Origin: a virus
Taxonomy: Duplodnaviria > Heunggongvirae > Uroviricota > Caudoviricetes
Strand: one strand, 5' to 3'
Virus record (IMG/VR): IMGVR_UViG_3300029615_000411
Span: 119,874 to 183,873 of that record
Length of the DNA stretch: 64,000 nt
Shown here: piece by piece, positions 1 through 64,000 of the stretch
Position numbering within the stretch: position 1 is the first letter of the stretch
How the letters are laid out: the number at the start of each line of letters is the position of its first letter
Position numbers and translations under genes: made by a program
Notes under the pieces: generated by a model
What the model saw: the letters and a program-made list of their open reading frames with translations, nothing else
What the model was told of the DNA's origin: nothing
Database searches by the model: none

Positions 1-630
1 CCCCTCTCCATAGTGCCACAAAGCGGGATGATTTCCACCCCAATTCATAGAACCGTTATTGAACGCCAAACATTCGTGTAAAGGAAAATCACGCGTATTA
101 TGCACGATATTAAAGCAGCTTAAAAAACTGCCGCCATTGGAAAAACCGGTTGATTCACGCATCGTAAAAAGACCGTTTGCTGGCACATAACAATTAACTG
201 AGTTATAGCCTCGTTCTCCGTCTTGATTCCAAGTTTCGATGGTAATAAGTACGCCGGAATCCAGATTCGCCCATACATCAAAGATATTGTCTTTATCAAT
301 GTCTTCTTTGTATTCATGTGCAAAACCGAGCTCCTGTAAAATACGAGTCAGTTCCTCATACGGAACAGCCTCTACTTCACCAGTTTTTTCGTTGTATTCC
401 TCGTAGAAGTCATAAGGAACATTCTTCATCGTGGCGAGAATGCAGTTTTCTCTGTTTTCAAAGGAAACCACTTTGCCATATCCTACATGAAGGCTCTTCC
501 AATTTTTGATGATAATAACCTTCCCGTACTCGTTATAAGAAATGAGCTTACCATTCTTTTTGGACCTCCGGATACGGTAGACATTATCTGCGCTGATTCC
601 GCTCAGGTCAATAGTATCGTTCATATTCAT
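1..630 (-). CDS. hypothetical protein, C-terminal part runs off window start (ATG at 630; about 210 aa seen)
   Basis: Manual translation of reverse strand 630->1 gives an uninterrupted ORF (MNMNDTIDLSGISADNVYRIRRSKKNG...). It is absent from the ORF track, which appears to omit ORFs lacking an in-window stop. Confidence 0.5.
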   Translation of the reverse strand, partial: MNMNDTIDLSGISADNVYRIRRSKKNGKLISYNEYGKVIIIKNWKSLHVGYGKVVSFENRENCILATMKNVPYDFYEEYNEKTGEVEAVPYEELTRILQELGFAHEYKEDIDKDNIFDVWANLDSGVLITIETWNQDGERGYNSVNCYVPANGLFTMRESTGFSNGGSFLSCFNIVHNTRDFPLHECLAFNNGSMNWGGNHPALWHYGEG

Positions 631-655
631 AAATCTTACCTCATTTCACTTTTTG

Positions 656-964
656 TCAAGTTGTAGATACAACCGTTTGAATTTTCTCGGCAATCATAGT
701 CGCCATATGCTTTGCTTCTTTTTTCGCACATGCGTCCCAGACCTCAAAATACTGGTAACCATAATAGCGACCATGAATTTCGGAATCACTCCCGCTTTGG
801 TGGAACCAGATAGCTGAACCTTTTTTATCTTGCATTGCCTGCCGCACAGCGACCACAAAGTTCGTTGCATCAGCATCCCAGAAGGGCCGCTCATAATTGA
901 AGTCAATGCCCCAACCGTGGCAAGAATCTGGCTTGTGAATTCTAATAGGAGAAATAGCTGTCAT
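656..964 (-). CDS. hypothetical protein (start moved to ATG 964, MTAISPIRIH...)
   Basis: ORF 656..1000; upstream extension overlaps a terminator hairpin; AAAGGAA-type RBS before ATG 964. Confidence 0.5.
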   Translation of the reverse strand: MTAISPIRIHKPDSCHGWGIDFNYERPFWDADATNFVVAVRQAMQDKKGSAIWFHQSGSDSEIHGRYYGYQYFEVWDACAKKEAKHMATMIAEKIQTVVSTT

Positions 965-982
965 TTTCAATTCATTCCTTTC

Positions 983-1019
983 GCAAAAAATAGCGGCCAT
1001 CTCTGACGAGATGGTCGCA
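983..1019 (-). terminator. leader hairpin plus T-tract downstream of promoter A (GCGACCATCTC-gtca-GAGATGGCCGC TATTTTTT)
   Basis: 11-bp stem, 4-nt loop, U-run; shares CCATCTC/GAGATGG core with the 7386 hairpin. Confidence 0.5.
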
Positions 1020-1084
1020 ATGTAACTTGATTTTAAATTAAGATAATAGAAGCTAACAAATAGCGCTTTTTATTTATCTTAGTG

Positions 1085-1120
1085 CTTTTATTGTAGCTAC
1101 TTTGCAGCAGTTTGCAAGAA
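1085..1120 (-). promoter_or_regulatory. class I promoter A (TTGCAA-16-TACAAT, spacer ACTGCTGCAAAGTAGC)
   Basis: Reverse complement gttcTTGCAAactgctgcaaagtagcTACAATaaaag. Confidence 0.45.
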
Positions 1121-1133
1121 CGGTGTCGTCTTC

Positions 1134-2540
1134 TTAAGCATGTTCAGGCAACCACTGCTGCGGGTAGGCTCGAAGTTTGTTGCGTGGCACACAATCGTTC
1201 AGAGCGGAGTTTTCAGCGAGCGCCATATCGATGATGTAATAGTCATCACCATTACGCATCACATCAATACTCCACTGCCCTACCAGTTCGACAGCAGGAA
1301 GAATCTTCTTAATTTCCTCCAGAATCATCCGAGCACTGTCATCGTATCGAGATTGCAGGATATCCTCGTGCATCTGATAGATGACATAGTCGTGGCGTTC
1401 CTGCGGAGTGCTTGCGTTCTTGAACTTACCCTTCATTACATCGGCTCGCCAATAAGGGCTGATACCCAGCACCTCATCAGCGTCGAAATCGACGAATACG
1501 CGGTACTCAGTATGCAGCGGCAAACCGTTGTAGATGGTCGGGTTGTGTTCCTTGTCCTTGATATATTCCCTGAGCACCCACTCGTTTGTGGTATTCGCAC
1601 CATAGAAGCAGGTATTGTTCAAAGGCGAAGCCATAGAACAGGTCAGATGATTCAGGAACAGGAAATACTCGCCCATCTCATTGATTTCCTTCGGGTCATG
1701 GATATGAGCGTTGCGAAACTCATACTTGGAAGAATAAGTTCCGGTCTTGATGAAGTAATCCTCGTGCTCATCCAGCTTGAATATCCGCTTGCAATAACGG
1801 TTTACGATTTCCTTGGTTACGGGATTCAGGGTTTCAAAACCAAGGCGAGTGAGCTGCAGCATCGGCAGCGGAACACGCAAAATCTTGGTATCAGGAATCC
1901 TGAAGAATTTGTTCCCGCACAACGCTTTTGCCAGCGGCGGAAGCCAAAATCCCATCGTGTTGGGATTCATTTCGAGCATCTGGTAGGTGAAGTCGTCGAG
2001 GTCAAGAATATCAAGACCCTGACGGAACTGGTTGTAGTAGAACTTTTTCATGCGGTCATCGCGTACATCCTTGTACTCGGCGTAATTCTGAAGCAGAATC
2101 TTATACGACGGCTCCGAAATATCGACCTTCACGAGATTTCCTGTCAGCTGAGGTCTGAGCTCTTCCGGGTATTTTTTCAGGTCATTGTTCGTTACCGGCA
2201 CAGCGTATCGAGATGCTGCATAGTTTACATAATATCCGCCGCGTTTATCATTGTAGATGTACAGGCGAGTACCATCTGTTAACTCACCTACGATACGGTC
2301 AATGAGTGTTTCAAGGTCCCGCGTAAACGGCACCCTCTTGTCAAGCATAGCTTTGACAGTAGCGGTATCCCACTGTAAAAAGTTCTCGGATAATGCCCCG
2401 CTGTCCAGCACCTGTTTCTTGTAGGTGTCCTCGAATGTTTTGAGGGCATCAGGGCTGGTTTTCAGCATTGCGGCAAGTTCTTCGTAGGAAAACGATTTAT
2501 CTTCCCTTTTGGTCATCATTTTACCAATTTTGGCAATCAT
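1134..2540 (-). CDS. hypothetical protein (about 468 aa); possibly ATP-grasp-like, unconfirmed
   Basis: Track start 2597 is TTG; in-frame ATG at 2540 is preceded by AAGGAGG. Confidence 0.5.
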   Translation of the reverse strand: MIAKIGKMMTKREDKSFSYEELAAMLKTSPDALKTFEDTYKKQVLDSGALSENFLQWDTATVKAMLDKRVPFTRDLETLIDRIVGELTDGTRLYIYNDKRGGYYVNYAASRYAVPVTNNDLKKYPEELRPQLTGNLVKVDISEPSYKILLQNYAEYKDVRDDRMKKFYYNQFRQGLDILDLDDFTYQMLEMNPNTMGFWLPPLAKALCGNKFFRIPDTKILRVPLPMLQLTRLGFETLNPVTKEIVNRYCKRIFKLDEHEDYFIKTGTYSSKYEFRNAHIHDPKEINEMGEYFLFLNHLTCSMASPLNNTCFYGANTTNEWVLREYIKDKEHNPTIYNGLPLHTEYRVFVDFDADEVLGISPYWRADVMKGKFKNASTPQERHDYVIYQMHEDILQSRYDDSARMILEEIKKILPAVELVGQWSIDVMRNGDDYYIIDMALAENSALNDCVPRNKLRAYPQQWLPEHA

Positions 2541-2566
2541 ATTTTCGATTTCCTCCTTTTTGGGAA

Positions 2567-3598
2567 TCAGGTGTTTGCAAAATTCGGATTCTTCCAAATC
2601 AACTTATTCCCGTAATAGACTTCGGGAATGTACTTGATGGGAATTCTGCGATTGTCTTCGAGTTGCGAATCGTTGTTCGCGATAAACTCCTCGATGCGAT
2701 TTTCTTCACTGCGCGGGGTGATGTTGCAAGTCGAGAAACCTCCACCGTACAGGATATCACTGTTCATCATACCTTTGACCGGATACTTTACTTCGGTCGT
2801 TTTACCGTTGATGTTCAGGACAAGGCGAACGGTTTCGTATTGCTTATATTGCTTAGCAAGTTCCACAAGAAGCCTGAACATGATTTCCTGAGTGTTCGGA
2901 CTATTGTACTTTCTCATATACTCTTCCGTCAACTCTTCCACCACAGCCAATGTAATCCCGTATAGGCGTCCAGACCGCCCGGAATTTGCCTTTTTGATTT
3001 TCTCCATCGTCCGTTCAGCCCAGCCGGTGGGATTAGCAAGATAATCCACTACCAGTTCATCGGCATTTGTGGATGTCAGGCCAAAGCAAGACCCGTTTCC
3101 AATCTCATCGACAATGCTGTCAATAGGGCTGCGATAATTCTTATACCCCTTTATTATGCGACAGAAAGCGTTCTGCCGTGCTATCTTGTCGTAATGACTG
3201 CCCTTGAGAATTTTCTTGTCTTCTTCCGTCACATTCTCTCGGAACATATCGAACAGCTTCTGTGCCATTTCCTCTATGACAGAATCCGAGGTAAAAGAAG
3301 AACGGCAGAAAATCGTTTTGAAGTCCTGTGTTTCATTGACGGTTTTGGCATTGTCGACAACGAGGCAAAGGAAGCGTATCTCTTGGTTGAATGTTACGGG
3401 TTTCTTTTCCAAGATTCCATAAAACCGCTGCCCGTACAAGGCATCTACCTTGTGCTCGCCATTGGCGAGCGGCACACGAATGAAACGGTAGTAGCGCCCG
3501 GACGGTTTTCCGGTATCGGGAATTGTGTTGCCTTCGAACACGGATGCGCCGGATTTGATAGCCTGCTCAAAATCCTCACGAGTTAAATTGATAGTCAT
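2567..3598 (-). CDS. hypothetical protein (about 343 aa)
   Basis: ORF 2567..3649; ATG 3598 (MTINLTREDF) with GAAAGGAAG RBS. Confidence 0.5.
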   Translation of the reverse strand: MTINLTREDFEQAIKSGASVFEGNTIPDTGKPSGRYYRFIRVPLANGEHKVDALYGQRFYGILEKKPVTFNQEIRFLCLVVDNAKTVNETQDFKTIFCRSSFTSDSVIEEMAQKLFDMFRENVTEEDKKILKGSHYDKIARQNAFCRIIKGYKNYRSPIDSIVDEIGNGSCFGLTSTNADELVVDYLANPTGWAERTMEKIKKANSGRSGRLYGITLAVVEELTEEYMRKYNSPNTQEIMFRLLVELAKQYKQYETVRLVLNINGKTTEVKYPVKGMMNSDILYGGGFSTCNITPRSEENRIEEFIANNDSQLEDNRRIPIKYIPEVYYGNKLIWKNPNFANT

Positions 3599-3627
3599 AA
3601 TTTCTTCCTTTCTGTTTTTATTATTTT

Positions 3628-4392
3628 TTAGCTGTTTTCTTCGATGCACAATTTGCTGCTACGAATGTTTTCCAACCATTTTTCATCCATAACATTGCCA
3701 ATACGATACTTCCTCTGGGATTCATAGGACCAGTCACAACCGACGACAGCATCACCGATGGCATTCAGATACAGTTCTCCATCAGTGATATTGATTCCGG
3801 CTTCATTTCTCGGTTTACAATCTCTCTCATATTCAATCACAAGTTCCGAAACTATAGGTTCTCTCTTTAGAATCTGATTTGCGTTGATAGTTTTGGCACG
3901 ACCCTCGTTAATGAGATATTGCTTGCGAAAATCCGTTACTTTATCATTACGATTATATCTCAAACCGCTAAGAATACTCGCACTTTCGCGGGGAATTTCT
4001 TCATGAAAATCATCGCTGCTGATACAAAGACCACACGAATAGTCATCCTTGTCATCGCAATAATTCCACCATTCGAGGCTCGCCAAAGCGAGTTCTACCA
4101 TCTTATCGACGGCTTTCCCGTTGGTTACCATATAAAAACTCCCAACGGAAATGTTTCGCTCTCTTACGGCGTTCAAAGTATAGCGGATAGCAGGAATATT
4201 CAAAGAAATCTCTCCACCCGTGAAGGTCAAGGAACTGATGTATCCTGCATTAGCAAAACTGTCAAGAAACGCATCGATATACTTTTCCTGAATATCGACC
4301 GCCTCCGCATCACCGCGTAAACAATGCGCACAGCACATATTGCAGCGACGCGTAACCTCGATTACCACATTACAAGCGTTTGAAATATACAT
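3628..4392 (-). CDS. radical SAM enzyme (CX3CX2C plus GGE motif) with extra C-terminal cysteines, possible auxiliary Fe-S (twitch/SPASM-like)
   Basis: RRCNMCCAHC = CxxxCxxC; TFTGGEISL SAM-binding motif; 5 further Cys in C-terminal half; AAAGGAG RBS before ATG 4392. Confidence 0.65.
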   Translation of the reverse strand: MYISNACNVVIEVTRRCNMCCAHCLRGDAEAVDIQEKYIDAFLDSFANAGYISSLTFTGGEISLNIPAIRYTLNAVRERNISVGSFYMVTNGKAVDKMVELALASLEWWNYCDDKDDYSCGLCISSDDFHEEIPRESASILSGLRYNRNDKVTDFRKQYLINEGRAKTINANQILKREPIVSELVIEYERDCKPRNEAGINITDGELYLNAIGDAVVGCDWSYESQRKYRIGNVMDEKWLENIRSSKLCIEENS

Positions 4393-4406
4393 CCTATTTA
4401 CTCCTT

Positions 4407-4718
4407 TCACCAATTCTCGTCCGCAAAGCTCTCATTGCGGTCAACGATGATATCCACATCCAGTGGTGTAATTTTACCCAGACCGTAATTCAAGAAGAAC
4501 GAGCCGGGAATGTCATCGACATCGCCCCAGTTCCAGCAACCACAGTTAATTTCAAGCTGTCGTTTGCCTTCGTCCGTCTTGAGATAATCTTTGATTGCGC
4601 CGCGCAGGACGCTTTCCGGGTCATGGATTTGCTCCGGATTATAGCTAAACTGAATCAGTGTGCATTCCACTGCACGGTCAACAATCTCATTAGCAACAAT
4701 TGTAAAAACCTTTGTCAT
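4407..4718 (-). CDS. hypothetical protein (about 103 aa)
   Basis: GAGGAGG RBS before ATG 4718 (MTKVFTIV...). Confidence 0.45.
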   Translation of the reverse strand: MTKVFTIVANEIVDRAVECTLIQFSYNPEQIHDPESVLRGAIKDYLKTDEGKRQLEINCGCWNWGDVDDIPGSFFLNYGLGKITPLDVDIIVDRNESFADENW

Positions 4719-4740
4719 AGTAATCCTCCTCAATAAACAG

Positions 4741-5196
4741 TCAGGCACAACGAACGCGAATGACATTATCATCATTCGACAAGCAAACAATCACGTCCAC
4801 ATCCGGTCCCTCTTTCTCAAGAGCACCTTCAAGGATTGGCTTGATTTTGTGCCATTGATTTTCTGTGATTTTACAGCCGGGGCTCATAAGCAGAATATTT
4901 GCTTCGGCCAGCTTTGCTTTCATGACCACTTGTAGGAAACAACCGTATAAGTATCCGTAATTCACCTTGTTATTTTCAAGACAAATCATATCTGCTATTA
5001 CGGTCCTTTTATTACCATAGCAGTTCACAACATGTCCCAAGTGATGTTCAGATTTGTCATACCGTACCTTGGCATCCGGAAACATGCTTTCAATAGATTC
5101 GTTTTTGAAAACACCACTGCTATCACAAAAAACACAAACGATATTTTTGCCGGGAAACTCCTGACTTGATAAACAGCTTTTTGTCTTTTTTATCAA
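4741..5196 (-). CDS. hypothetical protein (151 aa); start uncertain (TTG at 5196)
   Basis: ORF track; sits downstream of class I promoter B and a leader hairpin. Confidence 0.4.
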   Translation of the reverse strand: MIKKTKSCLSSQEFPGKNIVCVFCDSSGVFKNESIESMFPDAKVRYDKSEHHLGHVVNCYGNKRTVIADMICLENNKVNYGYLYGCFLQVVMKAKLAEANILLMSPGCKITENQWHKIKPILEGALEKEGPDVDVIVCLSNDDNVIRVRCA

Positions 5197-5222
5197 TTTT
5201 TCTTCATCATCCTTTCGGCGAT

Positions 5223-5261
5223 AACAAAAAATACCGCCACCTCTTACGAGATAGCGGTATG
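5223..5261 (-). terminator. leader hairpin plus T-tract downstream of promoter B (ATACCGC...GCGGTAT TTTTTTG)
   Basis: 7-bp stem, 16-nt loop, T6. Confidence 0.4.
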
Positions 5262-5302
5262 TTGATTTTGAATTGTAATTGTATTTTATCTATCGAATAT
5301 AC

Positions 5303-5334
5303 TTAGTATATCGATTTTGCAGCAATTTGCAAGC
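5303..5334 (-). promoter_or_regulatory. class I promoter B (TTGCAA-ATTGCTGCAAAATCGA-TATACT)
   Basis: Conserved TTGCAAATTGCTGCAAA core. Confidence 0.45.
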
Positions 5335-5389
5335 GCAGCTATTTAGTGGCGCTTCAACTTTTTCCGGGGGTTTTATTTTTTCGCTTTAC

Positions 5390-6187
5390 TTACAGCAAAC
5401 TCATCTCTGCACGATACGCATTGGCGTCGTAGCCCCAGATATTACAAGCAAAATCGATTGCTGCGTTACCTTTGCTGGGATAACCGTCGTCAACAAAATC
5501 TCCTTTGCAAAGCGCATACCAGCCACAATTACTTCCGATATCCTCATCCGCGTATTTTACACGAATATTGGCGTGTGGAAATTTACGGCTCAGTTCGACA
5601 ATGGCGCATGCAGGTGTATTCCAAGGGGTTTTAAAATTGATGGCAATTTTCGTATCATTTATTCTACGGATATTCACATCAAAAACATCCCACTTTACGC
5701 CCCAGTTTGCGACACGCCAATAATACCATGAAGCATATCCATATTTTACGGCATTTTCCAAAGCACGCTCCGCTACAGTATCGAACTCTTCGACATTATA
5801 GGGGATACGTTTCAGGTTGATGAGTTTGCTATCTTTCACATGTTCCAGTTTGGAGCGAGCTTCCGCAGCTTCCTTGCAAACACCAACCATATCTGATGCA
5901 GTAAGTTTTTCCTTCCTGTGCAGGAGAAAAGTTTCTCTGCAAATAGCCTTTCTTACGTTTTCCGGATACTTCTCCGGGTCAATTCCATATTTATTTACGG
6001 CCGCCCATGCGAGCATCCTGTCACATGGCGATACGATTTGCAGTGATTCCGGCATAGGAACAACAGACTGAAGCGAAAAATCTTTTTCGCCATCATCGTC
6101 TTTTCCCTTGACACGATTCAGAAAATCCTCCAACTCTGACTGAGAATTGAAAGAAACAGACATGATATTCATGATATTGTTTGCCAT
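5390..6187 (-). CDS. hypothetical protein (265 aa)
   Basis: ATG 6187 with AAGGAG RBS at 7 nt spacing. Confidence 0.5.
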   Translation of the reverse strand: MANNIMNIMSVSFNSQSELEDFLNRVKGKDDDGEKDFSLQSVVPMPESLQIVSPCDRMLAWAAVNKYGIDPEKYPENVRKAICRETFLLHRKEKLTASDMVGVCKEAAEARSKLEHVKDSKLINLKRIPYNVEEFDTVAERALENAVKYGYASWYYWRVANWGVKWDVFDVNIRRINDTKIAINFKTPWNTPACAIVELSRKFPHANIRVKYADEDIGSNCGWYALCKGDFVDDGYPSKGNAAIDFACNIWGYDANAYRAEMSLL

Positions 6188-6204
6188 TTATTTTCTCCTT
6201 TGTC

Positions 6205-6393
6205 TTACGCGGGTACGCGTACGCAAGAATAGTGGCAAGCTCCACAATTCAGGAACTTTGCCCGCTTCATCGCCTCATCCAAGCTGAACCGCGTCGCTTC
6301 GTTAATGTTGGCAGTATCACTCTTACACTCTACGTAAAAACGCACATCTCCAAAAAACGGGTCTTTACGGCTTAGCGCATACATATTTTCCAA
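6205..6393 (-). CDS. small Cys-containing hypothetical protein (62 aa), TTG start
   Basis: GAGGAGG RBS 6 nt before TTG 6393. Confidence 0.4.
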   Translation of the reverse strand: MENMYALSRKDPFFGDVRFYVECKSDTANINEATRFSLDEAMKRAKFLNCGACHYSCVRVPA

Positions 6394-6405
6394 AATAAGT
6401 CCTCC

Positions 6406-7146
6406 TCAAATGTATCTCTCCCAGAACTTTTCGAATTCCTCGCTCGGCATCTGTGCTTCCGTTTCATCCAACAGTCTTTCGTAAGAATCACTGGAAACAT
6501 CGGTGCCAATAAAATCGGCAACGGCATCATGACCGCGCTGCATCAAGGCGTCTTTCAGAATCGCCCAACGACATTCGTGAATGGCATCATCCAGCGTTTT
6601 GTTGCCATCAGGCTGCCAATACTCGCCTGTCTGCTGAATTCTATAAAACTCATCCAGCGCATCATCAACATTGTTTTCGAGAAGAATATCGTCAATAAAA
6701 TTGACAGGATAATCCTTGCCGTTGATTTCCACTTCTGCATAACTGAAACAGTCGTCGTCACACGGCATTGCTGCACAGGTGACATCGAAAATTTCGTGCG
6801 TTTCCTTGTTTACCTTGCAAGGCAACTGGAATGTTGCTCCGGACTCGAAGTAAGAAAAGACAACCGCTTCCTCAACATCGTTGTCGGGGCATTTCGCAGA
6901 CTGGATGAATTCCGGCATAGACAGCACATCAATACTCTCTCTTCGGTCGCCCATGGCAGGATAAACCTTCATGATTGTATAACCATCATGCTGCAGCTTT
7001 CGGATAGCACGGCACAGGTCGAGATGCATTTCATGAAGACTGATGCCACTACCTCGTCCGTCTTTTTTGGTATAGATTTCGACAACTACATCTTCAGAGG
7101 TTGTCTGAACAACATAATAAGTCTTATCATTACAAATCTTAAACAT
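6406..7146 (-). CDS. hypothetical acidic protein (about 246 aa)
   Basis: ATG 7146 (MFKICNDK) with AGGGAG RBS. Confidence 0.5.
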   Translation of the reverse strand: MFKICNDKTYYVVQTTSEDVVVEIYTKKDGRGSGISLHEMHLDLCRAIRKLQHDGYTIMKVYPAMGDRRESIDVLSMPEFIQSAKCPDNDVEEAVVFSYFESGATFQLPCKVNKETHEIFDVTCAAMPCDDDCFSYAEVEINGKDYPVNFIDDILLENNVDDALDEFYRIQQTGEYWQPDGNKTLDDAIHECRWAILKDALMQRGHDAVADFIGTDVSSDSYERLLDETEAQMPSEEFEKFWERYI

Positions 7147-7167
7147 AGCACTTATCTCCCTTCTCAA

Positions 7168-7365
7168 TCAAACAAAAGCCAGAAAATCGTTGGCCGGAAT
7201 CTGTCGCTGGGCATCGTAAGCGGTGCCGTAGACATCATCACCCCAACTGATTTGCACATCCTTCGTCCACAGAGCAAGCTCAGACATTTTTGCTGCCACG
7301 GCTTTTGCGGAGCTGCAGATATACTTCTTGACGGCGTTGTTTTCTTTTACGTTAATTGTAAACAT
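7168..7365 (-). CDS. small hypothetical protein (about 65 aa)
   Basis: AAGGAGG 8 nt before ATG 7365; the longer track ORF overlaps a terminator hairpin. Confidence 0.45.
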   Translation of the reverse strand: MFTINVKENNAVKKYICSSAKAVAAKMSELALWTKDVQISWGDDVYGTAYDAQRQIPANDFLAFV

Positions 7366-7385
7366 TTCAATTTCCTCCTTAACAC

Positions 7386-7419
7386 AACAAAAAACAGCCA
7401 TCTCGATTGAGATGGCTGC
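7386..7419 (-). terminator. leader intrinsic terminator downstream of promoter C (CAGCCATCTC-aatc-GAGATGGCTG TTTTTTG)
   Basis: Perfect 10-bp stem, tetraloop, T6. Confidence 0.6.
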
Positions 7420-7479
7420 ACGAACAGATTTTGAACTAAAACAAGTCAAGGAATTGATACTTTGATTTATCTTAGTTCT

Positions 7480-7512
7480 TTAATTATATCTACTTTGCAG
7501 CAATTGACAAGA
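7480..7512 (-). promoter_or_regulatory. class I promoter C (TTGTCA-ATTGCTGCAAAGTAGAT-ATAATT)
   Basis: Conserved core, 17 nt spacer. Confidence 0.45.
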
Positions 7513-7538
7513 TAGCCACAACAGGTGCGACATCATAT

Positions 7539-7760
7539 TCATGGTACTTTTTCAACGATGTCTTCACCATAAACCACGAATAGACCAGAGCCGTTATCCC
7601 AGCGAACCATGATACTGCCGGTATCGTCTATACCTGAAACTGTGCCGAGTGTTCCAATAGGCGGAGCCTGAATATCATCCATCTTTAACAGTTTCACGCG
7701 TGTTCCGGCTGGATATTCGGCACGGAGCGCAGCAACGATTTCTCGATTTGGAAAAATCAT
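7539..7760 (-). CDS. DUF4314-like small protein
   Basis: RVKLLKMDDIQAPPIGTLGTVSGIDDTGSIMVRWDNGSGL matches the DUF4314 signature common on Firmicutes mobile elements. Confidence 0.55.
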   Translation of the reverse strand: MIFPNREIVAALRAEYPAGTRVKLLKMDDIQAPPIGTLGTVSGIDDTGSIMVRWDNGSGLFVVYGEDIVEKVP

Positions 7761-7776
7761 AAATACACCTCGCCTC

Positions 7777-8325
7777 TTAGTATGTCACGGTGTCAAAGAA
7801 CTCCTGACATTCCTCATCGTTCAACACAACGCCAAAGTACGCAACACGCTCGACGGTAGTTTCCCACACCTTAACGGTACGCGTCATAGGCTGAACGACC
7901 CACGAATGCTGTCGCCAAAGGCCATCTTCACTTAAAGCGTACCCGGTTGCAATCTGACATCTGCCACGATTTGCATCCCACAGATAAGCAGCGTTCTGAT
8001 GACAACGACAATCTTCGCCCTTCTTCATGTACTTGGAGCCATAGAAGAACTGTCCTCGTTCCAGCACTTTCTCCGCATCTTCGTCACGGGTATTGAGCAA
8101 AACCTCATCACCGCCGAAAGTTAAAATTCTATCACGCAGAGCACGCAAAGTCTTTTTCATTTCGTTTGTGAGCCAAGGCGCGGTGGCGTCCTCGTTGTAC
8201 AGCTGCATTGCCTCTACTCGTTTTTTCCATTCCTTATCCATTGGATTCCAGCGGACATGGTTCGCAACCATATCAGGAGAGGTCATGGGCGTTTTGGCAT
8301 TCCAACTAAATTTCTTATTTGCCAT
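7777..8325 (-). CDS. hypothetical protein (about 182 aa)
   Basis: AAAAGGAG RBS before ATG 8325 (MANKKFSW). Confidence 0.5.
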   Translation of the reverse strand: MANKKFSWNAKTPMTSPDMVANHVRWNPMDKEWKKRVEAMQLYNEDATAPWLTNEMKKTLRALRDRILTFGGDEVLLNTRDEDAEKVLERGQFFYGSKYMKKGEDCRCHQNAAYLWDANRGRCQIATGYALSEDGLWRQHSWVVQPMTRTVKVWETTVERVAYFGVVLNDEECQEFFDTVTY

Positions 8326-8339
8326 TATAATACTCCTTT

Positions 8340-8376
8340 TCAACAAAACCGCTTACCTTTTTCAGGTAAGCGGTTA
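8340..8376 (-). terminator. intergenic hairpin (AACCGCTTACC-tgaaaaa-GGTAAGCGGTT TTTGTTG) before gene 7777..8325
   Basis: 11-bp stem. Confidence 0.45.
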
Positions 8377-8384
8377 TATTTTGA

Positions 8385-9047
8385 TTATGCGAGCATGGGA
8401 TATATTTCTTTCTTTACCGCCCTCATAAGAGCGGCAGCATGTGCGGCGTTTTGTGCATTGCCAACACCTGCGCGAGATATTTTTGGATTCACACGCTCAA
8501 TGAAATTTTTCTTATACGGAGCAGAAATGCTCCTTGCAGCATCGATAATCTGTTTCATGTTTTCAGCGTCGATTTTTTGCTGAACGCATAATTTTTGTAA
8601 CCGTGTGCAAAAAGCGTCTTTGTTGTCCCGTACAGAAGTAGAATGATTTTTTGTTTCTTTATGTGGGATGACTGCCTCACAGGCTATCCGTTTAACGCTT
8701 AACCCTTTACTGCACATGGTCTGAATAAGCCCGTCATATCCCTTGTCTGCCGACACGATGATATAATTGCTTTTCTTTCCTGTTGTGCAAAGACTACCAA
8801 GTTTAGCAACAACGTGGAAATCCATGCTGTTTTTCCCTGCATTGGAGACGCAGAACTCTACTTGGTTGACTGGGTACTTTGCCAGAAAAACCTGCAATTC
8901 TTTAAGTGACATGTATGTGGCTTCCGGACCGATGAAGATAATCAGCTTGTCCTTTTTGGTTTTAAAATGCACTACATTTAGCCATTTTTTTTGGACATTC
9001 TCGGTATCTATCAGCCAAACGGTTCGAGTGCGGCTCACACATTTCAC
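8385..9047 (-). CDS. NYN-domain (LabA-like) putative RNase; GTG start overlapping upstream stop as GTGA
   Basis: WLIDTENV ... NAGKNSMDFHVVAKLG ... IIVSADKGYDGLIQ resembles NYN motifs; GTG at 9047 overlaps TGA of the 9044..9340 gene. Confidence 0.5.
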   Translation of the reverse strand: MKCVSRTRTVWLIDTENVQKKWLNVVHFKTKKDKLIIFIGPEATYMSLKELQVFLAKYPVNQVEFCVSNAGKNSMDFHVVAKLGSLCTTGKKSNYIIVSADKGYDGLIQTMCSKGLSVKRIACEAVIPHKETKNHSTSVRDNKDAFCTRLQKLCVQQKIDAENMKQIIDAARSISAPYKKNFIERVNPKISRAGVGNAQNAAHAAALMRAVKKEIYPMLA

Positions 9048-9340
9048 CCCCACACTTCGGTGACTTTTCTGGGGATTCCGTGCTTGTCGATACACTGCCG
9101 GTAAATTGTAAACTTACTGTTCGGGTGCGCCTTCATATAGTCAGCGCGTGCCGCGTCCGTGTTCGCAATCAGTAGATTTTTATCGGCAATAAGAACGCTT
9201 TCCCATCCGGAATCGAGAAGCGTACTGGCAACATCTTTGAAAGATACGTCTGCAGGCGTATCGCACTTACAAACACCTCGTGCGATAGGATGCGCAGTGG
9301 CAATGATTTTTGCTGCCGTCATCACAGTCTCGTAACTCAT
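9044..9340 (-). CDS. hypothetical protein (98 aa)
   Basis: AGGAGG RBS before ATG 9340. Confidence 0.5.
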   Translation of the reverse strand: MSYETVMTAAKIIATAHPIARGVCKCDTPADVSFKDVASTLLDSGWESVLIADKNLLIANTDAARADYMKAHPNSKFTIYRQCIDKHGIPRKVTEVWG

Positions 9341-9352
9341 AGTGTCCTCCTA

Positions 9353-9604
9353 TCACGCCACCTCGAAATACTTTTCGACATCGCTGTTGATAGAACGCGC
9401 AGGAACACCCTTGGTCTTCTCACTGTAGTAGCCACGCTTTTTCAGCGTGTTCTTAACAATAGAAATGCTCTTGTCGCTGCGCATGGTACGCTTTCTCTTT
9501 TCGATGCGTGCAGAACGAATGCGCTTTTCGTACTTCTGCATACGCACAACATCCATGATGATAGGAGCAGTAGTCTCCGCGATATACTCATTAAAAGTTT
9601 TCAT
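9353..9604 (-). CDS. small basic hypothetical protein (about 83 aa)
   Basis: GGAGG RBS; ATG 9604 (GTG alternative at 9610). Confidence 0.45.
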   Translation of the reverse strand: MKTFNEYIAETTAPIIMDVVRMQKYEKRIRSARIEKRKRTMRSDKSISIVKNTLKKRGYYSEKTKGVPARSINSDVEKYFEVA

Positions 9605-9639
9605 ATTCACATATCCTCCGTAATATATTATTTTTCTAA

Positions 9640-9675
9640 ATAAAAAAGGCAGCTATTTTTTCAAAAATAGCTACC
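9640..9675 (-). terminator. leader hairpin downstream of promoter D (GGTAGCTATTTTT-ga-AAAAATAGCTGCC TTTTTT)
   Basis: Near-palindromic 13-bp stem, U-run. Confidence 0.45.
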
Positions 9676-9761
9676 TTTAGTACATTGTGATTGGCGATAA
9701 TTCAATCATACACGCCCATAAAACTCTGGTGCGATGCATTGTGTGATTTTATTTATCGGAT

Positions 9762-9796
9762 AACTATATATTATTAACTTTGCAGCAATTTGCAAG
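9762..9796 (-). promoter_or_regulatory. class I promoter D (TTGCAA-ATTGCTGCAAAGTTAA-TAATAT)
   Basis: Conserved core; flanked by terminators on both sides. Confidence 0.45.
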
Positions 9797-9805
9797 CGCA
9801 GCATA

Positions 9806-9840
9806 CAATAAAAAGCGCCTCCCGTATTACGGGGAAGCGC
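9806..9840 (-). terminator. intrinsic terminator after membrane-protein gene 9852..10451 (GGCGCTTCCC-cgtaatac-GGGAGGCGC TTTTTATTG)
   Basis: GC-rich 9-bp stem plus U-run. Confidence 0.6.
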
Positions 9841-9851
9841 CTTAGTGTTAT

Positions 9852-10451
9852 TTATTCTTTGTTATCCGAAGGAATTTTCGGAGACTTCTTCTTCTCAACG
9901 AAAGCATCAATCGTTCGGCCGAAACGATTAAGAAGCATTGCGCCAAGATAAAGAATGATGCCGCTAATCATGATACCAACATCAAGCGTCTCAAATCCTG
10001 CGAAACTCTTGCAATAAATAGAACTGACTGCGAGAGCGCCAAGCGTTGGCAGCGAAGCAATCGTTACCGTAAGTGCCGCATACACAACACTATTCAGAAC
10101 AGTACCAATACTTGCAATGATGCCGCGCTTTTTAAAAGTGCGCTGCTTATCGTAGGACATCTGATAAGCCCCGATAAGACTTGGTTCACGAATAATGTCG
10201 CGCAGATGCAGCAGGCACCACGCCAAAACAGCACACCCGATGCCGCAGCCGACCTTATAGGCACTCATGCGAGAACCCCACAGGTCATTTGCGTTGGCGG
10301 GAACGACGAACGCCAGAATGTTGAACAGGACGGCAAACAAGACGAACATTGCCATGTGGGGATTCTTGGCAGTGTTGCGAGCCTCGTTCTTTGCCTTACT
10401 GGCGACTTCCTCGGTCTGATTGTGAATTTTTACATTGAGAATCTTTTCCAT
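9852..10451 (-). CDS. integral membrane protein (about 4 TM)
   Basis: Hydrophobic segments; ATG 10451; strong terminator follows. Confidence 0.5.
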   Translation of the reverse strand: MEKILNVKIHNQTEEVASKAKNEARNTAKNPHMAMFVLFAVLFNILAFVVPANANDLWGSRMSAYKVGCGIGCAVLAWCLLHLRDIIREPSLIGAYQMSYDKQRTFKKRGIIASIGTVLNSVVYAALTVTIASLPTLGALAVSSIYCKSFAGFETLDVGIMISGIILYLGAMLLNRFGRTIDAFVEKKKSPKIPSDNKE

Positions 10452-10496
10452 TTTTTTACCTTTCCTTTCGTGTGGACGATTTAGTTGTAAATCGTT

Positions 10497-10814
10497 TTAA
10501 TCTCTGTGATAGCGTTGCATCATACCGAACATAGCCGCAAGCGCCAATGCAAGGTAGATGTAAGTGTATCCCTTTTCAATCATGTTCAGAATCACGATGG
10601 TAAAGCTCGAAAAAGCACCACAATAAAAAGCGGCACCAAGTTTATCGACCAAAAACATCAACATCTGGGCAACGACTGCCGCAGGAACAAGAAGCTTGAG
10701 ACGCTTGGCCTCAATGATTCCGTCCCAGTCAAGAACAGCAATGAAGCTGGCTCCCATGCAGATGACCCAAACAAAAGCGAAAATAAGGGTTGCTGTGTCA
10801 AAAAAGTTACTCAT
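10497..10814 (-). CDS. small 3-TM membrane protein, paralog A; holin-like topology, function unproven
   Basis: GGAGG 8 nt before ATG 10814; about 50% identical to the next gene; ends KRYHR. Confidence 0.45.
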   Translation of the reverse strand: MSNFFDTATLIFAFVWVICMGASFIAVLDWDGIIEAKRLKLLVPAAVVAQMLMFLVDKLGAAFYCGAFSSFTIVILNMIEKGYTYIYLALALAAMFGMMQRYHRD

Positions 10815-10869
10815 ATCAGTTACCTCCAAAATTACTGATGGTTTACGGGTTTATGGACATCGAATCGCA

Positions 10870-11184
10870 TTATCTGTGATAGCGCTTTGTCATGCCAAAC
10901 ATAGCTGCAACCATAATCGCCAAATATGCGTACAAATACAAGTTCTCAATCATTCCAAGAACTGAAATTGTAAGGCTGGCGAACATACCGCAATACAGAA
11001 CAGCACCAATTTTTTTGATGATGAACAGCGTGGCTTGCGCAATGATGGCGACAACGAGAAAAACTTTGATGTATTTAGCCTCAAATAAACCATCCCAATC
11101 GATGGCAAGGAAGATACAAGCCCCCACAGCGAGAGCCCAAACCAAAGCAGCAACAGATGCAACAGCGTCAAAGAAGCTTAACAT
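10870..11184 (-). CDS. small 3-TM membrane protein, paralog B (tandem duplicate)
   Basis: GGAGG 8 nt before ATG 11184; DWDG, AKxxK and MFGMxxRYHR conserved with paralog A. Confidence 0.45.
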   Translation of the reverse strand: MLSFFDAVASVAALVWALAVGACIFLAIDWDGLFEAKYIKVFLVVAIIAQATLFIIKKIGAVLYCGMFASLTISVLGMIENLYLYAYLAIMVAAMFGMTKRYHR

Positions 11185-11237
11185 AGCGAATACCTCCATG
11201 TTTTAAATAGGTTAATGTTCGGACATCTATATAAACA

Positions 11238-11273
11238 GCAAAAAGCCGCCAATGGGACAATCCACTGGCGGCT
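11238..11273 (-). terminator. hairpin plus T-tract after sortase operon / promoter E (GCCGCCAGTGG...CCATTGGCGGC TTTTTG)
   Basis: GC-rich stem plus T5. Confidence 0.55.
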
Positions 11274-11324
11274 CAGTTGCCGATTGCAATAATACAGTTA
11301 AATCATTTGATTTATGTTATGTCT

Positions 11325-11356
11325 CAATTATATTAACTTCGCAGCATAATGCAAGA
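11325..11356 (-). promoter_or_regulatory. class I-like promoter E, divergent copy (TTGCAT-TATGCTGCGAAGTTAAT-ATAATT)
   Basis: Degenerate copy of the core downstream of the sortase gene. Confidence 0.35.
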
Positions 11357-11362
11357 GCTTTT

Positions 11363-12334
11363 TCAGAAGACTTCGTCAAGTTTTGCACATACAATAAAAC
11401 GAGTATCGTAATTATCACTGCCTGAACAGGTGGACAAAATCAAAACCTTATCATTCAATCCAACTTCTGTGGCATACTGATTGTAAGAGTAAGCTTTCAT
11501 ACTTGCAATCTCTGTCAGGAAATACGAATCATCCGGATTCGCAATGGTATAACTTGGGTCAATAGGATAATCGGCAACAGCAAAGATTTTCCATCGTGTC
11601 TGTTGTTCACCCAAAGTAAGATAAATATACCGATGTTCCTTTGCAAAGTTGACATCGCGGAAGTATTTCAAAACACTGAATTTCTTGTGCATACTGTTTC
11701 CGTTGCTATGTCCAAAAATAACAGTTACTCTGTACATGTCATCAACATTGCTGACATTCCATTCGGAGGGAACAAAATAAGCGCCCCAGATACTTTCCCT
11801 ATCGAACTCATTGTGAGTCAGGTAATAATCATCGTCTGTGGGATGCTGCAAAATGGGCTCATCTGTAACATCAACGCCGGGAACGGTTAAGTAACCAACG
11901 GTGTTTTTGGAATACGCTGGCTTTGGTGTCGGTTCCGGTTCTGAATCACTCTCACTTGAATTAGAAGACGGGATAAGAATCGAGGGAGTAGAAACGGGTT
12001 CTTCTACATCGTCGGAGATGTTTCCTGTCTCATATGCAGGGATATGATAGTAATCATACGTCTTCCATCCAATATAGCCAATCATGGCAATAAGAACGAT
12101 GCAGATTACGACCAACAAAACTGTCCAGATGGAAAATCGCCGTTTCTCTTTGTCCTCTGACGCGTCCATCGCATCCATCGATTCATTGTCATCCTCGTCA
12201 TGACTTGCCTTTTGATGAGGGAAGTTTTCACCAGTTCCATCATCCTCATCATTTGGAATGTAATTGTACGCACCAAGTTCCTGCTCGAAATGTTCTTCTT
12301 CAGGCAGTGGTGGAATAATAGGTGTTTTTGCCAT
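11363..12334 (-). CDS. sortase family transpeptidase, class-B-like, N-terminal TM anchor
   Basis: Catalytic LILSTC motif, His in TVIFGHS, conserved Arg in TRFIV; TM RRFSIWTVLLVVICIVLIAMIGYIGW; last gene of the secY operon. Confidence 0.75.
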   Translation of the reverse strand: MAKTPIIPPLPEEEHFEQELGAYNYIPNDEDDGTGENFPHQKASHDEDDNESMDAMDASEDKEKRRFSIWTVLLVVICIVLIAMIGYIGWKTYDYYHIPAYETGNISDDVEEPVSTPSILIPSSNSSESDSEPEPTPKPAYSKNTVGYLTVPGVDVTDEPILQHPTDDDYYLTHNEFDRESIWGAYFVPSEWNVSNVDDMYRVTVIFGHSNGNSMHKKFSVLKYFRDVNFAKEHRYIYLTLGEQQTRWKIFAVADYPIDPSYTIANPDDSYFLTEIASMKAYSYNQYATEVGLNDKVLILSTCSGSDNYDTRFIVCAKLDEVF

Positions 12335-12345
12335 AATACATCACC

Positions 12346-13509
12346 TTATTCAGCTGCGGCAGACCGCTCGTACACATCAATGCAGTAGTTGCCCATAATC
12401 TTGTTGTACATGCACTCCTGTGCCAAAGGACCTGCCCCATAGGTATCAACGGCGTTATCATAGTTACTGCCAATATAAGCTTTCACTTCATCGACAGACG
12501 GTTTATAGTCCTGTTCCTCTGCCAGATACTGCGCAACAAGGCTCAGTAAAACATTTTCTTCCGTCTGACTACGAAGACTTTCTGAATACTCCTCCGAGGT
12601 CTTATAATTGCTGTATGTCTGAACGAATGTCTCCAAGTCCATATTGTAGGCAGTTGCTTCGTTTTCGACATACTTCAAGTTGGTTTCAAGACTCAGGATG
12701 ACAAGGTCTGTCGTATCCTTTTTGAGTTTTACATTGTCAATGAAATACTGTTCAATCTCATTCTGAATCTTATTCATACGAAGATTCTCTTCAACATATT
12801 CACGAAGCAGGTCTACTGTAGTTACAGCAGTGCCGTCTTGCAGCTTGTAGCCACTCATGATACCGGCAACATCAGCATCTGTCATGCTATATTGAGAAAT
12901 TTTATTAAGCGTTACATGGAAAACAGCTTCCTTGTTGGCGAGTTCGATAGTCTGCTCGCCTGTAGTTCTATCTGTTGTACTGCTATATCCATCAGGGAAT
13001 GTTACCGTAACATCAAACGAATCCCCCGTGTTATGCCCGACGATTTGCTCTTCAAATCCGTCAATAAAGGTATTGGAACCGAGTTCCAAATCGTAGTCTT
13101 CTGTTGTTCCACCGGTAAAAGCAACACCATCAACCGTACCCTCATAGTCAATGTTCACAACATCGCCTTCCTGTGCGGCGCGGTCTGTTACCTCTGTCGT
13201 CAGCTTGTAATTGGACTGAAAATAATCCAACTCGCTTTGAATCTCCTCGTCTGTAACGGCGTATACATCTTTGCTGACCGTATACTTCTTATAATCCTTG
13301 GGCATCTTTATGTATTTGGACGCAGTCACATCACGAAAATACCCGTCATCATCAAGACCGAGGTCATACTCAACAGCGGAAGCTGTTTCGGAGGTGGCTG
13401 TTTCCGCAGTCTCAGATGCACTTGTATCGGCCGTATCTTTACTGCACGCGGTCAATGCAATACATGCAGCACTGATGACCGCCAGAATCATTTTTGCGTT
13501 TTTCTTCAT
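12346..13509 (-). CDS. lipoprotein with FKBP-type PPIase / trigger-factor-like domain; candidate extracytoplasmic foldase
   Basis: MKKNAKMILAVISAACIALTAC signal plus lipobox; GDVVNIDYEGTVDGVAFTGGT...LELGSNTFIDGFEEQIVGH is the trigger-factor/FKBP PPIase signature; AAAGGAG RBS. Confidence 0.65.
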   Translation of the reverse strand: MKKNAKMILAVISAACIALTACSKDTADTSASETAETATSETASAVEYDLGLDDDGYFRDVTASKYIKMPKDYKKYTVSKDVYAVTDEEIQSELDYFQSNYKLTTEVTDRAAQEGDVVNIDYEGTVDGVAFTGGTTEDYDLELGSNTFIDGFEEQIVGHNTGDSFDVTVTFPDGYSSTTDRTTGEQTIELANKEAVFHVTLNKISQYSMTDADVAGIMSGYKLQDGTAVTTVDLLREYVEENLRMNKIQNEIEQYFIDNVKLKKDTTDLVILSLETNLKYVENEATAYNMDLETFVQTYSNYKTSEEYSESLRSQTEENVLLSLVAQYLAEEQDYKPSVDEVKAYIGSNYDNAVDTYGAGPLAQECMYNKIMGNYCIDVYERSAAAE

Positions 13510-13565
13510 GAAAATCTCCTTTATAAAAAGACCCCGGCAGACAGGTTGCCTACCGGGGCAGTATT

Positions 13566-13817
13566 TTAAACGAACAGGAACGGAACGTGAAGCAACAGAG
13601 CGTATGCCGCATCCATAATGCCAATAATAACGGCGGATACAGCACTCACAACAAGAACTGCTCCAGTTCGATGGAGCGTGTTGTGCATACTCGGCCAAGT
13701 CACATTTTTGGGTGCAACCAAATTGTGAAGCTTCTTAGGCGTGCTCTTGACGAAAGAAGGAATTGCCTTCACGAAATTCGCAATAGCCGTTCCTACCTTT
13801 TTCAGTTTATCTTTCAT
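13566..13817 (-). CDS. secE: SecE-like preprotein translocase subunit (accessory copy)
   Basis: KNVTWPSMHNTLHRTGAVLVVSAVSAVIIGIMDAAYALL parallels SecE KKVxWPxxKE...T.VV..V....D; ATGA overlap with upstream secG-like gene. Confidence 0.55.
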   Translation of the reverse strand: MKDKLKKVGTAIANFVKAIPSFVKSTPKKLHNLVAPKNVTWPSMHNTLHRTGAVLVVSAVSAVIIGIMDAAYALLLHVPFLFV

Positions 13818-14068
13818 GCCGCACCTCCTACTCCGGTTACTACGAACATGATGATTGCGATAACAAGCAGAATAGCTGTACATACAGCAACCAGTTTATT
13901 TGCGGACGTTTTCGTGCTGTCTTTAGCATTCGAGCGCATTGTATCACTGATTCCGGTGATAACACTAAGACTGTTCTTGTCGGCCTTATCCATGGAAAGC
14001 GTAACCGCACAAACCAGAACAGAAACCAACAGAATCAAGATGCACAGAATGATTTCATAAATTGCCAT
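13814..14068 (-). CDS. secG: SecG-like translocase subunit (accessory copy)
   Basis: 84 aa, two TM with Gly/Ser-containing loop (LSVITGISDTMRSN...) as in SecG; immediately downstream of secY, translationally coupled to secE-like. Confidence 0.45.
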   Translation of the reverse strand: MAIYEIILCILILLVSVLVCAVTLSMDKADKNSLSVITGISDTMRSNAKDSTKTSANKLVAVCTAILLVIAIIMFVVTGVGGAA

Positions 14069-14083
14069 TGTGTTGCCCTCCCG

Positions 14084-15424
14084 TCAATTCAAGAAACCCT
14101 TGTGATGGCGAACCACCAAATGGCTGTTAAGAGAATCGATAACTTCAAGCGTAACACCTGTGACAATCAACAGACTGGTACCGCCAAAGTGCATGTTCAG
14201 ACCTGTAACCGCAGTTGCCAAGATAGGCACACATGCAATAACCGAAAGAACAAATGCTCCCGAACCGGCGAGAGAATGGCAAGCATTGCGCAAATAATCA
14301 CTGGTAGCTTTGCCTGCTCGAATACCGGGGATACTGCCGCCGTTCTTGCGCAGGTTGTTTGCCATTTCGATGGGGTCGAATGTGATGTCGATGTAGAATA
14401 AGTTGAATGCGAAAATCAGGGCTACATACGCAACATCATAAATCCAATTCCGCGAATTCCAAGATGCCAGCGCCATATACAGGCTGGGGTGCTTGTTGTA
14501 ATCGAGGAACATCGTCACGAGAGACGGCATACTGCAAATGGTGGACGAGAAAATAATAGGCATAACACCCGACATAATCAGTTTGATGGGGATATAACTG
14601 GACTGACCAGTGGATGCTTTGTTCCCCACATTTTTACCGGCATACTGAACAGGAACGCGGCGCTCTGCATCGCTTGCGAAAACGACATAGAAGGTGGCCG
14701 CCAAAACAAAGAGGATGACGCCGGGAATCATCAGATAATACCACCATCCATTTTCTTTGCCCATTGCAATAGAGTTCTGGAACAACGAGATGACAGCATC
14801 CCATCTGGAAATGATACCGATAAAGATGATAAGGGAAATACCGTTGCCAATACCTTTTTCGTCAATCAGCCATCCAAGCCAGATGACGATTTGAGAACCA
14901 GCAGTCAGAATGGCAATAACAGTAATGGCTTCCACGACCTGCGAAATGCCGGAAGTGTATTTCATCGCACCGTAGTTCTTCATAATAAAGAAGTACCCGA
15001 TAGCTGTTACGACCGCCAAACCACAACCAACATACTGCGTGATTTTATTGATTTGCTTCTGCCCGCCGATGTCCTTGCTGATTTCTTCCAGTTTCGGAAT
15101 CGCAACAGTCAAAAGCTGGATGATGATGCTTGCGTTGATGTATGCAGATACGCCAATCGCAAATACCGCACACTGAGAAAGTGCGCCACCGGAAACCAGA
15201 TTGTAATAATCCAGTACAGAGGTGCTTCCGAACATAGTCTGAAGCGCAGCGGTGTTTACGAACGGAATCGTAATACCGCAACCCAGACGATAAATCAGAA
15301 GACAAAGGATGGTGAAGAGAATCTTGTTGCGAACATCATCCACCATCAGCTTCTGGAAGATGGTGCTGTTCGAATAAGACTTTTTGAGTTTCGGCTTTTT
15401 CGCCGGATTTTTAATGTTGTCCAA
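14084..15424 (-). CDS. secY: SecY family protein-conducting channel, second non-ribosomal-context copy (SecY2-like)
   Basis: GITIPFV, SQIVIWLGWLIDEKGIGNGISLIIF, VPVQYAGK, YIPIKLIMSGVMPIIFSSTI, NLRKNGGSIPGIRAGKATSDYL, FGGTSLLIVTGVTLEV; TTG start with GGAAGGAG RBS; no rplO/adk/map neighbours. Confidence 0.85.
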   Translation of the reverse strand: MDNIKNPAKKPKLKKSYSNSTIFQKLMVDDVRNKILFTILCLLIYRLGCGITIPFVNTAALQTMFGSTSVLDYYNLVSGGALSQCAVFAIGVSAYINASIIIQLLTVAIPKLEEISKDIGGQKQINKITQYVGCGLAVVTAIGYFFIMKNYGAMKYTSGISQVVEAITVIAILTAGSQIVIWLGWLIDEKGIGNGISLIIFIGIISRWDAVISLFQNSIAMGKENGWWYYLMIPGVILFVLAATFYVVFASDAERRVPVQYAGKNVGNKASTGQSSYIPIKLIMSGVMPIIFSSTICSMPSLVTMFLDYNKHPSLYMALASWNSRNWIYDVAYVALIFAFNLFYIDITFDPIEMANNLRKNGGSIPGIRAGKATSDYLRNACHSLAGSGAFVLSVIACVPILATAVTGLNMHFGGTSLLIVTGVTLEVIDSLNSHLVVRHHKGFLN

Positions 15425-15448
15425 TGCTTACTCCTTCCGCGACTGAGA

Positions 15449-15724
15449 TTATCGAGCAAAGAAAGCAACGATGATTCGCATCAGAAAGGCTACAACGGCC
15501 AACTTCGTTGCAAGCCACATGAACCAATCGAGTTTGTCGATACCTTCGTCGAATACATTTGTTGCGGCAGCATCTTTTTTGTTACTGTCGCAATCCCCGT
15601 CAACATGGTTTTTCTTGATTTTGTTGCGATTAAGCACAAACAAAGTTCGAAACAAAGCCCATGTTGCAATACAGAATCCGTATACGATTAGAAGCTCGAT
15701 ACAGAAACTGTGCAAAGACGACAT
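15449..15724 (-). CDS. small 2-TM membrane protein; possible extra translocon subunit
   Basis: 91 aa, two hydrophobic helices; TAATG overlap with upstream gene; directly precedes secY. Confidence 0.4.
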   Translation of the reverse strand: MSSLHSFCIELLIVYGFCIATWALFRTLFVLNRNKIKKNHVDGDCDSNKKDAAATNVFDEGIDKLDWFMWLATKLAVVAFLMRIIVAFFAR

Positions 15725-16401
15725 TAAGCGGATGCGCCGTTGGCGTCAGGAGTCGTATTGGAGGCGGTCTCGGCAACGGCCTCTACCGGAGTTTCCGTGA
15801 CAGTCTCTGCAGGAGAAGTGATATCCCCGGTGATTGTGGGGACGTTGGCATCTTCTGCGACCGACTCATTGACGGGCGCTTCAATAACCGCATCCTTGAC
15901 TCCATCAGCAGTCACTTTCTTTGCTGCGATTTTTGCGAAGTGCTCATTGCGCTTTTCACGGCAAGCCTTGCAGCGGGTGGGGAACTTGTAGTCATGGACG
16001 ACATACCAGTACAGCTCGCGATTGGTAAACTGCAGCTTCTGACCGCAATCTGCGCAGGTGTCTTCCAGACCGATGTTATCCAGCCCGCGCTTCACGAAGT
16101 CGCGATGAATTTTGCGGCATTCCGGGCAGCGGTTCGGCAGAGAATAACCGTGACTCTCGAAGAAATCGCGGTCACGATTGGTGATGTCGAATTCATGACC
16201 GCAGTCAACGCACTTGCGGGTCTCAAACACCTCATTGCTCTTTGCATCAGCTTCCTTGCGAGCTTCATCCTCTGCGCGGCGTTTTGCGAAATCGTCACGC
16301 ATACGACACTCGCGGCACAGCACCTCGCTCTCATTGGCGGTGCTGAACGGCTTGTTGCACTTCTCACAGGTCTTGCGGAACTTCTTTGCTGCATCTTTCA
16401 T
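15724..16401 (-). CDS. zinc-ribbon protein with five CxxC...CxxC units and acidic tail
   Basis: CEKCNKPF..CREC, CVDCGHEF, CPECRK, CADCGQK, CKACREK. Confidence 0.5.
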   Translation of the reverse strand: MKDAAKKFRKTCEKCNKPFSTANESEVLCRECRMRDDFAKRRAEDEARKEADAKSNEVFETRKCVDCGHEFDITNRDRDFFESHGYSLPNRCPECRKIHRDFVKRGLDNIGLEDTCADCGQKLQFTNRELYWYVVHDYKFPTRCKACREKRNEHFAKIAAKKVTADGVKDAVIEAPVNESVAEDANVPTITGDITSPAETVTETPVEAVAETASNTTPDANGASA

Positions 16402-16444
16402 GGTTTAAGTCTCCTTTATGGTAAAAAATTAAAATAATGATTGA

Positions 16445-16960
16445 TTAGGCGTTGGGACCAGAAAAAGAATCGATAATTTCATCGATGTGGACGTTCAAGT
16501 CGGACTTGTCATCATCTTTCTTGGCGGGCTGTTTTACAGGAACAACGATATCAGGCTCATTCTTCTTTTCCTCCGCCGCCTTTTCTTCAACAGGCTTCTC
16601 TGCGGATTCATCCTTGGCCTCAGTGACCTCGGACGCGCTATCGGAATCCACCTTGCCGGATTCATCCTTATCGGCATCAGGATTCGCCTCGGTTGCCTTA
16701 TCAGTATCCTTTTTCGTCTCATCATGCTTGCGTTCTACGCGGATGACATGAACGGCAGCCACGGGCGCGTGATGAATATCATCGATGCGCTCATCACAAC
16801 CGCAGCACTCATCACAGTCATCACAATCGTCGTCATCATAAAGATAACCGTCATCCTCCAACTCTTTGATGACCTCGTTCTTCACATACTTGGTCGTGAG
16901 TTTCAGGGCAACGGCTGCAACAGTGGCGGCACCAATAACGGACAGAATGTTCTTCTTCAT
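16445..16960 (-). CDS. secreted or membrane-anchored acidic protein with poly-Asp/Cys cluster (DDDDCDDCDECCGCDE)
   Basis: N-terminal signal/TM MKKNILSVIGAATVAAVALKL; first gene after class II promoter P1. Confidence 0.5.
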   Translation of the reverse strand: MKKNILSVIGAATVAAVALKLTTKYVKNEVIKELEDDGYLYDDDDCDDCDECCGCDERIDDIHHAPVAAVHVIRVERKHDETKKDTDKATEANPDADKDESGKVDSDSASEVTEAKDESAEKPVEEKAAEEKKNEPDIVVPVKQPAKKDDDKSDLNVHIDEIIDSFSGPNA

Positions 16961-17004
16961 AAATTTCTCCTTTGACTAAAAAGCAATGTTTCGCTTGGAA
17001 TGTT

Positions 17005-17036
17005 TATATTATACCACATAAATATAATGTGGTCAA
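17005..17036 (-). promoter_or_regulatory. class II promoter P1 (TTGACC-17-TGgTATAATATA) for the secY-sortase operon
   Basis: Reverse complement TTGACCacattatatttatgtggTATAATata; spacer palindrome ACCACATaaatataaATGTGGT. Confidence 0.5.
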
Positions 17037-17048
17037 TACAAATTGCGA

Positions 17049-17080
17049 ATAAAAAAATGCCCCGCCGAAGCAGGGCATGT
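17049..17080 (-). terminator. intrinsic terminator after gene 17098..17751 (ATGCCC...GGGCAT TTTTTTT)
   Basis: aaaaaaatgccccgccgaagcagggcat read on minus strand. Confidence 0.55.
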
Positions 17081-17097
17081 GAAATATCAGAAGTGCC

Positions 17098-17751
17098 TTA
17101 TCGAATACCGTATCCCATATCTTGTCGCACGAGTTTTATTTCTGAAGTGTTTTTCAAACTATCGGGGAACATTTCTTTAGCGTAATCCTGATAGCGTTTC
17201 GTAACATACTTTACGCCGAGTTCTTCCGGTTTGATATCTGCTGCGGTTTTTCTGATACGTTGATTCGATGCGCGAGAAGAACATTTCTTGCATAAGCAAA
17301 GCGCGACATTAGAAATGCCTTCATTCCCGCAGACGGCGCATTTTGCATGCGTCTTATCTCTATCCCATTCCTTTATTTCTTTTCCGTTTTCCGGGTCTAT
17401 TACAAGGCGGTTGCGCTTACAGCGGCGCACATAGAACACGCTTTGGCAGCAGGCAACGCATAAGCCTAAATCTTTGCGGTAGTGAGAAGAGAGACCATCT
17501 GTGACTTCACCGCACAAAAGGCATTTATTTTGAGAAACAATATTCTTGTACTTATTAGCCTTGTTCTCTAATAGCTTTTTTATGATTTCACCGGTCTTAT
17601 CGGGTTCAGGAGGATACGCATCCCATCCGTTTACAGGAAAAAAGCTGGAAAAGTCGTTCCATTCATCATCAGAAAACGAACAGCCAACAGGTTTGAGTAT
17701 CTTAGGGAGTTTATTGGACCATACTTTTTCTGCATTAGACTTCTTCGGCAT
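17098..17751 (-). CDS. Cys-rich (multi CxxC) hypothetical protein
   Basis: AAGGAGGAG RBS before ATG 17751; CLLCGE, CVACC, CAVCGNEG, CLCKKC. Confidence 0.5.
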   Translation of the reverse strand: MPKKSNAEKVWSNKLPKILKPVGCSFSDDEWNDFSSFFPVNGWDAYPPEPDKTGEIIKKLLENKANKYKNIVSQNKCLLCGEVTDGLSSHYRKDLGLCVACCQSVFYVRRCKRNRLVIDPENGKEIKEWDRDKTHAKCAVCGNEGISNVALCLCKKCSSRASNQRIRKTAADIKPEELGVKYVTKRYQDYAKEMFPDSLKNTSEIKLVRQDMGYGIR

Positions 17752-17782
17752 ACAGGCTCCTCCTTTGGAAGGAGTGACAGAA

Positions 17783-19207
17783 TCAATATTCTGCCACGAT
17801 GTTATCATCGGGTTTCTTCTTTATCAAAGAGTCCCCAAATCGATTTACATGTTCTTTCGGCGGTTCAATGACCTCGATGTCGGTATCCTCCACTTTTTCG
17901 ATTTCGTCAGAGGAATCGTCGTCTTTTTCATTCTGAACCTTATCCGATGGATTGGTGATTTGTGCATCCTCTTTTGCAACATCTGAAAGCAAATCAAATG
18001 TCAACTGAGAATTTGAGGACGCTGGTTTCTTTTCTCTTTTCTTGGTTGTTTGGCGTTTTTTGGAAGTTCTTTTTGACTTTACAGGTTCATTGGAACCACC
18101 ATCGCTTGTTTTTGCACTTGCTGTGTTTGAATCAGCAACCGCATCCGCTGAAGCCTTATCCTTGTTTGTTTCTGTGACGGGTTCCTGAACCTTTTTGTTT
18201 TTTGATAAATCATCTTTGTCGGATTGTTTTGATTCCAAAGCAGAAGACTCTTGTGCGTTTGAACCTTGTTCTTCTTGCACAACAGATTCTTCCTTTACTG
18301 GAATCTTAGCAGTTCCCTTCTGCAAAAGACCGTCGATTGCTACAACGGCCTCAGACTTCTTTTCTTCGGACTCTGCCTTCTGTACTGCACGGCGAATCGC
18401 CTCGGTTTTTTCTTTCTTTTCTTTTTCTGCTGATGCGGTATTTTCGCTTTCCTTTATCTCAGCAGGCACATTCATGTCAGATTTCGAATTCCACCACTTC
18501 TCAATAGTAGTAATCGTTCTTTCTACTAATATTATACCACAAAATTTGTGGTTTGACAACTTACGGCTCGGCACAAAGCATACAATACCGCACAGAGAAA
18601 CAACCAGTAAAACAATAGCAAGTCCTGCATCAAAAATAAAACAGATAAACGACACCGGAATCAGCAGCTCGCAGATACCGCGCATGATAAATACTGTTTT
18701 ATCTCCTTGGTCTTTTCGGTTTTGCATAAAACTGTCTCTCCCCTTCTGCGGGTGATAAGACAAACCACTTGACAAGCCGTTTGTTGCCCAATCACAAGGT
18801 ATCTCGTAAGTCTTTTCTCCTAAGCTGTCTGTGTACTGAATTACAGCAATATCAAAATACTCACCATTCTTCTGTGATGCCAAGAATGCGCGTAAGAATT
18901 CATTTCCAACAGACCGCGCAGGAACAATAATCGTTTCGATGCCGTCAGAATCTTTTGCGGCAATATCTACTACATAGGTATCATCTTCACCGCGCCATAC
19001 GTTCTGCACAATACCGCGCACCAATATACCGCGCTTATGAACACGCCTTCCCATAAAAGTAAAGGAGTTTTCAGAATACCACGTGTTTACCATGCAATAC
19101 GCAGCAATAATAAGCAATGTAAGGTACTTAACATTTATGGAGATAATGCTTAAAGAAAAAATATACGGAACGAGCATCAGCAAGACGAATGATACAAAGC
19201 TATTCAC
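17783..19207 (-). CDS. membrane protein with long K/E/S-rich disordered C-terminal half; contains an internal consensus promoter
   Basis: GTG start overlapping upstream TGA; TM helices in N-terminal half; low-complexity acidic/lysine tail. Confidence 0.45.
18529..18560 (-). promoter_or_regulatory. class II promoter P2 inside the 474-aa ORF (TTGTCA-17-TATAAT, extended -10)
   Basis: Reverse complement TTGTCAaaccacaaattttgtggTATAATatt; perfect palindrome ACCACAAA/TTTGTGGT in spacer. Confidence 0.45.
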
Positions 19208-19878
19208 TTTGAATCACCGCCTTCGCCAAATCCGTCCAAAAAGACAAGATTTTCTTTTGTGTGTTTCTTTTTTTGTTCAATAACTTCTTTTTCAGCTTCT
19301 TGTTTGACTTTATCGTACGCTTCCAACGGGCTCATGGAAGGTACTGATTTCTGCGTATCAGCAGGGACAATAGTATCATCGTTTTTGACGGCTGTCGTTA
19401 CACGACTGCAGGTTACGAGATTTCTGTCATTAAACGCAGTTACGCCATCCTCATTTGATTTAAAAATAAAGTCATACATAGCACCAACGAAGAAAGAGTT
19501 TTTAACGTTTTTCTTTGATTCGTTGACGCTGAGGAAAAAATCGTATTTTCCGTTTTTGTCGATAAACTCTCCATCCTCATTGACAGGGATGATTCGATAG
19601 GTTGAAATCTGCTGGCGAATCATATTTTTGCTGGACTCATCGGATACAACAATTCCCTTAACAGTCTTATACCGTTCATTTTTTTCATCATTATGAATCT
19701 CATAAATTTGAAAAATAAAATAAGCGGCGCACATCAAGCCGATAAGAAGAATCTTCCACTCCTGCATTACAACAACACCGAAAATAGAAGCAATCAAGAA
19801 CAGAATAGCGATAAGCCCATTCTTCACATACATAGATGTGATAAGAGATTTGCAATCCGGATGATAAATCTTAGACAT
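19204..19878 (-). CDS. membrane protein (2 TM near N-terminus)
   Basis: ATG 19878 after AAGGCGGTG. Confidence 0.45.
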
Positions 19879-19879
19879 T

Positions 19880-20866
19880 TTATTCACCGCCTTCTACGTT
19901 AGAATCTTTATCTGCGCTGTTTGTCGTACTGGCAGACTGTAAAATGCTTGCACCCTGCTCATTCAGAACATCCTCGATTGTCTTGTCGCGTAGTTTAATG
20001 CTGGACAAGACGACATCGTAAGACTCCCCAGACGAAGTAGTTACCCGTGCGATATATTGAATGGTCGTATCCCCCGCAAGCAATGCGCCATCTATTGTTT
20101 GCTTCTGACGATTTCCGTCCTTATCTTCGGTCTCAACCACATACATATCCTGTGACGCTTTTTGTGCAGATACAGAAGACGTCATAACAATATCTCCGGC
20201 CTTCATATCAGAGGTCGCGAACTTGTTTACGATAGAACCTGTTCTATCCACAAAGAACACGGGAGTATCCTGCTGCATCTTCCCGTCGCCGTCTACGAAA
20301 TGCGAACCGCATAAGGATTCGTATTCGTTGACACTCAAAGTCTTATAGCTGAGTTCTGAATCCTCGATGGTATCCCCGGAAGGAATATCCACATTTACGA
20401 CAGCAACTTTATATTCTCCGGTAAGCTGTCCACTGATTTGGACCCAGTTTGTGTATACGAAGAAGCCAATAGCGATGGCGACAACGGCAACAATGAACAT
20501 TGCGATACCGATATTACGCTTGTTATTGTTTTTAATGATTTGTGCCTGTTCTAGGATTTCCTTACTGGCATGCTTAGTATCTTTAAGCGTCTGGTTTGCT
20601 TCATCCAGTGTATCGCTTGTCTTTGTAAGCACTTCGTAAGCTTTGGTCTCTCTATGGCCGACATTCACATTCAGCCCTTTTGCGCCATTGTTGTTGGCAG
20701 ACTTTGCGTTGTTGTATTCGGCGCGAAGCGTTTCCACAACGGAATCGTCAAGCGTCATCTGTTCCCCGTTAGGCAGAATTACCGTACCATCATCATAGAC
20801 ATCGAAAACACGTTCCTTGCCTTCATACATGGCGCGTACCTGACCGATAACATAATGTTCGTTCAT
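19880..20866 (-). CDS. bitopic membrane protein, possible SAF/CpaB-like extracytoplasmic domain
   Basis: AAGGGGTG RBS before ATG 20866; TM IGIAMFIVAVVAIAIGFFVY; VAVVNVDIPSGDTIEDSEL resembles SAF domain. Confidence 0.4.
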   Translation of the reverse strand: MNEHYVIGQVRAMYEGKERVFDVYDDGTVILPNGEQMTLDDSVVETLRAEYNNAKSANNNGAKGLNVNVGHRETKAYEVLTKTSDTLDEANQTLKDTKHASKEILEQAQIIKNNNKRNIGIAMFIVAVVAIAIGFFVYTNWVQISGQLTGEYKVAVVNVDIPSGDTIEDSELSYKTLSVNEYESLCGSHFVDGDGKMQQDTPVFFVDRTGSIVNKFATSDMKAGDIVMTSSVSAQKASQDMYVVETEDKDGNRQKQTIDGALLAGDTTIQYIARVTTSSGESYDVVLSSIKLRDKTIEDVLNEQGASILQSASTTNSADKDSNVEGGE

Positions 20867-20880
20867 GTTTATCACACCCC

Positions 20881-21375
20881 TTATCTCTTGTACTTTTCGA
20901 ACACCTTGCGCGAAGGAGCTCTCGGACCACACATTTTGCACTTTTTACTCTGCTCAACATAATCAATGAGCATCTGACGTTCCCATGCAAGGTATTCGTC
21001 CATATTTTTTTCTTTCCATGAATCGAATTTGCCGTATGAAACACCGAGATAACTGGCGAATATGCTGACAGCATTCAGCATATAATCATTCGGGATTACA
21101 ACCCTTTTCCCGTCCAGATTGTAAGCATGTCCCGTAGTGATTTTATTTCTTGTCTGTCCTATCTTCATTCGCCTCGTTTCTGTGTTCTTCTTTACCTGAG
21201 TTTCTCTTCTTAGGGTACTGCAGGACTTGCAATATTGAGTATTTTTGGCGGTAGAATAAAAAATCCTGCCGCATTCCTTGCATTTGCGTTCGTACGTTAT
21301 GGTTTTAGGAGTTGTACTTTGTTTTTGGGTTTCTGTATGGTTGCTGTTTTCAGAAGTACAATGATTCCGAGCCAT
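20881..21375 (-). CDS. zinc-finger (CxxC) hypothetical protein
   Basis: CKECGRIF...CKSC, CKMCGPR. Confidence 0.45.
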   Translation of the reverse strand: MARNHCTSENSNHTETQKQSTTPKTITYERKCKECGRIFYSTAKNTQYCKSCSTLRRETQVKKNTETRRMKIGQTRNKITTGHAYNLDGKRVVIPNDYMLNAVSIFASYLGVSYGKFDSWKEKNMDEYLAWERQMLIDYVEQSKKCKMCGPRAPSRKVFEKYKR

Positions 21376-21391
21376 AATCTGTACCTCTTAT

Positions 21392-22453
21392 TTAAACGCG
21401 AGCGTCAATCAGGCAATTCAGCAGCCCGTTCGCGTCACAGCCAAACAATAAGCATCCGAACACACCAATGGCATGTCCTTTTCTGGTAGAGAATGTTCCT
21501 GCCGTAACACCAAGATGCCCGGCAATCTGCTCATCTGTCCAGTTGTACTTTTTCCCCTCAATCATTGCAAGGATAACGTCATAATAACGTTGACCAAGCG
21601 GAAACTGTTTCATGATTTCGACAGCCCCTCGTATGAGTTTCACATACTCCACAATGAGATAGGCATCGCTTCTGTTTTTATCAGAAACTTTGATTTTACT
21701 CAAATCTTCGTACGAAGAAGACCCAAGCAGTTTCATGGCGGGGTCCTTTGACCGTGAGGCACGATACAGAATACGCGTGTATTCCGTAAGAAGCAGCGGA
21801 ACATTATGATAAAGGCTTGCTTCTTCTACCCCGTCCACATCACTGCTTGTCATCAGGATTTTATAATATTCCTTGATAACACTACCTGCTGTATTGTAAA
21901 CGGATTCAATGCACCGCTCGCAATACTTCATGATTTTGATGCGTCCATTCTTCGGAAGAACGGCGGGATTCAAAAAGCAATCAAACACCTCCCGCATGCT
22001 GGAACAATAATCGACTTCGTACAAGAGTTCTAACCGCGACTCCTCAATGGCGTCAAGAAGCATCTGACAACTTTCGAAGTATTCTTTGCGTTTCCTGAAA
22101 TGCAAAGACTCTTCCTCAATATTCGGAGCCAGCCAGCTCTGAATACGGCGCAGACGGGAAATGGCTTCGACATCGCACATCTCATCGTCGTGAACGTTTT
22201 CACAGTTCTGCATCATGACATCAAGGTCTTGTGCCTGCATCATCCATTTGAGTGCCGGATACAATATCATCAGAACAGCCGCTTCTTTCAGTTCCGGCCG
22301 CTCTTCCACAACACGGTTTACGCACTTTGTCAGCACATAAGAATTGGGGATGTCTCCGCCAAAACTTCTACGCAGAACAATGTTGTCCTGCATAATAGCA
22401 TCGAGCAATGCGTAAAGCTGCTGTTCTTGGGCTTTATTCAATGCTTCGGACAA
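21392..22453 (-). CDS. hypothetical regulator with sigma-70 region-4-like C-terminal HTH; TTG start
   Basis: WTDEQIAGHLGVTAGTFSTRKGHAI resembles sigma region 4.2; AAAGGAGGGAAGG RBS before TTG. Confidence 0.35.
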   Translation of the reverse strand: MSEALNKAQEQQLYALLDAIMQDNIVLRRSFGGDIPNSYVLTKCVNRVVEERPELKEAAVLMILYPALKWMMQAQDLDVMMQNCENVHDDEMCDVEAISRLRRIQSWLAPNIEEESLHFRKRKEYFESCQMLLDAIEESRLELLYEVDYCSSMREVFDCFLNPAVLPKNGRIKIMKYCERCIESVYNTAGSVIKEYYKILMTSSDVDGVEEASLYHNVPLLLTEYTRILYRASRSKDPAMKLLGSSSYEDLSKIKVSDKNRSDAYLIVEYVKLIRGAVEIMKQFPLGQRYYDVILAMIEGKKYNWTDEQIAGHLGVTAGTFSTRKGHAIGVFGCLLFGCDANGLLNCLIDARV

Positions 22454-22893
22454 TTTGCCTTCCCTCCTTTCGCAAGATTCGTTTCAATATGAATATGCGT
22501 GTTATCATGTACGGTTTCGGACAAAAGGCCACTATAATGGAACATGACCTTGTACTTCTTTGCGCTACAGGCATATTTGAGTCGCGCCCAAAGGTCTTTG
22601 TTATGACTGGGCTCAGTATCGCTGTCCTCTACGCCAAAAGAAGCACCAGTACGCGCAATCGCATTATCGCTGCTGAATACGACAATCTGAGACCCTGTTG
22701 GCAAACCGATGTTCTCGATAATGCGGCAGAGCTCTGCCAATTTCAGCCTTGTATAACCAATTGGAGTAGCCATAAAATAAGTATCCTTCTGTCTATCCGA
22801 CTTGGCGGAAGGATTTACGACAAAACTGTGAACGCACACCTCCCCATTCAGTTCCGGCGTTTTGACGATATCAAGATAAATAATAGCGGCCAT
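22438..22893 (-). CDS. hypothetical protein (151 aa)
   Basis: GGGGGAG RBS before ATG 22893. Confidence 0.45.
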   Translation of the reverse strand: MAAIIYLDIVKTPELNGEVCVHSFVVNPSAKSDRQKDTYFMATPIGYTRLKLAELCRIIENIGLPTGSQIVVFSSDNAIARTGASFGVEDSDTEPSHNKDLWARLKYACSAKKYKVMFHYSGLLSETVHDNTHIHIETNLAKGGKANCPKH

Positions 22894-22919
22894 AAATCGC
22901 TCCCCCTAATGTACAGTAA

Positions 22920-22950
22920 TTGACTTTTTCGCGTTTTTGTGGTATTATAT
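22920..22950 (+). promoter_or_regulatory. plus-strand class II-type promoter (TTGACT-17-TGgTATTATATA) for the 23048 regulator; divergent region with an 11-bp inverted repeat at about 22966-23012
   Basis: ttgactttttcgcgtttttgtggtattatata; TTATATTACCG...CGGTAATTATATA. Confidence 0.45.
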
Positions 22951-23047
22951 AAGTGCAGTAAAGGTATAATTTATATTACCGGTTACAAAAATTGTTGTTT
23001 TCGGTAATTATATAAACTTGTCTGTTAAACCAAGCAGGAGGGAAATT

Positions 23048-23710
23048 ATGAGTAACAATATCAACAACAACCACGAATCGGTAGAGAATATCTTCAATGC
23101 TTTCTTGATGGGAGGCAAAATGAACACTGCTTCCAAGCAAGAACGAGCAAAAATTGTAGATACCTTTATGGAACAGGCAAAATCTTGCTTTGTTGACACG
23201 GAGAATACCGTGAAATATCTAAATGTTCTGATGGAACGGACGAGACTCCGTTATGGGTTTACCGCTGATGAATTTGCAGCAATGTTGGGATACAGCAGCA
23301 CTGCCGCTTACAACAAGACATTCATGCAACCAAATGCAAATTTTGGAACTGTAGTATTTCCTTATGTGGTTCAGTTTTGCTATCTGTTTGGCTATAATTT
23401 GTCAATTCCTGATTCCGTGTCTGCTCCGCAAACAGTGGCAGACCTATACTCTTTGGAACTGGCTTCTTTTCTGATTTCTCTTGGCCCCGATGCAATGGAT
23501 GATATTTCAAGAACATTGGTCGGTGCCGAATACCTTGACCCGAATTTAAGAAAAACAAGTTCTCAAATACTTTCAAAGGCAAAGAAATACTTCTATGGTA
23601 ATGATGGTGAAGCGTTACCCAATGAAGTTCAGTACCGCAACAGATTAGATAACGCTGAGAATAAGATTAAGCGTCTCGATAAAATAGAGAAAGCCAATCA
23701 CGACAAATGA
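23048..23710 (+). CDS. HTH-containing putative transcriptional regulator (plus strand)
   Basis: AGGAGGG RBS 6 nt before ATG 23048; GFTADEFAAMLGYSSTAAYNKT helix-turn-helix-like; own TTGACT-17-TATTAT promoter. Confidence 0.55.
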   Translation: MSNNINNNHESVENIFNAFLMGGKMNTASKQERAKIVDTFMEQAKSCFVDTENTVKYLNVLMERTRLRYGFTADEFAAMLGYSSTAAYNKTFMQPNANFGTVVFPYVVQFCYLFGYNLSIPDSVSAPQTVADLYSLELASFLISLGPDAMDDISRTLVGAEYLDPNLRKTSSQILSKAKKYFYGNDGEALPNEVQYRNRLDNAENKIKRLDKIEKANHDK

Positions 23711-24175
23711 TTAGCCGCCAAACATATCGGCTAACTGTAATGCAAGCATCGCTTCTTCTGAAATAGGAGGCGGTGCTTCTTCTGTTTTTGGAGTTGTGTT
23801 GATGGTTTGTGTGTCTGTAATGTTTTGGGGGGAGTAATTTGAAGCTGGCGCAGCTACCGCAATCCCGTTTTTCTGAATGCTGCTTGTCACTGCATCTACA
23901 ATCTGAGGGATACAGCTTCTGATTTCTTCTGCTATTGTGTTTTGCAGTTCCTCTTTTAAGATGGACTGCGCTTCTTGCATCTCATGTTGTTTTGTAGCCT
24001 TGTCGATTATAGCATTTACAACCGCATCGGTTTTTCCGCCGCGTTGCAAACTGTTCAGATAATCATATACAAGTACATGATTGTCTTTGCTTAAATCAAA
24101 AACAAGTGTGGTTCGTACCGTCGTGCCAACGGTCTCTTTTTCTGTTTCATTCTTTTTGGGACGTCCACGCGGCAT
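23711..24175 (-). CDS. parR: ParR-like small DNA-binding partition adaptor (ribbon-helix-helix-like N-terminus)
   Basis: MPRGRPKK basic N-terminus then beta-alpha-alpha pattern; immediately downstream of the ParM-like gene. Confidence 0.4.
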   Translation of the reverse strand: MPRGRPKKNETEKETVGTTVRTTLVFDLSKDNHVLVYDYLNSLQRGGKTDAVVNAIIDKATKQHEMQEAQSILKEELQNTIAEEIRSCIPQIVDAVTSSIQKNGIAVAAPASNYSPQNITDTQTINTTPKTEEAPPPISEEAMLALQLADMFGG

Positions 24176-24208
24176 TCAGTGCTCACCACGCTTTCGAAAA
24201 CGGTGCTC

Positions 24209-25168
24209 TTAAATTTCACCGCTCATGGTCAGCTTTGCACGAGCCATGATTTCATATCCTTTTGCATTTGCGGTTACATCCGTCAAGAAGAAAAGGTTCT
24301 TGGTGTCAATGGCTCGCTCGATGCTTTCGCGCATCATAGCAGAACCACCGCCCATAAAGATGAAATAGGATGTTTTGAAATCGTCCTTGATTTTTTCGGA
24401 AATCGTACGAATCAATGCTGTTGCATAATTGTCTGCGGTTTCCTTGGCAATTTTCACGGCGTTTTCATCGACCAGCATGTTGTTGTTCCCTGCAAGGATT
24501 GCCTCAGCCATGTAGTCATCGACCGACAAGGAACAATGGACACGCAGCTCGCTCTCGACAGTGCTCAGGAGTTCAATGACTCCACGGTCATAGCTTTCGC
24601 AGAAAGAAAGGTCCGGAGCATAAGTGTTGCCACGACCAGAGAAACGAATCACATCCGTGGTATACCCGCCGATGTCTACGACATAAGAACGGGGATAGCG
24701 CTTGATTTCCTTCTGAATCTCGCTTGCTGCCGTAATAGAAAAGCCCTGAGGATAGACAAAGACATGCTTGACAGTAATCTCAAACGGGATATCTTTGTAC
24801 ATGAAATTGATGAGTTTCCCGCTTTTGCCGAAATACTCATCATACTTCGCTTTCAGGGACATATGCTGCGGGGGCAAGCCCATCGCGAGGCATACATCGT
24901 ATTTGTAGAATTTCTGATTGGGATACTTCTTTATAAGGTTCTTTGCTACGGCAATCAGCGTCAGCAAAAAGTAAGTGTCATCCTTCGTCTTATCCTGCTG
25001 ATAAGGCGTACGGCTGTCATTGAGGGAATAATACTTCCCCATGTAGCACATCGTCTCTCCCTTGATAGCCGGTTCAGTCGTACCATGACGAACAAGACCA
25101 GTGGGAAACGGCTCACAGCCAGGCGTCTTCATTGCCTTGTTTCCGGTATCTACTCCAATAATCTCCAT
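24209..25168 (-). CDS. parM: actin-like ATPase, ParM/StbA/Alp family plasmid segregation protein
   Basis: MEIIGVDTGNKAMK (phosphate-1), VVDIGGYTTDV (phosphate-2), IFMGGGSAMM (adenosine) motifs; GGAGGA RBS before ATG 25168. Confidence 0.65.
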   Translation of the reverse strand: MEIIGVDTGNKAMKTPGCEPFPTGLVRHGTTEPAIKGETMCYMGKYYSLNDSRTPYQQDKTKDDTYFLLTLIAVAKNLIKKYPNQKFYKYDVCLAMGLPPQHMSLKAKYDEYFGKSGKLINFMYKDIPFEITVKHVFVYPQGFSITAASEIQKEIKRYPRSYVVDIGGYTTDVIRFSGRGNTYAPDLSFCESYDRGVIELLSTVESELRVHCSLSVDDYMAEAILAGNNNMLVDENAVKIAKETADNYATALIRTISEKIKDDFKTSYFIFMGGGSAMMRESIERAIDTKNLFFLTDVTANAKGYEIMARAKLTMSGEI

Positions 25169-25264
25169 AAAAAATCCTCCGAACGAGTCGCAATATAGTT
25201 GAAAGTACGAATTTTGGGATACTCTGCGTGATAAAATATAAGTGTCTACCAGATAACAATGGGA

Positions 25265-25395
25265 CTCACTGACTGATGCATAGCAGTTGTTAAAACGGAA
25301 AGAACAACTAATATACAACTACCTGTTGTTATCATGATACCACACATGCAGTTGTCCAGCAACGAACTTTTGTTCGCATAGACAACAAAAAAGAA
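25265..25395. promoter_or_regulatory. iteron cluster (at least 7 copies of CAGTTGT/ACAACTG-like 7-8-mers, both orientations) between the ParM-like gene and the XRE gene; candidate parC centromere or operator
   Basis: agCAGTTGTt, gAACAACTa, tACAACTAc, cTGTTGTTa, gCAGTTGTc, tTGTTCGc, GACAACAa within about 120 bp. Confidence 0.4.
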
Positions 25396-25406
25396 AGGAG
25401 TTATTT

Positions 25407-25637
25407 ATGCCATCCACCTTTGATACCATGGTAGGAAAGCGAATCAAAAAGCAACGAATGGAAATCAATTACAGCCAAGAACAGTTGGCGGCAAGCACGA
25501 ATTGTTCCTATCGCTGCATCCAAAAATGGGAGTCAGGAAAGACGATGCCGCGAGCACAAATGCTATGCAATTTAGCAAAAGCCTTACATGTTTCGTCTGA
25601 CTGGCTGCTTGGTATTTCCAATGACAGGAACGGTTAA
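25407..25637 (+). CDS. XRE-family HTH transcriptional regulator (Cro/CI-like)
   Basis: GKRIKKQRMEINYSQEQLAASTNCSYRCIQKWESGKTMPRAQMLCNLAKALHVSSDWLLG; AAAGGAG RBS. Confidence 0.7.
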   Translation: MPSTFDTMVGKRIKKQRMEINYSQEQLAASTNCSYRCIQKWESGKTMPRAQMLCNLAKALHVSSDWLLGISNDRNG

Positions 25638-26983
25638 TTGTTTACCGGAAAAACCAGCGTCTTAGCGATTGTCTCAGCAAGGTCTTGAAACTCGCTCTCA
25701 ACGTGCTCCGGGATAAAACCGATAGCAGCTTCCCTCTTCAAAACGTCGATAGCCTTCGTAAACTGAGAACGGGTGTACGAATACCCCCAACGAAGACCAT
25801 CGGCGTTTTGCTGTAGAATTTCGCAAAGCGGGTCCAGTACAACAAACATGATTTCCTTCACGTTGTTTTCCGTGCAGATACGCATAGCCTCGATAGCTCC
25901 GGCAAAGCCGTACTCCCATTCATCGCTCGTGTGTCCACACATACCGTGGATGATTCGCTTGTCTCCCATATCTACCACGATACCGTAAGCGCCTTCACGC
26001 GTCTCGTCGTTGTAAACGCAAGTGAGGAATACATTCGTACGGAATGCATTCGAAGCCTTCATGGCGGAATCATATTTTGAACCACGGTCGCTCTTCATCG
26101 GAACAATGCCGGTAATAGAAAGCTTGTCTGTCTTAGGCTTCTCCATCTGCATACCGGACTGTCCACGAGCCATGATTGCACTATTCCCTTTCTGAGGAGA
26201 TTCTGTGCGCTGTGCAGGCTGTGAAACAGGCTTCTGAACGGGTTTCGCCTCTGACTTCATTTCCGGCGCAGAAACCGTCTTATCCGTCACGGGCTTTTTA
26301 TCCTTAACCGGAATGACAGGAGGCTTGGGCTGTTCCGAAATCTGTTCGGAAACAGAAGGCTTTGCAATCACTGGAGCAACCTTCTTCTGTTCCGGTTCGG
26401 CATCTTTCGGCCCTTGTTCGCTTTCTTCCGTTTTGTTCAGAACCGTTTCAAAAACATGGAGCGCTTCCTTCGTTTTAGACTCGGTAGCCTCATTCTTGGA
26501 TTCGTCCTTTACAGGAAGAGATTCTTCTTTTACGGGTTCATCCTTTGTTGCAGGCTTGACGACGGGATTTGATTGCGGTTTCGGCTCTTTCTTAGCGGTG
26601 ACACCGAAAAGATTTGCGAGACGTTCTTCCTCTTTCTTCTTCCTTTCAGCTTCCTGTTTCTTGCGTTCTTCCGCAAGCTTACGTTCCTGCTCTGCCTTTT
26701 CGGCTTCTTCCTTTTCAATTTGCTTGCGCATCTTTGCGCGGCGAGCCTCCTCAATGCGCTTTGCTTCTTCTTCTTCTTTCTTTTTCTTTTCGAGATACTC
26801 AGAGTGAATCGGACGAGATATCGTGGGAGCTGCCTGCAGAGGCTTCTTTGCTTCCACCTGTTCCCCCTTATTCTCCTCCTTCTTGAGTTTTTCCTTTTCT
26901 GCGGCATCAACTTTGCGCTGTGTCATATTGTTGAACAGCTTATTCAACGCCTCAGACTCGGCGATATAAGACTCCTTACTCAT
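25634..26983 (-). CDS. K/E-rich coiled-coil protein with C-terminal RNase-H-like domain
   Basis: C-terminal VFLTCVYNDETREGAYGIVVDMGDKRIIHGMCGHTSDEWEYGFAGAIEAMRIC...IMFVVLD resembles viral-type RNase H fold. Confidence 0.4.
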   Translation of the reverse strand: MSKESYIAESEALNKLFNNMTQRKVDAAEKEKLKKEENKGEQVEAKKPLQAAPTISRPIHSEYLEKKKKEEEEAKRIEEARRAKMRKQIEKEEAEKAEQERKLAEERKKQEAERKKKEEERLANLFGVTAKKEPKPQSNPVVKPATKDEPVKEESLPVKDESKNEATESKTKEALHVFETVLNKTEESEQGPKDAEPEQKKVAPVIAKPSVSEQISEQPKPPVIPVKDKKPVTDKTVSAPEMKSEAKPVQKPVSQPAQRTESPQKGNSAIMARGQSGMQMEKPKTDKLSITGIVPMKSDRGSKYDSAMKASNAFRTNVFLTCVYNDETREGAYGIVVDMGDKRIIHGMCGHTSDEWEYGFAGAIEAMRICTENNVKEIMFVVLDPLCEILQQNADGLRWGYSYTRSQFTKAIDVLKREAAIGFIPEHVESEFQDLAETIAKTLVFPVNN

Positions 26984-28646
26984 TACCGGTTGCCTCCTTT
27001 TTCGTGATGAGTGTATAGATTAACTCCTCTGTAAGAGGAATAGATGTAACATTGGGCAGATGCTCGAATCGAATACCACGAGCCTTACAAATCTGCTTCG
27101 CCTTTCCGTACAAAGAATGACTCATCTGTGTAACACGGAAAATAACAATGTCACTGTTTGCGATAAGCGCATCGCAGGTAGCCAGATTACACTGGTCAAC
27201 ATACGAGATGTCCGGCTGTGCATTACGAAGCATGTTGACAAAGTTCTGCTGTCCACCGCAGAAAACAATTTTCTTGTTCTTTGCCATCTGATTCAGCTCT
27301 TTATGATAGTCTATGACTTCTGTTTCCTGTTCACAGATACCTGCATCGGAATCATCAAAGTCATCAAACTCGGAAGTTTCTGGCCGAAGCTGAATGAGCT
27401 TTCGCTCTGCGTTCGCCAACAGCTTTTCCAGTTCATGGATTCTACTCTCGGCATCATCGTTCTTTTTGCGCAAAGCCGTTTCTCGTTTCATGGATGTGGC
27501 CTTGAAATCGTAAAGTTCTTTTTTGACCTTTTCCAGTTTGGCGTTTGTGCTTGCCTCAGCCACTTCCTTTTTGACTTCGGAAGCCTTTTGCTTTAGCTGC
27601 TCCTCGTATTTTTTGTTTTCGAGTTCGCGTTTTCTCAGCTTTCTCTGGTTATAGATTGTAGTGCTCTTTTCGAGAATTGCATTCTTTTGCTGCTTTTCTC
27701 CAAAAGAAGAAACAACATATTGCCAGACAAGAGCAATATAAGCATCACGAATTCCTCTGTCGATAGACGCTCTATGTACCATCTTTCTCGGGTCTACTGT
27801 GCAGCTCATTGCCATAATTGCGCAAATTCGCTCTTTCATTTTCTCCGTGATGGGGAACTTATAAAGCGAATGATGATTGACACCGATACTGGTGGAAATC
27901 CGGAAAGAACTCATACACATATCGATACGCGGACGACTGGACATATTTAACGGAGGCGCTGGAGCAACGCCATTCTTGACGGCTTGCGTAAAGAAATCCG
28001 CCATTTCCGGCATATCCCAGCTGTTACAGTCACTGTCGTATCGCAGCGCATAAATCATATCGCCGAGTGTGGCGACATCCCAGATATCGGACACTGCTTC
28101 TTTCACAAAGGCCATCATCGCTTCCGTGCCGCTGTCAGAGAAGGAGTTATCAAAATCTTTGACGATTTTCCTGATACTGTCTCCGTCCTTCACGGATGCT
28201 GCCTGAAAAATGTCCAATGCAGCCTTAAATCCACGCGTAATGGTTCTCTTACTCAAATCATTCTCGTGGAACATCTTTTCGAATAGCTTATCCGATTCGC
28301 CGTCGATTTTCTTTACAATCTGGTACAGCGTGGGATTCGTCTTATCGGCTTTGATGACCAGATACGAAAGGATGTCAAGTGCCGTATCTGTCAATCCATC
28401 ATTCCCTGCAAGAATGATGGTAAGGTCATTTTCGCCTTTAAGGATTTTCCTTTTCATCTTCTGGCAATCGTTGTCTGACTGAGCCAGTTCAATGATTTCC
28501 TTCCTCAAAGGGAAGCACTCGATTAGAAAAGCAATCCGCTGATACACAAAATCAACGGTGCTGATTTTAAATTCTCGCGGGAAATCCCTGATTTCAGCAA
28601 TATCATCAGGAATCACAAAGCCGTTAATCACATTCTGTGTAACCAA
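26976..28646 (-). CDS. hypothetical protein with central coiled coil (556 aa), TTG start
   Basis: AAGGAG RBS 8 nt before TTG 28646. Confidence 0.45.
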   Translation of the reverse strand: MVTQNVINGFVIPDDIAEIRDFPREFKISTVDFVYQRIAFLIECFPLRKEIIELAQSDNDCQKMKRKILKGENDLTIILAGNDGLTDTALDILSYLVIKADKTNPTLYQIVKKIDGESDKLFEKMFHENDLSKRTITRGFKAALDIFQAASVKDGDSIRKIVKDFDNSFSDSGTEAMMAFVKEAVSDIWDVATLGDMIYALRYDSDCNSWDMPEMADFFTQAVKNGVAPAPPLNMSSRPRIDMCMSSFRISTSIGVNHHSLYKFPITEKMKERICAIMAMSCTVDPRKMVHRASIDRGIRDAYIALVWQYVVSSFGEKQQKNAILEKSTTIYNQRKLRKRELENKKYEEQLKQKASEVKKEVAEASTNAKLEKVKKELYDFKATSMKRETALRKKNDDAESRIHELEKLLANAERKLIQLRPETSEFDDFDDSDAGICEQETEVIDYHKELNQMAKNKKIVFCGGQQNFVNMLRNAQPDISYVDQCNLATCDALIANSDIVIFRVTQMSHSLYGKAKQICKARGIRFEHLPNVTSIPLTEELIYTLITKKEATGNE

Positions 28647-28670
28647 GTTATCAACTCCTTCACCGGCAGT

Positions 28671-28952
28671 TTAAGTTCGATGAACTTTGTTTTTCATACA
28701 ACAAGGAAGGCAACAGACACCGTATGTGTTATTGCCCCACTCGCAATGCGCTCGACTACAAATAACACCGCGTTGGGCTTTGACGGTTTTCTTCTCTTCT
28801 TTCTTCTTTTCGATTTCGCCTTCCCGAAGAATGGTCTTTACTTCCTTTGTTGTGATACCATACTTTCTGGCAATCTGAACGACCGTTTTCCCTCCGTTGA
28901 ATTCCTCTACAGCCTGTTCATGTGTTACGCCACAGCCAAATTTTCCGTACAT
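28671..28952 (-). CDS. small HTH DNA-binding protein with C-terminal Cys cluster
   Basis: TVVQIARKYGITTKEVKTILR HTH; CSRAHCEW...CCLPCC. Confidence 0.45.
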   Translation of the reverse strand: MYGKFGCGVTHEQAVEEFNGGKTVVQIARKYGITTKEVKTILREGEIEKKKEEKKTVKAQRGVICSRAHCEWGNNTYGVCCLPCCMKNKVHRT

Positions 28953-28989
28953 GATTTAACCCTCACTCTAAATACGGCAAAAAGGCCAT

Positions 28990-29032
28990 GCGCTCTATTT
29001 CCTATAAGAAATGGCGGTATGGCCTGTTTGCC
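28990..29032 (-). terminator. terminator after Dam methyltransferase gene (GGCCAT...ATGGCC TTTTTG)
   Basis: 6-bp stem, long loop, T5. Confidence 0.4.
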
Positions 29033-29036
29033 TCGC

Positions 29037-29555
29037 TTAAATAATCGAGAACTTACGCTTTTTGTTTGTGAACTCAACAATCATAGAAGGACGACGACTG
29101 CCGATAGTCTCTTTCCGATTCTCAGAGTCAATGAACAGATAAGGGTTCGTCATCTTGATTCTGGCAGGCAGAAACTTTACCCTTACTCCCTGCTGTCCAT
29201 AAATGTATCTCTGGAACCAGTCAGAGTCCGTAGAAACGGGTAAAAGCATGACGACCGTGGTATTCTTTTTCCTTGACTCCTCGTACGCCTTGCGCACCCA
29301 CAACTTAAAGGACTTATGCCCTGTCGGGGGATTGCAAAATACTGTTTCACCTTTCCAGTCCTGCAAGAGACCATCGACACGCTCCGTGTAATATTTCTTG
29401 CATTTATGATTTTTGTCCGATGCAGCCGCATCCAGAGTGAAACCGTATTCCTTGTTCAGGTCATCGAAAAGCCCCTGAGGCGTCTCCCATTCCTGTTTGT
29501 GAGTATTCTTGACTGCATAAGTCTTATCCGTTGTTTTCGTTTCTACGCTGTTCAT
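29037..29555 (-). CDS. phage-type DNA N6-adenine methyltransferase (Dam family), orphan
   Basis: WETPQGLFDDLNKEYGFTLDAAAS...YYTERVDGLLQDWKGETVFCNPPTG matches phage Dam signature; motif IV is NPPT rather than NPPY/DPPY. Confidence 0.7.
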   Translation of the reverse strand: MNSVETKTTDKTYAVKNTHKQEWETPQGLFDDLNKEYGFTLDAAASDKNHKCKKYYTERVDGLLQDWKGETVFCNPPTGHKSFKLWVRKAYEESRKKNTTVVMLLPVSTDSDWFQRYIYGQQGVRVKFLPARIKMTNPYLFIDSENRKETIGSRRPSMIVEFTNKKRKFSII

Positions 29556-29584
29556 GGCAATCTTCCCCTTACGATTGATGATGT

Positions 29585-30223
29585 TTATTTCGTGGTTTTT
29601 GGGCCTTTTAAAAGCCCCTTGGTTCTGAGAATGTTCCGCACATATGCAAGGCGTCTTCTGCCAAAGCCATGTGCATTCTGCTTACTTTTGTTTTCGGCAT
29701 AAGCCATATCAGAATACTTGATGCCGTCTTTGTAATGCTTCAAGAGATAATCTGTAACAGTCGTATCTCTGATTGCAAGAATAGCATCGACAATTCTCGC
29801 TTCTTCTTTTTTCGAATAAGGATAATCGTCGATGTTATACCTGACCCCGTCCAGCCCGCAAATGATATTCACGGGCCAACCCTTGCGGAAGGCAATGTTT
29901 GCTTCGCGGATATTCCGTTCTGTCATGACATCACCGGTCTTATCTCTTCTGTGCCTGTACAATGTTCGCTGCGCACAGGCTTTGCATACACCCCGCGCAT
30001 ATATGATAGAAAGCCTATTACAAATAGGGCATTCTTCGATTCGGACATGTTTTCCGGACTTAACGGTTTGATAATCCAATCCGTTGATGTAAGTCTTGTT
30101 GTTAAAGGTGATTGTTTCTGCACCCTTATATTCAGGGAACTCATCTCCTGTATAAATTCCCTTCATCTCTGCGGGGAGAGTATCTGCGTCGCTTTGAAGT
30201 ACGTAGAATTTCTTTTTGCTCAT
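29585..30223 (-). CDS. hypothetical protein with CxxC zinc ribbon (212 aa)
   Basis: CPICNRL...CKAC. Confidence 0.45.
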   Translation of the reverse strand: MSKKKFYVLQSDADTLPAEMKGIYTGDEFPEYKGAETITFNNKTYINGLDYQTVKSGKHVRIEECPICNRLSIIYARGVCKACAQRTLYRHRRDKTGDVMTERNIREANIAFRKGWPVNIICGLDGVRYNIDDYPYSKKEEARIVDAILAIRDTTVTDYLLKHYKDGIKYSDMAYAENKSKQNAHGFGRRRLAYVRNILRTKGLLKGPKTTK

Positions 30224-30242
30224 GGTCTACCACCGTTTCTGT

Positions 30243-30962
30243 TTATCCTGCGATGCTGCTTTTAGCAACCTCGAATGGCTTTACATCAACAAGCCTTACA
30301 GAAACAATGGTAGCAAGCAGGTCTTTGGTGCTATTGAAGATGATGTTCTTCTTCTCGCCAAAGGTATCATAGAACTGAGCAGAGCAGCGATTCGGATTGT
30401 CATCGGTATCCAGCATTTTGAATCCGCTCTCTCCTCTGCACAGCATCGTGGTAATATAACTACCCATGTTGCAGAAGAAATCGGTTGTAGTGAACCGGAA
30501 TACCGGAGGCGTTTTCTTACGGATGGTGATGTACCGCTCGTAAAGCTCTCCGTTGATTTCCGTAACCATCAGAAGTTCAAAGGTACAGATGAACTGCCCT
30601 GCTGTCGGTGACGGAATTCCGTGCGTAGGAGTTCCCTTGTGCTGCGCCGCACTCTCCGCCTCGTACATGATTCCGTACTGTGTAACGTTGACGGTGCCGA
30701 GATTGTCAATCTTCTTGACAGTCTGATGTTTGACGAGATAGCCGTCGTACATAAGACGGTCAATAATTCTCTCGCCCTTGGCTTTCAGATTGTCGCCCTC
30801 AATCGTTGAAACGACTTCGTCAGAACCCTCGTACTGATAGCCAACGACACGACCAAAACATGCAGGCGCATCGTTTTCACTTTCTACTTTCAGGGACATA
30901 ACTGACCCGAAAGGGCAATACTCCGGAATTCTTTTCTTTGCTACATAACGTTTTTCTACCAT
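30243..30962 (-). CDS. hypothetical protein (239 aa)
   Basis: Class II promoter P3 upstream. Confidence 0.45.
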   Translation of the reverse strand: MVEKRYVAKKRIPEYCPFGSVMSLKVESENDAPACFGRVVGYQYEGSDEVVSTIEGDNLKAKGERIIDRLMYDGYLVKHQTVKKIDNLGTVNVTQYGIMYEAESAAQHKGTPTHGIPSPTAGQFICTFELLMVTEINGELYERYITIRKKTPPVFRFTTTDFFCNMGSYITTMLCRGESGFKMLDTDDNPNRCSAQFYDTFGEKKNIIFNSTKDLLATIVSVRLVDVKPFEVAKSSIAG

Positions 30963-31124
30963 TGAATCTGTCCCCCGTATTTGCTTGTTAATTCGTATGA
31001 TATTGCCTATTTATTCTAATATAGTCAACATCAAAAAACTGCGTAAAAAATCGCACAGATGTTCTTCTGCGCTGTTCCACCATAGAAATATCACCGATAT
31101 TCCCTGTTCATCTTGAACATATCT

Positions 31125-31158
31125 ATATTATACCACATTAAAACAAGGTAGTCAACGA
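31125..31158 (-). promoter_or_regulatory. class II promoter P3 (TTGACT-17-TGgTATAATATA)
   Basis: Reverse complement TTGACTaccttgttttaatgtggTATAATata. Confidence 0.5.
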
Positions 31159-31199
31159 CAAAAACCGTCGCAAATGTTAGTTTTCGCATTTACGACGGC
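31158..31199 (-). terminator. terminator after flotillin gene (CCGTCGtAAATG...CATTTgCGACGG TTTTTG)
   Basis: Extended interrupted stem plus T-run. Confidence 0.5.
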
Positions 31200-31223
31200 T
31201 GAAGTTATATTTTTTTGAGCAAA

Positions 31224-32759
31224 TTATTTTATATCGCTTGCGTTTTCGTCAGGTTCGATGTGCGCATTGTCATCAGCCTTCTCGATTGCAGGCAAACCGT
31301 GAATGTTGATATTGCGGTCGGTCTTAGCATTGATACTGTTCGCACGAACGATATCGGCCATATCAATACCGGTAGCTTCCTTGACGGTCTGCATGGTCTG
31401 TGCCATCAGCACGGGAACATTCCCAGACACGCCGGAAACGCCAGATGCATCGCCGCCGATAATAGATACCTTATCGATTGCGGACAAGGGCTGAGCCACA
31501 TTCTTAGCAATATCAGGCAGGACCTTGATAAGCATTTCAGCGACAGCGGCATCGTTGTACTGCTTGTAAGCCTCCGCTTTTTGCTTCATAGCTTCGGCTT
31601 CAGCAATACCCTTCTGACGGATAGCCTCAGCTTCTGCCTTACCTACAAGGGCAATACCTTCGGCTTCCTGTTGCTTTGCAAATTTCTGAGCCTCAGCAGC
31701 GCGTTCGGCTTCGTATTTTTTTGCTTCTGCTTCTTTTTGGCGTTTATACAATTCGGCATCCGCAGCTTTGCGAACCTCTGCATCCAGTTTTCTCTGCTGA
31801 ACCTCGGCTTCCTGTGCAGCAAGGTCGACCATCTTCTTCTGCTTTGCAATTTCCGCATCAGCTTCGGCTTCTTTGATTTCCTTGGCGCGAAGATTTGTCT
31901 GAATCTGTCCTGCAGCGTTGGCATCGGCAGCAGCCTTGTCAGCCTCGGCCTTCAATTTGGCCTTTGCCAGCTGCAATTCATTGTTGCGCTGTGCAATAGC
32001 AGTCTGGGCTTCAACTTCCTTTTCATTGGCTGCCATTTCAGCGTCAGCCTTTGCGCGAGCAATATCACGAGCGGCTTCGGCGCGAGCAATCTCTGCGCGT
32101 TTCTTGACGGCTTCTTCCTGCTCAATACCAATAGCCTCAATGACGCCGTGATTGTGACCCTGCGCATCGACGGCGTCTTTTACATCCTGCACATTGAAGG
32201 TCACAACTTCAAGACCCATTTTTGCAAGGTCAGGACGGGCATTTTCGATTACTGACAGCGCCATTTGTTTACGATTTGTGAGAATCTGGTCAACCGTCAT
32301 ATCCGAAACGATTTCGCGCAGGTTGCCTTGCAAGACATCATTTACTTTGTCATTGATGCCTTTTTCGTCCATGCCAAGGAAGTTCGAAATAGCCGACTGC
32401 TGACGACCCGTAATATATTCCTTGACATCCTTTGCACCAGATGCCTGAACCTCAGAGTCGAGAACAGTAGAATTATCGCTGTATACCTGAATCGTTACAA
32501 CAGAATCAATCCAGAGCGATACGCCTTCTTTTGTCTTGACACCTGTCTCAGGGGTTTTGACATCAATTTTCAGAAGACGCATATTCAGCTTATCTGCACG
32601 CTGCAGCACAGGGATGACGAATGTACCCTTTCCGCAAACGACTTTTGGCTTTTTCAAGCCAAATCCAGTCACAACGATGGCTGCTGTGGGAGGCGCTTTT
32701 TTGTAGCATGTGAATGCGAACAAAACAAACAATACGACAATGATGATTCCTAAAAACAT
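31224..32759 (-). CDS. flotillin-like SPFH/band-7 protein (FloT-like) with Ala/Glu-rich coiled-coil repeats
   Basis: N-terminal TM, SPFH domain, then long AEAxxKxxAEA flotillin-type repeats; terminator follows. Confidence 0.75.
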   Translation of the reverse strand: MFLGIIIVVLFVLFAFTCYKKAPPTAAIVVTGFGLKKPKVVCGKGTFVIPVLQRADKLNMRLLKIDVKTPETGVKTKEGVSLWIDSVVTIQVYSDNSTVLDSEVQASGAKDVKEYITGRQQSAISNFLGMDEKGINDKVNDVLQGNLREIVSDMTVDQILTNRKQMALSVIENARPDLAKMGLEVVTFNVQDVKDAVDAQGHNHGVIEAIGIEQEEAVKKRAEIARAEAARDIARAKADAEMAANEKEVEAQTAIAQRNNELQLAKAKLKAEADKAAADANAAGQIQTNLRAKEIKEAEADAEIAKQKKMVDLAAQEAEVQQRKLDAEVRKAADAELYKRQKEAEAKKYEAERAAEAQKFAKQQEAEGIALVGKAEAEAIRQKGIAEAEAMKQKAEAYKQYNDAAVAEMLIKVLPDIAKNVAQPLSAIDKVSIIGGDASGVSGVSGNVPVLMAQTMQTVKEATGIDMADIVRANSINAKTDRNINIHGLPAIEKADDNAHIEPDENASDIK

Positions 32760-32774
32760 GGTATACTCCTTTTC

Positions 32775-33005
32775 TTATCTGCAATGGGATTTGCAATACT
32801 TTGACACTTTGCTGGCGACCTCTTTCTTGAATGCATATTCATCACATTGTGCCAAACGCATTTTATATATCTCCTGTTGTTTGGCAACACGAGCCGAATA
32901 GCCTTCGCATACGGAATGACATCCAGCTTTGCGATGTGGGCATTGATAACAGGTTCTAAAAATGTCGTGTTCGCTCGCACTTCCAGTATTGCTGTTCGAT
33001 GTCAT
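32775..33005 (-). CDS. small Cys/His-rich protein (76 aa), co-transcribed upstream of flotillin
   Basis: CYQCPHRKAGCHSVC...CKSHC. Confidence 0.4.
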   Translation of the reverse strand: MTSNSNTGSASEHDIFRTCYQCPHRKAGCHSVCEGYSARVAKQQEIYKMRLAQCDEYAFKKEVASKVSKYCKSHCR

Positions 33006-33042
33006 AAATGGAATTCCCCCTGTCTTTCCAATTGATATATTA

Positions 33043-33076
33043 TATTATACCACAAATAAGCAAAAGAATCAATTAA
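33043..33076 (-). promoter_or_regulatory. class II promoter P4 (TTGATT-17-TGgTATAATATA) for the small Cys protein and flotillin
   Basis: Reverse complement TTGATTcttttgcttatttgtggTATAATata. Confidence 0.45.
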
Positions 33077-33105
33077 AAAGACGAGCAAGATACTTCTCGC
33101 TCGCC
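33075..33105 (-). terminator. terminator after secreted protein gene 33124..34212 (CGAGC...GCTCG TCTTTTT)
   Basis: Short stem plus T-run abutting P4 -35. Confidence 0.35.
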
Positions 33106-33123
33106 TTCTGCTTTTCTGTGTTG

Positions 33124-34212
33124 TTAGGTTTCTTCGCTGTCTTCGCTATCTTCTTCTTTGCGGCTATCCTTAGAGAACCCGACAAAACCGCATGCGCCTG
33201 CGGAAATTCCGAAGATTACTGCCATGATGGGCATGATGAGTCTGTTTCGATATACAGCGCCTACAATGAAATTGGCGTTAGCTACCTGCTCCAATACATA
33301 GTGCGCAATCGCGCAAATCGTAAGTTCAGAAGCGTTACCGAACGATTCATCAAGACCGATGCTGAGCAACGACATGGAATAGGTTGCGCTGGCTACATAC
33401 TTAATTTCGATAGGTGCAGCGGTTTCATATACAGCTACATAACTCTTGCCGGTATTCTTTTGACCGTAGATAGACAGTGTGCGGTAGAATCCGCCTTCTG
33501 CCCTTGCTACTGGGTCGCTTGTCCACTTACCGCCTGTGATTTTATAGGAATCACTGTTCAGACCGATGGCAGACATCAAATCGCTCTTATAACCATCCCA
33601 AAGCGGTGTGGCGGGATTGTATGTGTGGACTTTTCCGAGATAGACATATGCGGTGGCACCTTCCGGAATTACGACTTGTCCATCAATCGTGAAATCGACC
33701 CATGTATCGGTGTCCTCGACTTCATTGACCTCTTTCAGAACGCCTTCAACTTCCGTACCATCATCAAGAGTGAAGGTCTTGTTTTGCGGGGCGTTCGGTT
33801 TCTTGTCTTCGCCCTTGTACTCTACTGTCATTTCTGTGGGAATATCGGCTTGCTCTTCCGTGTACTGAACATCTTCGAGCGGCAATTCATACTGTTCTCC
33901 GCCCAGCGTTACAGTATAGGTCTGAGGAACTTCTTTTACAGTCAAATCCGTATATTCTACGGTTTCTTGATACTTGGTATTGAGTTCCCTTTGCTGATAA
34001 TCTACGCTGTCTTCGTCGAGGACATAGGTATTACCGTTCTCCTCAATTTCCTTCGGAAGAGGATTGGCATCGGCTTCTTCTTGGTCCTTGTAATTGAACT
34101 CACGAGTGATATCAATATCAATATCACCAAGAGAAGTCAACGCTTGTGTAGAAATACATCCTACACAAAGCAGCGCACTTACAAAAGCAAGCACTCTCAT
34201 TACATTTTTCAT
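33124..34212 (-). CDS. secreted acidic protein with C-terminal hydrophobic anchor and charged tail (no xKTG motif)
   Basis: MKNVMRVLAFVSALLCVGC signal peptide; C-terminus IMAVIFGISAGACGFVGFSKDSRKEED. Confidence 0.5.
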   Translation of the reverse strand: MKNVMRVLAFVSALLCVGCISTQALTSLGDIDIDITREFNYKDQEEADANPLPKEIEENGNTYVLDEDSVDYQQRELNTKYQETVEYTDLTVKEVPQTYTVTLGGEQYELPLEDVQYTEEQADIPTEMTVEYKGEDKKPNAPQNKTFTLDDGTEVEGVLKEVNEVEDTDTWVDFTIDGQVVIPEGATAYVYLGKVHTYNPATPLWDGYKSDLMSAIGLNSDSYKITGGKWTSDPVARAEGGFYRTLSIYGQKNTGKSYVAVYETAAPIEIKYVASATYSMSLLSIGLDESFGNASELTICAIAHYVLEQVANANFIVGAVYRNRLIMPIMAVIFGISAGACGFVGFSKDSRKEEDSEDSEET

Positions 34213-34274
34213 AGCTTTTTTGGGCGTCTTAGCAGCTTGTCTGCCTGTACGCCGCCTCCTTTCGAATTCTCCTT

Positions 34275-34307
34275 TTATTGTATCTACTTTGCAGCAAATA
34301 GCAAAGA
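34275..34307 (-). promoter_or_regulatory. class I promoter F (TTTGCT-ATTTGCTGCAAAGTAGA-TACAAT)
   Basis: Upstream of the 33124..34212 secreted protein gene. Confidence 0.4.
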
Positions 34308-34351
34308 AAAAAGCCGAGCGGCTTATCACCGCTCGGCATCCCCATCACATA

Positions 34352-34906
34352 TCAATCTTCATCGACGTCTTCGTTGACAGTCGTGTTTACTCGTTCCTCT
34401 TTCGGAATGTACTTAGGTGTGGGCTCACAACGACATTTGAGTACATATTCACTATCGCCAAACGCAAGTTCCTTTAATGCTAACGGATAGGCAAAAAACA
34501 GCTTCTTGGCAAATGCTTCATCCTTATCAAACGCTTTTGCCAGTTTCTTGTAGAAGAACCAGCAATAAGCAGACAATGCAAGAGTGTAAGCAATAGAATC
34601 AAACTGAAACATCGTGAATCCAGTTCCCAACTCAACATGGTTCATAAAATACCATACCCAAAGCCAAGACGGAACACACTGAATGATAGAGCCTACACCG
34701 TATACCAGTGGATACACGCCATAGGTACCATAGGCGAAAATGAGCGGAGAAGCTCCCTTCTTATATGCCTTATAGGACATTTTCATAACACAAACAAAAA
34801 TAAAAAGAAGTGTTACGGTAGTCAGCAGATTAGCAATGAAGTGTAAGAAGCCAAGCCCCTTCGTACAAAGATGTAAGGTCAATCCTAAATAAAGAATAAT
34901 CGGCAT
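34352..34906 (-). CDS. polytopic membrane protein (about 184 aa)
   Basis: GAGGAGG RBS; ATG 34906 gives 7 nt spacing. Confidence 0.45.
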   Translation of the reverse strand: MPIILYLGLTLHLCTKGLGFLHFIANLLTTVTLLFIFVCVMKMSYKAYKKGASPLIFAYGTYGVYPLVYGVGSIIQCVPSWLWVWYFMNHVELGTGFTMFQFDSIAYTLALSAYCWFFYKKLAKAFDKDEAFAKKLFFAYPLALKELAFGDSEYVLKCRCEPTPKYIPKEERVNTTVNEDVDED

Positions 34907-34926
34907 TTTCATTCCTCCTCTTTTCT

Positions 34927-34958
34927 ATATTATACCACATTTTGCCTTAATGGTCAAC
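34927..34958 (-). promoter_or_regulatory. class II promoter P5 (TTGACC-17-TGgTATAATATA)
   Basis: Reverse complement TTGACCattaaggcaaaatgtggTATAATata. Confidence 0.5.
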
Positions 34959-34967
34959 TTGTATAAT

Positions 34968-35009
34968 ACAAAAAAAGATAGCCACCCATTTCTGAGCGGC
35001 TATCTGAAG
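34968..35009 (-). terminator. terminator after lipoprotein gene (AGATAGCC...GGCTATCT TTTTTTTG)
   Basis: 8-bp stem plus T7. Confidence 0.55.
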
Positions 35010-35155
35010 ATTTGAGGTCCGCATTCAGTGCCTAAACACTGTTTTGCTTCCCTGATGACTGGTTTTATCGTTGCTCGCCAACCGCAGGTCTATACATCCT
35101 GCATCACACTTTGAGAAAATAATCGAGTTTATGTGCCAGCCTCACAAGGCGTCTT

Positions 35156-35815
35156 TTAGCCTACTGCGGTTTCGTCAGCAGGGGCCTCGGACTCAGCAGC
35201 AGAATCAGCCTCGGCAGTATCCTCAGAGGAAGCCTCCTCAGTGGATTCGGCGGCATCGCCATCAGTCTCGGTGCTTTCAGCCTCGCTGTCAGAAGCCTCA
35301 CTGTCAGCAGCTTCAGATTCAGCAGTGCTCTCAGCCTCGGATGCGGCCGCTTCCTCAGCAGGCACGGAGGTAGCCACCAGCAGATTGCCCTCGGCATCAG
35401 CCTGACCACAGTTGTACAGATATGCGAACGCGGCGCTCAGATTGTCGAACTTGGACAGGTCAGGAACCTCAACAGTAGAACCGTCATCAGCGGTCTTGGT
35501 ACCGTCGAAATGAACGCTGCCGTCCTCGTCATAGCGAACGGTGACGGTATAGCCATCGCTTGCCAGAGCCTCGGTCATATAAGCGGCATAAGCGTTCATG
35601 GTGGTCTTCATCTGGTCCTCACTCAGAGAAACACCATCGGGCATCTCAGTCAGCTTGCTGTTATCCAGAACCTCAACTGCGGACTCACTGGTCGCGCCGC
35701 TTGCACTGGCAGCATCATCCTTCTTGCCACAACCAACAAATGCAGTGCAGGCCATTGCCATAGCAAGACACAGCGCAGCACCCTTCTTTACAGAACTCTT
35801 GTTAACCTTCTGCAT
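35156..35815 (-). CDS. lipoprotein with highly acidic A/E/S-rich C-terminal tail
   Basis: AAGGAG RBS before ATG 35815; LAMAMACTAFVGC lipobox-like signal. Confidence 0.5.
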   Translation of the reverse strand: MQKVNKSSVKKGAALCLAMAMACTAFVGCGKKDDAASASGATSESAVEVLDNSKLTEMPDGVSLSEDQMKTTMNAYAAYMTEALASDGYTVTVRYDEDGSVHFDGTKTADDGSTVEVPDLSKFDNLSAAFAYLYNCGQADAEGNLLVATSVPAEEAAASEAESTAESEAADSEASDSEAESTETDGDAAESTEEASSEDTAEADSAAESEAPADETAVG

Positions 35816-35880
35816 GAGTAACTTCTCCTTTTTCATGTGTGTTTGTTTGATGTGCATAAACAAGCTTCATGCACTATGCT

Positions 35881-35913
35881 TATATTATACCACCAAAAAC
35901 ATAAATAGTCAAC
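35881..35913 (-). promoter_or_regulatory. class II promoter P6 (TTGACT-17-TGgTATAATATA) for the acidic lipoprotein
   Basis: Reverse complement TTGACTatttatgtttttggtggTATAATata. Confidence 0.5.
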
Positions 35914-35952
35914 AAAGAATAGCGCCCCACAGATTTACCTGCGGAGCGCTAT
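35912..35952 (-). terminator. terminator after giant adhesin 1 (TAGCGC...GGCGCTA TTCTTTG)
   Basis: 7-bp stem, weak U-tract. Confidence 0.4.
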
Positions 35953-35991
35953 ATGTTATCTCTTACGCGGAGTAGAGATTATTTCAGTTGG

Positions 35992-38900
35992 TTACTGCTT
36001 CTTTTCCTCGGTTTTATCCTCAGTCTTTTCAGCAGCTTTTTCTTCGCTATCGCCCTTCTTCTTCTTGACGATGACAAATGCGCCAACGCCAATCAGAGCA
36101 ACAACAACGATAACAGGAACGATGATGTCTGCGCCAAAACCAACGCCAGTCTTGTAGTTAACTACAACAGGTGCCGGAGTGGGAGCGGGTTCATTCTTAA
36201 CTACAGGAGTCGGAGTCGGTCTGCTTTCTTCCGGAGGATTCTCCAGCTTAACACTTGCTACCCGAACATCACCGTAGTTGCCTGCCTTATCGACTGTACG
36301 GGTCACAATGTAACCAGTCCAATCGGGACTCAGCTTGAAGGTAACGTAACCGTTGTCCTTATCAATGTTTGTGACATTGACAGTCTCGAACTTGGTTTCG
36401 TCGAAGGTGTAATCGCCCTTAGCACTCTTGGCAATAGCAGAACCATTGACCTTGTAATACTGAATCTTAGCGACACCGGAGTTGTACTCGCCATCCAGAG
36501 CGGAAATAGCAGGAACGGAATCCTTGACCTTTACAACAGGCACGAAGTCAGGGTCTTCGGTATCGTCCTTATCACCGTTTTCGTCGGGAGTAGCAACGCC
36601 ATCGTTACCGTTTTCATCACCGGTCTCGTCGCCGGTTGTGAAGAGAGCGGGCTTACCATGAGCAATACGAAGCGTAGTGGCTTCGGTCTTGTCATCGGTT
36701 GTTTCGGTCTTCTCGGACTCGCTGGGAACTTTCTCCTCGGTACCGGATTCGGTTTCATCCTTCTTGTCGGAATCTTCCTTCTTATCGGTATCGTCGGCAT
36801 CGTCCTTCTTGTCGTCTTCCTTCTCAGGTGCCTTGCCGGTCTCTTCACCAGTAATGAACACATTGATGGTGCTCTCGAACTTGACGAACTTCTCGTTCAG
36901 CAAATCTGTCTTATTGGTGGAATCAACCTTATCGGCAGCGAAAGCAGAAGCAACGACAGGAGCTTCGGTATCAACAGATGTGGTGATAGTTCCCATCTCG
37001 GTAATGGCACCGGTCTTCAGGTCAATCAAGTAATAGGTAGAAGTAACCTTCTCACTATTAGCGGAAATGACCATCTTCTCGGCCCACTCAGCATCGGTCA
37101 GGGAATCGCTGGTTCCGATTGCGTAACCCTTAGGAGCGATAACTTCAACCTCAGAGTTGAAGTACAGGTCACTCAGGTCATCAGTCGTCTTCTTGGTAAC
37201 CTCAACAGGCTTACCGGTCTTTTCGTCAGCCACAGTACCAACGATAGTTGCGGGTTCTACATCGGCAAGATGCAGACGCTGGACTTCGATGTCTCCGGTG
37301 GTAGGCAGGTAATTGTAGTTGTCGTAAGCGCCGCCAACATACTTGAAAGCGTCCTTCGTCAAGCCAACATTACCGAAGATACCATCGATGCTGGAAGCAA
37401 CAATGAGTTCGAAGGAAGGCAGCTTAACGGTTTCAGCAGTCTCGTCGAAAGCGTAACCACTGGTCTTGATTTCGGGAATCTCCGTCTTAGTGCCATACAG
37501 CTTGACGACGGGGTTCGGGTCGAGAGTAACCGTCAGGTCTTTACGAGCGATAACGAACTGACCATCGGCTTCGTTCTTATCGGCATCGACGACATTGATT
37601 GTTACTGCGTAATTCTGCTCAACAGCAGCATCGTAATCAGAGGTAACGGTGTAGGTGTAAGTACCAGCGTTCTTGACATTCTCAGTCTTGAACTGGCTGT
37701 CGCTCTCCACGCCGTCATCGCCGCTGGCGATGTCAGGAGTCAGAGTCGCCTTTGCATCAGCAGTCAAGGGAGCAGTCTGTGCATTGTCGGTGGTCTTATC
37801 GTTCTCGAAAGGAGTATAAACAAGTGCCATCTTCAGGCCCAGAGAATCAGGTTTGACAGCTGCACCGTGTGTACCGTCGCCATTGGTGGCAACAGCATTT
37901 ACGGTGAAGTCGGGGTTAGTGGTATCGCCATAGACGATATCCTTGGGCTCGGTGACAGTGACTTCGACCAGACGTTCGCCAATGGTATAAACGCCATTAA
38001 CAATCGTAATCAGGTAATCGTCATTGTCGTAAGAACCGACCATGTCGTATGCACCGTAATTCTTGACAGATTCGGGCACGCTCTCCGCAACCAGAGAAGC
38101 AGCACCGTCAGCAGACTTCATGGAAATCTCTTCGGCAACCGCATTCTCAACATCCTTCTGAGTGATGCTGATAATAGCTTTCAGGTCATCGCCATTTACG
38201 ATGGTCTTCTTATCGGCATCGCCAGTATAGGTAAGAGTATTGCTCAGTTCAGCCATTTCATTGCCGTAGACAGAACCAACAGTTCCGATGGTCCAAGTCA
38301 GAGGACGCTGAGTGACCGTGTAAGTGCCGTTCATAGCAGTTACTAGATAATCCTGATAAGAAGCCTGACCGACGCGGTGAGCCAGACCGGAGAAGGAAGG
38401 AACAATGTCATAGCCTCCGACATGGCTTGCAGAAGTGACGAGGCACAGGTTCGTGCCTTCCAGAATATCACCATTGACCAGAGCTGCCTTGGCAGTGTCA
38501 CCAGTGTATTCCAGAACGTTCACGGTACCGTAATCAGACCAATCTTCAACAGCAACATCGTCGCCATAGATAGAAGTCTGGGGTTTAGCGGTGACAGTGA
38601 TGGGACGCTTGTCGATAACAAAATCAACGGGAGCGTAAACAAAGGTGTAGTTGTTTGCTGCGGCATTCTCAACATTTGCAGGAACGACCTTGCCGGTACC
38701 AGCGTGAGAAGCTACCGTTGCGGGAGCTCCCTCAGCATCGGTAAAGTTGAAGGTCAGGTTTGCAATGCTCAGGACACCAGCATCATCGGGAGTGGTGTTG
38801 CCCTTGACGGGTTTCACAACGAATCCATCGAAAATCAGGTCATCGCCGGAGAGAACAGGGTTCTCATCGCCGTAAATCTTGCTCTGAGCTGCCAGAGTGA

Positions 38901-41900
38901 CATTCAGAGTAGCAGGAGTGATTTCGAAGGTGTTGTTTACGCGGGTGATGTTGAAGTTGACATCGTCGCCCTCGATAATCATCGGGTGCTTGCCGACATC
39001 TTCACCAGCATCGGTGCCAGCGTCAGGACGAACAACCTTCAGGTTTGCAAGGTCACCTGCATCTTCGCTTACATAGTAAGCGCCGTCGCCAGTTGCAGTC
39101 CAAGTCAGTTCGGGGTCAGCCTCGCCGTAGACCTTCTTCTGGCCTTCGTCAACAACCACGATTACATCGCGCTTATCGACATGCAGAGAACCATCAACAA
39201 AGACGATGGGGTCATAGTTCTTTGCGCCCTTGTTTTCCAGACCGCTCATGGTGATGACATAATCGCCAGCAGCAGGACGAGCAGGAATCTCGGACAGAGA
39301 ACCGTCAGCATTCTTGATGTTGTAGACAACCGAGCCAGTAAATGCGGAAGCAACGGTGTCATTGTTCTTCAAGCCAGTAACGGTGTAGCTGAACGTGGGA
39401 ACGGTGCCGCCATAAATCATGGAGTAACCGCCAGCCACGGTAAAGGTGACCTTAACGGGCTTGATGGTCAGAGTAGCAACTTCCAGAGCCTCGGGCTCAG
39501 TGGTGGAAGAACCAACGTCGACGGAAGTGCCGGAGCCAGTCACGATGGTGATGGCGTAGTTGCCGTACTTGTTGTACAGAGTAGAGCTGATGTGGTATTC
39601 ACCGACATCCTCACCGGCTTTGCGAGTAACAGAGCCGCTCAGAGCACCAGTAGTCAGTTCCAGCGTATTCTTCTTCAGACCATCGTTGGAAATGTTGCCG
39701 GAAATCTCGCTGTAAGAGAATGCGGGGTCTGCATCGCCGTAATCCTTCTCGTAGTTGGAGAAAGTCAGGGTGATGGGACGATGAGTGATGGTGATGGTAG
39801 AATCAATCACCGTCAGGTCGTAGTTGGCAGGCTGTGCGTAGATAGCTTTCAGAGCATAAGTGCCAACGCTTGCGGAAGCAGAAGTTGCACCGGAAGTCAG
39901 GGTAATGCCCTTAAGAATCTTTTCGGCTTCTGCTGCCTGAACATCAGTAGTAGTCAGCAGACCAGTGCCGCCCTTGATGTAATCCTTCACGTTCATAGAA
40001 GTGAGGGTCTCACCATAGGTCTTTTCGGTTTCAAGCAGGTTGATAACGGCAGTACGCTTATTGATGGTGAAGCGAACATCATTGGTGAAGCTGATACGAT
40101 AGTTCTTTGCCATCGTCTGCTCATAGATGTTACCGCTGTAAATCGGATAAGTGCCAGCGTTCTCGCCTGCTTCACGGCTCAGACGAGCCTGTGCGAAGTC
40201 GGCCTTGGGTTCTGCGAAGCTGGTGGTATTGTAGTCGAAGATGACATAGGTATCGTTGACTGCAAAGCTGGGGTCAGTCTCGCCGTAAGTCTTGGACAGG
40301 CCATAGCGAGGAGTGATGGTCAGGGGCATCTGATGAACAATCAGCATGTTCTTGCCATCGGGCTCAGACAGCTTAACGCTGTTTGCGGGCTGGTTATCCA
40401 GACGGAAGGTCAGGTTGTAAGAACCTGCATCGTACAGACCAGAAGCGTTCGCAGTAGCCTCAACGGCGATACGAACAACGCCCAGAGAAACATCCTTGCC
40501 GTCCATCTTGATGTTGACGGTTTCGCCATCGTGGTAAATCTGAGTGCCATCGGAGGTATTCACATTGACGGAAACTTCCTTGGCGATGGTATCGGGCTTC
40601 TTCTCACCGTAAGTAGTCTGCAGTGCGTTGAAGGTGACAGAGACATCAGCCTCGGTGACTTGGAACGTAGCCTGCGGGGCAATCGTTACGATGTAGTTGG
40701 GGTTCTCATCATAAGAGATGGTAGCCTCATAGTTGCCGACAACCGTAGTGGGGTCTTCCCACTTGGTCAGGTCGATGTGGATGTTCAGCGGGCTGCCCTG
40801 CGGGTCAACCACATTGATAGCCTGAGAACCGGTCTCGTCATACAGCGCATAGCTGGGGGTGTTCTTACCGGCAACGCCGTACTTACGGACGCTGTTGGTA
40901 GTACCCTTGATGGTGACAGGCAGTGCATTGATAGTCAGCGTACCGCTTGTACCATCGCTGTAAGTGCCGGTGTAAACGATGTTGTAGTTGGGGTTGGTGT
41001 AACCGGAAACAACAATAGGATAGGTACCAACACCAGTCAGCTTACCAACGGTATTGTCAACGCCATACTTGATGGTGACAGTGCCGCCCAGAGAAGCGAC
41101 GGTATCATGGATGCCAATTTCATCGTTGCTTGCGAAGTTCTTGTATTCCAGTGCGCCGGTAATATCGGCATCGCTGGGATTCTCTGCGCCATACAGACGC
41201 TCACGGTTCGGAACAGTGATGGTCAGAGTACGCTTGGTGATAGTGTACTTATCGGGAGCATTGAAGGTGATGTCGTAGTTCTTGGCGATTTCAGCAGTCT
41301 GGAACTGTGCATCGCTGTAAGCGTAAGAGCCAACAGTCTCGCCGACCTCACGAGTCACAACGCAGCCAGCAAAGTCGGAGCCAACACGGCCGCCCTTGCC
41401 ATTGACGGGGTCAAGAGTAAAGGCAACGCCGCCCTTGGCATCACTGTCGCCGTAAACCTTCGTCTGACCACCCATCACATTGATGGCGATAGGACGCTTG
41501 GTGACGGTCAGCTTGCTGTTGACAAAACGAACCAGATAGTTGTCGTAACGGTCGTAGTTCTTGCCATCGGCATTGGGGTCCCAGTCAGAAGACCAACGCT
41601 CCTGAGAAGCACCCTGCACAGATGCGCTGACGGTGTATTCGCCAACATTGGCAGTTGTAGGAGTGCCGCTGTTGCCAGCCGCATCTACCATAGTAAAGCC
41701 AAGCTTGTCCTCGGTCAAACCGATGCTTGCCTGTGTATCGTTCAGCTTGAAACCTTCGATGGATTTAATCTTGCCGGAACGAGCAGCGCCATACATTGCG
41801 GACAGGTCATCGAGAGTGACAGTCAGCATTGCAGGATGGATGATGTACTTGCTGTTGATGACCTTGACGTCATAGTAAGCAGTGCATGCAGGGGGAACTT

Positions 41901-43944
41901 CGACAGTCATCGGATATTCGCCAACATTCTTATTGTCGATATCCTGACGCTGTGTTGTCAGAACCATGCTGACCAGCTTGTTCACACCGTCATCAGCGGT
42001 GATGTCAGAACCGGCGACAATACGCTTGTCGGAGGCCACTGCCTGAGCAGCACCGTTATAAGCAACAGCGTCGAAGGTGATGGTGGAAGACTTGCCCTTT
42101 TCAGCCTCACCATAGATGGCATCAATCTGGTCATTGGTGATGGTTACGTTACGCTTGGTAATTTCAAACGTTGCGGTAGCAAGGTTGATGTTATAACCAT
42201 TGATAGGCGCATTCGTCTGGATATTGCCGATTGTAACAGTGTAGCCACCGGGAGCAGAGGTGATGCTGGGCAGAACAACGGTGGGTTCACCGCTCAGACC
42301 AAGCATCTCTTTCAGAGCAACTGTGTTGGACTTGTGCTCGTTGTTGGTCTTATACTCGAAATTCGTCTTATCGGTATCAGACCAGCCGGTAATCACGAAG
42401 TCAACCTGAGGATTCTGCTGACCATACTGACGAGTGGCTTTGCTGCCGGTCGTCTGTACGCCATCATTGCCCTTGAAGACAAATACAGGAGTCAGGGTCA
42501 GAGTCTTTTCAGAAACGACAACATACACATCGCCGGTATTGGGCTGAATGTCGATGTTGTAGTTTGTGTTGCTCTTCGCGGAGGAACCTAAGATGATTTT
42601 GTAAGAACCGGTAGTGTCCTTATCAAAGTTCTCTGTGGTCAGAACATCCGCAGGAAGCAGGTCGCCGTCAACCAGACCACCATTGGTGTCCATGACTGTG
42701 TAGTTAATCTGGCTGATGGTATTGCCCTTCGTAACATAAGTGGTATGAGGGACAATGTAAATCTGACGCTTGTTGATAGTCACGCCCGTGTCATTGCGGA
42801 TATCCTTAGAAGAATCCAAGTTGGAACCGTCAATGATGGTGTAATTCAGACCATTCACAGTAACGCTTATGGCACCTGTATCAACATAAGTCGGATAAGT
42901 ACCGGCATTGCAATGAATGTCTGTGGGATTCTGGCCGTCGCCGTCAGCCGGAGCGTACATAATGAAGCTCAGACCGTCGATAGCTGCCTGAATATCCTTT
43001 TCGACTTCCTGAGAAGTACGGGAATCAGCAGTGCTGTATTCGATGGTCAGACCCTTAGACTTGAAGGAGTCACCGTATGTGTAGGTAACAGTCTGAGGCA
43101 GAATGTGAATAACATTCTCCTGACCGCTAATCTTGGTATACTGAATACCAGTGCCTGCGGCAATCTGCTTACCAGTCTCAGCAGCGGTGATTGCCTGATA
43201 GTCCCCGATGACAGTCGTAGAACCGCCGCCATCAAACGCGCTGGCACCGCTGTTGTCTACGGGGTTTTCCTGACGGTCGCAAACCTGCAGATACAGGTCA
43301 GACATATCAAGGTATGCACTCATGACGGGCTCGGCGACCTGCTCATCCTCGCTCAGAGAATAATACATGTCCTCAATGGGTTCCCAGTCATAAACTGCAT
43401 CCAATTCCTCAGTGCGACGCGTGACCATCGCATCAAGAACCGCATTTTCCTTGTCAGCCTGCCATGCCTTGCTTGCAAGACCGAAGTTGTTTGCAGCAGT
43501 CAGAATTTCATCTTTACGGCTTACAAGGGCGTTAGCCGCATCGATAAATGCCTGTGCTGCTTCACTGATGCTGCCAGTGGTAGAAGCTTCGCTGGAAGTG
43601 CTGGTGCTTGCACCAGTATCAGAGGCAGCACTGTTTGCGTAGGCAGTGGTCGTTTCAGACCCCGCCTGACTTGTAGCCTCAGAAGAAACATCGCTCGTCA
43701 CAGAAGTGTCGCTGGACGCGGAACTTGCTGTGTCGGTAACATCGCTTTTCGGCGCGGGAGTAGTAGCGGAAGAGTCGGAGTTTGTTGTCGTAGTGCTGAG
43801 TGCATCAGTTTCCTTCGGAGCTTCTTCACTCTGCGTGATTCCACTCGCGCTCTCCACTGCATAAGCAGTGACAGGAGCAAACTGAGACAGGCACATTGCT
43901 ACGGCGACAATCGCACTCAAAAACCGCTTACGAGGTTTCTGCAT
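35992..43944 (-). CDS. giant secreted cell-wall adhesin (2650 aa): signal peptide, S/T-rich N-terminal region, many MBG-like repeat modules, C-terminal NYKTG sorting signal
   Basis: AGGAGGG RBS before ATG 43944; signal peptide MQKPRKRFLSAIVAVAMCLSQFAPVTAYA; recurring YG...KVYGD.DP...NY.IT repeats; ends NYKTG + TM + KKKKGD. Confidence 0.8.
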   Translation of the reverse strand: MQKPRKRFLSAIVAVAMCLSQFAPVTAYAVESASGITQSEEAPKETDALSTTTTNSDSSATTPAPKSDVTDTASSASSDTSVTSDVSSEATSQAGSETTTAYANSAASDTGASTSTSSEASTTGSISEAAQAFIDAANALVSRKDEILTAANNFGLASKAWQADKENAVLDAMVTRRTEELDAVYDWEPIEDMYYSLSEDEQVAEPVMSAYLDMSDLYLQVCDRQENPVDNSGASAFDGGGSTTVIGDYQAITAAETGKQIAAGTGIQYTKISGQENVIHILPQTVTYTYGDSFKSKGLTIEYSTADSRTSQEVEKDIQAAIDGLSFIMYAPADGDGQNPTDIHCNAGTYPTYVDTGAISVTVNGLNYTIIDGSNLDSSKDIRNDTGVTINKRQIYIVPHTTYVTKGNTISQINYTVMDTNGGLVDGDLLPADVLTTENFDKDTTGSYKIILGSSAKSNTNYNIDIQPNTGDVYVVVSEKTLTLTPVFVFKGNDGVQTTGSKATRQYGQQNPQVDFVITGWSDTDKTNFEYKTNNEHKSNTVALKEMLGLSGEPTVVLPSITSAPGGYTVTIGNIQTNAPINGYNINLATATFEITKRNVTITNDQIDAIYGEAEKGKSSTITFDAVAYNGAAQAVASDKRIVAGSDITADDGVNKLVSMVLTTQRQDIDNKNVGEYPMTVEVPPACTAYYDVKVINSKYIIHPAMLTVTLDDLSAMYGAARSGKIKSIEGFKLNDTQASIGLTEDKLGFTMVDAAGNSGTPTTANVGEYTVSASVQGASQERWSSDWDPNADGKNYDRYDNYLVRFVNSKLTVTKRPIAINVMGGQTKVYGDSDAKGGVAFTLDPVNGKGGRVGSDFAGCVVTREVGETVGSYAYSDAQFQTAEIAKNYDITFNAPDKYTITKRTLTITVPNRERLYGAENPSDADITGALEYKNFASNDEIGIHDTVASLGGTVTIKYGVDNTVGKLTGVGTYPIVVSGYTNPNYNIVYTGTYSDGTSGTLTINALPVTIKGTTNSVRKYGVAGKNTPSYALYDETGSQAINVVDPQGSPLNIHIDLTKWEDPTTVVGNYEATISYDENPNYIVTIAPQATFQVTEADVSVTFNALQTTYGEKKPDTIAKEVSVNVNTSDGTQIYHDGETVNIKMDGKDVSLGVVRIAVEATANASGLYDAGSYNLTFRLDNQPANSVKLSEPDGKNMLIVHQMPLTITPRYGLSKTYGETDPSFAVNDTYVIFDYNTTSFAEPKADFAQARLSREAGENAGTYPIYSGNIYEQTMAKNYRISFTNDVRFTINKRTAVINLLETEKTYGETLTSMNVKDYIKGGTGLLTTTDVQAAEAEKILKGITLTSGATSASASVGTYALKAIYAQPANYDLTVIDSTITITHRPITLTFSNYEKDYGDADPAFSYSEISGNISNDGLKKNTLELTTGALSGSVTRKAGEDVGEYHISSTLYNKYGNYAITIVTGSGTSVDVGSSTTEPEALEVATLTIKPVKVTFTVAGGYSMIYGGTVPTFSYTVTGLKNNDTVASAFTGSVVYNIKNADGSLSEIPARPAAGDYVITMSGLENKGAKNYDPIVFVDGSLHVDKRDVIVVVDEGQKKVYGEADPELTWTATGDGAYYVSEDAGDLANLKVVRPDAGTDAGEDVGKHPMIIEGDDVNFNITRVNNTFEITPATLNVTLAAQSKIYGDENPVLSGDDLIFDGFVVKPVKGNTTPDDAGVLSIANLTFNFTDAEGAPATVASHAGTGKVVPANVENAAANNYTFVYAPVDFVIDKRPITVTAKPQTSIYGDDVAVEDWSDYGTVNVLEYTGDTAKAALVNGDILEGTNLCLVTSASHVGGYDIVPSFSGLAHRVGQASYQDYLVTAMNGTYTVTQRPLTWTIGTVGSVYGNEMAELSNTLTYTGDADKKTIVNGDDLKAIISITQKDVENAVAEEISMKSADGAASLVAESVPESVKNYGAYDMVGSYDNDDYLITIVNGVYTIGERLVEVTVTEPKDIVYGDTTNPDFTVNAVATNGDGTHGAAVKPDSLGLKMALVYTPFENDKTTDNAQTAPLTADAKATLTPDIASGDDGVESDSQFKTENVKNAGTYTYTVTSDYDAAVEQNYAVTINVVDADKNEADGQFVIARKDLTVTLDPNPVVKLYGTKTEIPEIKTSGYAFDETAETVKLPSFELIVASSIDGIFGNVGLTKDAFKYVGGAYDNYNYLPTTGDIEVQRLHLADVEPATIVGTVADEKTGKPVEVTKKTTDDLSDLYFNSEVEVIAPKGYAIGTSDSLTDAEWAEKMVISANSEKVTSTYYLIDLKTGAITEMGTITTSVDTEAPVVASAFAADKVDSTNKTDLLNEKFVKFESTINVFITGEETGKAPEKEDDKKDDADDTDKKEDSDKKDETESGTEEKVPSESEKTETTDDKTEATTLRIAHGKPALFTTGDETGDENGNDGVATPDENGDKDDTEDPDFVPVVKVKDSVPAISALDGEYNSGVAKIQYYKVNGSAIAKSAKGDYTFDETKFETVNVTNIDKDNGYVTFKLSPDWTGYIVTRTVDKAGNYGDVRVASVKLENPPEESRPTPTPVVKNEPAPTPAPVVVNYKTGVGFGADIIVPVIVVVALIGVGAFVIVKKKKGDSEEKAAEKTEDKTEEKKQ

Positions 43945-44259
43945 GTTAGTTGCCCTCCTAATAATGTGAGTGTTCTGTGGTTTTACCACAGCCGGATTTA
44001 TATACACCCTTACCTACTCCCTAGTGTGCAGCCTCGATTGTAGATAAGAAAGTATATCAAAACACAAGCAATCAAATCGCATATTTACAATATGCCACAA
44101 AAAAGACAGAAAAGTCAATCAAAAATTTTGACACAAAAATGCCACCCATGAACGCATTCTCATATTTCATATGGACATGGATGGTTGAAACATTAACGCA
44201 AAACCTGCTTGACTATAGCTATTATTTGTTCTGAGAAATTTGATGCTGTATTTATATCT

Positions 44260-44292
44260 ATTATATTACTTACTTTGCAGCAACGGTCAATA
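44260..44292 (-). promoter_or_regulatory. class I-like promoter G for giant adhesin 1 (TTGACC-GTTGCTGCAAAGTAAG-TAATAT)
   Basis: Shares GCTGCAAAGTA spacer motif; followed by about 300 nt leader. Confidence 0.4.
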
Positions 44293-44320
44293 ATTATTCT
44301 GAAAATTAGAAGTTTTTTAC

Positions 44321-44359
44321 GCAAAAAAAGAGCGGCAGCTCTTTCGAACCACCGCTCTA
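44321..44359 (-). terminator. terminator after giant adhesin 2 (AGAGCGG...CCGCTCT TTTTTTG)
   Basis: 7-bp stem plus T7. Confidence 0.55.
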
Positions 44360-44371
44360 TTGTTTTACCGC

Positions 44372-47300
44372 TTATTCAGCGGAATCATCCTTATGGTTAT
44401 CTTTGTTGTCGTTTTCGTCCTTCTTGCGCTTGTGGTTTACTACCACCAGAGCAGCGACGCCAATGCCAACCATTGCTACCAGACCAACAATGCTCTGTGC
44501 AAATCCGATACCCGTCTTCTTGTTGCTCGTGAAGATAGAGAAGAGGGAGAAGGGTTTGCCGTCTACCTTGAAGATATCGAGCCATCCAATCGGCGGGGTC
44601 GGAGTAGGCTTCGGGTTGTCAGGAGTCGGAGTAGGCTTCGGGTTGTCAGGAGTCGGAGTCGGCTTAGGCTCGTCAGGCGTTGTGGGAGTAGAGGGCTTCA
44701 CAACAGGGACTTTCACCTCGTTGGAAGGTTTCTCTACATCTTCATCAATCGGCTTGGACGGGTCCTTACCATGACCCGGATTCTCGGGGTCTTCGGGATT
44801 CTGACCCGGAGCCTTAGCGACAGCCACGTTAATGACATCGTGTCCGGCATCCGCGTCAACGGCAACATAAGAATAGGTCAGAGTGAAGGATTCGCCAACA
44901 GGGATACGAACAATAGTGAACGTTGTCGTTGCGCTATTGTAAGTATATTCATCACCGTTCTGGGCTTCAATATGGCTTGCGCCGTCATTGTTGTCCTTTA
45001 CGGTTACATTGACAAGGTCTACTTCACCGGTATTGGTTACTACCACACGATAATTGATGGTTTCACCGACATTGACTTTCGTCTTGTCAGCACTCTTCAC
45101 AATCGTGAGGCTCTTTTCGAGCGGAACATCCGTTTCCGTACCGGAACCCGGAACTTCCACATCGACCTTGTTGGACGGAATATCCGTATCAGGGTCAATC
45201 GGTTTCGTCGGGTCTTTACCCTGTCCGGGATTCTCCGGGTCTTCGGGGTTCGTACCGGGAACATGAATCGTCGCTACGTTTTCAAGAATGTGCGTAGTCA
45301 CATCGGCGATACCGACAGTATAAGCGTAGTGGACAACCACATCGCCGCCAGCAGGAATCGTGTCGATGGTGAATACACCATTCTCATAGTGATAACCAGC
45401 GCCATCCACTGCGAAAATGCTTCCGGAGAAGTTATTCTCATCAGTCAGAGCAGCATTCTGAATATCGTGGTCTTTGCCATTGTGTACCGTTACGGTATAG
45501 GTGACAGTCTCACCCGGCTTTGCGACAGTCTTGTTTGCAGACTTCCAGATGGTGACAACGCCATCATCAGGCTTCTTCACATCGACTGTATTGGACGGGA
45601 TATTATACTGCTCGCCATCGTGCGTGTACTTAATGGTTGCGGTATTTTCCATAACGCTCTCATCGGTCGTCTCTACCGTATAGGTATAAACGATATCAAG
45701 AGCCTCACCGGCATCCAGATAACCGATAGTCCAAGTGCCGTCTCCGTTATAGGTATAGCGGTTAGAACTCTCAGCCGTAACATCACCCGCAAAGTTGTTA
45801 TGGTCTGCGACAGTGATATCGTTTACGGTTTCATCTGTCGTGTTCTTCACCGTAATGGTGTAGGTCACAACATCCGTTACCTTAGCAATATACTTATCGG
45901 CATCCTTTTCAACATCGATAGGCGGTGTCGGGTCTTTCACAACAGCAGCGTTCAGAACCTTAGGAGCATCAGCGGTAACTACCACATAGGTGAAGTTAAG
46001 CGTTACGCTCTCGCCAGCCTTTACAGTGCTGATGGTATAGGAGTTGTCGCCGTTATCCGCAACGCCATCCATGGGCACAAAGTTGAGCGTTCCGTTGCCA
46101 TCGAAGAAGTCTTCGACCACAACATTTTCCGCATCAGCCTTGCCTTTATTGGCGACAGTAACCGTATAGTTGAGCGTATCGCCAACCTTGGCCTCTGCCT
46201 TATCAACGGACTTGGTGATTTCGATTACAGGAATCTCTGTTTCGGTTTCAGAGCCGGGAACTTCCACATCAACCTTGTTGGACGGAATCTCCGTATCGGG
46301 GTCAATGGGTTTCTCGGGGTCTTTGCCGTGACCCGGATTATTCGGGTCTTCGGGATTCGTGCCGGGAACATGGATTGTTGCAATGTTTTCGAGAATCTGC
46401 GTGGGCACATCAGCAATTTCAACCGTATAGGTGTAGTGGATAACCACATCACCGCCTGCGGGAATCTTATTGATTGTGAATTCGCCGTTCTCGAAGGTGT
46501 AATCTGCACCTTCAACGCTTACGATTTCGCCAGCAAAGTTGTTGGTGTCTGTCAGACGAGCGTTTTCGATGTCGTGATTCTTTCCGTTATGAACCGTGAC
46601 GGTATAGGTTACAACCTCACCCGGCTCAGCCTTTGTCTTATCTGCAGCCTTGCGGATGGTGACAACACCATCATCGGGCTTCTCGACATCGACGGGGTTG
46701 GACGGGATATTGTAATCTGTGCCATCCTTGCTGTAAGTCACATTTGCAATGTTTTCGATGACGGTGGCATCCTCAGCCTGCATCGTATAGGTGTAGGTGA
46801 TATAGATGGTCTCGCCAGCGGCAATAGTCGGGATAGTCCACGTCTTATTGCCATTGTAAGTGTACTTGTCAGCGTTTTCGGCCTTGATTTCGCCCTTGAA
46901 GTTGTTAGTATCGGTGACAGTTACATTGTCAACAGACTCAGAAGTGGTGTTCTTCACGGAAATCGTGTAGGTTACAACCTCATCAACCTTTGCAATGTGC
47001 TTGTCGGCTTCCTTCTCGACGTCAACAGGCGGTGTCGGGTCTTTGATTACTGCGGCGTTCAGTACGAGAGGTTCGTCTCCTTCAACTACAACATAGCTGA
47101 AACGAAGCTTTACGCTCTCCCCTGCCTTGACCGTAGAAATAGTGTAGGTGTTGTCTCCGTTATCTGTCACACCATCCATGGCCTTGAAGTTCAGCGTTCC
47201 GTTTCCGTCAAAGAAGTCCTTAATCAGGATATTCTCAGCATCCGCGTTACCGCCGTTCTTGACAGTGACGGTGTAGTTTAGCGTATCACCAATCTTGGCA

Positions 47301-50300
47301 GTAGGCTTATCTACAGACTTGGTAATAGAGATTTCCGGAATCTCGGTCTCAACTTCGGAACCGGGGACTTTCACTTCGACCTTATTGGACGGAATGTCCG
47401 TATCGGGGTCAATAGGTTTATCCGGGTCCTTGCCGTGTCCGGGATTCTCAGGGTCTTCCGGATTCGTGCCGGGCACATGTGCCGTGGCAACATTTTCCAG
47501 AATGTGAGTGGGTACATCTGCAATCTGCACCGTGTAGGTGTAGGTCAGAACAGCGTCTGCACCAGCAGCAATCTTATCGATTACAAAGTGTCCGTCAACG
47601 AACTTGTAGCCGACACCATTCGTGCCGGTAATCGTTCCAGCAAAGTTGTTGGAATCGCTTACGACCACATTGGTGATGTCATGCGCCTTGCCGTTGTGAA
47701 TCGTAACCGTGTAGGTCACGACCTCACCGGGTTCTGCAATCTTCTTGTCACCGCTCTTGACAATCGTAACTTCGCCATCCTTCGGGACAACGACTTCAAC
47801 GGGGTCTGCCTTGATGACATACTCGCCGTCATCGGTCGTGTAGCGAACATCAGCTTCGTTGACCAGCGTAGAGGGGTCGGTAGTCTTCACCGTATAGGTG
47901 TAGAGAATATCGATGCTCTCACCAGCCTTGATGCTGGGGATAGTCCAAGTATGGTTGCCATTGTAGGTGTACTTGGCGTTGTCTTTAGAAGTGATTGCAC
48001 CTGTAAAGTTGTTGGTGTCGCTGACCAGCAGGTCGGTAACGGTCTTATCAGTCGTGTTCTTCACCGTGATGGTGTAGTTGACGACTTCATCGACCATCGC
48101 TACATGCTTGTCTGCGGTCTTCTCGATGTCAACGGGAGGCGTCGGGTCTTTCACAACAGCAGCGTTCAGGACCATCGGCGCATCTCCGGCAACGACCGTG
48201 TAAGTGAAGCGGAGCGTAATGCTCTGACCCTTCTCCACATTCGCAACCGTGTAGGTGTAATCACCGTTATCCGTCACACCGTCCATCGGAACGAAGTTCA
48301 GGACACCGTTACCGTCAAAGAAATCCTTAACGACAGCGTTCTTGACTGCCTGTCCGCCAACATTCGTCAGCGTAATCGTGTAGTTCAGCGTATCCCCAAC
48401 CTTGGCTTCTGCCTTATCTACACTCTTAACGATTTCGAGCTTGCCTTCCGGCACATCAACATGCGTGCCGTCACCGGGAACCTCAACATCGACCTTGTTG
48501 GAAGGAATCTCCTCGTCAGGGTCGCCGGGGTTCTTGCCGGGAACGTGAGCCGTTGCAATGTTTTCAAGAATCTTGGTCGGAACATCGGCAATCTGGACTG
48601 TGTAGGCGTAACGGACCACTGCGTCACCGCCAGCAGGAATCTTGTCAATGACAAATTCGCCGTTGGTGAACTTGTAGCCAGCGCCATCTACGCCTTCAAT
48701 CTTGCCCGCGAAGTTGTTCGCGTCAGTCAGACGGACATTCTTGATGTCGTAATCCTTACCGTTGTGAATCGTAACCGTATAGGTAACGACCTCGTTCGGC
48801 TCAGCCTTGGTCTTGTCGGCAGTCTTAAAGATGGTAACGACACCATCGTTAGGCTTTTCGACTTCGACGGGGTTGGACGGAATATCGTAGTCAGTACCGT
48901 TGTAGCTATAACGCACATCGGCAGTGTTTTCAATGACAGTTTCATCGTTTGCCTGCATCGTATAGGTGTAGGTAATGTCGATGGACTTGCCGGATTCGAG
49001 CGTTGCGATGGTCCAAGTCTTATCACCGTTGTAGGTGTAGCCCTTGCCATCTTTGCCTTCGATTTCGCCCTTGAAGTTGTTCGTATCGCTTACCAGCAGA
49101 TTCGTCAAGGTGTCCTTGGAATTGTTCTTCACCGTAATGGTGTAGGTAACAATCTCATTAACCTTAGCGATATGCTTGTCTGCGCTCTTCACAATATCCG
49201 TGGACGGTTTGGGAGTTGTGATGACTGCCGCGTTCAAAACCTCAGGCGCGTCTCCGTCAACTACCACATAGGTGAAGTTGAGCGTTACGCTTTCGCCAGC
49301 CTTGACGCTTGCAATCGTGTAAGTGTCATCACCGTTATCGGTGACGCCATCCATAGCCACGAAGTTCAGTGTGCCCTTGCCGTCGAAGAAGTCCTTGACT
49401 GTGACATTCTCAGCATCGCCCTTGCCGTTGTTCTTGACAGTAATCGTGTAGTTCAGAGTATCACCGACAGCGGCTTCACTCTTGTCTACACTCTTCGTCA
49501 GAACAAGGTCAGGAATCTTGGTTTCAGTTTCGGAACCCGGAACCTCAACATCGACAGGATTCGAAGGAATCTTCTCATCGTTATCGATAGGCTTATTCGG
49601 GTCTTTACCGTGACCGGGGTTGTTCGGGTCTTCGGGATTCGTTCCGGGAACATCAGCCGTAGCGATGTTTTCCAGAATCTGAGTAGGCACATCACCAATT
49701 TCAACCGTGTAGGTGTAGGTCAGAGTGACCGAAGCGCCTGCGGCAATCTCAGCGATATGGAACTCGCCGTTCTCGAAGGTGTAATCTGCGCCGTCAACGC
49801 CAGTGATTTCACCAGCGAAGTTATTAGCATCGGTTACTACAACATCGTGAACATCGAAGCCCTTGTTGTTAGTAACGGTGACATTGTAGGTGACGACCTC
49901 ACCCGGCTTAGCCATCTTCTTGTCCGCTTCCTTGTGGATGGAGACAGTGCCCTTATCGGGTACGACCACATCGACAGTCGGCGTATCAAGCTTAACGGTA
50001 TTACCGTTCTCGGAATACGTCACATCAGCCTTGTTCTCGAGGAGCTTCTCATCATTGCTCTGTACCGTGTAGGTATAGGTAATGTCGATGGTCTCCCCTG
50101 CTCCGATTTCCGGAATCGTCCAAGTATTATCGCCGTTATAGGTGTACTTGTCTGTATTGGCGGCATTGATGCTGCCAACAAAGTTATTGGTATCCTTGAC
50201 AGTGACATTCGTCTTTGCCTTGGTATCGGGGTTATACACGCTGATGGTGTAGGTCACGATTTCATCGACAAATGCGAACTTCTTGTCAGCCGTCTTGGTG

Positions 50301-53300
50301 GGTTCGAGCGGCGGGTCAACGGGCGGCGTCGTGACGACAGCGGCGTTCAGGACCTCAGGCTCATCGCCTTCCACGATAACATAGGTGAAGCGGAGCTCCA
50401 TGAATGTACCGGCAGGCAGTTTGTTGATAGTGTAGGTGCCATCACCGTTTACTACAACACCGACAGTCGGGATGTAGTTGAGCTTGCCGTGTCCATCGAA
50501 GAAGTCTTCGACCAGAATATTTTTCAGTTCGCCATCGCCAACATTAGACACCTTAACGGTGTAATGCAGCATATCGCCAACAGAAGCACTCTTCTTGTCT
50601 ACGAATTTCTCGACTTTCAACTTGCCCTCGGGCGGGTTGACAGGAACAGGTACATCACTGCCGGGAACCTTGATGGTGACCTCGTTAGAAGGCTTCGTCT
50701 TTTCATTCTCAGGAGTCTGGTCTTCGTCAGCGAACCAGTAATGCAGCGTAGCCACATTCTTCAGCTCGTTGTAAGTATCCTGACCCTTACCGGCATCGGT
50801 GTTCAGCACAATGTAATCATACTCTACCGTGACAGTCTTGCCAGCCGGAATAGTGCCGACCTTGATGACTGCGGAACCGGCAGATGCAGATTCCAGAGTA
50901 CCGTTCTTGACATTCGTGATAACGCCGTTGAAGTTGTTCTTGTCGTGCAGCGCTGCATTCACATAGTCAACAGTGTCATTGTTGTGCATGACGACGGTGT
51001 AATGCACCGTATCGCCGATGTTTGCAATGGCCTTGTCTGCCTGTTTTACAACGGTGGGTCCGACATGTTCCGGCGTGGGAGTATCGGGGATGACAGGGAT
51101 ATCAACCTCATTGGAAGGAATCTTTACCTTGCCGGAATCCGTCACATATGTCATTTCGGCGTTATTGACAAGCATGGTATTGGGAGCATCTTCATTCATT
51201 ACCGTGTAGGTGTAGACAATGTCTACGCTCTCACCAGCGCCGATAGAAGAAATATTCCAGACCTTGTCGCCAATATAGCTTACAACATCAGTGTTTTCGG
51301 CAGGTGTGATAACGCCCGTGAAGTTGTTCGTATCCTTGACCTCAACATTCGTCTTGGTCTCGTTAGTCGTATTGGTAACGGTAATGGTGTAAGTCACCAC
51401 CTCGCCAACCACTACGGTCTGTTTATCTGCCTTTTTCTCGATTTCGGGAATTTCCGGAATCTCGACAGCAGCATTGTTTACGGTGCCCTTGTCGCCTTCT
51501 TGTACGGTATAGGTGACAGGAATCTCAACGACCTCACCAGCCGCAATCTCTGCGATGGTGAAGGAATGAGTCGCTGCGTCATAGGTGTACTTGTCGGAAC
51601 TTGCAGCATTGATTTCACCAATGCCGTCATTGAAGTCGCGTACAACTACATTCTGAGCAGTCATTGTACCGTTGTTGGTAACGGTAATGGTGTAGTGAAT
51701 GGTATCGCCAATCATCACGCTGGATTCAAGAGAAGTCTTCACAACGCGAATATCGCGGTCAGGCACTTCGCCTACATGGACAGTCTCAGTATCGGGGTCG
51801 CTCGTAACAGTCTTGTTGTCGGGGTTCTTGCCCTCAGCAACAGCCGTATTCACGATGTTACCGTTATCGAGGTTCATGTCCTCTGCCACAGCAGTATAGA
51901 CATAAGTGATTTCAACGGAATCGCCTGCGTTCAGCTCAGGAATCATCCACTTGCCGTTTCCGTCATACATCAAATCGCCAGTGTACTCGACAGTGCCGTT
52001 GCCGTTGGATGTATCGGTAACGATAACATTCGTCAGCTTGGTATTGCCGCTGTTCTTGACGGTCAGAGTATAGGTTACGGTCGTGTCATTGCCGTTCATA
52101 TCAACGAAGCTCTTGTCAGCGTTCTTTACGATGGTCAGTTCATCACGGAGCACATCAACCTCAACAGGCTTAGAAGGCTCTTCGATGTCCTTGTCACCCG
52201 GAATCTCAGTATCGGGATTCTTGGGAGCGTGAGCAGTAGCTACGTTGATAATCGTTTCGGGGTCACCGTTCTGCACAATATACAGGTAATTCAGAGTAAC
52301 GGAATCACCGACATTCAGAGCAGGAATGGTGAACAATCTGGTTTCGGGGTTATAGGTATATCCGTCGCCGGTAGAGACGATAAACATACCCAGAGCATTG
52401 GTGTCATCGGAGACGGTAACATTCGTCATATCGACAGTGCCGTCGTTCGTGACAGTGACCTGATACTTGACGACTTCGCCGGGATAAGCGTGGTCGCGGT
52501 CAGCAGACTTGACAATCGTCAGGTGCTTGTAGTACAGCGGCACGATTACTTCGTTGGAATCGACAGGTTTTTCAGGAATAGTCGGGTCTTCGCGAGCAGG
52601 AATCGTTGCGGTAGCAATGTTATCCAGCTTGCCGTTTGCGAGGTCATCTGCGACAACCGTGTACTTATAGGTAATGGTTACGGACTTTCCAACGCCAAGG
52701 CTGGTGATTGTCCATGTTCCATCATCGTTGACACGATAGCCGAAGTGGAGCTTCGTGTTCTCGACAGGCTCGCCCATGAAGTTGCTCGTATCCTTTACGA
52801 CAACATTTTCAAGCTTCGTGTTGCCCGTATTGGTGACTTTCAGCGTGTAAGTGACGACATCACCTACGCCAGCCTCAGTCTTATCAGCACTCTTTTCGAT
52901 GGTCAGATTCTGACGGATGATTTCCACATCAACATCAGGAGTCTCGACCAACCAATCCTTGTTAGGCTCGGTATAGTTCGGAGTCGTGCTGCCATCAGGG
53001 TTTTCAGTATAACTCTCGACTACCTTCATATCGGTAATCTTGGCGTTGTTTTCGAGGATGTCGTTGTTGTTGGTGCCGTGGTCGGTCGGGTCTACCGTGT
53101 AGGTATAGGTGAACGTTACAGCATTGGTATGGGTTTCATCGCGCAGATGGGAAATCTCTGCGATAACGAACTCGCCCTTCTCTGCATCATAGGTCACACC
53201 GTTTGCCTGAGACAGGGCAGGAACACCAACGAAGTTGTTGGTATCTTTAACGATGACGTTGTGCAGGTCATGACTGGTCGCGTTCGTAACGGTAATCGTG

Positions 53301-56300
53301 TAGCGAATCACATCGTAATCCGTAGCGCGTTCACGGTCAGCAGATTTCTCGATAGAGACAATTTCCTTATCGCGAACGGTCAGAGTACCATCCACATACT
53401 TGATGATGTAGTTGGCATTGCTGCCGCTGCCATCTTCTGTGTTGATGATAACTGCATCGCTGGGAACGTTCTTGCTGGAACCCACTTCGGTCTGAGAACC
53501 GGTTACGGTCACAGAATCCATCTTATCGTGAATGCCAAGCAGGTCGTTATCTACGAGTTCCGGAGCGTAGGTATAACCGGGTTCCGTCAACGGAGTGCCG
53601 TCATATACCTTTTCTGCGGAGTTTGCAGTAATGGTTACCTCACGCGGGTCAATGAAGAAATGTCCGGGAGTTACTGTGCCAATCTCAATATTATCTACCT
53701 CTGTATAGGTAGGAACAATGGAATAGCCGGGGTTCTCGGTACGAACATTCTCACCCGGAACACGAGCTGCATCCAGATTCAGGGCACGGTCGATATAATC
53801 GCGCAGGTCCTTATCCGGAGTGTAAGGCTCATCTTTCTCGTTCGTGAGCGTATAGGAAACATTGAACTTATCGGGGTCGTTATCACCGTAGGTCTTGCGG
53901 TCGTCTTCTGCCTTGATGTTAATAATCAAGGGTTTGACGGTCAACTTACCATCGATGTAAACGAAATCGTAGTTCGGGTTATGGAAAGTAGAATCCTTGG
54001 CAGATACAGGATATTCACCAACAGGGCTCCACTTCTCCGCATCAGTCTTGGTCTTGAGCGCATCTTTACCACCGATATCATCGATGGTGTCGCCGCGCTT
54101 ATAGCCGGTAATGGTTACGTTGGGTGTCGGGTTATCTTCGCCGAAATACTTTTCGTCGTCAATAACTGTAACAACGATGGTTGCAGGAACAATGGTCAGA
54201 GTTCCGGGAGTGGTAATGATTTCGTAGTTGCCGGACGGGTCAGTGCCATCAATGGTGATGGGATACTTGCCTACCTGCTCACCGTCATCAGTATCAGCGC
54301 CGGGACGCTTTGTGGTGATATCGAAGAAGTCTTCGTCACCGGGATTGACCAGTTCTTCGGGGTCAGTAATCGTCCAAGTCAGCGGGTCGGGGTCTTTCTC
54401 TCCGTAAACCTTCTGCTGGTCATCTGCCTTCACATGGATAGGTTTCTTACCAATCGTCAGGTCACCGCCAACATAGATAAACTTGTAATTGCCGTTGTCA
54501 GCAACCAACTGCTGTCTATCGTAGTTGATGGGATAATTACCAACTTTCGTCTTATTCGTTACGGGATTGCCAGCGTTATCGTTGCAGTACATTGTAGCAG
54601 TGCCGGAAACCTTGGATTCATCGTCCTTGATACCGGTACCTGTCTCGTCCTTAACATCACGACCGACAAAACCTGTGATGGAATAAGTGAATTCGGGAAT
54701 CTCATCGCCGTAGGTGGTCTTGTATCCGCCATCGACCGTAACAGTGAGCGTTGCGGGGATGATTTTCAGAGAACCATCGTATACGGTAACGGCATAGTTC
54801 TTGTTGTTTGTATCGTACTTTGCGGAAATGAGGTAATCACCATCATAGAGGGTAGTTCCCCACTTATTGAGAGAATCTGCTGCAGTGACATCGCCGCGCA
54901 CAACATTCTCACCCTTGGTGCGGTACAACTCAACATTCAGCGGGCTGTTTTCGGGGTCAATCAGGCCAATCACATTGCCAGCATTGTCTTCGTAATGGAA
55001 GGTAAATGCCGGGTCAGCAGTGCCGTAGGTCTTGACCTTATGGTCAATACGAACAATCAGTTCCTTCGGGTTGACAGTGATATCGCCATTGACATAGCGG
55101 ATAACATAGTTCTTCTCGAAGTTTGTGTTGCTCTTGACTTCGAAAGTGGAGCCGATATGCTCTTCACCGTCTTCCAGAACAACGCAATCCGGGTTCACCG
55201 CATCCTCATTGTTGTTGCCAGCAGTTACGATGTACTTGCCAGCGTCAGACAGGTCGAAGCACAGAGTAGCGAAGCCAAGTTCACCGTTCAGAACGGTTTC
55301 CTTCGTGTCATCACGCTTGAAGCCGGTAATATCGGCATCAAATGCGGGATTCTCTTCGCCATAGGTCTTGGAATAGCCACCCTTTACGGTAACAACCAGC
55401 TCAGCCGGAGTAATCGTAAAGTTGCCGTTCTCCATGGTAATAACGTAGTTGGTGATACCATCCTTGCTGACAGGGCTGATATCGTTGGCGTTGATGGCGT
55501 AAGCCTTGCCAAACGAATGCTCGCCAGTCCAGACATCCTCACCGGGTTCACGAGTCACGCCAGTACCTTCGAGGTCGCCGGGCTGGACAGGCACATCCGC
55601 GCCTTCCTTCTCGGTGAGAACGGGACCGTTTGCGTACTCAATGTAGTAGTTGCCATCTTCGCCACGGACACCGTCATGGAGCGTGTACTTCAATTCGGGG
55701 TCAGCGTCGCCGTAAACCTTGGTGTTATCCTCAGCAATAACGGAAACGGGGCGAGGAATGATAGTCAGGTTGCCAGCGGTAATCGTGATGTCATCATCAT
55801 CATAGATGGTGCTGTGGACACCGGACAGGCTGATGCAATCCTTGTAAGTGCCGCTGGAGCTGGTCTGTGTATCCAGATGGGTAAAGGTAAAGGAATTGGT
55901 GTTGATACCGGCTTCCTCTGCCGTGATTTCAACAGCCTCGCCGTTTTCTACCTTAAACACATGATAGGTGTAATCGGTAGAACCATCGTAGAAGCGGTTG
56001 ACACGGTCGCCGTAATAGCGAACCTTATCATCCACGGTAATCATCAGACCCTGACGCTTGACAATGAGGTCGTTTGCGTAACGGTACTCAAAGTCGTAGT
56101 TCGGGTTATCCAGCTCAAGCTGTTTCTGGTCGTTTGCTGCGAGGTTTCCAATCTGACGGTCCTGCGGCGTGGAGTAGACGGGATAAGAACCGACTTCTTC
56201 ACCCTCTGCACGAACCAGATTGAAGACGATGGGAACCTTATCGGGGTTCACAACAACGCTTGCATCCGTGATACGGCTGCCTGCGCCGAGCTTCTGCTGA

Positions 56301-59300
56301 CCATTTACGGAATTATGGGTAATCATATCGGTCAGGGTGAAATCCTGAACCTTATCAGCATCGCCCAGTTCCTTCTGCCAGCCAGTGACTTCCAGCAGCA
56401 TCGGACGAGGTTTGATAGTCAGAACACCGGGTGTGTAGTTCGCAATCGTATAGTTATAACCGCCATCTGCGTTTTCACGAGGTACGAGAATCGTATGCTC
56501 TTCGCAGTAACTCTTATCGCCATACAGGTAATTGGAACCAACATCGGTGTACTTATTGTAGGTCAGGTTGATGTAATCGCTCAGAGTATTCTTTGCGGTT
56601 TCAAGAACCTTTGCGGTTGCGCCATCGTTATTCTTCAAAGCAACATCAGCAGTATCGCCGTGCTTCAAGCCAACAACGGTCAGCGTGTAGTCATTTTTGT
56701 TATCTTCGCCGTAGTAACGCTCCTGATTACCGAATACGATTGTCAGCGGGACAGGCGTAATGGTCATCTTAGCGTCGTTCGTTTCGACGATATAGTTGCT
56801 TGCTGTGCTCTTTTCGTAAGAGATACGGATGGTATAGCCTTCGTCACGGACATTCTCACCGCTGTCACGAACTGCCTTGATGCCGAGCATTTCGCTGGTA
56901 GGCTTAATGATTTCGCCATCGACAGTCCACTTCAATGCGGGTTCCGTGCCGCCGTATGCCTTCATTGCATCCAGAGCCGCAATGCGAATCAGACGAGGAT
57001 GTACTTTCAGAACATTGGACTCGTAAACGAGTTCGTAGTTGGAAACTACTTGTCCTTCACTGTTCGTGACGGTCTTGATGCCAAGAGTGTTGCCGTAACC
57101 GGTGTTTTCGTTCACGGATACAGGATATCCGTTTACGGGAACATGGGTATGCGGATGGTCATCGTCATGATAATGCTCATGACCCTTGTGCATTTCGTTG
57201 TATTTCTCCAAGCAGTAAGCGCATTCTTCTTCGGGAACATCCGTCTGATAGATTACATCACTGCTCTGTGTGGCAGTTGTCAGATAAGGCAGATTAGAAG
57301 TGCCGTTCTTGAATGCCAGAGCGGTGCGGGAAGCGCCGTTTACGACTTCAACCACATTACCGATGGTATCATTACCAATCAGATGCATGTTGTTGTAATC
57401 AACGGTAGCGTCATCGCCCAGAACGGTCCAGTTGTTCTCGTCCGAAACATCCAGTTCATTGCCTTGGTCATCTGTGCCAAGAACCTTGAAGGTGGAGTTG
57501 AAGAACGGGTTCGTTGTACCGTAAATCTTCTGGCTTTCGTCAACGGAAATCATAATCTTGCGGGGTTTGACCTCGATAGAACCGGGGTCTTCCGTGACAA
57601 CATAGTTCTTCAATACATCATAGTTGAACTCGTTCAGACCAATGTAAGATACAGGGTAAGAACCAGCATCCGTCGTCTCACTCGGTACTACATTGTATAC
57701 GAATTTACTCTGATAATTGTTTGTCTTTTTCGCTTTCAGGTCGAGTTTTTCATCGTCCTGTGCAGCAGTCTTATGGTCTTCGACCAGACCTTCCATGGTC
57801 AGCCAGCTATCAGAACCCTTATTCCAGTAGTAGACATCGTCTGCATACGGAAGCTTGATGTTCTTGAAACCGTGTCCATAAGTGGTGCTTACGCTCTTGA
57901 CCTGCGCACGCAGCGTCGTACGGTAAATACCACCGCTGAAAGTCTTGTCTGCGATATAGTAGTCGTTGTAGTTGTTGTTCACAAGGTACATTTCGTTGTT
58001 CTGCTCAATGTCACGTACCAGTGCGTTCGTATCATCGATATCCTGTACAGTGTACTCAAATTCGATGTTTACGGTACCGCCGACCGGAATCGTGTCAATG
58101 TAGAACTCTGTGCCCTGCTGGTTCATACGAATGCCATTGGTGGATTTCAGAGTGATGGGGCCATTGCCTGCAAATCTGCTCTTCAGACGCAGATTCTGGA
58201 TAGCAACAGGAGCAACATAATTGTTCTGCGCTGCCAGACCATATCCGGTATCCTTATTCGTTACTGCAATCGTAACAGTCATCTTCTGACCAACCTGCGG
58301 GGTGGTCGTGCTGTAGCTGTACTTTACAGAATACGGCAGATGGCGAATCGTATTCGTCGAAAGACCATTGTAACGGTCTTCCTTGATGACACCATTGTCG
58401 CCGTTTGCATCATACCCGGTCAGCTGTTCGCCAGCATTGCTGTCAGCATAAGAACCAACATAGGTCTGAGCATTCAGTTCAACGGAATCGTAGTTGGTGA
58501 TATTATCAATATAGATATTTCCCTGTCCTTCTTCACCGATATTGGCGTTGTAGTAGGAATCATATACCTTGATGTTGTTCGGATTCACTACCGTGTTCTG
58601 GTAGTTATCCTGTTCGGTCTTGGTATAGCGGGTAATATCGATGTTTTCCTGTTTACCAGCAAGAATCATTTCATATGCCTGCTCGATAGTCACATTCTGA
58701 TTATCGTAGACAGTCGTGTCGGTCAAATACTTGCCGTTTCCGATATCATTGGAGTTGCCATCGTAGTTCCATTTGTATTTATTCGTGTCATGGTACTGAC
58801 TGTGAATATACAGAGGACGAGGATTGATGGTACCAGTGAAATCTTCACTTGCAATATAATAGTTGTCAAACGGGTTGTTAATCAGTTCAAGAATCGTAAC
58901 GGTCTTGATACTGTGCAGACCCGTATGGATGGACTCTCTGAAACTCGTTTTTGCGAAGTCCTCAGGAGCATAGTTTTCGCAATAATAGCCGTAAGCCAGT
59001 GTGCTGTTCAGCGCGACAGTATCGCCGTGAACAATACCGGAATCAGCAGTTGCTGCTTTGATTTTAATATCAGATACCTTTGTGGTGCTGATATTGTCGT
59101 AAATCTTATTGTTGTCATAGCTGTAAAGATGCAGCGGGCGCGGATAAATATCGAAGTATACGACATTACCGTTGCCGGATACATATTCATCAGGTGTAGT
59201 GCTTTCTCCACGGACTACATAAGTCTTGCCGGGTTTCGTGTTTTCCCAGCAGAAAGTAACTTCGTACTTGCCCGTGTAGGTTGCCGTAGCAGTGTAGGAG

Positions 59301-62300
59301 CCGGTACGAACGAGAGGCTTCTTCTTGCTATCGGTAGTAGCGTTGGTAGGATATGTGATGTTGGGAGATTCGTTATTTGAATAGGTGATGTTTACACCGC
59401 GCAGGACTTCCTGTTCGTTGATGCCTGCATCGGTATCGCCGTCCCATACAACATGTGCGGTAACAGTCAACTGGTTGCCGTCGTACATCTTGTTAGCAAC
59501 AGTCAGCATGACCTTGGCACGAGTAGGAGTGCATTCATTTGCATCCTCGAAGCCAATATCCATTGCGTTCTTGCCAACGCGACGATACAGACGCTTATTC
59601 AGGTCAACGACCTTGATTTTTGCACGACCAGCCTGACCAACACCGGAACCGGCACCGTCATTCAGCTGGTTTGCACCAGTGACGTTTGCTTTAATGATGA
59701 TGTTGCCGTTGTCAAGGTTTGCACCAACAGAAGCGGCATAAGAAGAACCACGCAATGCACCATCGGTAGAAGCAGACTGCCAACCAGAACCGCCGCCGTT
59801 TTCGTGCAGTGTGTTGTTGTAGTCTTCCTCGTCTTCTCGCTGCATGCCGATATCATGACTGCCGCTGTAACCCCAGCCGCAGATATCGCCATGATGGTAT
59901 TCGAAGCCGTCGGCGAAGACCTTGTCTTCTTTTAAAGCACAGTGATAACGTTGACCACTGTTGTTTGAACCAGAACCGCCGACACCACGCTCGGTGTATC
60001 CATTGCCAGAGATAAGTGCAGCACCGGAACCACCGCCAGCAACGCCGAACATCGACGAGCCGTCACCGTAATTCTTCAGCTGTCCATCACCGATAAGGCC
60101 AAAAGCAACCGTGGTAGCGCCACCGCCGCCGCCAAAGCCTATGGGAGAATTGCTGTGGTAGCTGCTGTCAGGGCCGTTTCCGCCGTCATAGCAGTCATAG
60201 AATACTGCGCCGACGCCACCGGAACCACCACCGTTATAGCCACCGGAGCCACCGGAACCACTGCCGGTAGAACCGCCACCGGAACCACCACCGGAACCGC
60301 CACCGCCTGCACCACCAGCGACAAAGTAGAGGGTCGTGCCTTCCTTGATGTCTGCCGTGATAATGGTGTGGCTACCGGAGTTACCGCTGATACCATCTGT
60401 CATACTTGCATTGCCGCCGCCAGCACCCCACAGGTCAATCTGATAGGTTGCATCAAACGGAGCAGTCCAAGAAGAAGTGGGATGGTTTCCGTCATTGGCA
60501 TTGAACGACTGGTCAGCTGCACGAACATTCTTTTCATCAATATAGAAGAAAACCTGCTCGTTGGTGCCGTCAAACTCTTCCATGTCGTAGCAGTGATACT
60601 GGATAGCATTGCGCCAGAACCACTGCCAGATTTCTTTCGGGTAAGAGTAGGCGGACCATAATGCGTAGCCATGGTCCAGATAAGGCGCATAGTCCTCATT
60701 GTTCTTATCCAGATATCCGCGTTCATCGAGAGAAATGCCAAGTTCAGCCAACGTCTTGCCCTGAACATCAATCTGGGAAGGATTGCCGTTCATGTCATAA
60801 CGGGTAGCCGTTGTCATTTTTCCCTGATACCGGGTACTGAGATTAACACTCAGGTAATCGCTCTGACTGAACACGGTACGAGAAGTATCTCTGTGTTTTC
60901 CGTACGGGAACTCATTGACAATCTGATAACGGGACATAATGTACCGAAGTCCATTAGGTGCCTCAATTGTCAAATCCGGATACATGAAGACAGAGTGTCT
61001 ATCAACACCGCAACTAACAAGATTGCGCTCGTTTGCATGGATGCTGATATTGTAATCCAGCCACAACTCTGCACCTGTGTCGGTGTTATTTTTATCAATA
61101 CCGCCGTTCACATAGTCAAAGTTATGAGCAAGAGTATTTGTGATGGTCTGGCTCTTCAGGTTCGTGCTGTTGTAGCCGCGAATGTATTCCAGATACGGTT
61201 TGCACTGGAAATAGAAGTGCTCAGTACCGAAGTCCATCGGGTTCGTTGCGGATTCAATGTGCAGGCTCGTGGTAATGCTCCACTTAGCATATGCACTGTT
61301 GATGTCAAACGGCTGGCCATTCAACATCGTATCCTCAACAGGTTTGATATCATCAATGGTGATGTAGGCAGTGAACTTGCCGAACGGAGAACCGGAGTGC
61401 TCAGTTTCGATTGCGTCCACGACCTGCTTCATCACAGAACTGTCATCTGTATTGATGTCGTATCTGGTTTTGACGATATTTGCCCAGTCTTTGTAGTTTT
61501 CGGTAGTCAAACCGTTACCGTTGTTAGCGTACCCGTTGATATTGATGGGGTTGATGACGGGTTTGTACTCTGTGGATGCAGAATTCAAGTCGTCTTGGAA
61601 ACCCCACTGCAATACAGGGATAAGGATACGGTTTCCGGATTCTGTCAATTTGCTGGGAGAGAATGTGATAGTCGTTGTATAAACGGCCACGTTCTTATCA
61701 GAAATCAACGGGTTATTGGAATCGCCTCTGCTGGCATTCCAGTTATCTACTTGGTCCTGCGTTGTCTCAACAGACCAGTAATTCTGACCAAAATTGCCAG
61801 TCGCATCGCCCTCGCTGTTATGCTCCTGCATCATCAATGCACGGGCTTCCAGCATAGTTGCGGAAACGAAAGGTGCATCGACCTGCAACAGGCCATAACG
61901 GGAAGTATCGAATCCTGCGTTGTCAGCATCGCCGATTGCGCTGTAGGAGTTCTCGACCTTGGTTCTTTTTTCGTTAAAGCGATAGCTTGCAACGATACGG
62001 AAATAATATCCGGACCAGTTGTAATCTGCCGCGTGCAGGGTAAGAGTGATAGTAGTGTGTTTCTGAGCACACTGCTGGTCAGTGAAACCATCAGGACGCC
62101 AGAAATCAGCAGGCAACCATTTGTTGTCATGAATCATACTTGCGGTCTCTTTCCCCTTTGCGAGGGTATCGACCGTATGTGCTTCAATGTCAACCTTGTT
62201 TACCTGACTATTATCTACGGTATTCAGTGTATAAGTACCACCGAATGTGACGGATGTGGCAAGGGTCTGCCAATCGTCATCATAGGGGTCTTTGTATTGA

Positions 62301-64000
62301 ACATCGTAGCTGTAGCCCTTATCATCAAGGCCCTTCCAGTAATCTGTTTCAAACACGAAGGTGGCTTCGTCCTGAGTCATAACACGCTGATTCGGTGCCT
62401 GCGTCATGGACATAGGGCGTTCTTCGATTTGAATGATACCGGAGGCTTCCGGAGTAATTACGCCGGGGTCGATGGTGGAATAAGTCTTACCCTCAACCTC
62501 GTAGTCTGTACGAAGCTGAATAGCGTTTCCTGTATATGCCAGCATTTGCAGCTGTACATCCACGGAACTGTGCGGGTAATTGTATACACCATCATTGCCG
62601 TCGTGGAATACCGGCGTTTTGATGATACCTGTTACGGCACCGTCTTCGGTAGTGAACTGACCGTAATGGCCAATCTTGACCCAGTCGCTCAAAGCATTAT
62701 TGGTATCGCGCAGGTCAACCACGCGGTAATACCATGTTACGGATTCATTGCTGATGGGCTGATTGTAGATGATACCGGAACCTTCGAGAACCTTGGTGGT
62801 CTCGCCTTCCCAGTAACGGTAGTTCTCAATAGGTGTTGCTTCGATTGTCAGCAGTTCCAGAGGAACCGTTTCGCAGTCGTTCCAGAAATGAGGAGGAACC
62901 TTTGCAACGATAGGACCGTATTTGGTGACCTCATTGCCAGCCTTGTCATATACGCGGGCACGAAGAATCGTTTTACCGCCTACATAGATACAGGGCAGGT
63001 TAGAAATACAATACTGGTCTACGTTGTTGACTACACAGCTAAAATCGTCGCCCGGCTGTAATAGTGCCGTGTTATCCTCGTACCGGATATGAACGGTATA
63101 TCCCTCGTGAACCTGACCATCGTTGAACAACTTTGCGTCGCTCAGCTTGCCGTAGATACGAGCGATACCGGTGGTACGAACGGACGGAGAGCTGTTACCG
63201 CTGTCTTTAAAGACAGTGTCCCAACCTTTCAGTCTGTCAGTACCAAGGTTCCAATCGTTGCCGTCTCCGGTACGGTATGCACCCAAATCACCGGTGGTGT
63301 TATCGAACAGAGCACCGTCTTTGGGGACTTTTACATCGAAGTATTTGCTGTTCCAGTGACCTGTGAAGTTCTTGATGGGCTTCCAAGTCGTGGAATCAAA
63401 GCCCAGCTTCGTCAGGTCGAGGTCTTCCATCAGTTCGTAGCAATCGCTCAGAGGATACCAGTAGCTGCCGCCGTTGGCGAGAGCTGTCAGAATCTTCTTG
63501 GCGTTTGCTGCATTGACACGATGGACGAAGTGCGTCATTTGCTGGTCGGCTTGGTCAGCGGCACAGACTTCACACTGCTTGCGCTGAGAAATCCACATCA
63601 GGGTGTTGACGCAAAGCTGCATTTCCTCAGTAGATGCGTTATTCCAACCACCATTTCCATTATCAATGGGAAGGTGACCAATCTGGTTCATAACAAAGTT
63701 GCCGGAACCAGCAAGATAGAAGTTGTTGGTGCCACTGCGCCCATCAACGGTGGGCTCGTACAGTTTGCCGAGTCCTGCATCTGTGAAATCAGATGCGCAA
63801 CCGTCATACTGAACCCAAATATCGTCGAATGCAACCTGACCATTGCTGTGAGTCAGAGCAGCAGGAACTGTCTGACCAACACTAAACTTATAAGGCCAGT
63901 TGGTCGGTGTACGATGCTTGATATCGGGGTTAACCATAGCCTCTTCATAGGTGTATCCGCCGTTTGCACGGATACGAAGACTACGGCTACCGTAGATTGT
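44372..64000 (-). CDS. giant surface protein (more than 6540 aa; N-terminus beyond window) of DUF11/CARDB-like and MBG-like repeats with C-terminal NKKTG sorting signal
   Basis: Open frame continues past 63937 to window end with no stop; about 30 DUF11-like repeats (LNYTITVKNNGKGDAENVTVKDFFDG... / VTYTITVKNT...VSDTNNF); ends SNKKTG + TM + HKRKKD. Confidence 0.8.
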   Translation of the reverse strand, partial: TIYGSRSLRIRANGGYTYEEAMVNPDIKHRTPTNWPYKFSVGQTVPAALTHSNGQVAFDDIWVQYDGCASDFTDAGLGKLYEPTVDGRSGTNNFYLAGSGNFVMNQIGHLPIDNGNGGWNNASTEEMQLCVNTLMWISQRKQCEVCAADQADQQMTHFVHRVNAANAKKILTALANGGSYWYPLSDCYELMEDLDLTKLGFDSTTWKPIKNFTGHWNSKYFDVKVPKDGALFDNTTGDLGAYRTGDGNDWNLGTDRLKGWDTVFKDSGNSSPSVRTTGIARIYGKLSDAKLFNDGQVHEGYTVHIRYEDNTALLQPGDDFSCVVNNVDQYCISNLPCIYVGGKTILRARVYDKAGNEVTKYGPIVAKVPPHFWNDCETVPLELLTIEATPIENYRYWEGETTKVLEGSGIIYNQPISNESVTWYYRVVDLRDTNNALSDWVKIGHYGQFTTEDGAVTGIIKTPVFHDGNDGVYNYPHSSVDVQLQMLAYTGNAIQLRTDYEVEGKTYSTIDPGVITPEASGIIQIEERPMSMTQAPNQRVMTQDEATFVFETDYWKGLDDKGYSYDVQYKDPYDDDWQTLATSVTFGGTYTLNTVDNSQVNKVDIEAHTVDTLAKGKETASMIHDNKWLPADFWRPDGFTDQQCAQKHTTITLTLHAADYNWSGYYFRIVASYRFNEKRTKVENSYSAIGDADNAGFDTSRYGLLQVDAPFVSATMLEARALMMQEHNSEGDATGNFGQNYWSVETTQDQVDNWNASRGDSNNPLISDKNVAVYTTTITFSPSKLTESGNRILIPVLQWGFQDDLNSASTEYKPVINPININGYANNGNGLTTENYKDWANIVKTRYDINTDDSSVMKQVVDAIETEHSGSPFGKFTAYITIDDIKPVEDTMLNGQPFDINSAYAKWSITTSLHIESATNPMDFGTEHFYFQCKPYLEYIRGYNSTNLKSQTITNTLAHNFDYVNGGIDKNNTDTGAELWLDYNISIHANERNLVSCGVDRHSVFMYPDLTIEAPNGLRYIMSRYQIVNEFPYGKHRDTSRTVFSQSDYLSVNLSTRYQGKMTTATRYDMNGNPSQIDVQGKTLAELGISLDERGYLDKNNEDYAPYLDHGYALWSAYSYPKEIWQWFWRNAIQYHCYDMEEFDGTNEQVFFYIDEKNVRAADQSFNANDGNHPTSSWTAPFDATYQIDLWGAGGGNASMTDGISGNSGSHTIITADIKEGTTLYFVAGGAGGGGSGGGSGGGSTGSGSGGSGGYNGGGSGGVGAVFYDCYDGGNGPDSSYHSNSPIGFGGGGGATTVAFGLIGDGQLKNYGDGSSMFGVAGGGSGAALISGNGYTERGVGGSGSNNSGQRYHCALKEDKVFADGFEYHHGDICGWGYSGSHDIGMQREDEEDYNNTLHENGGGSGWQSASTDGALRGSSYAASVGANLDNGNIIIKANVTGANQLNDGAGSGVGQAGRAKIKVVDLNKRLYRRVGKNAMDIGFEDANECTPTRAKVMLTVANKMYDGNQLTVTAHVVWDGDTDAGINEQEVLRGVNITYSNNESPNITYPTNATTDSKKKPLVRTGSYTATATYTGKYEVTFCWENTKPGKTYVVRGESTTPDEYVSGNGNVVYFDIYPRPLHLYSYDNNKIYDNISTTKVSDIKIKAATADSGIVHGDTVALNSTLAYGYYCENYAPEDFAKTSFRESIHTGLHSIKTVTILELINNPFDNYYIASEDFTGTINPRPLYIHSQYHDTNKYKWNYDGNSNDIGNGKYLTDTTVYDNQNVTIEQAYEMILAGKQENIDITRYTKTEQDNYQNTVVNPNNIKVYDSYYNANIGEEGQGNIYIDNITNYDSVELNAQTYVGSYADSNAGEQLTGYDANGDNGVIKEDRYNGLSTNTIRHLPYSVKYSYSTTTPQVGQKMTVTIAVTNKDTGYGLAAQNNYVAPVAIQNLRLKSRFAGNGPITLKSTNGIRMNQQGTEFYIDTIPVGGTVNIEFEYTVQDIDDTNALVRDIEQNNEMYLVNNNYNDYYIADKTFSGGIYRTTLRAQVKSVSTTYGHGFKNIKLPYADDVYYWNKGSDSWLTMEGLVEDHKTAAQDDEKLDLKAKKTNNYQSKFVYNVVPSETTDAGSYPVSYIGLNEFNYDVLKNYVVTEDPGSIEVKPRKIMISVDESQKIYGTTNPFFNSTFKVLGTDDQGNELDVSDENNWTVLGDDATVDYNNMHLIGNDTIGNVVEVVNGASRTALAFKNGTSNLPYLTTATQSSDVIYQTDVPEEECAYCLEKYNEMHKGHEHYHDDDHPHTHVPVNGYPVSVNENTGYGNTLGIKTVTNSEGQVVSNYELVYESNVLKVHPRLIRIAALDAMKAYGGTEPALKWTVDGEIIKPTSEMLGIKAVRDSGENVRDEGYTIRISYEKSTASNYIVETNDAKMTITPVPLTIVFGNQERYYGEDNKNDYTLTVVGLKHGDTADVALKNNDGATAKVLETAKNTLSDYINLTYNKYTDVGSNYLYGDKSYCEEHTILVPRENADGGYNYTIANYTPGVLTIKPRPMLLEVTGWQKELGDADKVQDFTLTDMITHNSVNGQQKLGAGSRITDASVVVNPDKVPIVFNLVRAEGEEVGSYPVYSTPQDRQIGNLAANDQKQLELDNPNYDFEYRYANDLIVKRQGLMITVDDKVRYYGDRVNRFYDGSTDYTYHVFKVENGEAVEITAEEAGINTNSFTFTHLDTQTSSSGTYKDCISLSGVHSTIYDDDDITITAGNLTIIPRPVSVIAEDNTKVYGDADPELKYTLHDGVRGEDGNYYIEYANGPVLTEKEGADVPVQPGDLEGTGVTREPGEDVWTGEHSFGKAYAINANDISPVSKDGITNYVITMENGNFTITPAELVVTVKGGYSKTYGEENPAFDADITGFKRDDTKETVLNGELGFATLCFDLSDAGKYIVTAGNNNEDAVNPDCVVLEDGEEHIGSTFEVKSNTNFEKNYVIRYVNGDITVNPKELIVRIDHKVKTYGTADPAFTFHYEDNAGNVIGLIDPENSPLNVELYRTKGENVVRGDVTAADSLNKWGTTLYDGDYLISAKYDTNNKNYAVTVYDGSLKIIPATLTVTVDGGYKTTYGDEIPEFTYSITGFVGRDVKDETGTGIKDDESKVSGTATMYCNDNAGNPVTNKTKVGNYPINYDRQQLVADNGNYKFIYVGGDLTIGKKPIHVKADDQQKVYGEKDPDPLTWTITDPEELVNPGDEDFFDITTKRPGADTDDGEQVGKYPITIDGTDPSGNYEIITTPGTLTIVPATIVVTVIDDEKYFGEDNPTPNVTITGYKRGDTIDDIGGKDALKTKTDAEKWSPVGEYPVSAKDSTFHNPNYDFVYIDGKLTVKPLIINIKAEDDRKTYGDNDPDKFNVSYTLTNEKDEPYTPDKDLRDYIDRALNLDAARVPGENVRTENPGYSIVPTYTEVDNIEIGTVTPGHFFIDPREVTITANSAEKVYDGTPLTEPGYTYAPELVDNDLLGIHDKMDSVTVTGSQTEVGSSKNVPSDAVIINTEDGSGSNANYIIKYVDGTLTVRDKEIVSIEKSADRERATDYDVIRYTITVTNATSHDLHNVIVKDTNNFVGVPALSQANGVTYDAEKGEFVIAEISHLRDETHTNAVTFTYTYTVDPTDHGTNNNDILENNAKITDMKVVESYTENPDGSTTPNYTEPNKDWLVETPDVDVEIIRQNLTIEKSADKTEAGVGDVVTYTLKVTNTGNTKLENVVVKDTSNFMGEPVENTKLHFGYRVNDDGTWTITSLGVGKSVTITYKYTVVADDLANGKLDNIATATIPAREDPTIPEKPVDSNEVIVPLYYKHLTIVKSADRDHAYPGEVVKYQVTVTNDGTVDMTNVTVSDDTNALGMFIVSTGDGYTYNPETRLFTIPALNVGDSVTLNYLYIVQNGDPETIINVATAHAPKNPDTEIPGDKDIEEPSKPVEVDVLRDELTIVKNADKSFVDMNGNDTTVTYTLTVKNSGNTKLTNVIVTDTSNGNGTVEYTGDLMYDGNGKWMIPELNAGDSVEITYVYTAVAEDMNLDNGNIVNTAVAEGKNPDNKTVTSDPDTETVHVGEVPDRDIRVVKTSLESSVMIGDTIHYTITVTNNGTMTAQNVVVRDFNDGIGEINAASSDKYTYDAATHSFTIAEIAAGEVVEIPVTYTVQEGDKGTVNNAAVEIPEIPEIEKKADKQTVVVGEVVTYTITVTNTTNETKTNVEVKDTNNFTGVITPAENTDVVSYIGDKVWNISSIGAGESVDIVYTYTVMNEDAPNTMLVNNAEMTYVTDSGKVKIPSNEVDIPVIPDTPTPEHVGPTVVKQADKAIANIGDTVHYTVVMHNNDTVDYVNAALHDKNNFNGVITNVKNGTLESASAGSAVIKVGTIPAGKTVTVEYDYIVLNTDAGKGQDTYNELKNVATLHYWFADEDQTPENEKTKPSNEVTIKVPGSDVPVPVNPPEGKLKVEKFVDKKSASVGDMLHYTVKVSNVGDGELKNILVEDFFDGHGKLNYIPTVGVVVNGDGTYTINKLPAGTFMELRFTYVIVEGDEPEVLNAAVVTTPPVDPPLEPTKTADKKFAFVDEIVTYTISVYNPDTKAKTNVTVKDTNNFVGSINAANTDKYTYNGDNTWTIPEIGAGETIDITYTYTVQSNDEKLLENKADVTYSENGNTVKLDTPTVDVVVPDKGTVSIHKEADKKMAKPGEVVTYNVTVTNNKGFDVHDVVVTDANNFAGEITGVDGADYTFENGEFHIAEIAAGASVTLTYTYTVEIGDVPTQILENIATADVPGTNPEDPNNPGHGKDPNKPIDNDEKIPSNPVDVEVPGSETETKIPDLVLTKSVDKSEAAVGDTLNYTITVKNNGKGDAENVTVKDFFDGKGTLNFVAMDGVTDNGDDTYTIASVKAGESVTLNFTYVVVDGDAPEVLNAAVITTPKPSTDIVKSADKHIAKVNEIVTYTITVKNNSKDTLTNLLVSDTNNFKGEIEGKDGKGYTYNGDKTWTIATLESGKSIDITYTYTMQANDETVIENTADVRYSYNGTDYDIPSNPVEVEKPNDGVVTIFKTADKTKAEPNEVVTYTVTIHNGKDYDIKNVRLTDANNFAGKIEGVDGAGYKFTNGEFVIDKIPAGGDAVVRYAYTVQIADVPTKILENIATAHVPGKNPGDPDEEIPSNKVDVEVPGDGTHVDVPEGKLEIVKSVDKAEAKVGDTLNYTITLTNVGGQAVKNAVVKDFFDGNGVLNFVPMDGVTDNGDYTYTVANVEKGQSITLRFTYTVVAGDAPMVLNAAVVKDPTPPVDIEKTADKHVAMVDEVVNYTITVKNTTDKTVTDLLVSDTNNFTGAITSKDNAKYTYNGNHTWTIPSIKAGESIDILYTYTVKTTDPSTLVNEADVRYTTDDGEYVIKADPVEVVVPKDGEVTIVKSGDKKIAEPGEVVTYTVTIHNGKAHDITNVVVSDSNNFAGTITGTNGVGYKFVDGHFVIDKIAAGADAVLTYTYTVQIADVPTHILENVATAHVPGTNPEDPENPGHGKDPDKPIDPDTDIPSNKVEVKVPGSEVETEIPEISITKSVDKPTAKIGDTLNYTVTVKNGGNADAENILIKDFFDGNGTLNFKAMDGVTDNGDNTYTISTVKAGESVKLRFSYVVVEGDEPLVLNAAVIKDPTPPVDVEKEADKHIAKVDEVVTYTISVKNTTSESVDNVTVTDTNNFKGEIKAENADKYTYNGNKTWTIPTIAAGETIYITYTYTMQAEDATVIENIANVTYSKDGTDYNIPSNPVDVEKPDDGVVTIRKAADKTKAEPGEVVTYTVTVHNGKNHDIENARLTDTNNFAGEIVSVEGADYTFENGEFTINKIPAGGDVVIHYTYTVEIADVPTQILENIATIHVPGTNPEDPNNPGHGKDPEKPIDPDTEIPSNKVDVEVPGSETETEIPVIEITKSVDKAEAKVGDTLNYTVTVANKGKADAENVVVEDFFDGNGTLNFVPMDGVADNGDNSYTISTVKAGESVTLNFTYVVVTADAPKVLNAAVVKDPTPPIDVEKDADKYIAKVTDVVTYTITVKNTTDETVNDITVADHNNFAGDVTAESSNRYTYNGDGTWTIGYLDAGEALDIVYTYTVETTDESVMENTATIKYTHDGEQYNIPSNTVDVKKPDDGVVTIWKSANKTVAKPGETVTYTVTVHNGKDHDIQNAALTDENNFSGSIFAVDGAGYHYENGVFTIDTIPAGGDVVVHYAYTVGIADVTTHILENVATIHVPGTNPEDPENPGQGKDPTKPIDPDTDIPSNKVDVEVPGSGTETDVPLEKSLTIVKSADKTKVNVGETINYRVVVTNTGEVDLVNVTVKDNNDGASHIEAQNGDEYTYNSATTTFTIVRIPVGESFTLTYSYVAVDADAGHDVINVAVAKAPGQNPEDPENPGHGKDPSKPIDEDVEKPSNEVKVPVVKPSTPTTPDEPKPTPTPDNPKPTPTPDNPKPTPTPPIGWLDIFKVDGKPFSLFSIFTSNKKTGIGFAQSIVGLVAMVGIGVAALVVVNHKRKKDENDNKDNHKDDSAE
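44601..44681 (-). repeat. 3 x 27-bp tandem repeat encoding a Pro/Thr-rich stalk (PTPDNPKPT x3) just before the sorting signal of adhesin 2
   Basis: ggagtaggcttcgggttgtcaggagtc repeated, third copy degenerate. Confidence 0.6.
44900..51500 (-). repeat. about 1.1-kb super-repeats (about 5-6 copies) encoding DUF11-like domain triplets plus HVPGTNPEDPENPGHGKDP linker in adhesin 2
   Basis: Near-identical stretches recur near 45190, 46290, 47395, 48470 and 49560. Confidence 0.55.

Follow-up and report, generated by a model that had tools for sequence, protein, structure and literature searches.

Promoter–leader–terminator cassettes recur along a Hodor-type conjugative megaplasmid and may depend on a trans-acting read-through factor

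Why should a promoter be followed, before the first gene that it serves, by a signal that stops transcription? The question arises from a 64-kb stretch of DNA, hereafter the window, which is near-identical to a 346-kb contig and whose gene content matches the recently described "Hodor" conjugative megaplasmids. By its sequence, the element is a Hodor-type conjugative megaplasmid of gut bacteria of about 346 kb, on which dozens of operons begin with a cassette of promoter, leader and terminator. All genes of the window are encoded on the minus strand, and matches to the class I promoter on the 346-kb contig are confined to a single strand, over the range 20 to 290 kb.

The seven class I promoters of the window follow the pattern TTGC-N4-TGCTGCAAAGT-N3-TAnnnT. 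They are of the housekeeping-sigma type, and their 16-nt spacer is characterized by the invariant, partly palindromic TTGCTGCAAAGT. The motif TTGCAAATTGCTGCAAAGT gave five matches in the window with up to three mismatches, compared with 0.01 expected, and copy E is a sixth, more diverged version of this promoter-like motif. A control pattern in which the -10 was shifted by one base yielded 43 matches, none of them in Hodor-type contigs. Promoter activity is predicted for the cassettes, as is a start site at a fixed position about 7 nt past the -10.

Five hairpins (A–E) had been predicted between a promoter and the first ribosome-binding site (RBS), and all five were located there on the minus strand, each followed by a run of 5–7 U. 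An independent terminator scan, which returned 35 sites in 20 kb versus 18.2 ± 4.6 in shuffled sequences, recovered 5/5 of them. They lie 44–89 nt downstream of the -10 hexamer, with the first candidate RBS or start codon about 15–50 nt further on. In cassette A, the promoter (1090–1117; TTGCAA, a 16-nt spacer with CTGCTGCAAAGT, TACAAT) has its predicted +1 at the A at 1083, followed by box 1, CTAAGATAAATAAAA, at +2 to +16 (1068–1082), which provides the 5' arm of a 5'-terminal stem-loop. Box 2, TTTAAAATC (1025–1033), is single-stranded and precedes the leader terminator (983–1018, within the interval 983–1019), which consists of GCGACCATCTC-GTCA-GAGATGGCCGC (993–1018) plus the tail TATTTTTTG (984–992) and has a stability of -16.6 kcal/mol; 3' of it lie an RBS and the candidate start codons TTG (970) and ATG (964). 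Cassette B comprises a promoter at 5305–5332 (TTGCAA..TATACT; predicted +1 at 5298), box 1 CGATAGATAAAAT, and a segment at 5221–5272 with box 2 TTCAAAATC (5264–5272) and the leader terminator ATACCGCTATCTC-GTAA-GAGGTGGCGGTAT (5231–5260 plus T-tract, interval 5223–5261; -21.0 kcal/mol). In cassette C, the promoter at 7483–7510 (TTGTCA..TATAAT; predicted +1 at 7476) and box 1 CTAAGATAAATCAAA are followed by a segment at 7384–7435 with box 2 TTCAAAATC (7427–7435) and the terminator GCAGCCATCTC-AATC-GAGATGGCTG (7394–7419 plus T-tract; -19.4 kcal/mol for the stem and -19.0 for the interval 7386–7419), and an ATG is present at 7365. Cassette D has its promoter at 9768–9795 (TTGCAA..TAATAT; predicted +1 at 9761), box 1 CCGATAAATAAAAT and a terminator at 9635–9678 (AAAGGTAGCTATTTTT-GAAA-AAATAGCTGCCTTT plus T-tract; -15 to -18 kcal/mol, -15.3 for 9640–9675). 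Cassette E has a promoter at 11327–11354 (TTGCAT..TATAAT) with the diverged spacer TATGCTGCGAAGT, a predicted +1 at 11320, box 1 ACATAAATCAAAT and a terminator at 11236–11274 (GAGCCGCCAGTGG-ATTGTC-CCATTGGCGGCTT plus T-tract; -23.1 kcal/mol for 11238–11273). As the original prediction held, hairpins A and C are related, both having the core CCATCTC-N4-GAGATGG; it had missed the same core in B, where it carries a G.U wobble (CTATCTC-GTAA-GAGGTGG). The stems of D and E are unrelated in sequence to this type.

Two further class I promoters of the window lie beyond A–E on the minus strand. Cassette H (44132–44290) has a terminator before its promoter (44263–44290), and a hairpin plus T-tract at 44142–44184 (-14.5 kcal/mol) after it. 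Thus, 6/7 class I promoters are followed by a stable hairpin and U-tract before the next RBS, with core-stem energies of -14 to -23 kcal/mol. Copy F (34277–34304), also preceded by a terminator, has neither box 1 nor a leader terminator and is nearly adjoined by an RBS-like stretch, which makes it the window's exception to the layout.

Loci in related contigs were collected via the promoter pattern, so that conservation of the promoter is in part imposed by the search. With a leader terminator defined as a hairpin plus T-tract with ΔG ≤ -12 and ending at most 160 nt from the -10, one was present at 47/51 non-redundant class I promoters, compared with 1/32 chance pattern matches; the distance from promoter to stop signal in class I units was 40–120 bases. 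A covariance search for the CCATCTC-type hairpin, which the original prediction had called for, retrieved 70 unique copies from 498 kb; for 68 of them, a class I promoter lay at most 150 nt upstream. The model's only matches inside the window were A, B and C, all strong and with B at the top (62.5 bits), and E and D, both weak. Across the family, 95% of cells were paired, double changes occurred in 8/10 pairs, and the observed covariation score was reached by 0/500 shuffles. The upper stem is conserved in sequence and the lower stem covaries freely. The proposal that the stem is a recognition element agrees with the conserved upper part, but the strict stem occurs in only 21/47 cassettes and hairpins D and E are unrelated, so that it is weakly supported. 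What is universally kept is a terminator of some kind, the promoter and the 5' A-rich box, while the hairpin sequence type varies. This box 1, of consensus A(T/A)AAAT(A/C)AAA at +3 to +16, is in fixed register to the -10 in 42/47 cassettes, and box 2 usually stands between it and the terminator. Close variants differ by 0.5–0.7% within boxes 1 and 2 versus 3.3% in the mid-leader.

The order of promoter, terminator and gene had been read as attenuation or antitermination control. The layout is real and specific to class I, but classical attenuation is not supported because the leaders revealed neither a competing antiterminator fold nor a match in Rfam. Upstream pairing of the terminator 5' arm gained -1.7 kcal/mol, compared with -1.4 for shuffled arms and with a mean of -19.9 for the leader terminators themselves. 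Short leaders were unstructured. Factor-dependent or processive antitermination may be the most economical reading. Given that no competing fold exists, and that the promoter and 5' box are common to the copies but the hairpin sequence is not, we infer a read-through factor acting in trans.

We tentatively propose, as a reading that may quite possibly hold, that these are plasmid-wide promoter–leader–terminator cassettes that are read through only with the help of a trans-acting factor, probably loaded at the promoter. Transcripts would start at the class I promoter, run through A-rich box 1 and usually the TTCAAAATC box, and meet a canonical intrinsic terminator ending about 60–150 nt from the start, ahead of the first gene's RBS. 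By default, most would stop at the hairpin in vivo as an RNA of about 90 nt, so expression of the operon would depend on read-through. The putative factor would engage RNA polymerase at or just past the class I promoter, in the logic of lambda Q or RfaH–LoaP. The 153 proteins encoded by the window plus some 90 kb of this plasmid (~150 kb in all) included no candidate antiterminator (NusG/KOW, Q, sigma, ANTAR and so on); most of these proteins had no family match.

The late control of lambda-type phages comprises the promoter pR', a Q-binding element, a promoter-proximal pause and the terminator tR'. As in the cassettes, an intrinsic terminator follows the promoter at short range, and a conserved DNA element within the promoter is combined with a conserved initial transcribed sequence. 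As predicted for the cassettes, only a short RNA is made by default, and read-through is tied to the promoter, whatever the terminator sequence. Unlike lambda, with one unit per phage, the present element has dozens per replicon and is a plasmid in a Bacillota host, and no Q-family protein was found in the part sampled (~150 kb). Nor does the A-rich box make a convincing -10-like pause element, its second position being T or A. Gram-positive conjugative elements have terminators near operon starts that are overcome by element-encoded antitermination, namely the processive conAn system of pLS20, which also has the zipper-type attenuator cATT, and canT with terminator T1 in Tn916, and these suppress spurious or incoming transcription (PMC8191782, PMC11658703, PMC13401043). 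Terminators at or near the starts of transcription units are thus shared with the cassettes. However, the pLS20 and Tn916 systems occur once each, heading a single long conjugation operon, and their leader RNAs are large and structured (456 nt long, or a cis-acting RNA), whereas the leaders here are 38–100 nt, often unstructured, and repeated ahead of many short operons. Tested for a zipper feature as in cATT, with complementarity between the terminator and sequence upstream of it, the cassette leaders showed none.

Constitutive partial termination would leave the identical sequence pattern. The hairpins would then be partly leaky insulators or dampers in a co-directional replicon, carried by a portable cassette, spreading and shuffling genes through recombination, akin to the promoter-early stem-loops (PeSLs) of T4-type phages, with no dedicated antitermination factor, which we regard as rather unlikely. 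No separate upstream terminator was detected in 34/51 cassettes, so there the leader hairpin is also the sole stop for the upstream operon. All genes are co-directional, the cassettes sit among small accessory genes, and near-identical leaders precede different genes with differing -35 regions and downstream sequence (e.g. clusters 8, 10, 11, 35, 36 and 45). In a relative with 90% SecY identity, the 10 kb on each side of SecY held neither a strict class I promoter nor a significant match to the hairpin family, and the failure to find a factor among the scanned proteins points the same way. PeSLs, too, are intergenic repeats of about 100 bp among small accessory genes, with a conserved sigma70-type promoter and a terminator-like stem-loop, that terminate, recombine and end at the next gene's Shine-Dalgarno (PMC2839356, PMC4122927). 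Their stem-loop, however, mostly occupies the spacer from -35 to -10 or overlaps with the latter, so that upstream transcripts are stopped and their own is not, while here it lies inside the transcript, 40–100 nt downstream of the start. The leaky-insulator alternative of the original prediction is weakened as a sole function. In 17/51, a separate strong terminator directly upstream of the -35 makes the leader hairpin redundant; cassette D is among them, and read-through from its upstream operon is predicted to be already stopped at a conventional terminator (9812–9843, minus strand) directly before the promoter. Consensus class II promoters of the same plasmid keep the usual order terminator, promoter and RBS, 4/5 without a strong leader hairpin, and the hairpin family is confined to sites downstream of class I promoters (68/70). 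Insulation further leaves unexplained why the promoter always lies upstream of its own stop and why boxes 1 and 2 are conserved, and the hairpins seem to match gene-end terminators in strength (mean -19.9 kcal/mol, 5–7 U).

Cassette H bears on a different possibility. After its hairpin, a class II-like promoter (from 44118) stands ahead of the gene for a 2671-aa surface protein, so that in this cassette the class I unit can be self-contained; this fits a stand-alone short transcript and goes against the antitermination reading. The terminated transcripts (median ~91 nt) would then be the product, as multicopy plasmid small RNAs with a common 5' sequence that could regulate, sponge or bind a chaperone in trans, with the genes fed only by incidental read-through. 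The architecture is typical, with a 5'-terminal stem-loop, a single-stranded A/U box and a terminator with U-tail. The 5' box is conserved, and the stem-loop, formed from the predicted +1 in cassettes A, C and relatives, shows compensatory changes at +1 to +3 (ACU:AGU, AUC:GAU, UAU:AUA and AUU:AAU). We nonetheless deem this improbable. In most cassettes, the next gene's RBS lies 20–40 nt past the U-tract, where another promoter would not fit, which ties the unit in cis to the gene; the orientation is always that of the genes, and neither an Rfam match nor target complementarity was identified.

Finally, the leader could be a module for processing or stabilizing the read-through mRNA, whose 5' end would be locked in a helix that guards against 5' decay or modulates translation, with termination secondary. 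Either the 5' stem-loop would provide this helix, or the 5' leader would pair with sequence just past the terminator, at times as far as the Shine-Dalgarno. Cognate complementarity between the two segments averaged -6.05 kcal/mol, versus -5.25 for non-cognate pairs (permutation p = 0.0024), at least six pairs formed in 29/45 minimum-energy folds, and some pairs covary (e.g. AGCAAACAAA:UUUGUUUGCU and GGCAGCAAAAA:UUUUUGUUGUC). Yet the effect stems from a subset of about 14/45, A-rich versus U-rich composition accounts for much of it, and the U-tract directly after a strong hairpin, kept in nearly all copies, is left unexplained. We regard this module as very doubtful.

To return to a trans-acting read-through factor, the class I promoters recall those of the global KorA/KorB regulon of IncP plasmids, in which an operator lies inside many promoters. 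A short palindrome (here TTGC-T-GCAA, mostly TTTGC-T-GCAAA) likewise occupies one and the same position in dozens of class I promoters, which suggests that one regulator serves many operons. Unlike KorA/KorB, no regulator was identified for the cassettes among the scanned proteins, and the Kor operators are not known to be coupled to leader terminators. The genes behind the cassettes are probably on only if RNA polymerase is allowed past the stop. If the proposal is correct, one signal could open many operons of the megaplasmid, while transcripts arriving from upstream would still be stopped.

All five hairpins that the original prediction had placed between a class I promoter (a recurrent type with a TTGC-type −35, a 16-nt spacer carrying an invariant element and a TAnnnT −10) and the first ribosome-binding site (RBS) were found on the minus strand, at 983–1019 (copy A), 5223–5261 (B), 7386–7419 (C), 9640–9675 (D) and 11238–11273 (E), with energies of −16.6, −21.0, −19.0, −15.3 and −23.1 kcal/mol, respectively. 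Each is followed directly on its 3′ side by a tract of 5–7 U, and an independent terminator scan recovered all five, giving 35 sites in 20 kb versus 18.2 ± 4.6 in shuffles. With a stable, G+C-containing stem-loop and a U-tract, they are predicted to be intrinsic (Rho-independent) terminators, and G·U pairs render the stem strand-specific. The RBS and start codon follow ~15–50 nt past the hairpin, which leaves no room for a second promoter. A and C share the core CCATCTC-N4-GAGATGG, as had been claimed; B, with CTATCTC-GTAA-GAGGTGG, has the same core with wobble pairs, and the stems of D and E are unrelated to this type.

The motif TTGCAAATTGCTGCAAAGT occurs five times on the minus strand of the window at ≤3 mismatches, compared with 0.01 expected, and E represents an additional, more diverged copy. 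In all seven window copies (A–F and H), as well as in 51 non-redundant relatives, a spacer of exactly 16 nt separates TTGCNN from TAnnnT, and the promoter is co-oriented with the genes in every case. These −35/−10-like hexamers, with a spacer within the 16–18-nt range and facing a gene, fit a housekeeping-sigma (σ70/SigA-type) promoter, and we infer promoter activity and start sites on this basis. The spacer element reads TTGCTGCAA or TTGCTGCAAAGT and is partly palindromic (TTGC-T-GCAA). Copy F (34304, minus strand) has a terminator before the promoter, no leader hairpin and an RBS-like stretch almost at once. Cassette H (44132–44290, promoter from 44290, minus strand), where a cassette comprises the class I promoter, a 5′ box 1, usually a box 2, the leader terminator and the RBS of the first gene, also has a terminator before the promoter, together with a leader hairpin and T-tract. 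It is followed by a class II-like promoter ahead of the gene for a 2671-aa surface protein, a tandem arrangement not seen at A–E.

Class II, the other promoter type of the same plasmid, is near-consensus (TTGAC-N17-TGTGGTATAAT) with an extended −10. Its copies, all on the minus strand, are found at 17008–17036, 31127–31155, 33044–33072, 34929–34957, ~35885–35913 and ~44090–44118, and they head conserved surface/secretion and partition genes. In five copies (the one at 35913 was excluded), a conventional terminator lies upstream and the RBS within 10–60 nt downstream, and a strong leader hairpin is absent at four of the five class II promoters examined. A promoter that precedes its terminator is therefore characteristic of class I and not of the plasmid at large.

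The minus strand carries every sizeable ORF of the window. Family searches assigned, on that strand, SecY, a trigger-factor-like FKBP protein, a class B sortase, flotillin, an actin-like partition protein and a Dam methylase. The same strand encodes two giant surface proteins with MBG domains: one of 2671 aa has seven of them (YGX-type; 35992–44007), and the ORF of the other, of >6521 aa, is cut by the window end (44372–63937). This gene set matches the Hodor elements, conjugative megaplasmids of >300 kb from human-gut Bacillota that were first described in 2026 as abundant, conjugative and prophage-carrying (bioRxiv 10.64898/2026.02.21.707213); the two giant ORFs agree with the giant secreted proteins reported for them. 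A crass-like or jumbo-phage identity, which the giant ORFs and the IMG/VR labels had suggested, was dropped in favour of a Hodor megaplasmid. The full text of the Hodor paper (bioRxiv 10.64898/2026.02.21.707213) never uses the terms promoter, terminator, sigma, antitermination or intergenic. The window is near-identical to ~positions 112–176 kb of IMGVR_UViG_3300023499_000220 (345,980 bp), on which class I promoters span ~20–290 kb on one strand only. Co-orientation is thus extreme for a very large plasmid, encompassing all window genes and the class I promoters over ~270 kb of the 346-kb contig.

Cassette E is followed first by two adjacent paralogues for small hydrophobic proteins of ~110 aa each (10497–10829 and 10870–11199, minus strand), whose 38-nt 3′ ends are 82% identical. 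The operon after cassette B (1134–4413, minus strand) includes a radical-SAM gene (3628–4413), which adjoins two large proteins (360 and 487 aa) without family match; a guess that this operon encodes an anaerobic ribonucleotide reductase found no Pfam support. Neither megablast of 12 kb nor sensitive blastn of single cassettes gave a match among INPHARED phages or PLSDB plasmids. A 389-kb relative with 90% SecY identity (L225, IMGVR_UViG_3300045988_181067) contains two mini-arrays, at 14234–14534 (five copies) and 15636–15808 (three copies), of a ~37-nt repeat with a period of 67–68 nt and near-identical flanks at each array. On the opposite strand, the repeat ends in ...GCAGTCTGCGTGACTGCATAAGATTGAAA and looks like a type I-C-like CRISPR repeat; the window has none, and the Cas7 and Cas5d families were matched among the proteins of the 346-kb contig.

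A degenerate class I pattern, TTG-N5-TGCTGCRAART-N3-TANNNT, was run against IMG/VR and matched >107 stretches, with many window-related contigs (20–389 kb) carrying 3–6 matches each. The control, in which the −10 was displaced by one base, gave 43 matches, none of them in Hodor-type contigs. Clustering left 51 non-redundant Hodor-type promoters and 32 chance matches, and a leader hairpin plus T-tract (ΔG ≤ −12 kcal/mol, ending ≤160 nt from the −10) was detected at 47 of the former versus one of the latter. The predicted terminated RNA measures 38–149 nt (median 91). A strict-motif scan of one genome per species yielded 63 matches, none with the full cassette architecture, which were taken as chance. 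Since the related loci were collected via the promoter pattern, the search itself accounts for part of the promoter conservation among them; unbiased samples are the window and the SecY-anchored locus L222, both of which agree with the other loci. A pattern centred on the hairpin, with variable gaps, was not strict enough to give an unbiased promoter set, and a SecY-based search for diverged relatives reached only 89–99% identical copies. In the lineage with 90% SecY identity, the 10 kb on either side of SecY are free of class I promoters, which precludes an orthologous comparison of A–E across lineages.

A strong conventional terminator of their own is found directly upstream of the −35 in 17 of the 51 cassettes, including D and H in the window. 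This redundancy, along with the conventional order at class II promoters, weakens the proposal that the leader hairpins are no more than insulators against the upstream operon. A broader version, which we regard as doubtful, holds that the terminators are constitutively leaky insulators or dampers and that the whole unit is portable and recombining, in the manner of the promoter-early stem-loops (PeSLs) of T4-type phages (PMC2839356, PMC4122927). It would account for the 34 cassettes in which a separate upstream terminator was not detected and for near-identical leaders ahead of different genes. PeSLs, like the cassettes, are composites of a conserved promoter and a stem-loop, repeated intergenically and ending at the Shine-Dalgarno sequence of the next gene. 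However, their stem-loop sits inside or overlaps the promoter, in the −35/−10 interval or across the −10, so that transcripts started at that promoter escape it, whereas the cassette hairpins lie downstream of the −10.

The covariance search that had been suggested for the CCATCTC hairpin was performed with a model of box 2 plus hairpin built on 28 paralogues. Across both strands of the window, it retrieved A, B and C (53–62 bits), E and D weakly, and otherwise noise. In 498 kb of Hodor loci, it gave 97 matches, 70 of which were unique, and for 68 of these 70 a strict class I promoter lies no more than 150 nt upstream; the single clear exception to this coupling is the weakest match. Among 50 distinct hairpin sequences, 95% of cells are paired, compared with 32–70% when partners were slid, both-sided changes affect eight of ten pairs, and the covariation score was reached by none of 500 shuffles. 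The lower stem exchanges freely (AU/GC/GU/UA), and the upper stem, YAUCUC/GAGRUG, shows almost only wobble-compatible transitions. A DNA-level operator reading of ATCTC-N4-GAGAT was judged less likely, as the U-tract and the G·U-compatible substitutions point to RNA, and single-stranded-DNA (Frpo-like) promoter hairpins were dropped, as the inverted repeats exclude the −35/−10.

Box 1 is A-rich, (T)AAGATAAAT(A/C)AAA or CCAAAAAATAAAA, and occupies a fixed register 9–22 nt after the −10, which corresponds to +3 to +16 assuming a start at the conserved A 7 nt past the −10. Box 2, TTCAAAATC, is located 4–20 nt ahead of the hairpin, which in turn starts 10–103 nt (mostly 41–89) downstream of the −10. 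Box 1 is present in 42, box 2 in 34 and the strict ATCTC-type stem in only 21 of the 47 cassettes. Given these stem counts and the unrelated stems of D and E, what is universally kept is a terminator at this place, the promoter and box 1. A subfamily is marked by the CCATCTC stem, which is possibly under some added sequence constraint. Between close variants of one cassette, substitutions amount to 0.5% in box 1, 0.7% in box 2, 3.3% in the mid-leader and 3.1% in the loop, as estimated from a small sample of 27 comparisons.

The promoter–terminator–gene layout had been read as that of attenuation or processive antitermination control. Approximately one third of the cassettes have 35–47-nt leaders with no predicted structure ahead of the terminator, and such short leaders (B in the window and the G type in relatives) are predicted to be unstructured as far as the terminator. 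The longer leaders (A, C, D and E) form a 5′-terminal stem-loop in single-sequence folds, with box 1 as its 5′ arm. This stem begins at the predicted +1 and shows compensatory changes at +1 to +3 among paralogues; RNAalifold on the full-length long-type leaders did not recover it, as MAFFT misaligned the 3′ arm. Pairing of the terminator 5′ arm with upstream sequence gains −1.7 kcal/mol on average, similar to the −1.4 kcal/mol of shuffled arms and far below the terminator mean of −19.9 kcal/mol, and a built-in antiterminator is therefore absent. No ATG was visible by eye in the A and B leaders, and Rfam returned no match at gathering score over the whole window and, at E ≤ 1, only sub-threshold matches within 900–11500. 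With neither a competing pairing of the terminator 5′ arm nor a known ligand- or tRNA-binding leader, classical attenuation was rejected; antitermination stands as the leading but unproven mechanism, with termination efficiency and regulation predicted from sequence.

In Gram-positive conjugative elements, terminators close to the start of an operon are combined with antitermination that the element itself encodes, as in conAn and the zipper attenuator cATT of pLS20 and canT with T1 of Tn916 (PMC8191782, PMC13401043, PMC11658703). Those leaders are single, long and structured, in contrast to the cassettes. In the cATT zipper, a long stem-loop has an upstream segment complementary to the terminator and forms an antiterminator by stem extension, and the cassettes lack such a complement. 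RNA-based processive antitermination in general (put, EAR, conAn RNA, canT) needs a sizeable structured cis RNA ahead of the terminators, which the one third of cassettes with 35–47-nt unstructured leaders do not provide.

Some of the cassettes show complementarity between the 5′ leader and the sequence directly past the U-tract, with a cognate mean of −6.05 versus a non-cognate mean of −5.25 kcal/mol (permutation p = 0.0024) and with pairs that covary, for example AGCAAACAAA:UUUGUUUGCU. At times, the UCC at the very 5′ end can also pair with the downstream Shine-Dalgarno sequence. The complementarity was observed in B (5195–5298) in the window and at the related loci L003, L008, L140, L143 and L152, among others. 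Such pairing could form in read-through RNA only, and would lengthen the terminator stem rather than compete with it. The stronger cognate pairing speaks for a leader that acts on the stability or translation of the read-through mRNA, which we consider improbable as the main role. That the ~90-nt RNAs are themselves the functional product is also unlikely: cassette H and the small-RNA-like architecture favour it, but the tight linkage to an RBS at the other cassettes argues against it. These two readings, the leaky terminators and antitermination are not mutually exclusive.

By default, a class I promoter is predicted to yield a short RNA, and the genes downstream of the cassettes would need read-through. 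Because the leader contains no cis switch, read-through would be granted by a trans-acting factor, and the most economical model has it load at or just after the class I promoter, as the promoter element TTGCTGCAAAGT and the 5′ box are shared and the hairpin sequence is not. Such a factor would let locally started polymerases pass and stop those arriving from the upstream operon. Its logic would resemble that of lambda Q and of RfaH/LoaP. The λ Q type has a factor-binding element embedded in the promoter and a promoter-proximal terminator; the cassettes show this layout with an invariant spacer element, a putative factor-binding site. Against a Q-like model, the A-rich box does not provide a clean −10-like pause signal, since its AAAAAT variants fit nAnnnT and its ATAAAT variants do not. 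Searches with Pfam, PHROGs and NCBIfam for NusG/KOW, Q, sigma or RNA-binding antiterminator domains found none in 50 window proteins and 103 proteins from a further ~90 kb, and most of these 153 plasmid proteins have no family match.

A more far-reaching and less likely reading is that at least 30 operons of the 346-kb replicon, i.e. most of its accessory operons, may form a single antitermination regulon. Each would be closed by its own leader terminator, and a plasmid- or host-encoded factor acting at the promoter and 5′ box would open all of them together, without cis antiterminator RNA and while still blocking upstream transcripts. If this were true, it would represent a replicon-wide Q-like logic not described for plasmids.

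In the cassettes, promoter-proximal termination control would take a plasmid-wide form that had not been described before. One recognisable cassette heading dozens of operons provides a map of the transcription units of the plasmid, and its promoter, 5′ box and terminator are compact parts for Bacillota reporters. Read-through at a defined hairpin would be a concrete switch and may govern the timing of cargo expression from a 350-kb element. If read-through is factor-dependent, promoter-specific antitermination, known from single operons of phages or for conjugation, would extend to an entire replicon.

Follow-up and report, generated by a model that had tools for sequence, protein, structure and literature searches.

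A repeated promoter, leader RNA and terminator cassette on a Hodor megaplasmid of the human gut and its proposed role in two-level control of accessory genes

The stretch of DNA analysed here (the window, 64,000 nt) encodes SecY, FKBP/trigger factor and ParM-like proteins and two giant ORFs, one of 2671 aa and one of at least 6521 aa that is open at the window end. It belongs to one of the conjugative megaplasmids of the human gut named "Hodor", and not to a phage. Hodor megaplasmids were described in a 2026 preprint, in which the promoters are unmentioned, as human-gut contigs of >200 kb encoding SecY/SecE, trigger factor, ParM, a type I-C Cas system and giant MBG-domain proteins of ~2640 and >7300 aa (PMC12934698). 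Proteins identical to those of the window were found on 270–372-kb gut-metagenome contigs, and SecE, Csd1 and Cas7 were present in relatives. A phage or known plasmid origin was rejected, as a 25-kb segment had no megablast match among 50,697 phage and 72,556 plasmid records. The Hodor megaplasmid is very common in the human gut, and these plasmids are uncultured, carrying roughly 350 kb of genes.

A reading of the window made earlier from sequence only had reported seven near-identical promoters (class I), all oriented for minus-strand transcription. Motif search and alignment of the copies recovered these seven sites and established the promoter family as real: a weight matrix found exactly seven copies at the reported places (33.8–44.9 bits), all intergenic and all on the minus strand, and no other site above 12 bits on either strand of the 64 kb. 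A 14-mer search of the window returned 8 matches at ≤2 mismatches versus 0.6 expected by chance; two of these, at 23270 and 54816, are located within ORFs, were not confirmed by the matrix and were discarded as chance. Copies 1–5 lie in a run of small genes, most without a family match. Copy 7 does precede the first giant adhesin gene, as had been noted, in a 364-nt gap between the giant ORFs and ~250 nt upstream of GTG 44007; an equivalent site was also flagged in a relative (L084). The copy 6 sequence was identical in 8 related contigs. Being intergenic, with proper hexamers and spacing, and upstream of a co-oriented ORF, the copies look like genuine promoters, as proposed. Class-I promoters often abut the T-run of an upstream terminator.

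A family size of seven did not hold beyond the window. On one 346-kb relative 52 unique class-I sites were found on one strand and 0 on the other, and all fetched loci together held 129 unique sites; since loci were fetched via the class-I motif itself, density is stated only as at least 52 per genome. A strict promoter pattern had many matches in IMG/VR Hodor contigs, and a regulon of a host genome was rejected upon 0 matches to it in 185,579 species-representative genomes (one per species). Class-I-like boxes in backbone regions of two more distant relatives (L229 and L039) gave nothing interpretable.

The weight-matrix consensus of class I is cTTGCnn-TTTGCTGCAAAGTnnn-TAyAmT. All seven window copies carry TTGnnn, a 16-nt spacer and TAnnnT with a minus-strand ORF downstream, and the same layout was present in the 129 unique copies from relatives; hexamers and spacing (-35 TTGCnn, 16 nt, -10 TAyAmT) thus fit a sigma-70/sigma-A promoter. 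There is no extended -10, and the -35 reproducibly deviates from TTGACA, its positions 5–6 holding almost no information across 40 distinct copies. What is conserved among these 40 is cTTGC followed by an invariant spacer box, TTTGCTGCAAAGT, at about -28 to -16 (13 nt, also written TGCTGCAAAGT); copy 5, at 11.3 kb, reads TTGCAT-TATGCTGCGAAGTTAA-TATAAT. The inverted repeat TTGCA-N6-TGCAA, noted earlier within the spacer, is exact in only 3/7 copies (1.1, 5.3 and 9.8 kb) and is not what is conserved. The box core, TTTGC-T-GCAAA, is a short palindrome with half-sites ~6 bp apart and asymmetric conservation that extends rightward only (AAAGT). A Y-A step is conserved ~7 nt after the -10, at the expected start, and the covarying RNA helices described below begin there.

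Other promoter types were considered and rejected: sigma-54 or ECF-type promoters by inspection, on account of mismatching hexamers and spacing; promoter hairpins of the single-stranded Frpo type known from plasmid leading regions, as there is no inverted promoter partner and no opposite-strand matrix match; and CRISPR-guided recognition of the box, as conservation lacks a 6-nt periodicity despite a TTC just 5' of TTGC. The box was matched by 0/14 CRISPR spacers.

Seven further promoters in the window (class II, TTGACy-N14-TGTGGTATAAT) are canonical sigma-A promoters with an extended -10, variable spacers and no class-I box; a leader terminator follows at most 1/7. In a second Hodor group the class-I layout recurs, but its box is GTGCGAATnGA and its terminator stem is another one. 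Across this deep split the groups share the -35 TTGC, a core TGCRAA at -23 to -18 (5 nt from the -10 in both), the linker ATTCAnAAT and, at +6 to +13, GATAGATA, although SecY of the groups sharing these blocks is only 90% identical; a relative with 59% SecY identity carries TTTGTTGCAAAGT with the same leader. Because class-II spacers vary and the corresponding spacer position is occupied by another box in the sister group, the invariant spacer is not a general sigma-A requirement, and the natural reading is therefore that a regulon is controlled by a dedicated DNA-reading factor encoded on the element. The presence of >50 class-I sites, all in one orientation and before genes throughout the megaplasmid, suggests that one plasmid-made factor may switch much of it on or off.

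Table 1. Positions of class-I cassettes, class-II promoters and candidate regulator genes in the window
Feature	Position	Strand	Details
Class-I promoter, copy 1	1088..1123	-	TTGCAA / ACTGCTGCAAAGT / TACAAT; 42.1 bits
Leader RNA, copy 1	985..1083	-	99 nt; SL1 UAAGAUAA...UUAUCUUA; covariance-model match 33.2 bits
Leader terminator, copy 1	993–1018	-	GCGACCAUCUC-GUCA-GAGAUGGCCGC; ORF 656–970
Class-I promoter, copy 2	5303..5338	-	TTGCAA / ATTGCTGCAAAAT / TATACT; 40.1 bits
Leader RNA, copy 2	5226..5298	-	73 nt, short form; 5' end pairs beside linker AUUCAAAAUC
Leader terminator, copy 2	5232–5259	-	UACCGCUAUCUC-GUAA-GAGGUGGCGGUA
Operon after copy 2	5196 down to 1134	-	5 genes including a radical-SAM gene (Pfam)
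Class-I promoter, copy 3	7481..7516	-	TTGTCA / ATTGCTGCAAAGT / TATAAT; 42.7 bits; 11/12 hexamer matches
Leader RNA, copy 3	7389..7476	-	88 nt, canonical long form; SL1 AACUAAGAUAAAUCAAAG...CUUGACUUGUUUUAGUU; linker UUCAAAAUCUG; covariance-model match 63 bits, E 1.5e-10
Leader terminator, copy 3	7395–7418	-	GCAGCCAUCUC-AAUC-GAGAUGGCUG + U6; then SD, ATG 7365
Class-I promoter, copy 4	9766..9801	-	TTGCAA / ATTGCTGCAAAGT / TAATAT; 36.4 bits
Leader RNA, copy 4	9642..9761	-	120 nt; SL1 CGATAA...TTATCG; terminator 9648–9675 + T-run; GTG 9610
Class-I promoter, copy 5 (degenerate)	11325..11360	-	TTGCAT / TATGCTGCGAAGT / TATAAT; 34.0 bits
Leader RNA, copy 5	11240..11320	-	81 nt; covariance-model match 11241–11334, 25.9 bits
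Leader terminator hairpin, copy 5	11245–11272	-	dG -23.8 + T-run; ATG 11184 (ORF 10870–11184)
Class-I promoter, copy 6	34275..34310	-	TTGCTA / TTTGCTGCAAAGT / TACAAT; 44.9 bits
Class-I promoter, copy 7	44261..44296	-	33.8 bits; -35 TTGACC 44285–44290; box GTTGCTGCAAAGT 44272–44284; -10 TAATAT 44263–44268; predicted start ~44256
5' leader, copy 7	44135..44256	-	Atypical long-loop hairpin CCATCCATG...CATGGGTGG, 44142–44184, + T-run; dG -14.5
Class-II promoter (example)	31127..31155	-	TTGACT-N14-TGTGGTATAAT; heads the operon holding candidate regulators
Other class-II promoters	17008–17036, 18531–18559, 22920–22948 (+), 33044–33072, 34929–34957, 35884–35912		
Candidate box-reading factor, 212 aa, Hodor-specific	29585..30223	-	Zinc ribbon + C-terminal domain resembling sigma region 4
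Candidate regulator, 93-aa HTH protein	28671–28952		

The sequence-only reading had identified the promoter part correctly and missed the larger unit, in which the promoter is strictly coupled to a structured leader ending in a terminator. The order of this cassette is: often the terminator of the preceding gene, the class-I promoter, the start, a leader stem-loop (SL1), the linker AUUCAAAAUC, an intrinsic terminator, and the SD and start codon of the gene. Leader RNAs are about 40–140 nt long (median 88), with the terminator 37–141 nt from the predicted start. The leader 5' box (GAUAAAU / GAUAGAUA) at +6 to +13 forms SL1, which spans about +1 to +45, and the terminator lies at about +45 to +140, so that both hairpins are inside the promoter's own transcript. 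The terminator upper stem is conserved (GCCAUCUC...GAGAUGGC). Terminators are strong (mean hairpin dG -16 kcal/mol, U-runs ≥4), and the SD and start codon follow at 10–35 nt.

Intrinsic terminators were found after 43/52 sites on the 346-kb relative and 93/129 sites over all fetched loci. In the window they follow six of the seven copies, five of them canonical with the SD and start codon 15–35 nt past the U-run; at copy 7 the GTG of the 2671-aa ORF lies ~128 nt past it. At copy 6 a leader terminator is missing, and a 5' UTR of ~60 nt leads to a lipoprotein-like ORF (ATG ~34212, stop 33124). As ~28% of class-I promoters (36/129 by a crude detector), copy 6 included, are without a leader terminator, the promoter and terminator modules can work apart. 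In the other direction coupling was strict: 29/29 elements consisting of linker plus conserved hairpin lay ≤130 nt downstream of a class-I promoter.

Both helices covary. In a covariance-model alignment of 27 distinct leaders, 20/24 pairs showed compensatory changes, and paired cells made up 95% versus 36–50% with slid partners, a percentage inflated by the alignment being model-fitted and including a few opposite-strand matches. The covariation score was 0.444 versus 0.05–0.08 for slid partners and 0.17 for shuffles (0/500 reached 0.444). RNAalifold on a plain MAFFT alignment returned the terminator only, the SL1 arms being misaligned, and a hand-specified seed with a covariance model was used. 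Frequent G-U pairs point to RNA on the cassette strand. The whole window had no Rfam 15 match at gathering thresholds (matches in 900–11500 were at chance level, far below gathering scores) and no tRNA, and a known RNA family or tRNA-linked element was rejected on these grounds. A riboswitch or classical attenuator was likewise rejected: in truncated transcripts the terminator 5' arm was sequestered at 0.28 versus 0.33 with shuffled upstream sequence, and at least half of the arm was sequestered in 9% of leaders versus 19% of shuffles. In one relative a mini-CRISPR spacer matches a linker and terminator segment at 33/36 positions, beside a TTC PAM.

Two HTH proteins had been proposed as regulators. 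The product of 25407–25637 is a recognisable HTH protein (HTH_3; XRE/RstR/DicA type), and that of 23018–23710 matches no family. The 212-aa protein at 29585–30223 is a candidate box-reading factor by inference only; its matches to known folds are weak, at Foldseek E values of 0.05 at best, and it has no recognisable sigma-2 domain. Weak fold matches included structures 5clv and 2w7n, connected with the RK2/RP4 kor regulon. A plasmid sigma factor was rejected after phmmer with RpoD and SigA regions 2–4 returned 0 hits in 4,262 ORFs (~1.8 Mb of Hodor loci), a search of partial coverage that ECF-type sigmas could escape. The Q-antiterminator family was absent from the Pfam matches of window proteins and from the top 25 families in a set of 126 further Hodor proteins (less than half a genome), and in the examined parts there was no protein of the Q, NusG/LoaP, ANTAR or BglG type.

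The idea of a single-regulator regulon keeps its dedicated box-reading factor; its simple operator repression does not have precedence, since strict coupling of the promoter to a leader ending in a terminator makes antitermination or attenuation at least as likely. We consider it somewhat more probable than the opposite that these are sigma-A-type promoters with a plasmid-specific box and a default-off leader terminator overcome by a trans-acting factor, giving two-level control. Host sigma-A RNA polymerase would initiate only under control of a plasmid-encoded box-reading protein, and the transcript would by default stop at the leader terminator. As no space for another promoter exists between the leader terminator and the gene, and the leader has no alternative antiterminator fold, downstream expression would need a trans-acting read-through factor. 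This could be (a) a Q-like factor recruited at the promoter box and travelling with polymerase, or (b) an RNA-binding antiterminator reading the leader box, linker or terminator arm, in which case the DNA box would serve a separate repressor or activator; the two forms appear about equally likely. Against (a), the +6 to +13 block is, on reading of the sequences, not a convincing -10-like pause element, and a processive mechanism would override operon-end terminators too; against (b), a candidate protein was not found in the parts examined. The conserved terminator upper stem is explained by neither. Under either form, accessory genes and the 2671-aa surface protein gene, and in relatives also mini-CRISPR arrays, would be subject to a default-off switch that has two checkpoints and acts plasmid-wide.

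The lambdoid late switch consists of the promoter PR' with a Q-binding element, a promoter-proximal pause and the terminator tR'; a short RNA is made unless the factor is loaded. Like it, the Hodor cassette combines a putative recognition element between -35 and -10 (the spacer box at -28 to -16) with an initially transcribed segment that is conserved and a nearby downstream terminator, and we know of no other arrangement that explains strict promoter-leader-terminator coupling by itself. Unlike lambdoid phages, with one unit per genome, Hodor plasmids carry >50 cassettes, with no Q homolog found in the parts examined. The +6 to +13 block (GATAAAT, GATAGATA, AAAAAAT) is not a clear -10-like pause signal, a -10-like hexamer (TAAGAT, AAAAAT) being present by inspection in some copies only, and the conserved sequence of the terminator stem goes beyond what Q needs. 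A stronger version of the proposal, in which one promoter-coupled antitermination switch runs most accessory genes through a factor (the 212-aa protein as best guess) that loads at the box and alone licenses read-through, strikes us as improbable from the sequence evidence. If true, it would be a multi-copy, genome-wide analogue of lambda Q/PR' and the structured leader a new cis-regulatory RNA class; box and factor would diverge together from one plasmid group to the next, which would prevent cross-activation between co-resident or rival plasmids; and the self-matching mini-CRISPR spacer would add a CRISPR-guided control layer on some cassettes.

The two-level proposal has to be weighed against other uses of the box. 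In the RK2/RP4 kor system, the analogy drawn in the sequence-only reading, KorA/KorB operators lie in many plasmid promoters, and the resemblance is that a plasmid-encoded global regulator (here putative) would act through one short operator repeated in many plasmid backbone promoters. Applied here, a single plasmid repressor (such as the XRE protein of 25407–25637 or the 212-aa sigma-4-like protein) would use the box as its operator. Without that repressor, as just after conjugative entry, all class-I promoters would be active at once, and the leader hairpins would do no more than insulate or attenuate and stabilise 5' ends, with part of the transcripts constitutively reading through. Half-sites (TTTGC/GCAAA) ~6 bp apart are, however, atypical for a dimeric HTH protein, and conservation is asymmetric (..AAAGT); kor operators number 7–12 and are clean palindromes placed on or next to the hexamers in promoters that are otherwise diverse, whereas here promoter and transcribed leader are conserved as a unit, copies are 5–7 times more numerous and the palindrome is short and asymmetric. 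An operator would also leave unexplained the conserved, covarying, class-I-only leader box, linker and terminator stem, and strong terminators before genes, and we regard this reading as possible though unlikely. Middle promoters of T4 combine a sigma-70 -10 with a MotA box that replaces the -35, centred at -30. By analogy, a plasmid sigma-like or sigma-remodelling factor might read the box and TTGC, which would then not be an operator. Such a factor would suit the two sharply different promoter classes on one element, the class-I -35 that is reproducibly off TTGACA without an extended -10, the shared core TGCRAA at a fixed 5 nt from the -10 in both groups, and the Hodor-specific protein with a domain resembling sigma region 4, the -35-binding domain. 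As in T4, a host-type -10 is joined to an upstream element-specific box in a temporal or conditional class beside plain host-type promoters; unlike T4, the -35-like TTGC is kept, the box lies at -28 to -16, and no MotA/AsiA homologs were seen. The phmmer result (no sigma-70-family protein in 4,262 ORFs, at partial coverage that an ECF factor could escape) and the weak fold matches and missing recognisable sigma-2 domain of the 212-aa protein speak against such a factor, which we hold to be rather improbable.

The short terminated RNAs might themselves be the product: ~50 paralogous sRNAs of 75–120 nt with a common 5' motif, which in trans would titrate a host RNA-binding protein or RNase (as a decoy or sponge) or serve as antisense or anti-CRISPR-like RNAs, with downstream genes expressed only by leakage. 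Near-consensus promoters followed by a structured RNA and terminator, A-rich conserved single-stranded motifs and the 33/36 spacer match to linker and terminator by the TTC PAM agree with this; the terminators found, however, precede a same-strand SD and ORF by tens of nt (copy 7 ~128) without promoter space, their position directly upstream of operons argues for a cis role, and there is no Rfam match or known sRNA-like partner. We judge it highly improbable. The cassettes could also be chiefly recombination modules, a portable promoter-terminator unit that shuffles accessory genes and owes its uniformity to spread and gene conversion, without a dedicated regulator. Such modules have a precedent in the PeSLs discussed below (~50 per genome) and would account for 38 cassette pairs ≥88% identical with unrelated sequence on one or both sides and for window copies 1–5 standing in a run of small genes, most without a family match. 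Against this, conservation is block-wise, between-block positions being randomised while box, start, 5' motif, linker and upper stem are fixed and stems covary, which argues for selection on function and not recent copying, and the blocks persist across groups with 90% SecY identity and in the 59% relative; we find it very unlikely as the main explanation. Recombination and regulation are not mutually exclusive.

The two-level proposal also has counterparts among Gram-positive conjugative elements, in which leader terminators and antitermination are documented (conAn of pLS20, PMC8191782; Tn916, PMC11658703); leader attenuation in pLS20, with a leader of 456 nt, is reported in a preprint (bioRxiv 10.1101/2025.11.24.689506). 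In these elements of Firmicutes, as proposed here, 5'-leader terminators and element-encoded RNA or protein antitermination gate long co-oriented operons and limit spurious expression. Those elements have one large leader per long operon, whereas the short Hodor leader stands before dozens of small units and is tied to a special promoter, and no homology was detected. For Hodor the cassette family provides a testable regulatory logic, with two promoter classes of which one has a new structured leader and a putative default-off terminator; dozens of accessory genes are preceded by class-I cassettes, as is one giant surface-protein gene of the two, which the Hodor preprint (PMC12934698) suggests to be important for plasmid spread. 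The 13-nt box that differs between two plasmid groups, the leader covariance model and the candidate regulators can be put to use in reporter work, in the detection and classification of Hodor fragments and in the analysis of metatranscriptomes that already exist.

Promoter-early stem-loops (PeSLs) of the T4-like phages RB49, phi1, nt-1 and PST (PMC2839356, PMC4122927) resemble the cassette in several respects. Both are ~100-nt composites of a strong sigma-70-type promoter and a terminating stem-loop, present in tens of copies (~50 per genome) directly upstream of small orphan or accessory genes, ending in an SD and start codon, with edges that coincide with breakpoints of insertion, deletion or replacement. 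The PeSL stem-loop may be contained in the promoter, overlie it, precede it or stand just ahead of the start, and its presumed function is to halt transcription coming in from upstream, whereas the two Hodor hairpins are downstream of the start, so that the promoter's own transcript meets the terminator; the Hodor cassette is therefore a PeSL analogue and not a member. It differs further in its invariant non-hexamer spacer box, conserved single-stranded RNA motifs, Firmicute-type megaplasmid setting and lack of sequence homology. The idea of a mobile regulatory cassette would thereby extend from T4-like phages to a Firmicute megaplasmid and suggests how large plasmids may shuffle cargo while regulation is kept intact. 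Being near-identical over ~120–150 nt, the cassettes would also act as portable homology, and homology between plasmid variants appears often to break at cassette edges. Related cassettes with unrelated flanks were found: among cassette pairs ≥88% identical, 20 had unrelated upstream flanks and 18 had both flanks unrelated (random identity ~0.39), and these 38 flank-divergent pairs include pairs within one locus.

Both strands of the 64-kb window were scanned with a weight matrix of 36 columns, built from 40 distinct copies of the class-I promoter, and exactly seven sites were recovered, all on the minus strand (33.8 – 44.9 bits), with no further site above 12 bits on either strand. The seven-copy family proposed in the sequence-only reading was thus borne out. 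The core 14-mer (ATTGCTGCAAAGTA) gave 8 matches at up to 2 mismatches in the window against 0.6 expected by chance, and the 11.3-kb copy was the most degenerate. The sites read as sigma-70/sigma-A promoters (-35 TTGCnn, 16-nt spacer, -10 TAyAmT), with information concentrated in cTTGC, in TTTGCTGCAAAGT (approximately -28 to -16) and at -10 positions 1, 2 and 6 (TAnnnT). The inverted repeat TTGCA-N6-TGCAA, which that reading had placed in the spacer, is exact in just 3 of 7 copies and depends on -35 positions without information. Its view of a promoter family under coordinated control, carried by a mobile element, holds; the palindrome was wrong, and the leader and terminator, the scale of the family and the group-specific box had been missed.

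Features in the window (window coordinates; class-I copies from the weight matrix) and mini-arrays in related loci (L numbers)
Feature	Position	Strand	Predicted start	U-run end	Remark
Class-I copy 1	1088-1123	minus	~1083	985	
Class-I copy 2	5303-5338	minus	~5298	5226	
Class-I copy 3	7481-7516	minus	~7476	7389	
Class-I copy 4	9766-9801	minus	~9761	9642	
Class-I copy 5	11325-11360	minus	~11320	11240	
Class-I copy 6	34275-34310	minus			
Class-I copy 7	44261-44296	minus			
14-mer partial match	23270-23283	minus			inside ORF, no flanking hexamers, <12 bits; judged chance
14-mer partial match	54816-54829	minus			as preceding
Leader-model match	8344-8419	minus			20 bits, E 0.08, yet no class-I promoter upstream
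Class-II promoter	17008-17036	minus			
Class-II promoter	18531-18559	minus			
Class-II promoter	22920-22948	plus			
Class-II promoter	31127-31155	minus			
Class-II promoter	33044-33072	minus			
Class-II promoter	34929-34957	minus			
Class-II promoter	35884-35912	minus			
Cargo behind class-I promoters 2-4	1134-5196, 5390-7365, 8385-9095	minus			named proteins lie among small ORFs without family match
Radical-SAM protein	3628-4413	minus			
DUF1281_C/Api92-like protein	5390-6187	minus			
PIN7 nuclease-like protein	8385-9095	minus			
XRE gene	25407-25637	plus			RstR/DicA-like
Backbone operon	25634-31155	minus			
93-aa HTH/Cys-rich protein	28671-28952	minus			
212-aa Zn-ribbon/sigma-region-4-like protein	29585-30223	minus			
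Mini-arrays, window's group	L049:2500-3600; L014, L019, L027, L030, L032, L061, L066, L069, L088, L089, L097, L106				
Mini-arrays, other group	L041:14160-17600				own repeat GACGCAGTCTGTACGACTGCATAAGATTGAAAT

A terminator scan placed a strong intrinsic terminator (hairpin dG -14 to -24 kcal/mol) downstream of copies 1 – 5, on the same strand and ahead of the next ORF, giving leaders of 73 – 120 nt with a start codon 15 – 35 nt past the end of the U-run; at copy 7 the hairpin is atypical, with a long loop, and for copy 6 the scan found no leader terminator. Leader terminators follow 43 of 52 class-I promoters on a single contig and 93 of 129 across all loci fetched from relatives (median leader 88 nt). 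In foldings of many copies, the transcript starts at a conserved Y-A and its first nucleotides form the 5' arm of a stem-loop, SL1, including a conserved block (..AAGAUAAAU.. / ..CGAUAGAUAAAA..) fixed at +6 to +13; the loop of SL1 varies. A conserved single-stranded linker, AUUCAAAAUC(U)G, lies 3' of SL1 and is followed by the terminator, whose upper stem is also conserved (GC[C/U]AUCUC-loop-GAGAUGGC); in a shorter leader variant, the 5' end pairs adjacent to the linker. Every one of the 29 distinct elements made up of the linker and the conserved hairpin has a class-I promoter within 130 nt on its upstream side. Promoter, leader RNA and terminator are together called the cassette below.

Plain MAFFT/RNAalifold recovered the terminator only, and a covariance model was therefore built on a structure set by hand for three in-register seeds. 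The model matched 4 of the 5 canonical window leaders (copies 3, 1, 5 and 2 at 63, 33, 26 and 22 bits), the copy 4 leader being absent from its 14 window matches, and gave 63 matches in relatives. Across 27 distinct sequences, in an alignment fitted to the model and including a few opposite-strand matches, paired cells amounted to 95% against 36 – 50% with partners slid by 1 – 3 columns, compensatory double changes occurred in 20 of 24 pairs, and the covariation score was 0.444, compared with 0.05 – 0.08 when partners were slid and 0.17 after shuffling (none of 500 shuffles reached 0.444). Many pairs are G-U, which indicates an RNA on this strand. No Rfam family matched the leader.

Megablast against phage and plasmid collections gave no match to the window. 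Its gene set, by Pfam, is unusual and almost entirely on the minus strand (SecY, a trigger-factor-like FKBP protein, a ParM/Alp7A-like actin, an XRE HTH protein, Dam, flotillin, a radical-SAM protein, a PIN7 protein and two giant MBG-domain ORFs), and identical copies of the flotillin protein occur on 270 – 372-kb contigs from many human-gut metagenomes. SecY homologues at 99%, 90%, 70% and 59% identity form a series, carried by contigs of 120 – 380 kb; the nearest cellular homologues are ~49% identical, and the only one with a named source is from Gemmiger. Exactly such elements, in two deeply diverged groups, are described in a 2026 preprint as the Hodor conjugative megaplasmids (PMC12934698), in which the words promoter, terminator, sigma and intergenic are absent; the class-I motif sequence had no occurrence in the searchable literature. 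Public stool metagenomes with paired metatranscriptomes are named in the preprint, for example DNA SRR7880223 and RNA SRR7880364 (PRJNA492158). The cassette is undescribed for Hodor plasmids and is best filed with promoter/stem-loop regulatory cassettes and with leader-terminator control of conjugative elements. The strict class-I pattern had no match in 185,579 species (one genome per species) and matched IMG/VR contigs. By the matrix, 52 distinct sites lie on one strand and 0 on the other of a 345,980-bp contig (151 kb of it scanned), and 129 distinct sites were counted across all fetched loci of the window's plasmid group, a minimum count and not a density since the loci were retrieved via the motif itself.

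Class-II promoters (TTGACy-N14-TGTGGTATAAT(ATA)), seven of which lie in the window, are distinct from class I and by their sequence are canonical Firmicute sigma-A promoters with an extended -10. They are common to all Hodor relatives, distant ones included, and head backbone, secretion and partition genes, with SD and start codon directly downstream. Their spacers vary, so the invariant class-I spacer is not a polymerase requirement; at most 1 of the 7 has anything terminator-like, and the leader terminator is therefore specific to class I.

The spacer box of the window's group (GCTGCAAAGT) is absent from the group at 90% SecY identity (L041 type), which has its own (GTGCGAATnGA; more than 120 occurrences in IMG/VR) within the promoter cTTGCAC-nnnnGTGCGAATnGAn-TAnAAT, likewise with a 16-nt spacer. 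The L041-type leader carries SL1 from nUGUACGAUAGAUACCAU..., then the linker AUUCAyAAUUU and a terminator whose conserved stem is another one (GGCGGACUUCC...GGAAGUCCGCC), followed by SD and ATG. Both groups keep the -35 TTGC, place the core TGCRAA precisely 5 nt ahead of the -10, and agree in the start, in GATAGATA at +6 to +13 and in the linker; the box flanks and the terminator stem differ. In the 59%-SecY relative the leader type is unchanged and goes with TTTGTTGCAAAGT. Conservation in blocks across so deep a split, with randomised positions between, argues for function and not recent copying. Being group-specific, the box points to a plasmid-encoded reader.

Between terminator and gene the sequence leaves no room for another promoter, and no alternative antiterminator is encoded in the leader (terminator 5' arm sequestered 0.28 against 0.33 with shuffled upstream sequence). 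In the mechanism proposed here, transcription would by default terminate in the leader, and read-through into the gene would require a factor acting in trans. Either a Q-like factor would be recruited at the promoter box, or an RNA-binding antiterminator would read the leader motifs or the terminator arm while the box serves a separate repressor or activator; judged from sequence, the two versions are about equally likely. Recruitment of a Q-like factor at the box would explain the strict coupling of promoter, leader and terminator; however, the +6 to +13 block is -10-like only in some cases, no Q homologue was found among the window proteins or the further Hodor proteins examined, and processive read-through would override operon-end terminators. 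A kor-type repressor, for which the leader terminators would have to be leaky, is unlikely. Somewhat less likely again is a dedicated sigma-like factor: a search of 4,262 ORFs of the fetched loci turned up no sigma-70-family protein. A sigma-region-4-like protein (212 aa) is encoded in the backbone operon headed by the class-II promoter at 31127-31155. This operon further encodes a 239-aa protein ahead of the 212-aa one and, after the latter, the Dam methylase, a 93-aa protein with weak PHROG matches to 'late transcriptional activator' (E ~2e-3), a DUF2325 protein and a 449-aa protein, an order that recurs in a relative even though the 212-aa orthologue there shares only 45% identity; the operon is adjoined by the divergent XRE gene and a ParM-like gene. 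Of these, the 212-aa, 93-aa and XRE proteins are candidate regulators, as leads only; an orthologue from the other plasmid group, P0126, is 66% identical. The second regulator candidate of the sequence-only reading (23018-23710) matched nothing in family searches.

Trans-controlled read-through also has to be weighed against two readings in which the cassette is not a switch for the next gene. That the short RNAs, with their covarying structure, are themselves the real product is highly improbable. That the cassettes are purely recombinational modules is improbable, though a little less so. The cassettes do provide portable homology: of the pairs sharing at least 88% identity, 20 differ entirely in their upstream flanks and 18 on both sides (random identity level ~0.39), some of them within one locus. 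PeSLs of T4-like phages, which are ~100-nt promoter and stem-loop cassettes lying upstream of orphan ORFs at ~50 per genome, mediate modular shuffling (PMC2839356, PMC4122927). Hodor cassettes resemble PeSLs in having unrelated flanks around near-identical units and differ in that their hairpins sit downstream of the start site.

The genes that follow class-I promoters 2 – 4 possibly form a defence, anti-defence or other accessory set. At window 6363-6500, relatives (L016:4654-5091, L013) have ~440 nt extra, and a 138-nt stretch of the window aligns to them twice; the duplication or indel falls outside the cassettes. L018, L010 and L029 lose their homology to the window at 3539, inside the operon, and mosaic breakpoints are therefore not all at cassettes.

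Many scattered mini-CRISPR arrays of 2 – 3 type I-C-like repeats (GTTGCAACCCGCACGGGTTGCGTTAGATTGAAAT, ~69-nt period) were seen in relatives, every one with a conserved ~190-nt leader and at least one directly downstream of a cassette; the window has no such array, and in the preprint the sole mention is of 'an apparently degraded repeat array' (PMC12934698). Spacer AAAATCCGTAACCAAACGGCTATCTCAATATGAGAT (L032 reverse strand, ~400 – 640) matches 33/36 the linker and terminator of the very next cassette's class-I leader, in the same sense as the leader RNA. TTC, the type I-C PAM, precedes its protospacer and belongs to the conserved linker ATTCAAAATC. On the L019 reverse strand (~3440 – 3700), the segment matched by AAAATCCGTAACCAAACGGCTATCTCAATATGAGAT, together with the second repeat, is joined in register to a class-I promoter and SL1. 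We take these self-matching arrangements to be reminiscent of CreTA/CreR-type self-targeting regulatory mini-arrays. Spacer GTAGGTTCGAATCCTACCCGGCGCACCATAAGGCC (L014, L019, L030) resembles a tRNA 3' end and matches other-group loci (L109, L116, L129, L203, L212) with 97% identity across 35 nt, a hint of possible targeting of one plasmid by another.

Follow-up and report, generated by a model that had tools for sequence, protein, structure and literature searches.

A SecY-SecG-SecE set encoded with a lipoprotein foldase and a class-B-like sortase: a putative surface-display module for giant proteins

Introduction

Conjugative megaplasmids named 'Hodor' carry a region of the order hyp-SecY-SecG-SecE-trigger factor-sortase B, together with giant secreted proteins of 7,309-7,704 aa and ~2,642 aa (Yuan et al., bioRxiv, Feb 2026; PMC12934698). 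These elements measure 211-389 kb, are catalogued in viral databases and show Rep_3, ParA/B/M, a T4SS (VirB4, VirD4) and a MOBH-like relaxase as hallmarks. A terminase is absent from most Hodor genomes, and those found represent inserted prophages or a chimeric assembly. The module genes and the giants are among the few genes common to two deeply diverged plasmid groups. Transcription of the module is reported, with SecYGE and trigger factor plus sortase B forming separate co-transcribed sets, and a model of export, chaperoning and anchoring has been proposed (PMC12934698).

Here we describe such a locus in a 64-kb stretch of DNA (the whole stretch analyzed, hereafter the window). An earlier note on this DNA had regarded the module as not described. 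This is wrong: both the module and its functional reading are already published for the Hodor megaplasmids, where the same region, the giants and the functional proposal are reported (PMC12934698). Gene set, gene order, giant pair, element size and source databases all match those of the window, and there is no essential difference. The window holds the conserved region and the giants, and its element agrees with Hodor in size and in its presence in viral databases. The positions of Rep_3, ParA, ParB, VirB4, VirD4 and the relaxase fall beyond the window, which shows a single gene of this kind, ParM/Alp7A-like. We consider it likely that the window is part of a Hodor-type conjugative megaplasmid of ~350 kb from human-gut Bacillota and that the module is the conserved surface-display module of this element.

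Results

Eight open reading frames, all on the minus strand, were recovered within 11363-16960 of the window, at the positions given before. The features of the locus and the two giant genes are as follows.

11243..11274, minus strand: terminator after the sortase gene (-34.5 kcal/mol, z = -6.0)
11363..12334, minus strand: class-B-like sortase, 323 aa, with an acidic N-terminal tail, one membrane helix and a catalytic domain
12346..13509, minus strand: trigger-factor-like FKBP foldase, 387 aa, a lipoprotein with lipobox LTAC, assigned from HMM and structure matches
13531..13559, minus strand: intrinsic-terminator-like hairpin with T-run (13-bp stem, -28.3 kcal/mol, z = -4.1)
13566..13817, minus strand: secE, 83 aa, 32.6 bits on PF00584 (cut-off 22.7), ATGA overlap with secG
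13814..14068, minus strand: probable secG of a divergent kind, encoding 84 aa with two membrane helices, 18.8 bits on PF03840 (below the cut-off of 29.2)
14084..15424, minus strand: secY paralogue, 446 aa, TTG start, passing canonical SecY models
15449..15724, minus strand: 91-aa protein predicted to have two membrane helices; its gene overlaps the zinc-ribbon gene (TAATG) and occurs in the window's lineage only
15724..16401, minus strand: 225-aa cytosolic zinc-ribbon protein (PF13451, zf_Tbcl, 38.5 bits, cut-off 24)
16445..16960, minus strand: 171-aa protein, hydrophobic near its N-terminus and with an acidic stretch rich in Asp and Cys, specific to the window's lineage
17008..17036, minus strand: sigma-70-type promoter (TTGACC, 17 nt, TATAAT, TG extended -10; 11/12 positions)
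35992..43944, minus strand: giant surface protein 1, 2,650 aa, with Sec signal peptide, MBG domains and a C-terminal NYKTG, membrane helix and KKKK
44372..64000, minus strand: giant surface protein 2, with MBG, DUF11 and DUF7507 repeats and a C-terminal NKKTG, membrane helix and HKRKK

The full SecY claimed for this locus stood up to HMM searches, with 291 bits on PF00344 (cut-off 32.2) and 330.1 bits on the equivalog model TIGR00967 (cut-off 253.6). Residues 21-445 align with the solved SecY chains of 3dl8, 3din and 7xha. The hydrophobic pore ring is conserved (V92, I96, I196, I200, I291, I420) and the C5-loop arginine R369 (E. coli R357), a residue for docking of SecA and the ribosome, is kept. 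The protein had also been labelled 'SecY2-like'. Because it passes the canonical model, fails both SecY2 models (146 bits on TIGR02920 and NF009082; cut-offs 249.6 and 353) and shares just 19% identity with S. epidermidis SecY2, we rejected this label. In a neighbour-joining tree the SecY proteins of the elements formed a clade in 60 of 60 bootstraps, and 51 of 60 placed Gemmiger/Subdoligranulum as its sister group. At the level of sequence comparison, the plasmid set derives from a canonical SecY of Oscillospiraceae type and not from SecY2.

The nearest chromosomal SecY (49% identity) lies within an rpl-secY-adk-map-infA cluster. For the window, the non-ribosomal setting described before was borne out, as rplO, adk, map and infA are not among the neighbours. 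Adjoining secG and secE genes were found at none of the chromosomal secY loci of E. coli, Agathobacter, the Gemmiger-type P0111, Vescimonas, C. difficile and B. subtilis. The host presumably possesses a separate housekeeping secY.

SecE exceeded the cut-offs of both PF00584 and TIGR00964 (30.1 bits, cut-off 27.55), in agreement with the proposed SecE-like protein. The SecG assignment held in part. All eight relatives of the 84-aa protein have SecG (PF03840) as their top family (best E 7.7e-7). The window protein itself, however, stays under the Pfam cut-off and that of TIGR00810 (20.4 bits, cut-off 30.85), and a profile search with it found no SecG among solved structures. The dN/dS ratio of secY was 0.045, and values across module comparisons were 0.05-0.12 with saturated dS. 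Judged by its genes, the element appears to encode a complete paralogous SecY-SecG-SecE set that is under strong purifying selection.

The foldase had been described as an FKBP/trigger-factor-type PPIase lipoprotein, and we agree. It matches FKBP_C (61 bits) and TIGR00115 (170 bits over model positions 108-371, below the cut-off of 180.2), and its lipobox is kept in three lineages as well as in chromosomal relatives, a type that is abundant in gut metagenomes. Matches to solved trigger factors (E = 1.8e-19) begin at trigger-factor residues ~77-125. The FKBP isomerase domain and the C-terminal chaperone domain of trigger factor are thus both present, and the N-terminal ribosome-binding domain is missing, since the TIGR00115 match starts at 108 and coverage of trigger factor begins near residues 108-125; a lipoprotein signal peptide occupies its place. 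Being lipid-anchored, the protein is predicted to be extracytoplasmic, and as a lipoprotein without a ribosome-binding domain it should act outside the cell.

For the sortase, the Pfam Sortase model gave no match at E up to 1, and the class B model TIGR03064 gave 78.2 bits, under its cut-off of 153.75. All eight matches among solved structures were sortase B, the best being 5b23 (C. perfringens), 5jcv (L. monocytogenes), 5gyj and 4ux7 (C. difficile) and 1ng5 (S. aureus). The GH, TC and R motifs align with 5b23, and the cysteine aligns with the residue that is mutated in 5yfk. Together, the eight structures and the aligned catalytic His, Cys and Arg support the class-B-like assignment made earlier.

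Two giant sortase-type substrates had been placed 20 kb from the module, and their genes indeed begin ~19 kb away. Giant surface protein 2 is truncated at the end of the window, which encodes 6,542 aa of it; in near-identical relatives it has ~7,321 aa. Both giants have ordinary Sec signal peptides, none of the KxYKxGKxW type, and C-terminal sorting signals composed of xTG, a membrane helix and a Lys-rich end. Such signals were found only in these two proteins. They are of non-LPXTG type (NYKTG, NKKTG, QAPTG), a feature that speaks for sortase B rather than sortase A. Known class B signals are NPKTG, NPQTN and SPKTG, and the giants' NYKTG and NKKTG resemble these.

The module recurs on related elements. 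SecY proteins of 99% and 90% identity are encoded on IMG/VR contigs of 345,980 bp and 389,222 bp, and DNA near-identical to the module is found on metagenomic contigs of 346-389 kb. Gene order is shared at SecY identities of 90%, 59%, 70% and 55% (contigs of 389, 296, 121 and 25 kb, respectively), and the conserved core runs from the promoter through the zinc-ribbon gene, secY, secG, secE, the hairpin and the foldase gene to the sortase gene. The zinc-ribbon gene opens this core and lies immediately 5' of secY in the L006-type and L012-type loci (dN/dS 0.12 against the L012 type); we counted six CxxC pairs in its product and not the five-fold CxxC claimed before. Two of the eight genes, those for the 171-aa and 91-aa proteins, are lineage-specific. 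The 171-aa protein reached no family at its curated cut-off in HMM searches, DNA matching its gene is absent from the L012-type and L006-type loci, and no such gene was called in L005-L007, where the 91-aa gene was also absent.

The promoter at 17036-17008 is the best consensus match in the region and real as such, as had been claimed. It is preceded by the terminator of the upstream gene (17078-17057), and two other lineages have equivalent promoters immediately 5' of the zinc-ribbon gene. A single eight-gene operon, as proposed in the earlier note, was not confirmed because of the conserved internal hairpin that divides secE from the foldase gene (kept in the L012 type but missing from the L006 type) and the two lineage-specific genes. 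The TAATG overlap (zinc-ribbon and two-helix genes) and the ATGA overlap (secG and secE) do exist, but not in the last genes, where they had been located: the foldase and sortase genes have zero overlap. The hairpin probably sets unequal transcript levels for the two halves of the module.

Discussion

These data support the view that a mobile element encodes a second Sec channel, composed of SecY, SecE and a probable, divergent SecG and accompanied by a lipoprotein foldase and a class-B-like sortase. More likely than not, channel, outer-face foldase and sortase together serve the surface display of both giants. Plasmid SecYEG would form an extra channel powered by the SecA of the host, as SecA was not found on the element and the docking arginine is retained. 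This channel may carry the 2,650-aa and ~7,300-aa preproteins and leave the essential channel of the host free. The foldase could then assist folding of the emerging chains on the membrane's outer face in a PrsA-like manner, and the sortase would cleave at T-G and join the giants to the cell wall. As adhesins, these may help in colonisation or in bringing cells into contact for conjugation. An own channel, foldase and sortase would free surface display from dependence on a particular host. We infer, as does PMC12934698, a channel reserved for the giants.

Several aspects are absent from the main text of PMC12934698 or go beyond it: that the foldase is a lipoprotein without a ribosome-binding domain, that a conserved terminator hairpin follows secE, that the leading 'hyp' is a conserved zinc-ribbon gene, that the sorting signals of the giants are non-LPXTG, that canonical SecA was not found on the element, and that the SecY-G-E triad occurs in distant lineages (59%, 70% and 55% SecY identity).

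The signal peptides of the giants are ordinary and the sequence therefore enforces no channel specificity. This, together with a SecY that is canonical in every feature tested and a relative (L014) whose triad has no adjoining foldase or sortase, would fit a general booster of secretion: plasmid SecYEG that is not cargo-specific and raises or secures Sec capacity for plasmid and host exports in any Bacillota host. We regard this as possible, if rather unlikely, given that in four of the five lineages the triad has a sortase, foldase or giant anchored protein beside it and that module genes and giants are among the few genes which two deeply diverged groups of plasmids have in common (PMC12934698).

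It is very improbable that the genes belong to a jumbo phage which remodels the host surface in infection with its own translocon and sortase. IMG/VR files the relatives as viral genomes of 346-389 kb, and among the genes of the window are a phage-type Dam methylase and one PHROG match of unknown function, but a scan of ten ORFs (nine large and otherwise unassigned) against PHROGs yielded zero structural or packaging families, and a ParM/Alp7A-type partition gene lies at 24209-25318. Hodor genomes mostly lack a terminase, the remainder being prophage or chimeric, and they carry Rep_3, ParA/B/M and a T4SS (PMC12934698).

A variant of the streptococcal or staphylococcal accessory Sec (SecA2/SecY2) would share the concept of a second SecY near very large wall-anchored adhesins. 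This reading is already contradicted by the SecY2 model scores, the 19% identity and the missing partners, and we give it hardly any credence. SecA2, Asp1-3 and Gtf were not found in the window, as the earlier note had remarked, and no window ORF except the two giants is long enough for SecA. The SecA2 search of the rest of the replicon, suggested there, was run on the related 346-kb and 389-kb contigs; no SecA was found on carrier contigs (none among 69 IMG/VR SecA loci) in a scan for two conserved motifs, which a very divergent ATPase would escape. The cargo also lacks the signal peptide of accessory Sec substrates. Finally, the housekeeping secY of an uncultured bacterium would likewise pass the canonical equivalog model, but this origin, or an assembly artefact, can practically be dismissed, as rplO, adk, map and infA do not adjoin, secG and secE do, unlike at all chromosomal loci compared, and the arrangement is repeated in dozens of independent assemblies and carried by none of the GTDB species-representative genomes.

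The surface-display module that we favour can be set against several known systems. Streptomyces linear plasmids (e.g. NZ_CP109366.1) carry a lone secY, which is plasmid-borne and outside the ribosomal cluster like that of the window; it is ~36% identical, and secE, secG, foldase and sortase are absent from its 9.3-kb surroundings. PrsA of Bacillota is a lipid-anchored peptidyl-prolyl isomerase and chaperone that aids folding of Sec-exported proteins on the membrane's outer face. The foldase is likewise predicted to be a lipid-anchored isomerase at the outer face, but PrsA has a parvulin domain, whereas the foldase combines an FKBP domain with the C-terminal domain of trigger factor. Unlike known class B sortases, the window sortase is extended at its N-terminus by a long acidic tail on the cytoplasmic side, and giant adhesins, not haem-uptake proteins, are its predicted substrates. 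With the accessory Sec of streptococci and staphylococci, the module shares a second SecY-family channel encoded beside very large wall-anchored adhesins. It differs in that it is without SecA2, Asp or glycosyltransferase and its presumed cargo is not serine-rich and has ordinary signal peptides, whereas its canonical-type SecY has its own SecE and SecG, and the module includes a foldase and a sortase.

A predicted SecYEG channel outside the ribosomal gene clusters

All eight minus-strand ORFs that the earlier note had proposed for the region 11363-17036 are present there, and its description of the context as non-ribosomal was borne out. The window contains neither ribosomal nor tRNA genes. 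The features of the region are as follows.

Features of the Sec module and its borders (window coordinates)
17078-17057, minus strand: terminator-like hairpin preceding the promoter
17036-17008, minus strand: promoter, the best sigma-70 match of the region (TTGACC, 17 nt, TATAAT; TG precedes the second hexamer)
14084-15424, minus strand: SecY, 446 aa; Pfam SecY 291 bits; NCBIfam SecY equivalog 330 bits, cut-off 253.6
13566-13817, minus strand: SecE, 83 aa; PF00584 32.6, cut-off 22.7; TIGR00964 30.1, cut-off 27.55
13559-13531, minus strand: terminator-like hairpin in the gap between secE and the foldase gene; 13-bp stem, -28.3 kcal/mol, z = -4.1
12346-13509, minus strand: foldase, 387 aa; FKBP domain; trigger-factor match of 170 bits, cut-off 180
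11363-12334, minus strand: sortase, 323 aa; class B model 78 bits, cut-off 153.75
11274-11243, minus strand: terminator-like hairpin following the sortase gene

Solved SecY chains align with the window SecY along its full length. The pore ring is wholly hydrophobic (V92, I96, I196, I200, I291, I420) and the C5-loop arginine is kept (R369, corresponding to E. coli R357). The designation of this protein as SecY2-like did not hold: both SecY2 models gave only 146 bits, against cut-offs of 249.6 and 353, and a staphylococcal SecY2 shares only 19% identity with it. The N-terminus carries a Lys-rich extension of about 20 residues in the window and in the lineage with 90% SecY identity, which is absent from chromosomal SecY and from the most distant element lineage.

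The 84-aa protein encoded between SecY and SecE reached 18.8 bits against a SecG cut-off of 29.2. Among Pfam families, SecG ranked first for this protein and for each of seven relatives from other lineages (8/8, best E-value 7.7e-7). A profile of the family did not find SecG among solved structures, and tblastn against plasmids with its most SecG-like member gave no match. The protein is probably a divergent SecG.

Age and origin of the channel genes

When the two main lineages were compared, synonymous sites were saturated (dS >1.3) and dN/dS was low for SecY (0.045), SecG (0.09), SecE (0.08) and the zinc-ribbon gene (0.12). The four genes are old and under constraint rather than copies in decay. 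Neighbour joining placed the element SecYs in one clade (60/60 bootstraps), the sister of which was chromosomal SecY of the Gemmiger/Subdoligranulum type (51/60 bootstraps). The source of the element SecY is the Oscillospiraceae type. The closest chromosomal SecY (49%) is placed in the usual rpl-secY-adk-map-infA cluster. A relative protein, P0084, was rejected as an element-type SecY: it is 64% identical to the window SecY and to Vescimonas SecY alike, clusters with Vescimonas in the tree and is probably a chimeric metagenomic assembly. The clade tests exclude it.

A predicted extracytoplasmic foldase, a class-B-like sortase and two giant surface proteins

Because its trigger-factor match begins only at about model position 108, the foldase lacks the ribosome-binding N-domain; it has instead a signal peptide whose lipobox reads LTAC, and this lipobox is kept in three lineages. 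Metagenomes are very rich in trigger-factor-like proteins of about 380 aa that have no N-domain and are lipid- or helix-anchored (37-42% identity). One cluster of such relatives has 10,955 members, and housekeeping genes surround one relative. Since these anchored relatives are abundant and one lies among housekeeping genes, the foldase can be assigned to a family of chromosomally encoded foldases predicted to act outside the cytoplasm, for which PrsA is the functional counterpart. Nothing specific on trigger-factor-like lipoproteins of this location turned up in a literature search.

For the sortase, all eight solved structures that matched were sortase B enzymes, and the His, Cys and Arg residues align with theirs. 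In the window, the two giant surface proteins alone have a C-terminal motif with a membrane helix and then a basic tail behind it. Giant 1 (35992..43944, minus strand) has 2,650 aa counted from its likely start. Giant 2 (44372..64000, minus strand) runs for 6,542 aa before the window ends; near-identical relatives continue for 779 aa more upstream, up to a classic signal peptide, which gives about 7,321 aa. This extension was obtained by a peptide-based search, an exact 30-mer search having given nothing. The sorting motifs are NYKTG and NKKTG in the window giants, QAPTG in the other lineage and VTYTG in a distant relative. A strict NxKTG consensus was dropped, as QAPTG and VTYTG leave only TG constant. 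Non-LPXTG signals of this kind, with TG at the end, are better matched to a class-B-like enzyme than to a sortase of class A.

A conserved core with an internal hairpin

The module had been described as a single eight-gene operon, which did not hold, since a hairpin follows secE and the genes for the 171-aa and 91-aa proteins are lineage-restricted, being absent from both other lineages. The hairpin is kept in the second lineage (about 75% DNA identity) and missing from the third. The same type of promoter lies directly 5' of the zinc-ribbon gene in both other lineages. Judged by what is retained and what is missing across lineages, the conserved core consists of promoter, zinc-ribbon gene, secY, secG, secE, hairpin, foldase gene, sortase gene and terminator. 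Published metatranscriptome data are reported to show two co-transcribed sets, SecY-SecG-SecE and trigger factor with sortase B (PMC12934698). The overlaps TAATG and ATGA reported for the last genes do exist, but they join the zinc-ribbon and 2-TM genes and the secG and secE genes. Rfam gave zero matches in the module region.

In the zinc-ribbon protein we counted six CxxC pairs rather than five. Its comparison with solved structures gave spurious C2H2 pattern matches only, and in our literature search no paper mentioned PF13451.

The element and its relatives

Apart from the module, the window encodes an actin homologue, a Dam methylase, a flotillin and many ORFs without assignable function.

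Other assigned features of the window
1134-2597, minus strand: 487-aa protein; phrog_12834 (unknown function), E = 3e-67, the sole PHROG match among ten ORFs tested
3628-4413, minus strand: radical-SAM protein
5390-6187, minus strand: DUF1281_C protein
8385-9095, minus strand: PIN7 nuclease
24209-25318, minus strand: ParM/Alp7A-like actin
29037-29555, minus strand: phage-type Dam methylase
31224-32759, minus strand: SPFH/flotillin protein

No phage structural gene was found via PHROGs in the ten ORFs tested, nine of which are large and otherwise unassigned. Just past the sortase terminator lie tandem paralogous genes (10497-10829 and 10870-11199, minus strand) for membrane proteins of about 110 aa that are 49% identical and have no family match. 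Two 353-aa ORFs considered as paralogues were rejected on comparison. From the ParM/Alp7A-like gene to the zinc-ribbon gene (17098-25318) there are about eight genes without a family, syntenic with the lineage of 59% SecY identity (loci L005-L007, 133-9102). In the 90% lineage a giant-protein operon replaces this block and is separated from the Sec module, which lies downstream, by no more than about 5 kb.

Hodor elements are conjugative megaplasmids of 211-389 kb (average 357 kb) from the human gut, filed mostly as huge phages, which carry Rep_3, ParA/B/M, VirB4/D4/B6 and a MOBH-like relaxase (PMC12934698). In its Sec module and giant proteins the window matches their description point for point. 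The two published groups are probably represented by the window type and by the type with 90% SecY identity (locus L012); because GC content is 0.44 outside the giant genes, the window may tentatively be placed in group G2.

The 99%-identical SecY cluster has 1,455 member sequences, clusters with 90% identity number in the dozens, and the contigs reach 382 kb. Carriers in IMG/VR include contigs of 345,980 bp (99% SecY) and 389,222 bp (90% SecY). The non-ribosomal SecY-SecG-SecE triad reaches more distant lineages. At 59% SecY identity (L006 type, 296-kb contig) the genes follow the same order, starting at the ParM-like gene and ending at the sortase. The triad stands without an adjoining foldase or sortase at 70% (L014 type, 121-kb contig), and at 55% (L015 type) a sortase and a SpaA-domain protein of >2,400 aa lie about 4-7 kb upstream. 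A scan of GTDB species-representative genomes gave zero relatives, PLSDB held nothing comparable to the module, and the 5.7-kb region as a DNA query returned nothing useful from plasmid and phage collections. With SecY as protein query these collections yielded mainly housekeeping secY in ribosomal clusters from mislabelled records: Firmicutes 'plasmid' matches were housekeeping clusters, and Streptomyces plasmids had a lone secY.

A scan of IMG/VR with a SecA/SecA2 alignment gave 69 loci, none of them on a module-carrying contig. Near-complete relatives thus lack a canonical SecA, and because of this absence the plasmid channel would presumably run on the SecA of the host. Many other 'viral' contigs of about 120-360 kb in IMG/VR (loci L043-L094) encode SecA-like proteins that are 36-45% identical to the SecA of Listeria; examples are L074 (contig 3300045988_174371, 360,643 bp), L052 (324,925 bp), L069 (319,426 bp) and L051 (315,042 bp). 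None of these contigs carries the SecYEG module, and they may belong to a further class of large elements that encode parts of the Sec machinery. On the Clostridium estertheticum plasmid pCF007-A (L028, 249 kb), an annotated SecA2 lies beside an MFS transporter in the stretch of <3 kb that was read.

Relation to published work and to accessory Sec systems

The earlier note was right in substance, and erred in calling the channel SecY2-like, the genes one eight-gene operon and the module undescribed. The same module, element family and proposed mechanism appear in a bioRxiv preprint of 22 Feb 2026, so the discovery has already been made (PMC12934698). The preprint reports two giants, 7,309-7,704 aa and about 2,642 aa in length, that bear signal peptides and signals for cell-wall sorting, and proposes that the sec-operon pore probably exports them, with the trigger factor as their chaperone and sortases to position them (PMC12934698). 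To this our analysis adds a foldase predicted to be extracytoplasmic, the conserved hairpin 3' of secE, the zinc-ribbon gene as conserved first gene of the unit, the non-LPXTG sorting signals, near-complete relatives without canonical SecA, the Oscillospiraceae type as source of SecY, and the triad in further lineages.

As read from its genes, the module would function as a route for export, folding and anchoring. The plasmid-borne SecYEG, foldase and sortase show that the entire path between ribosome and cell wall can travel on a mobile element, for proteins as long as about 7,300 residues. The module is relevant to two questions: how adhesins of giant size leave the cell while the essential channel stays free, and how plasmids of broad host range maintain surface display across hosts.

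A wider reading, which we offer as a long shot, would join these observations: the plasmid SecYEG would be an orthogonal, cargo-dedicated translocon working with host SecA, the zinc-ribbon protein, encoded first in the unit in three lineages, would be a new cytosolic targeting/holdase factor for multi-thousand-residue preproteins, and the module would be a transferable cassette of several large gut element families beyond the two published Hodor groups. The zinc-ribbon protein would then take the role that SecA2/Asp proteins fill in accessory Sec systems.
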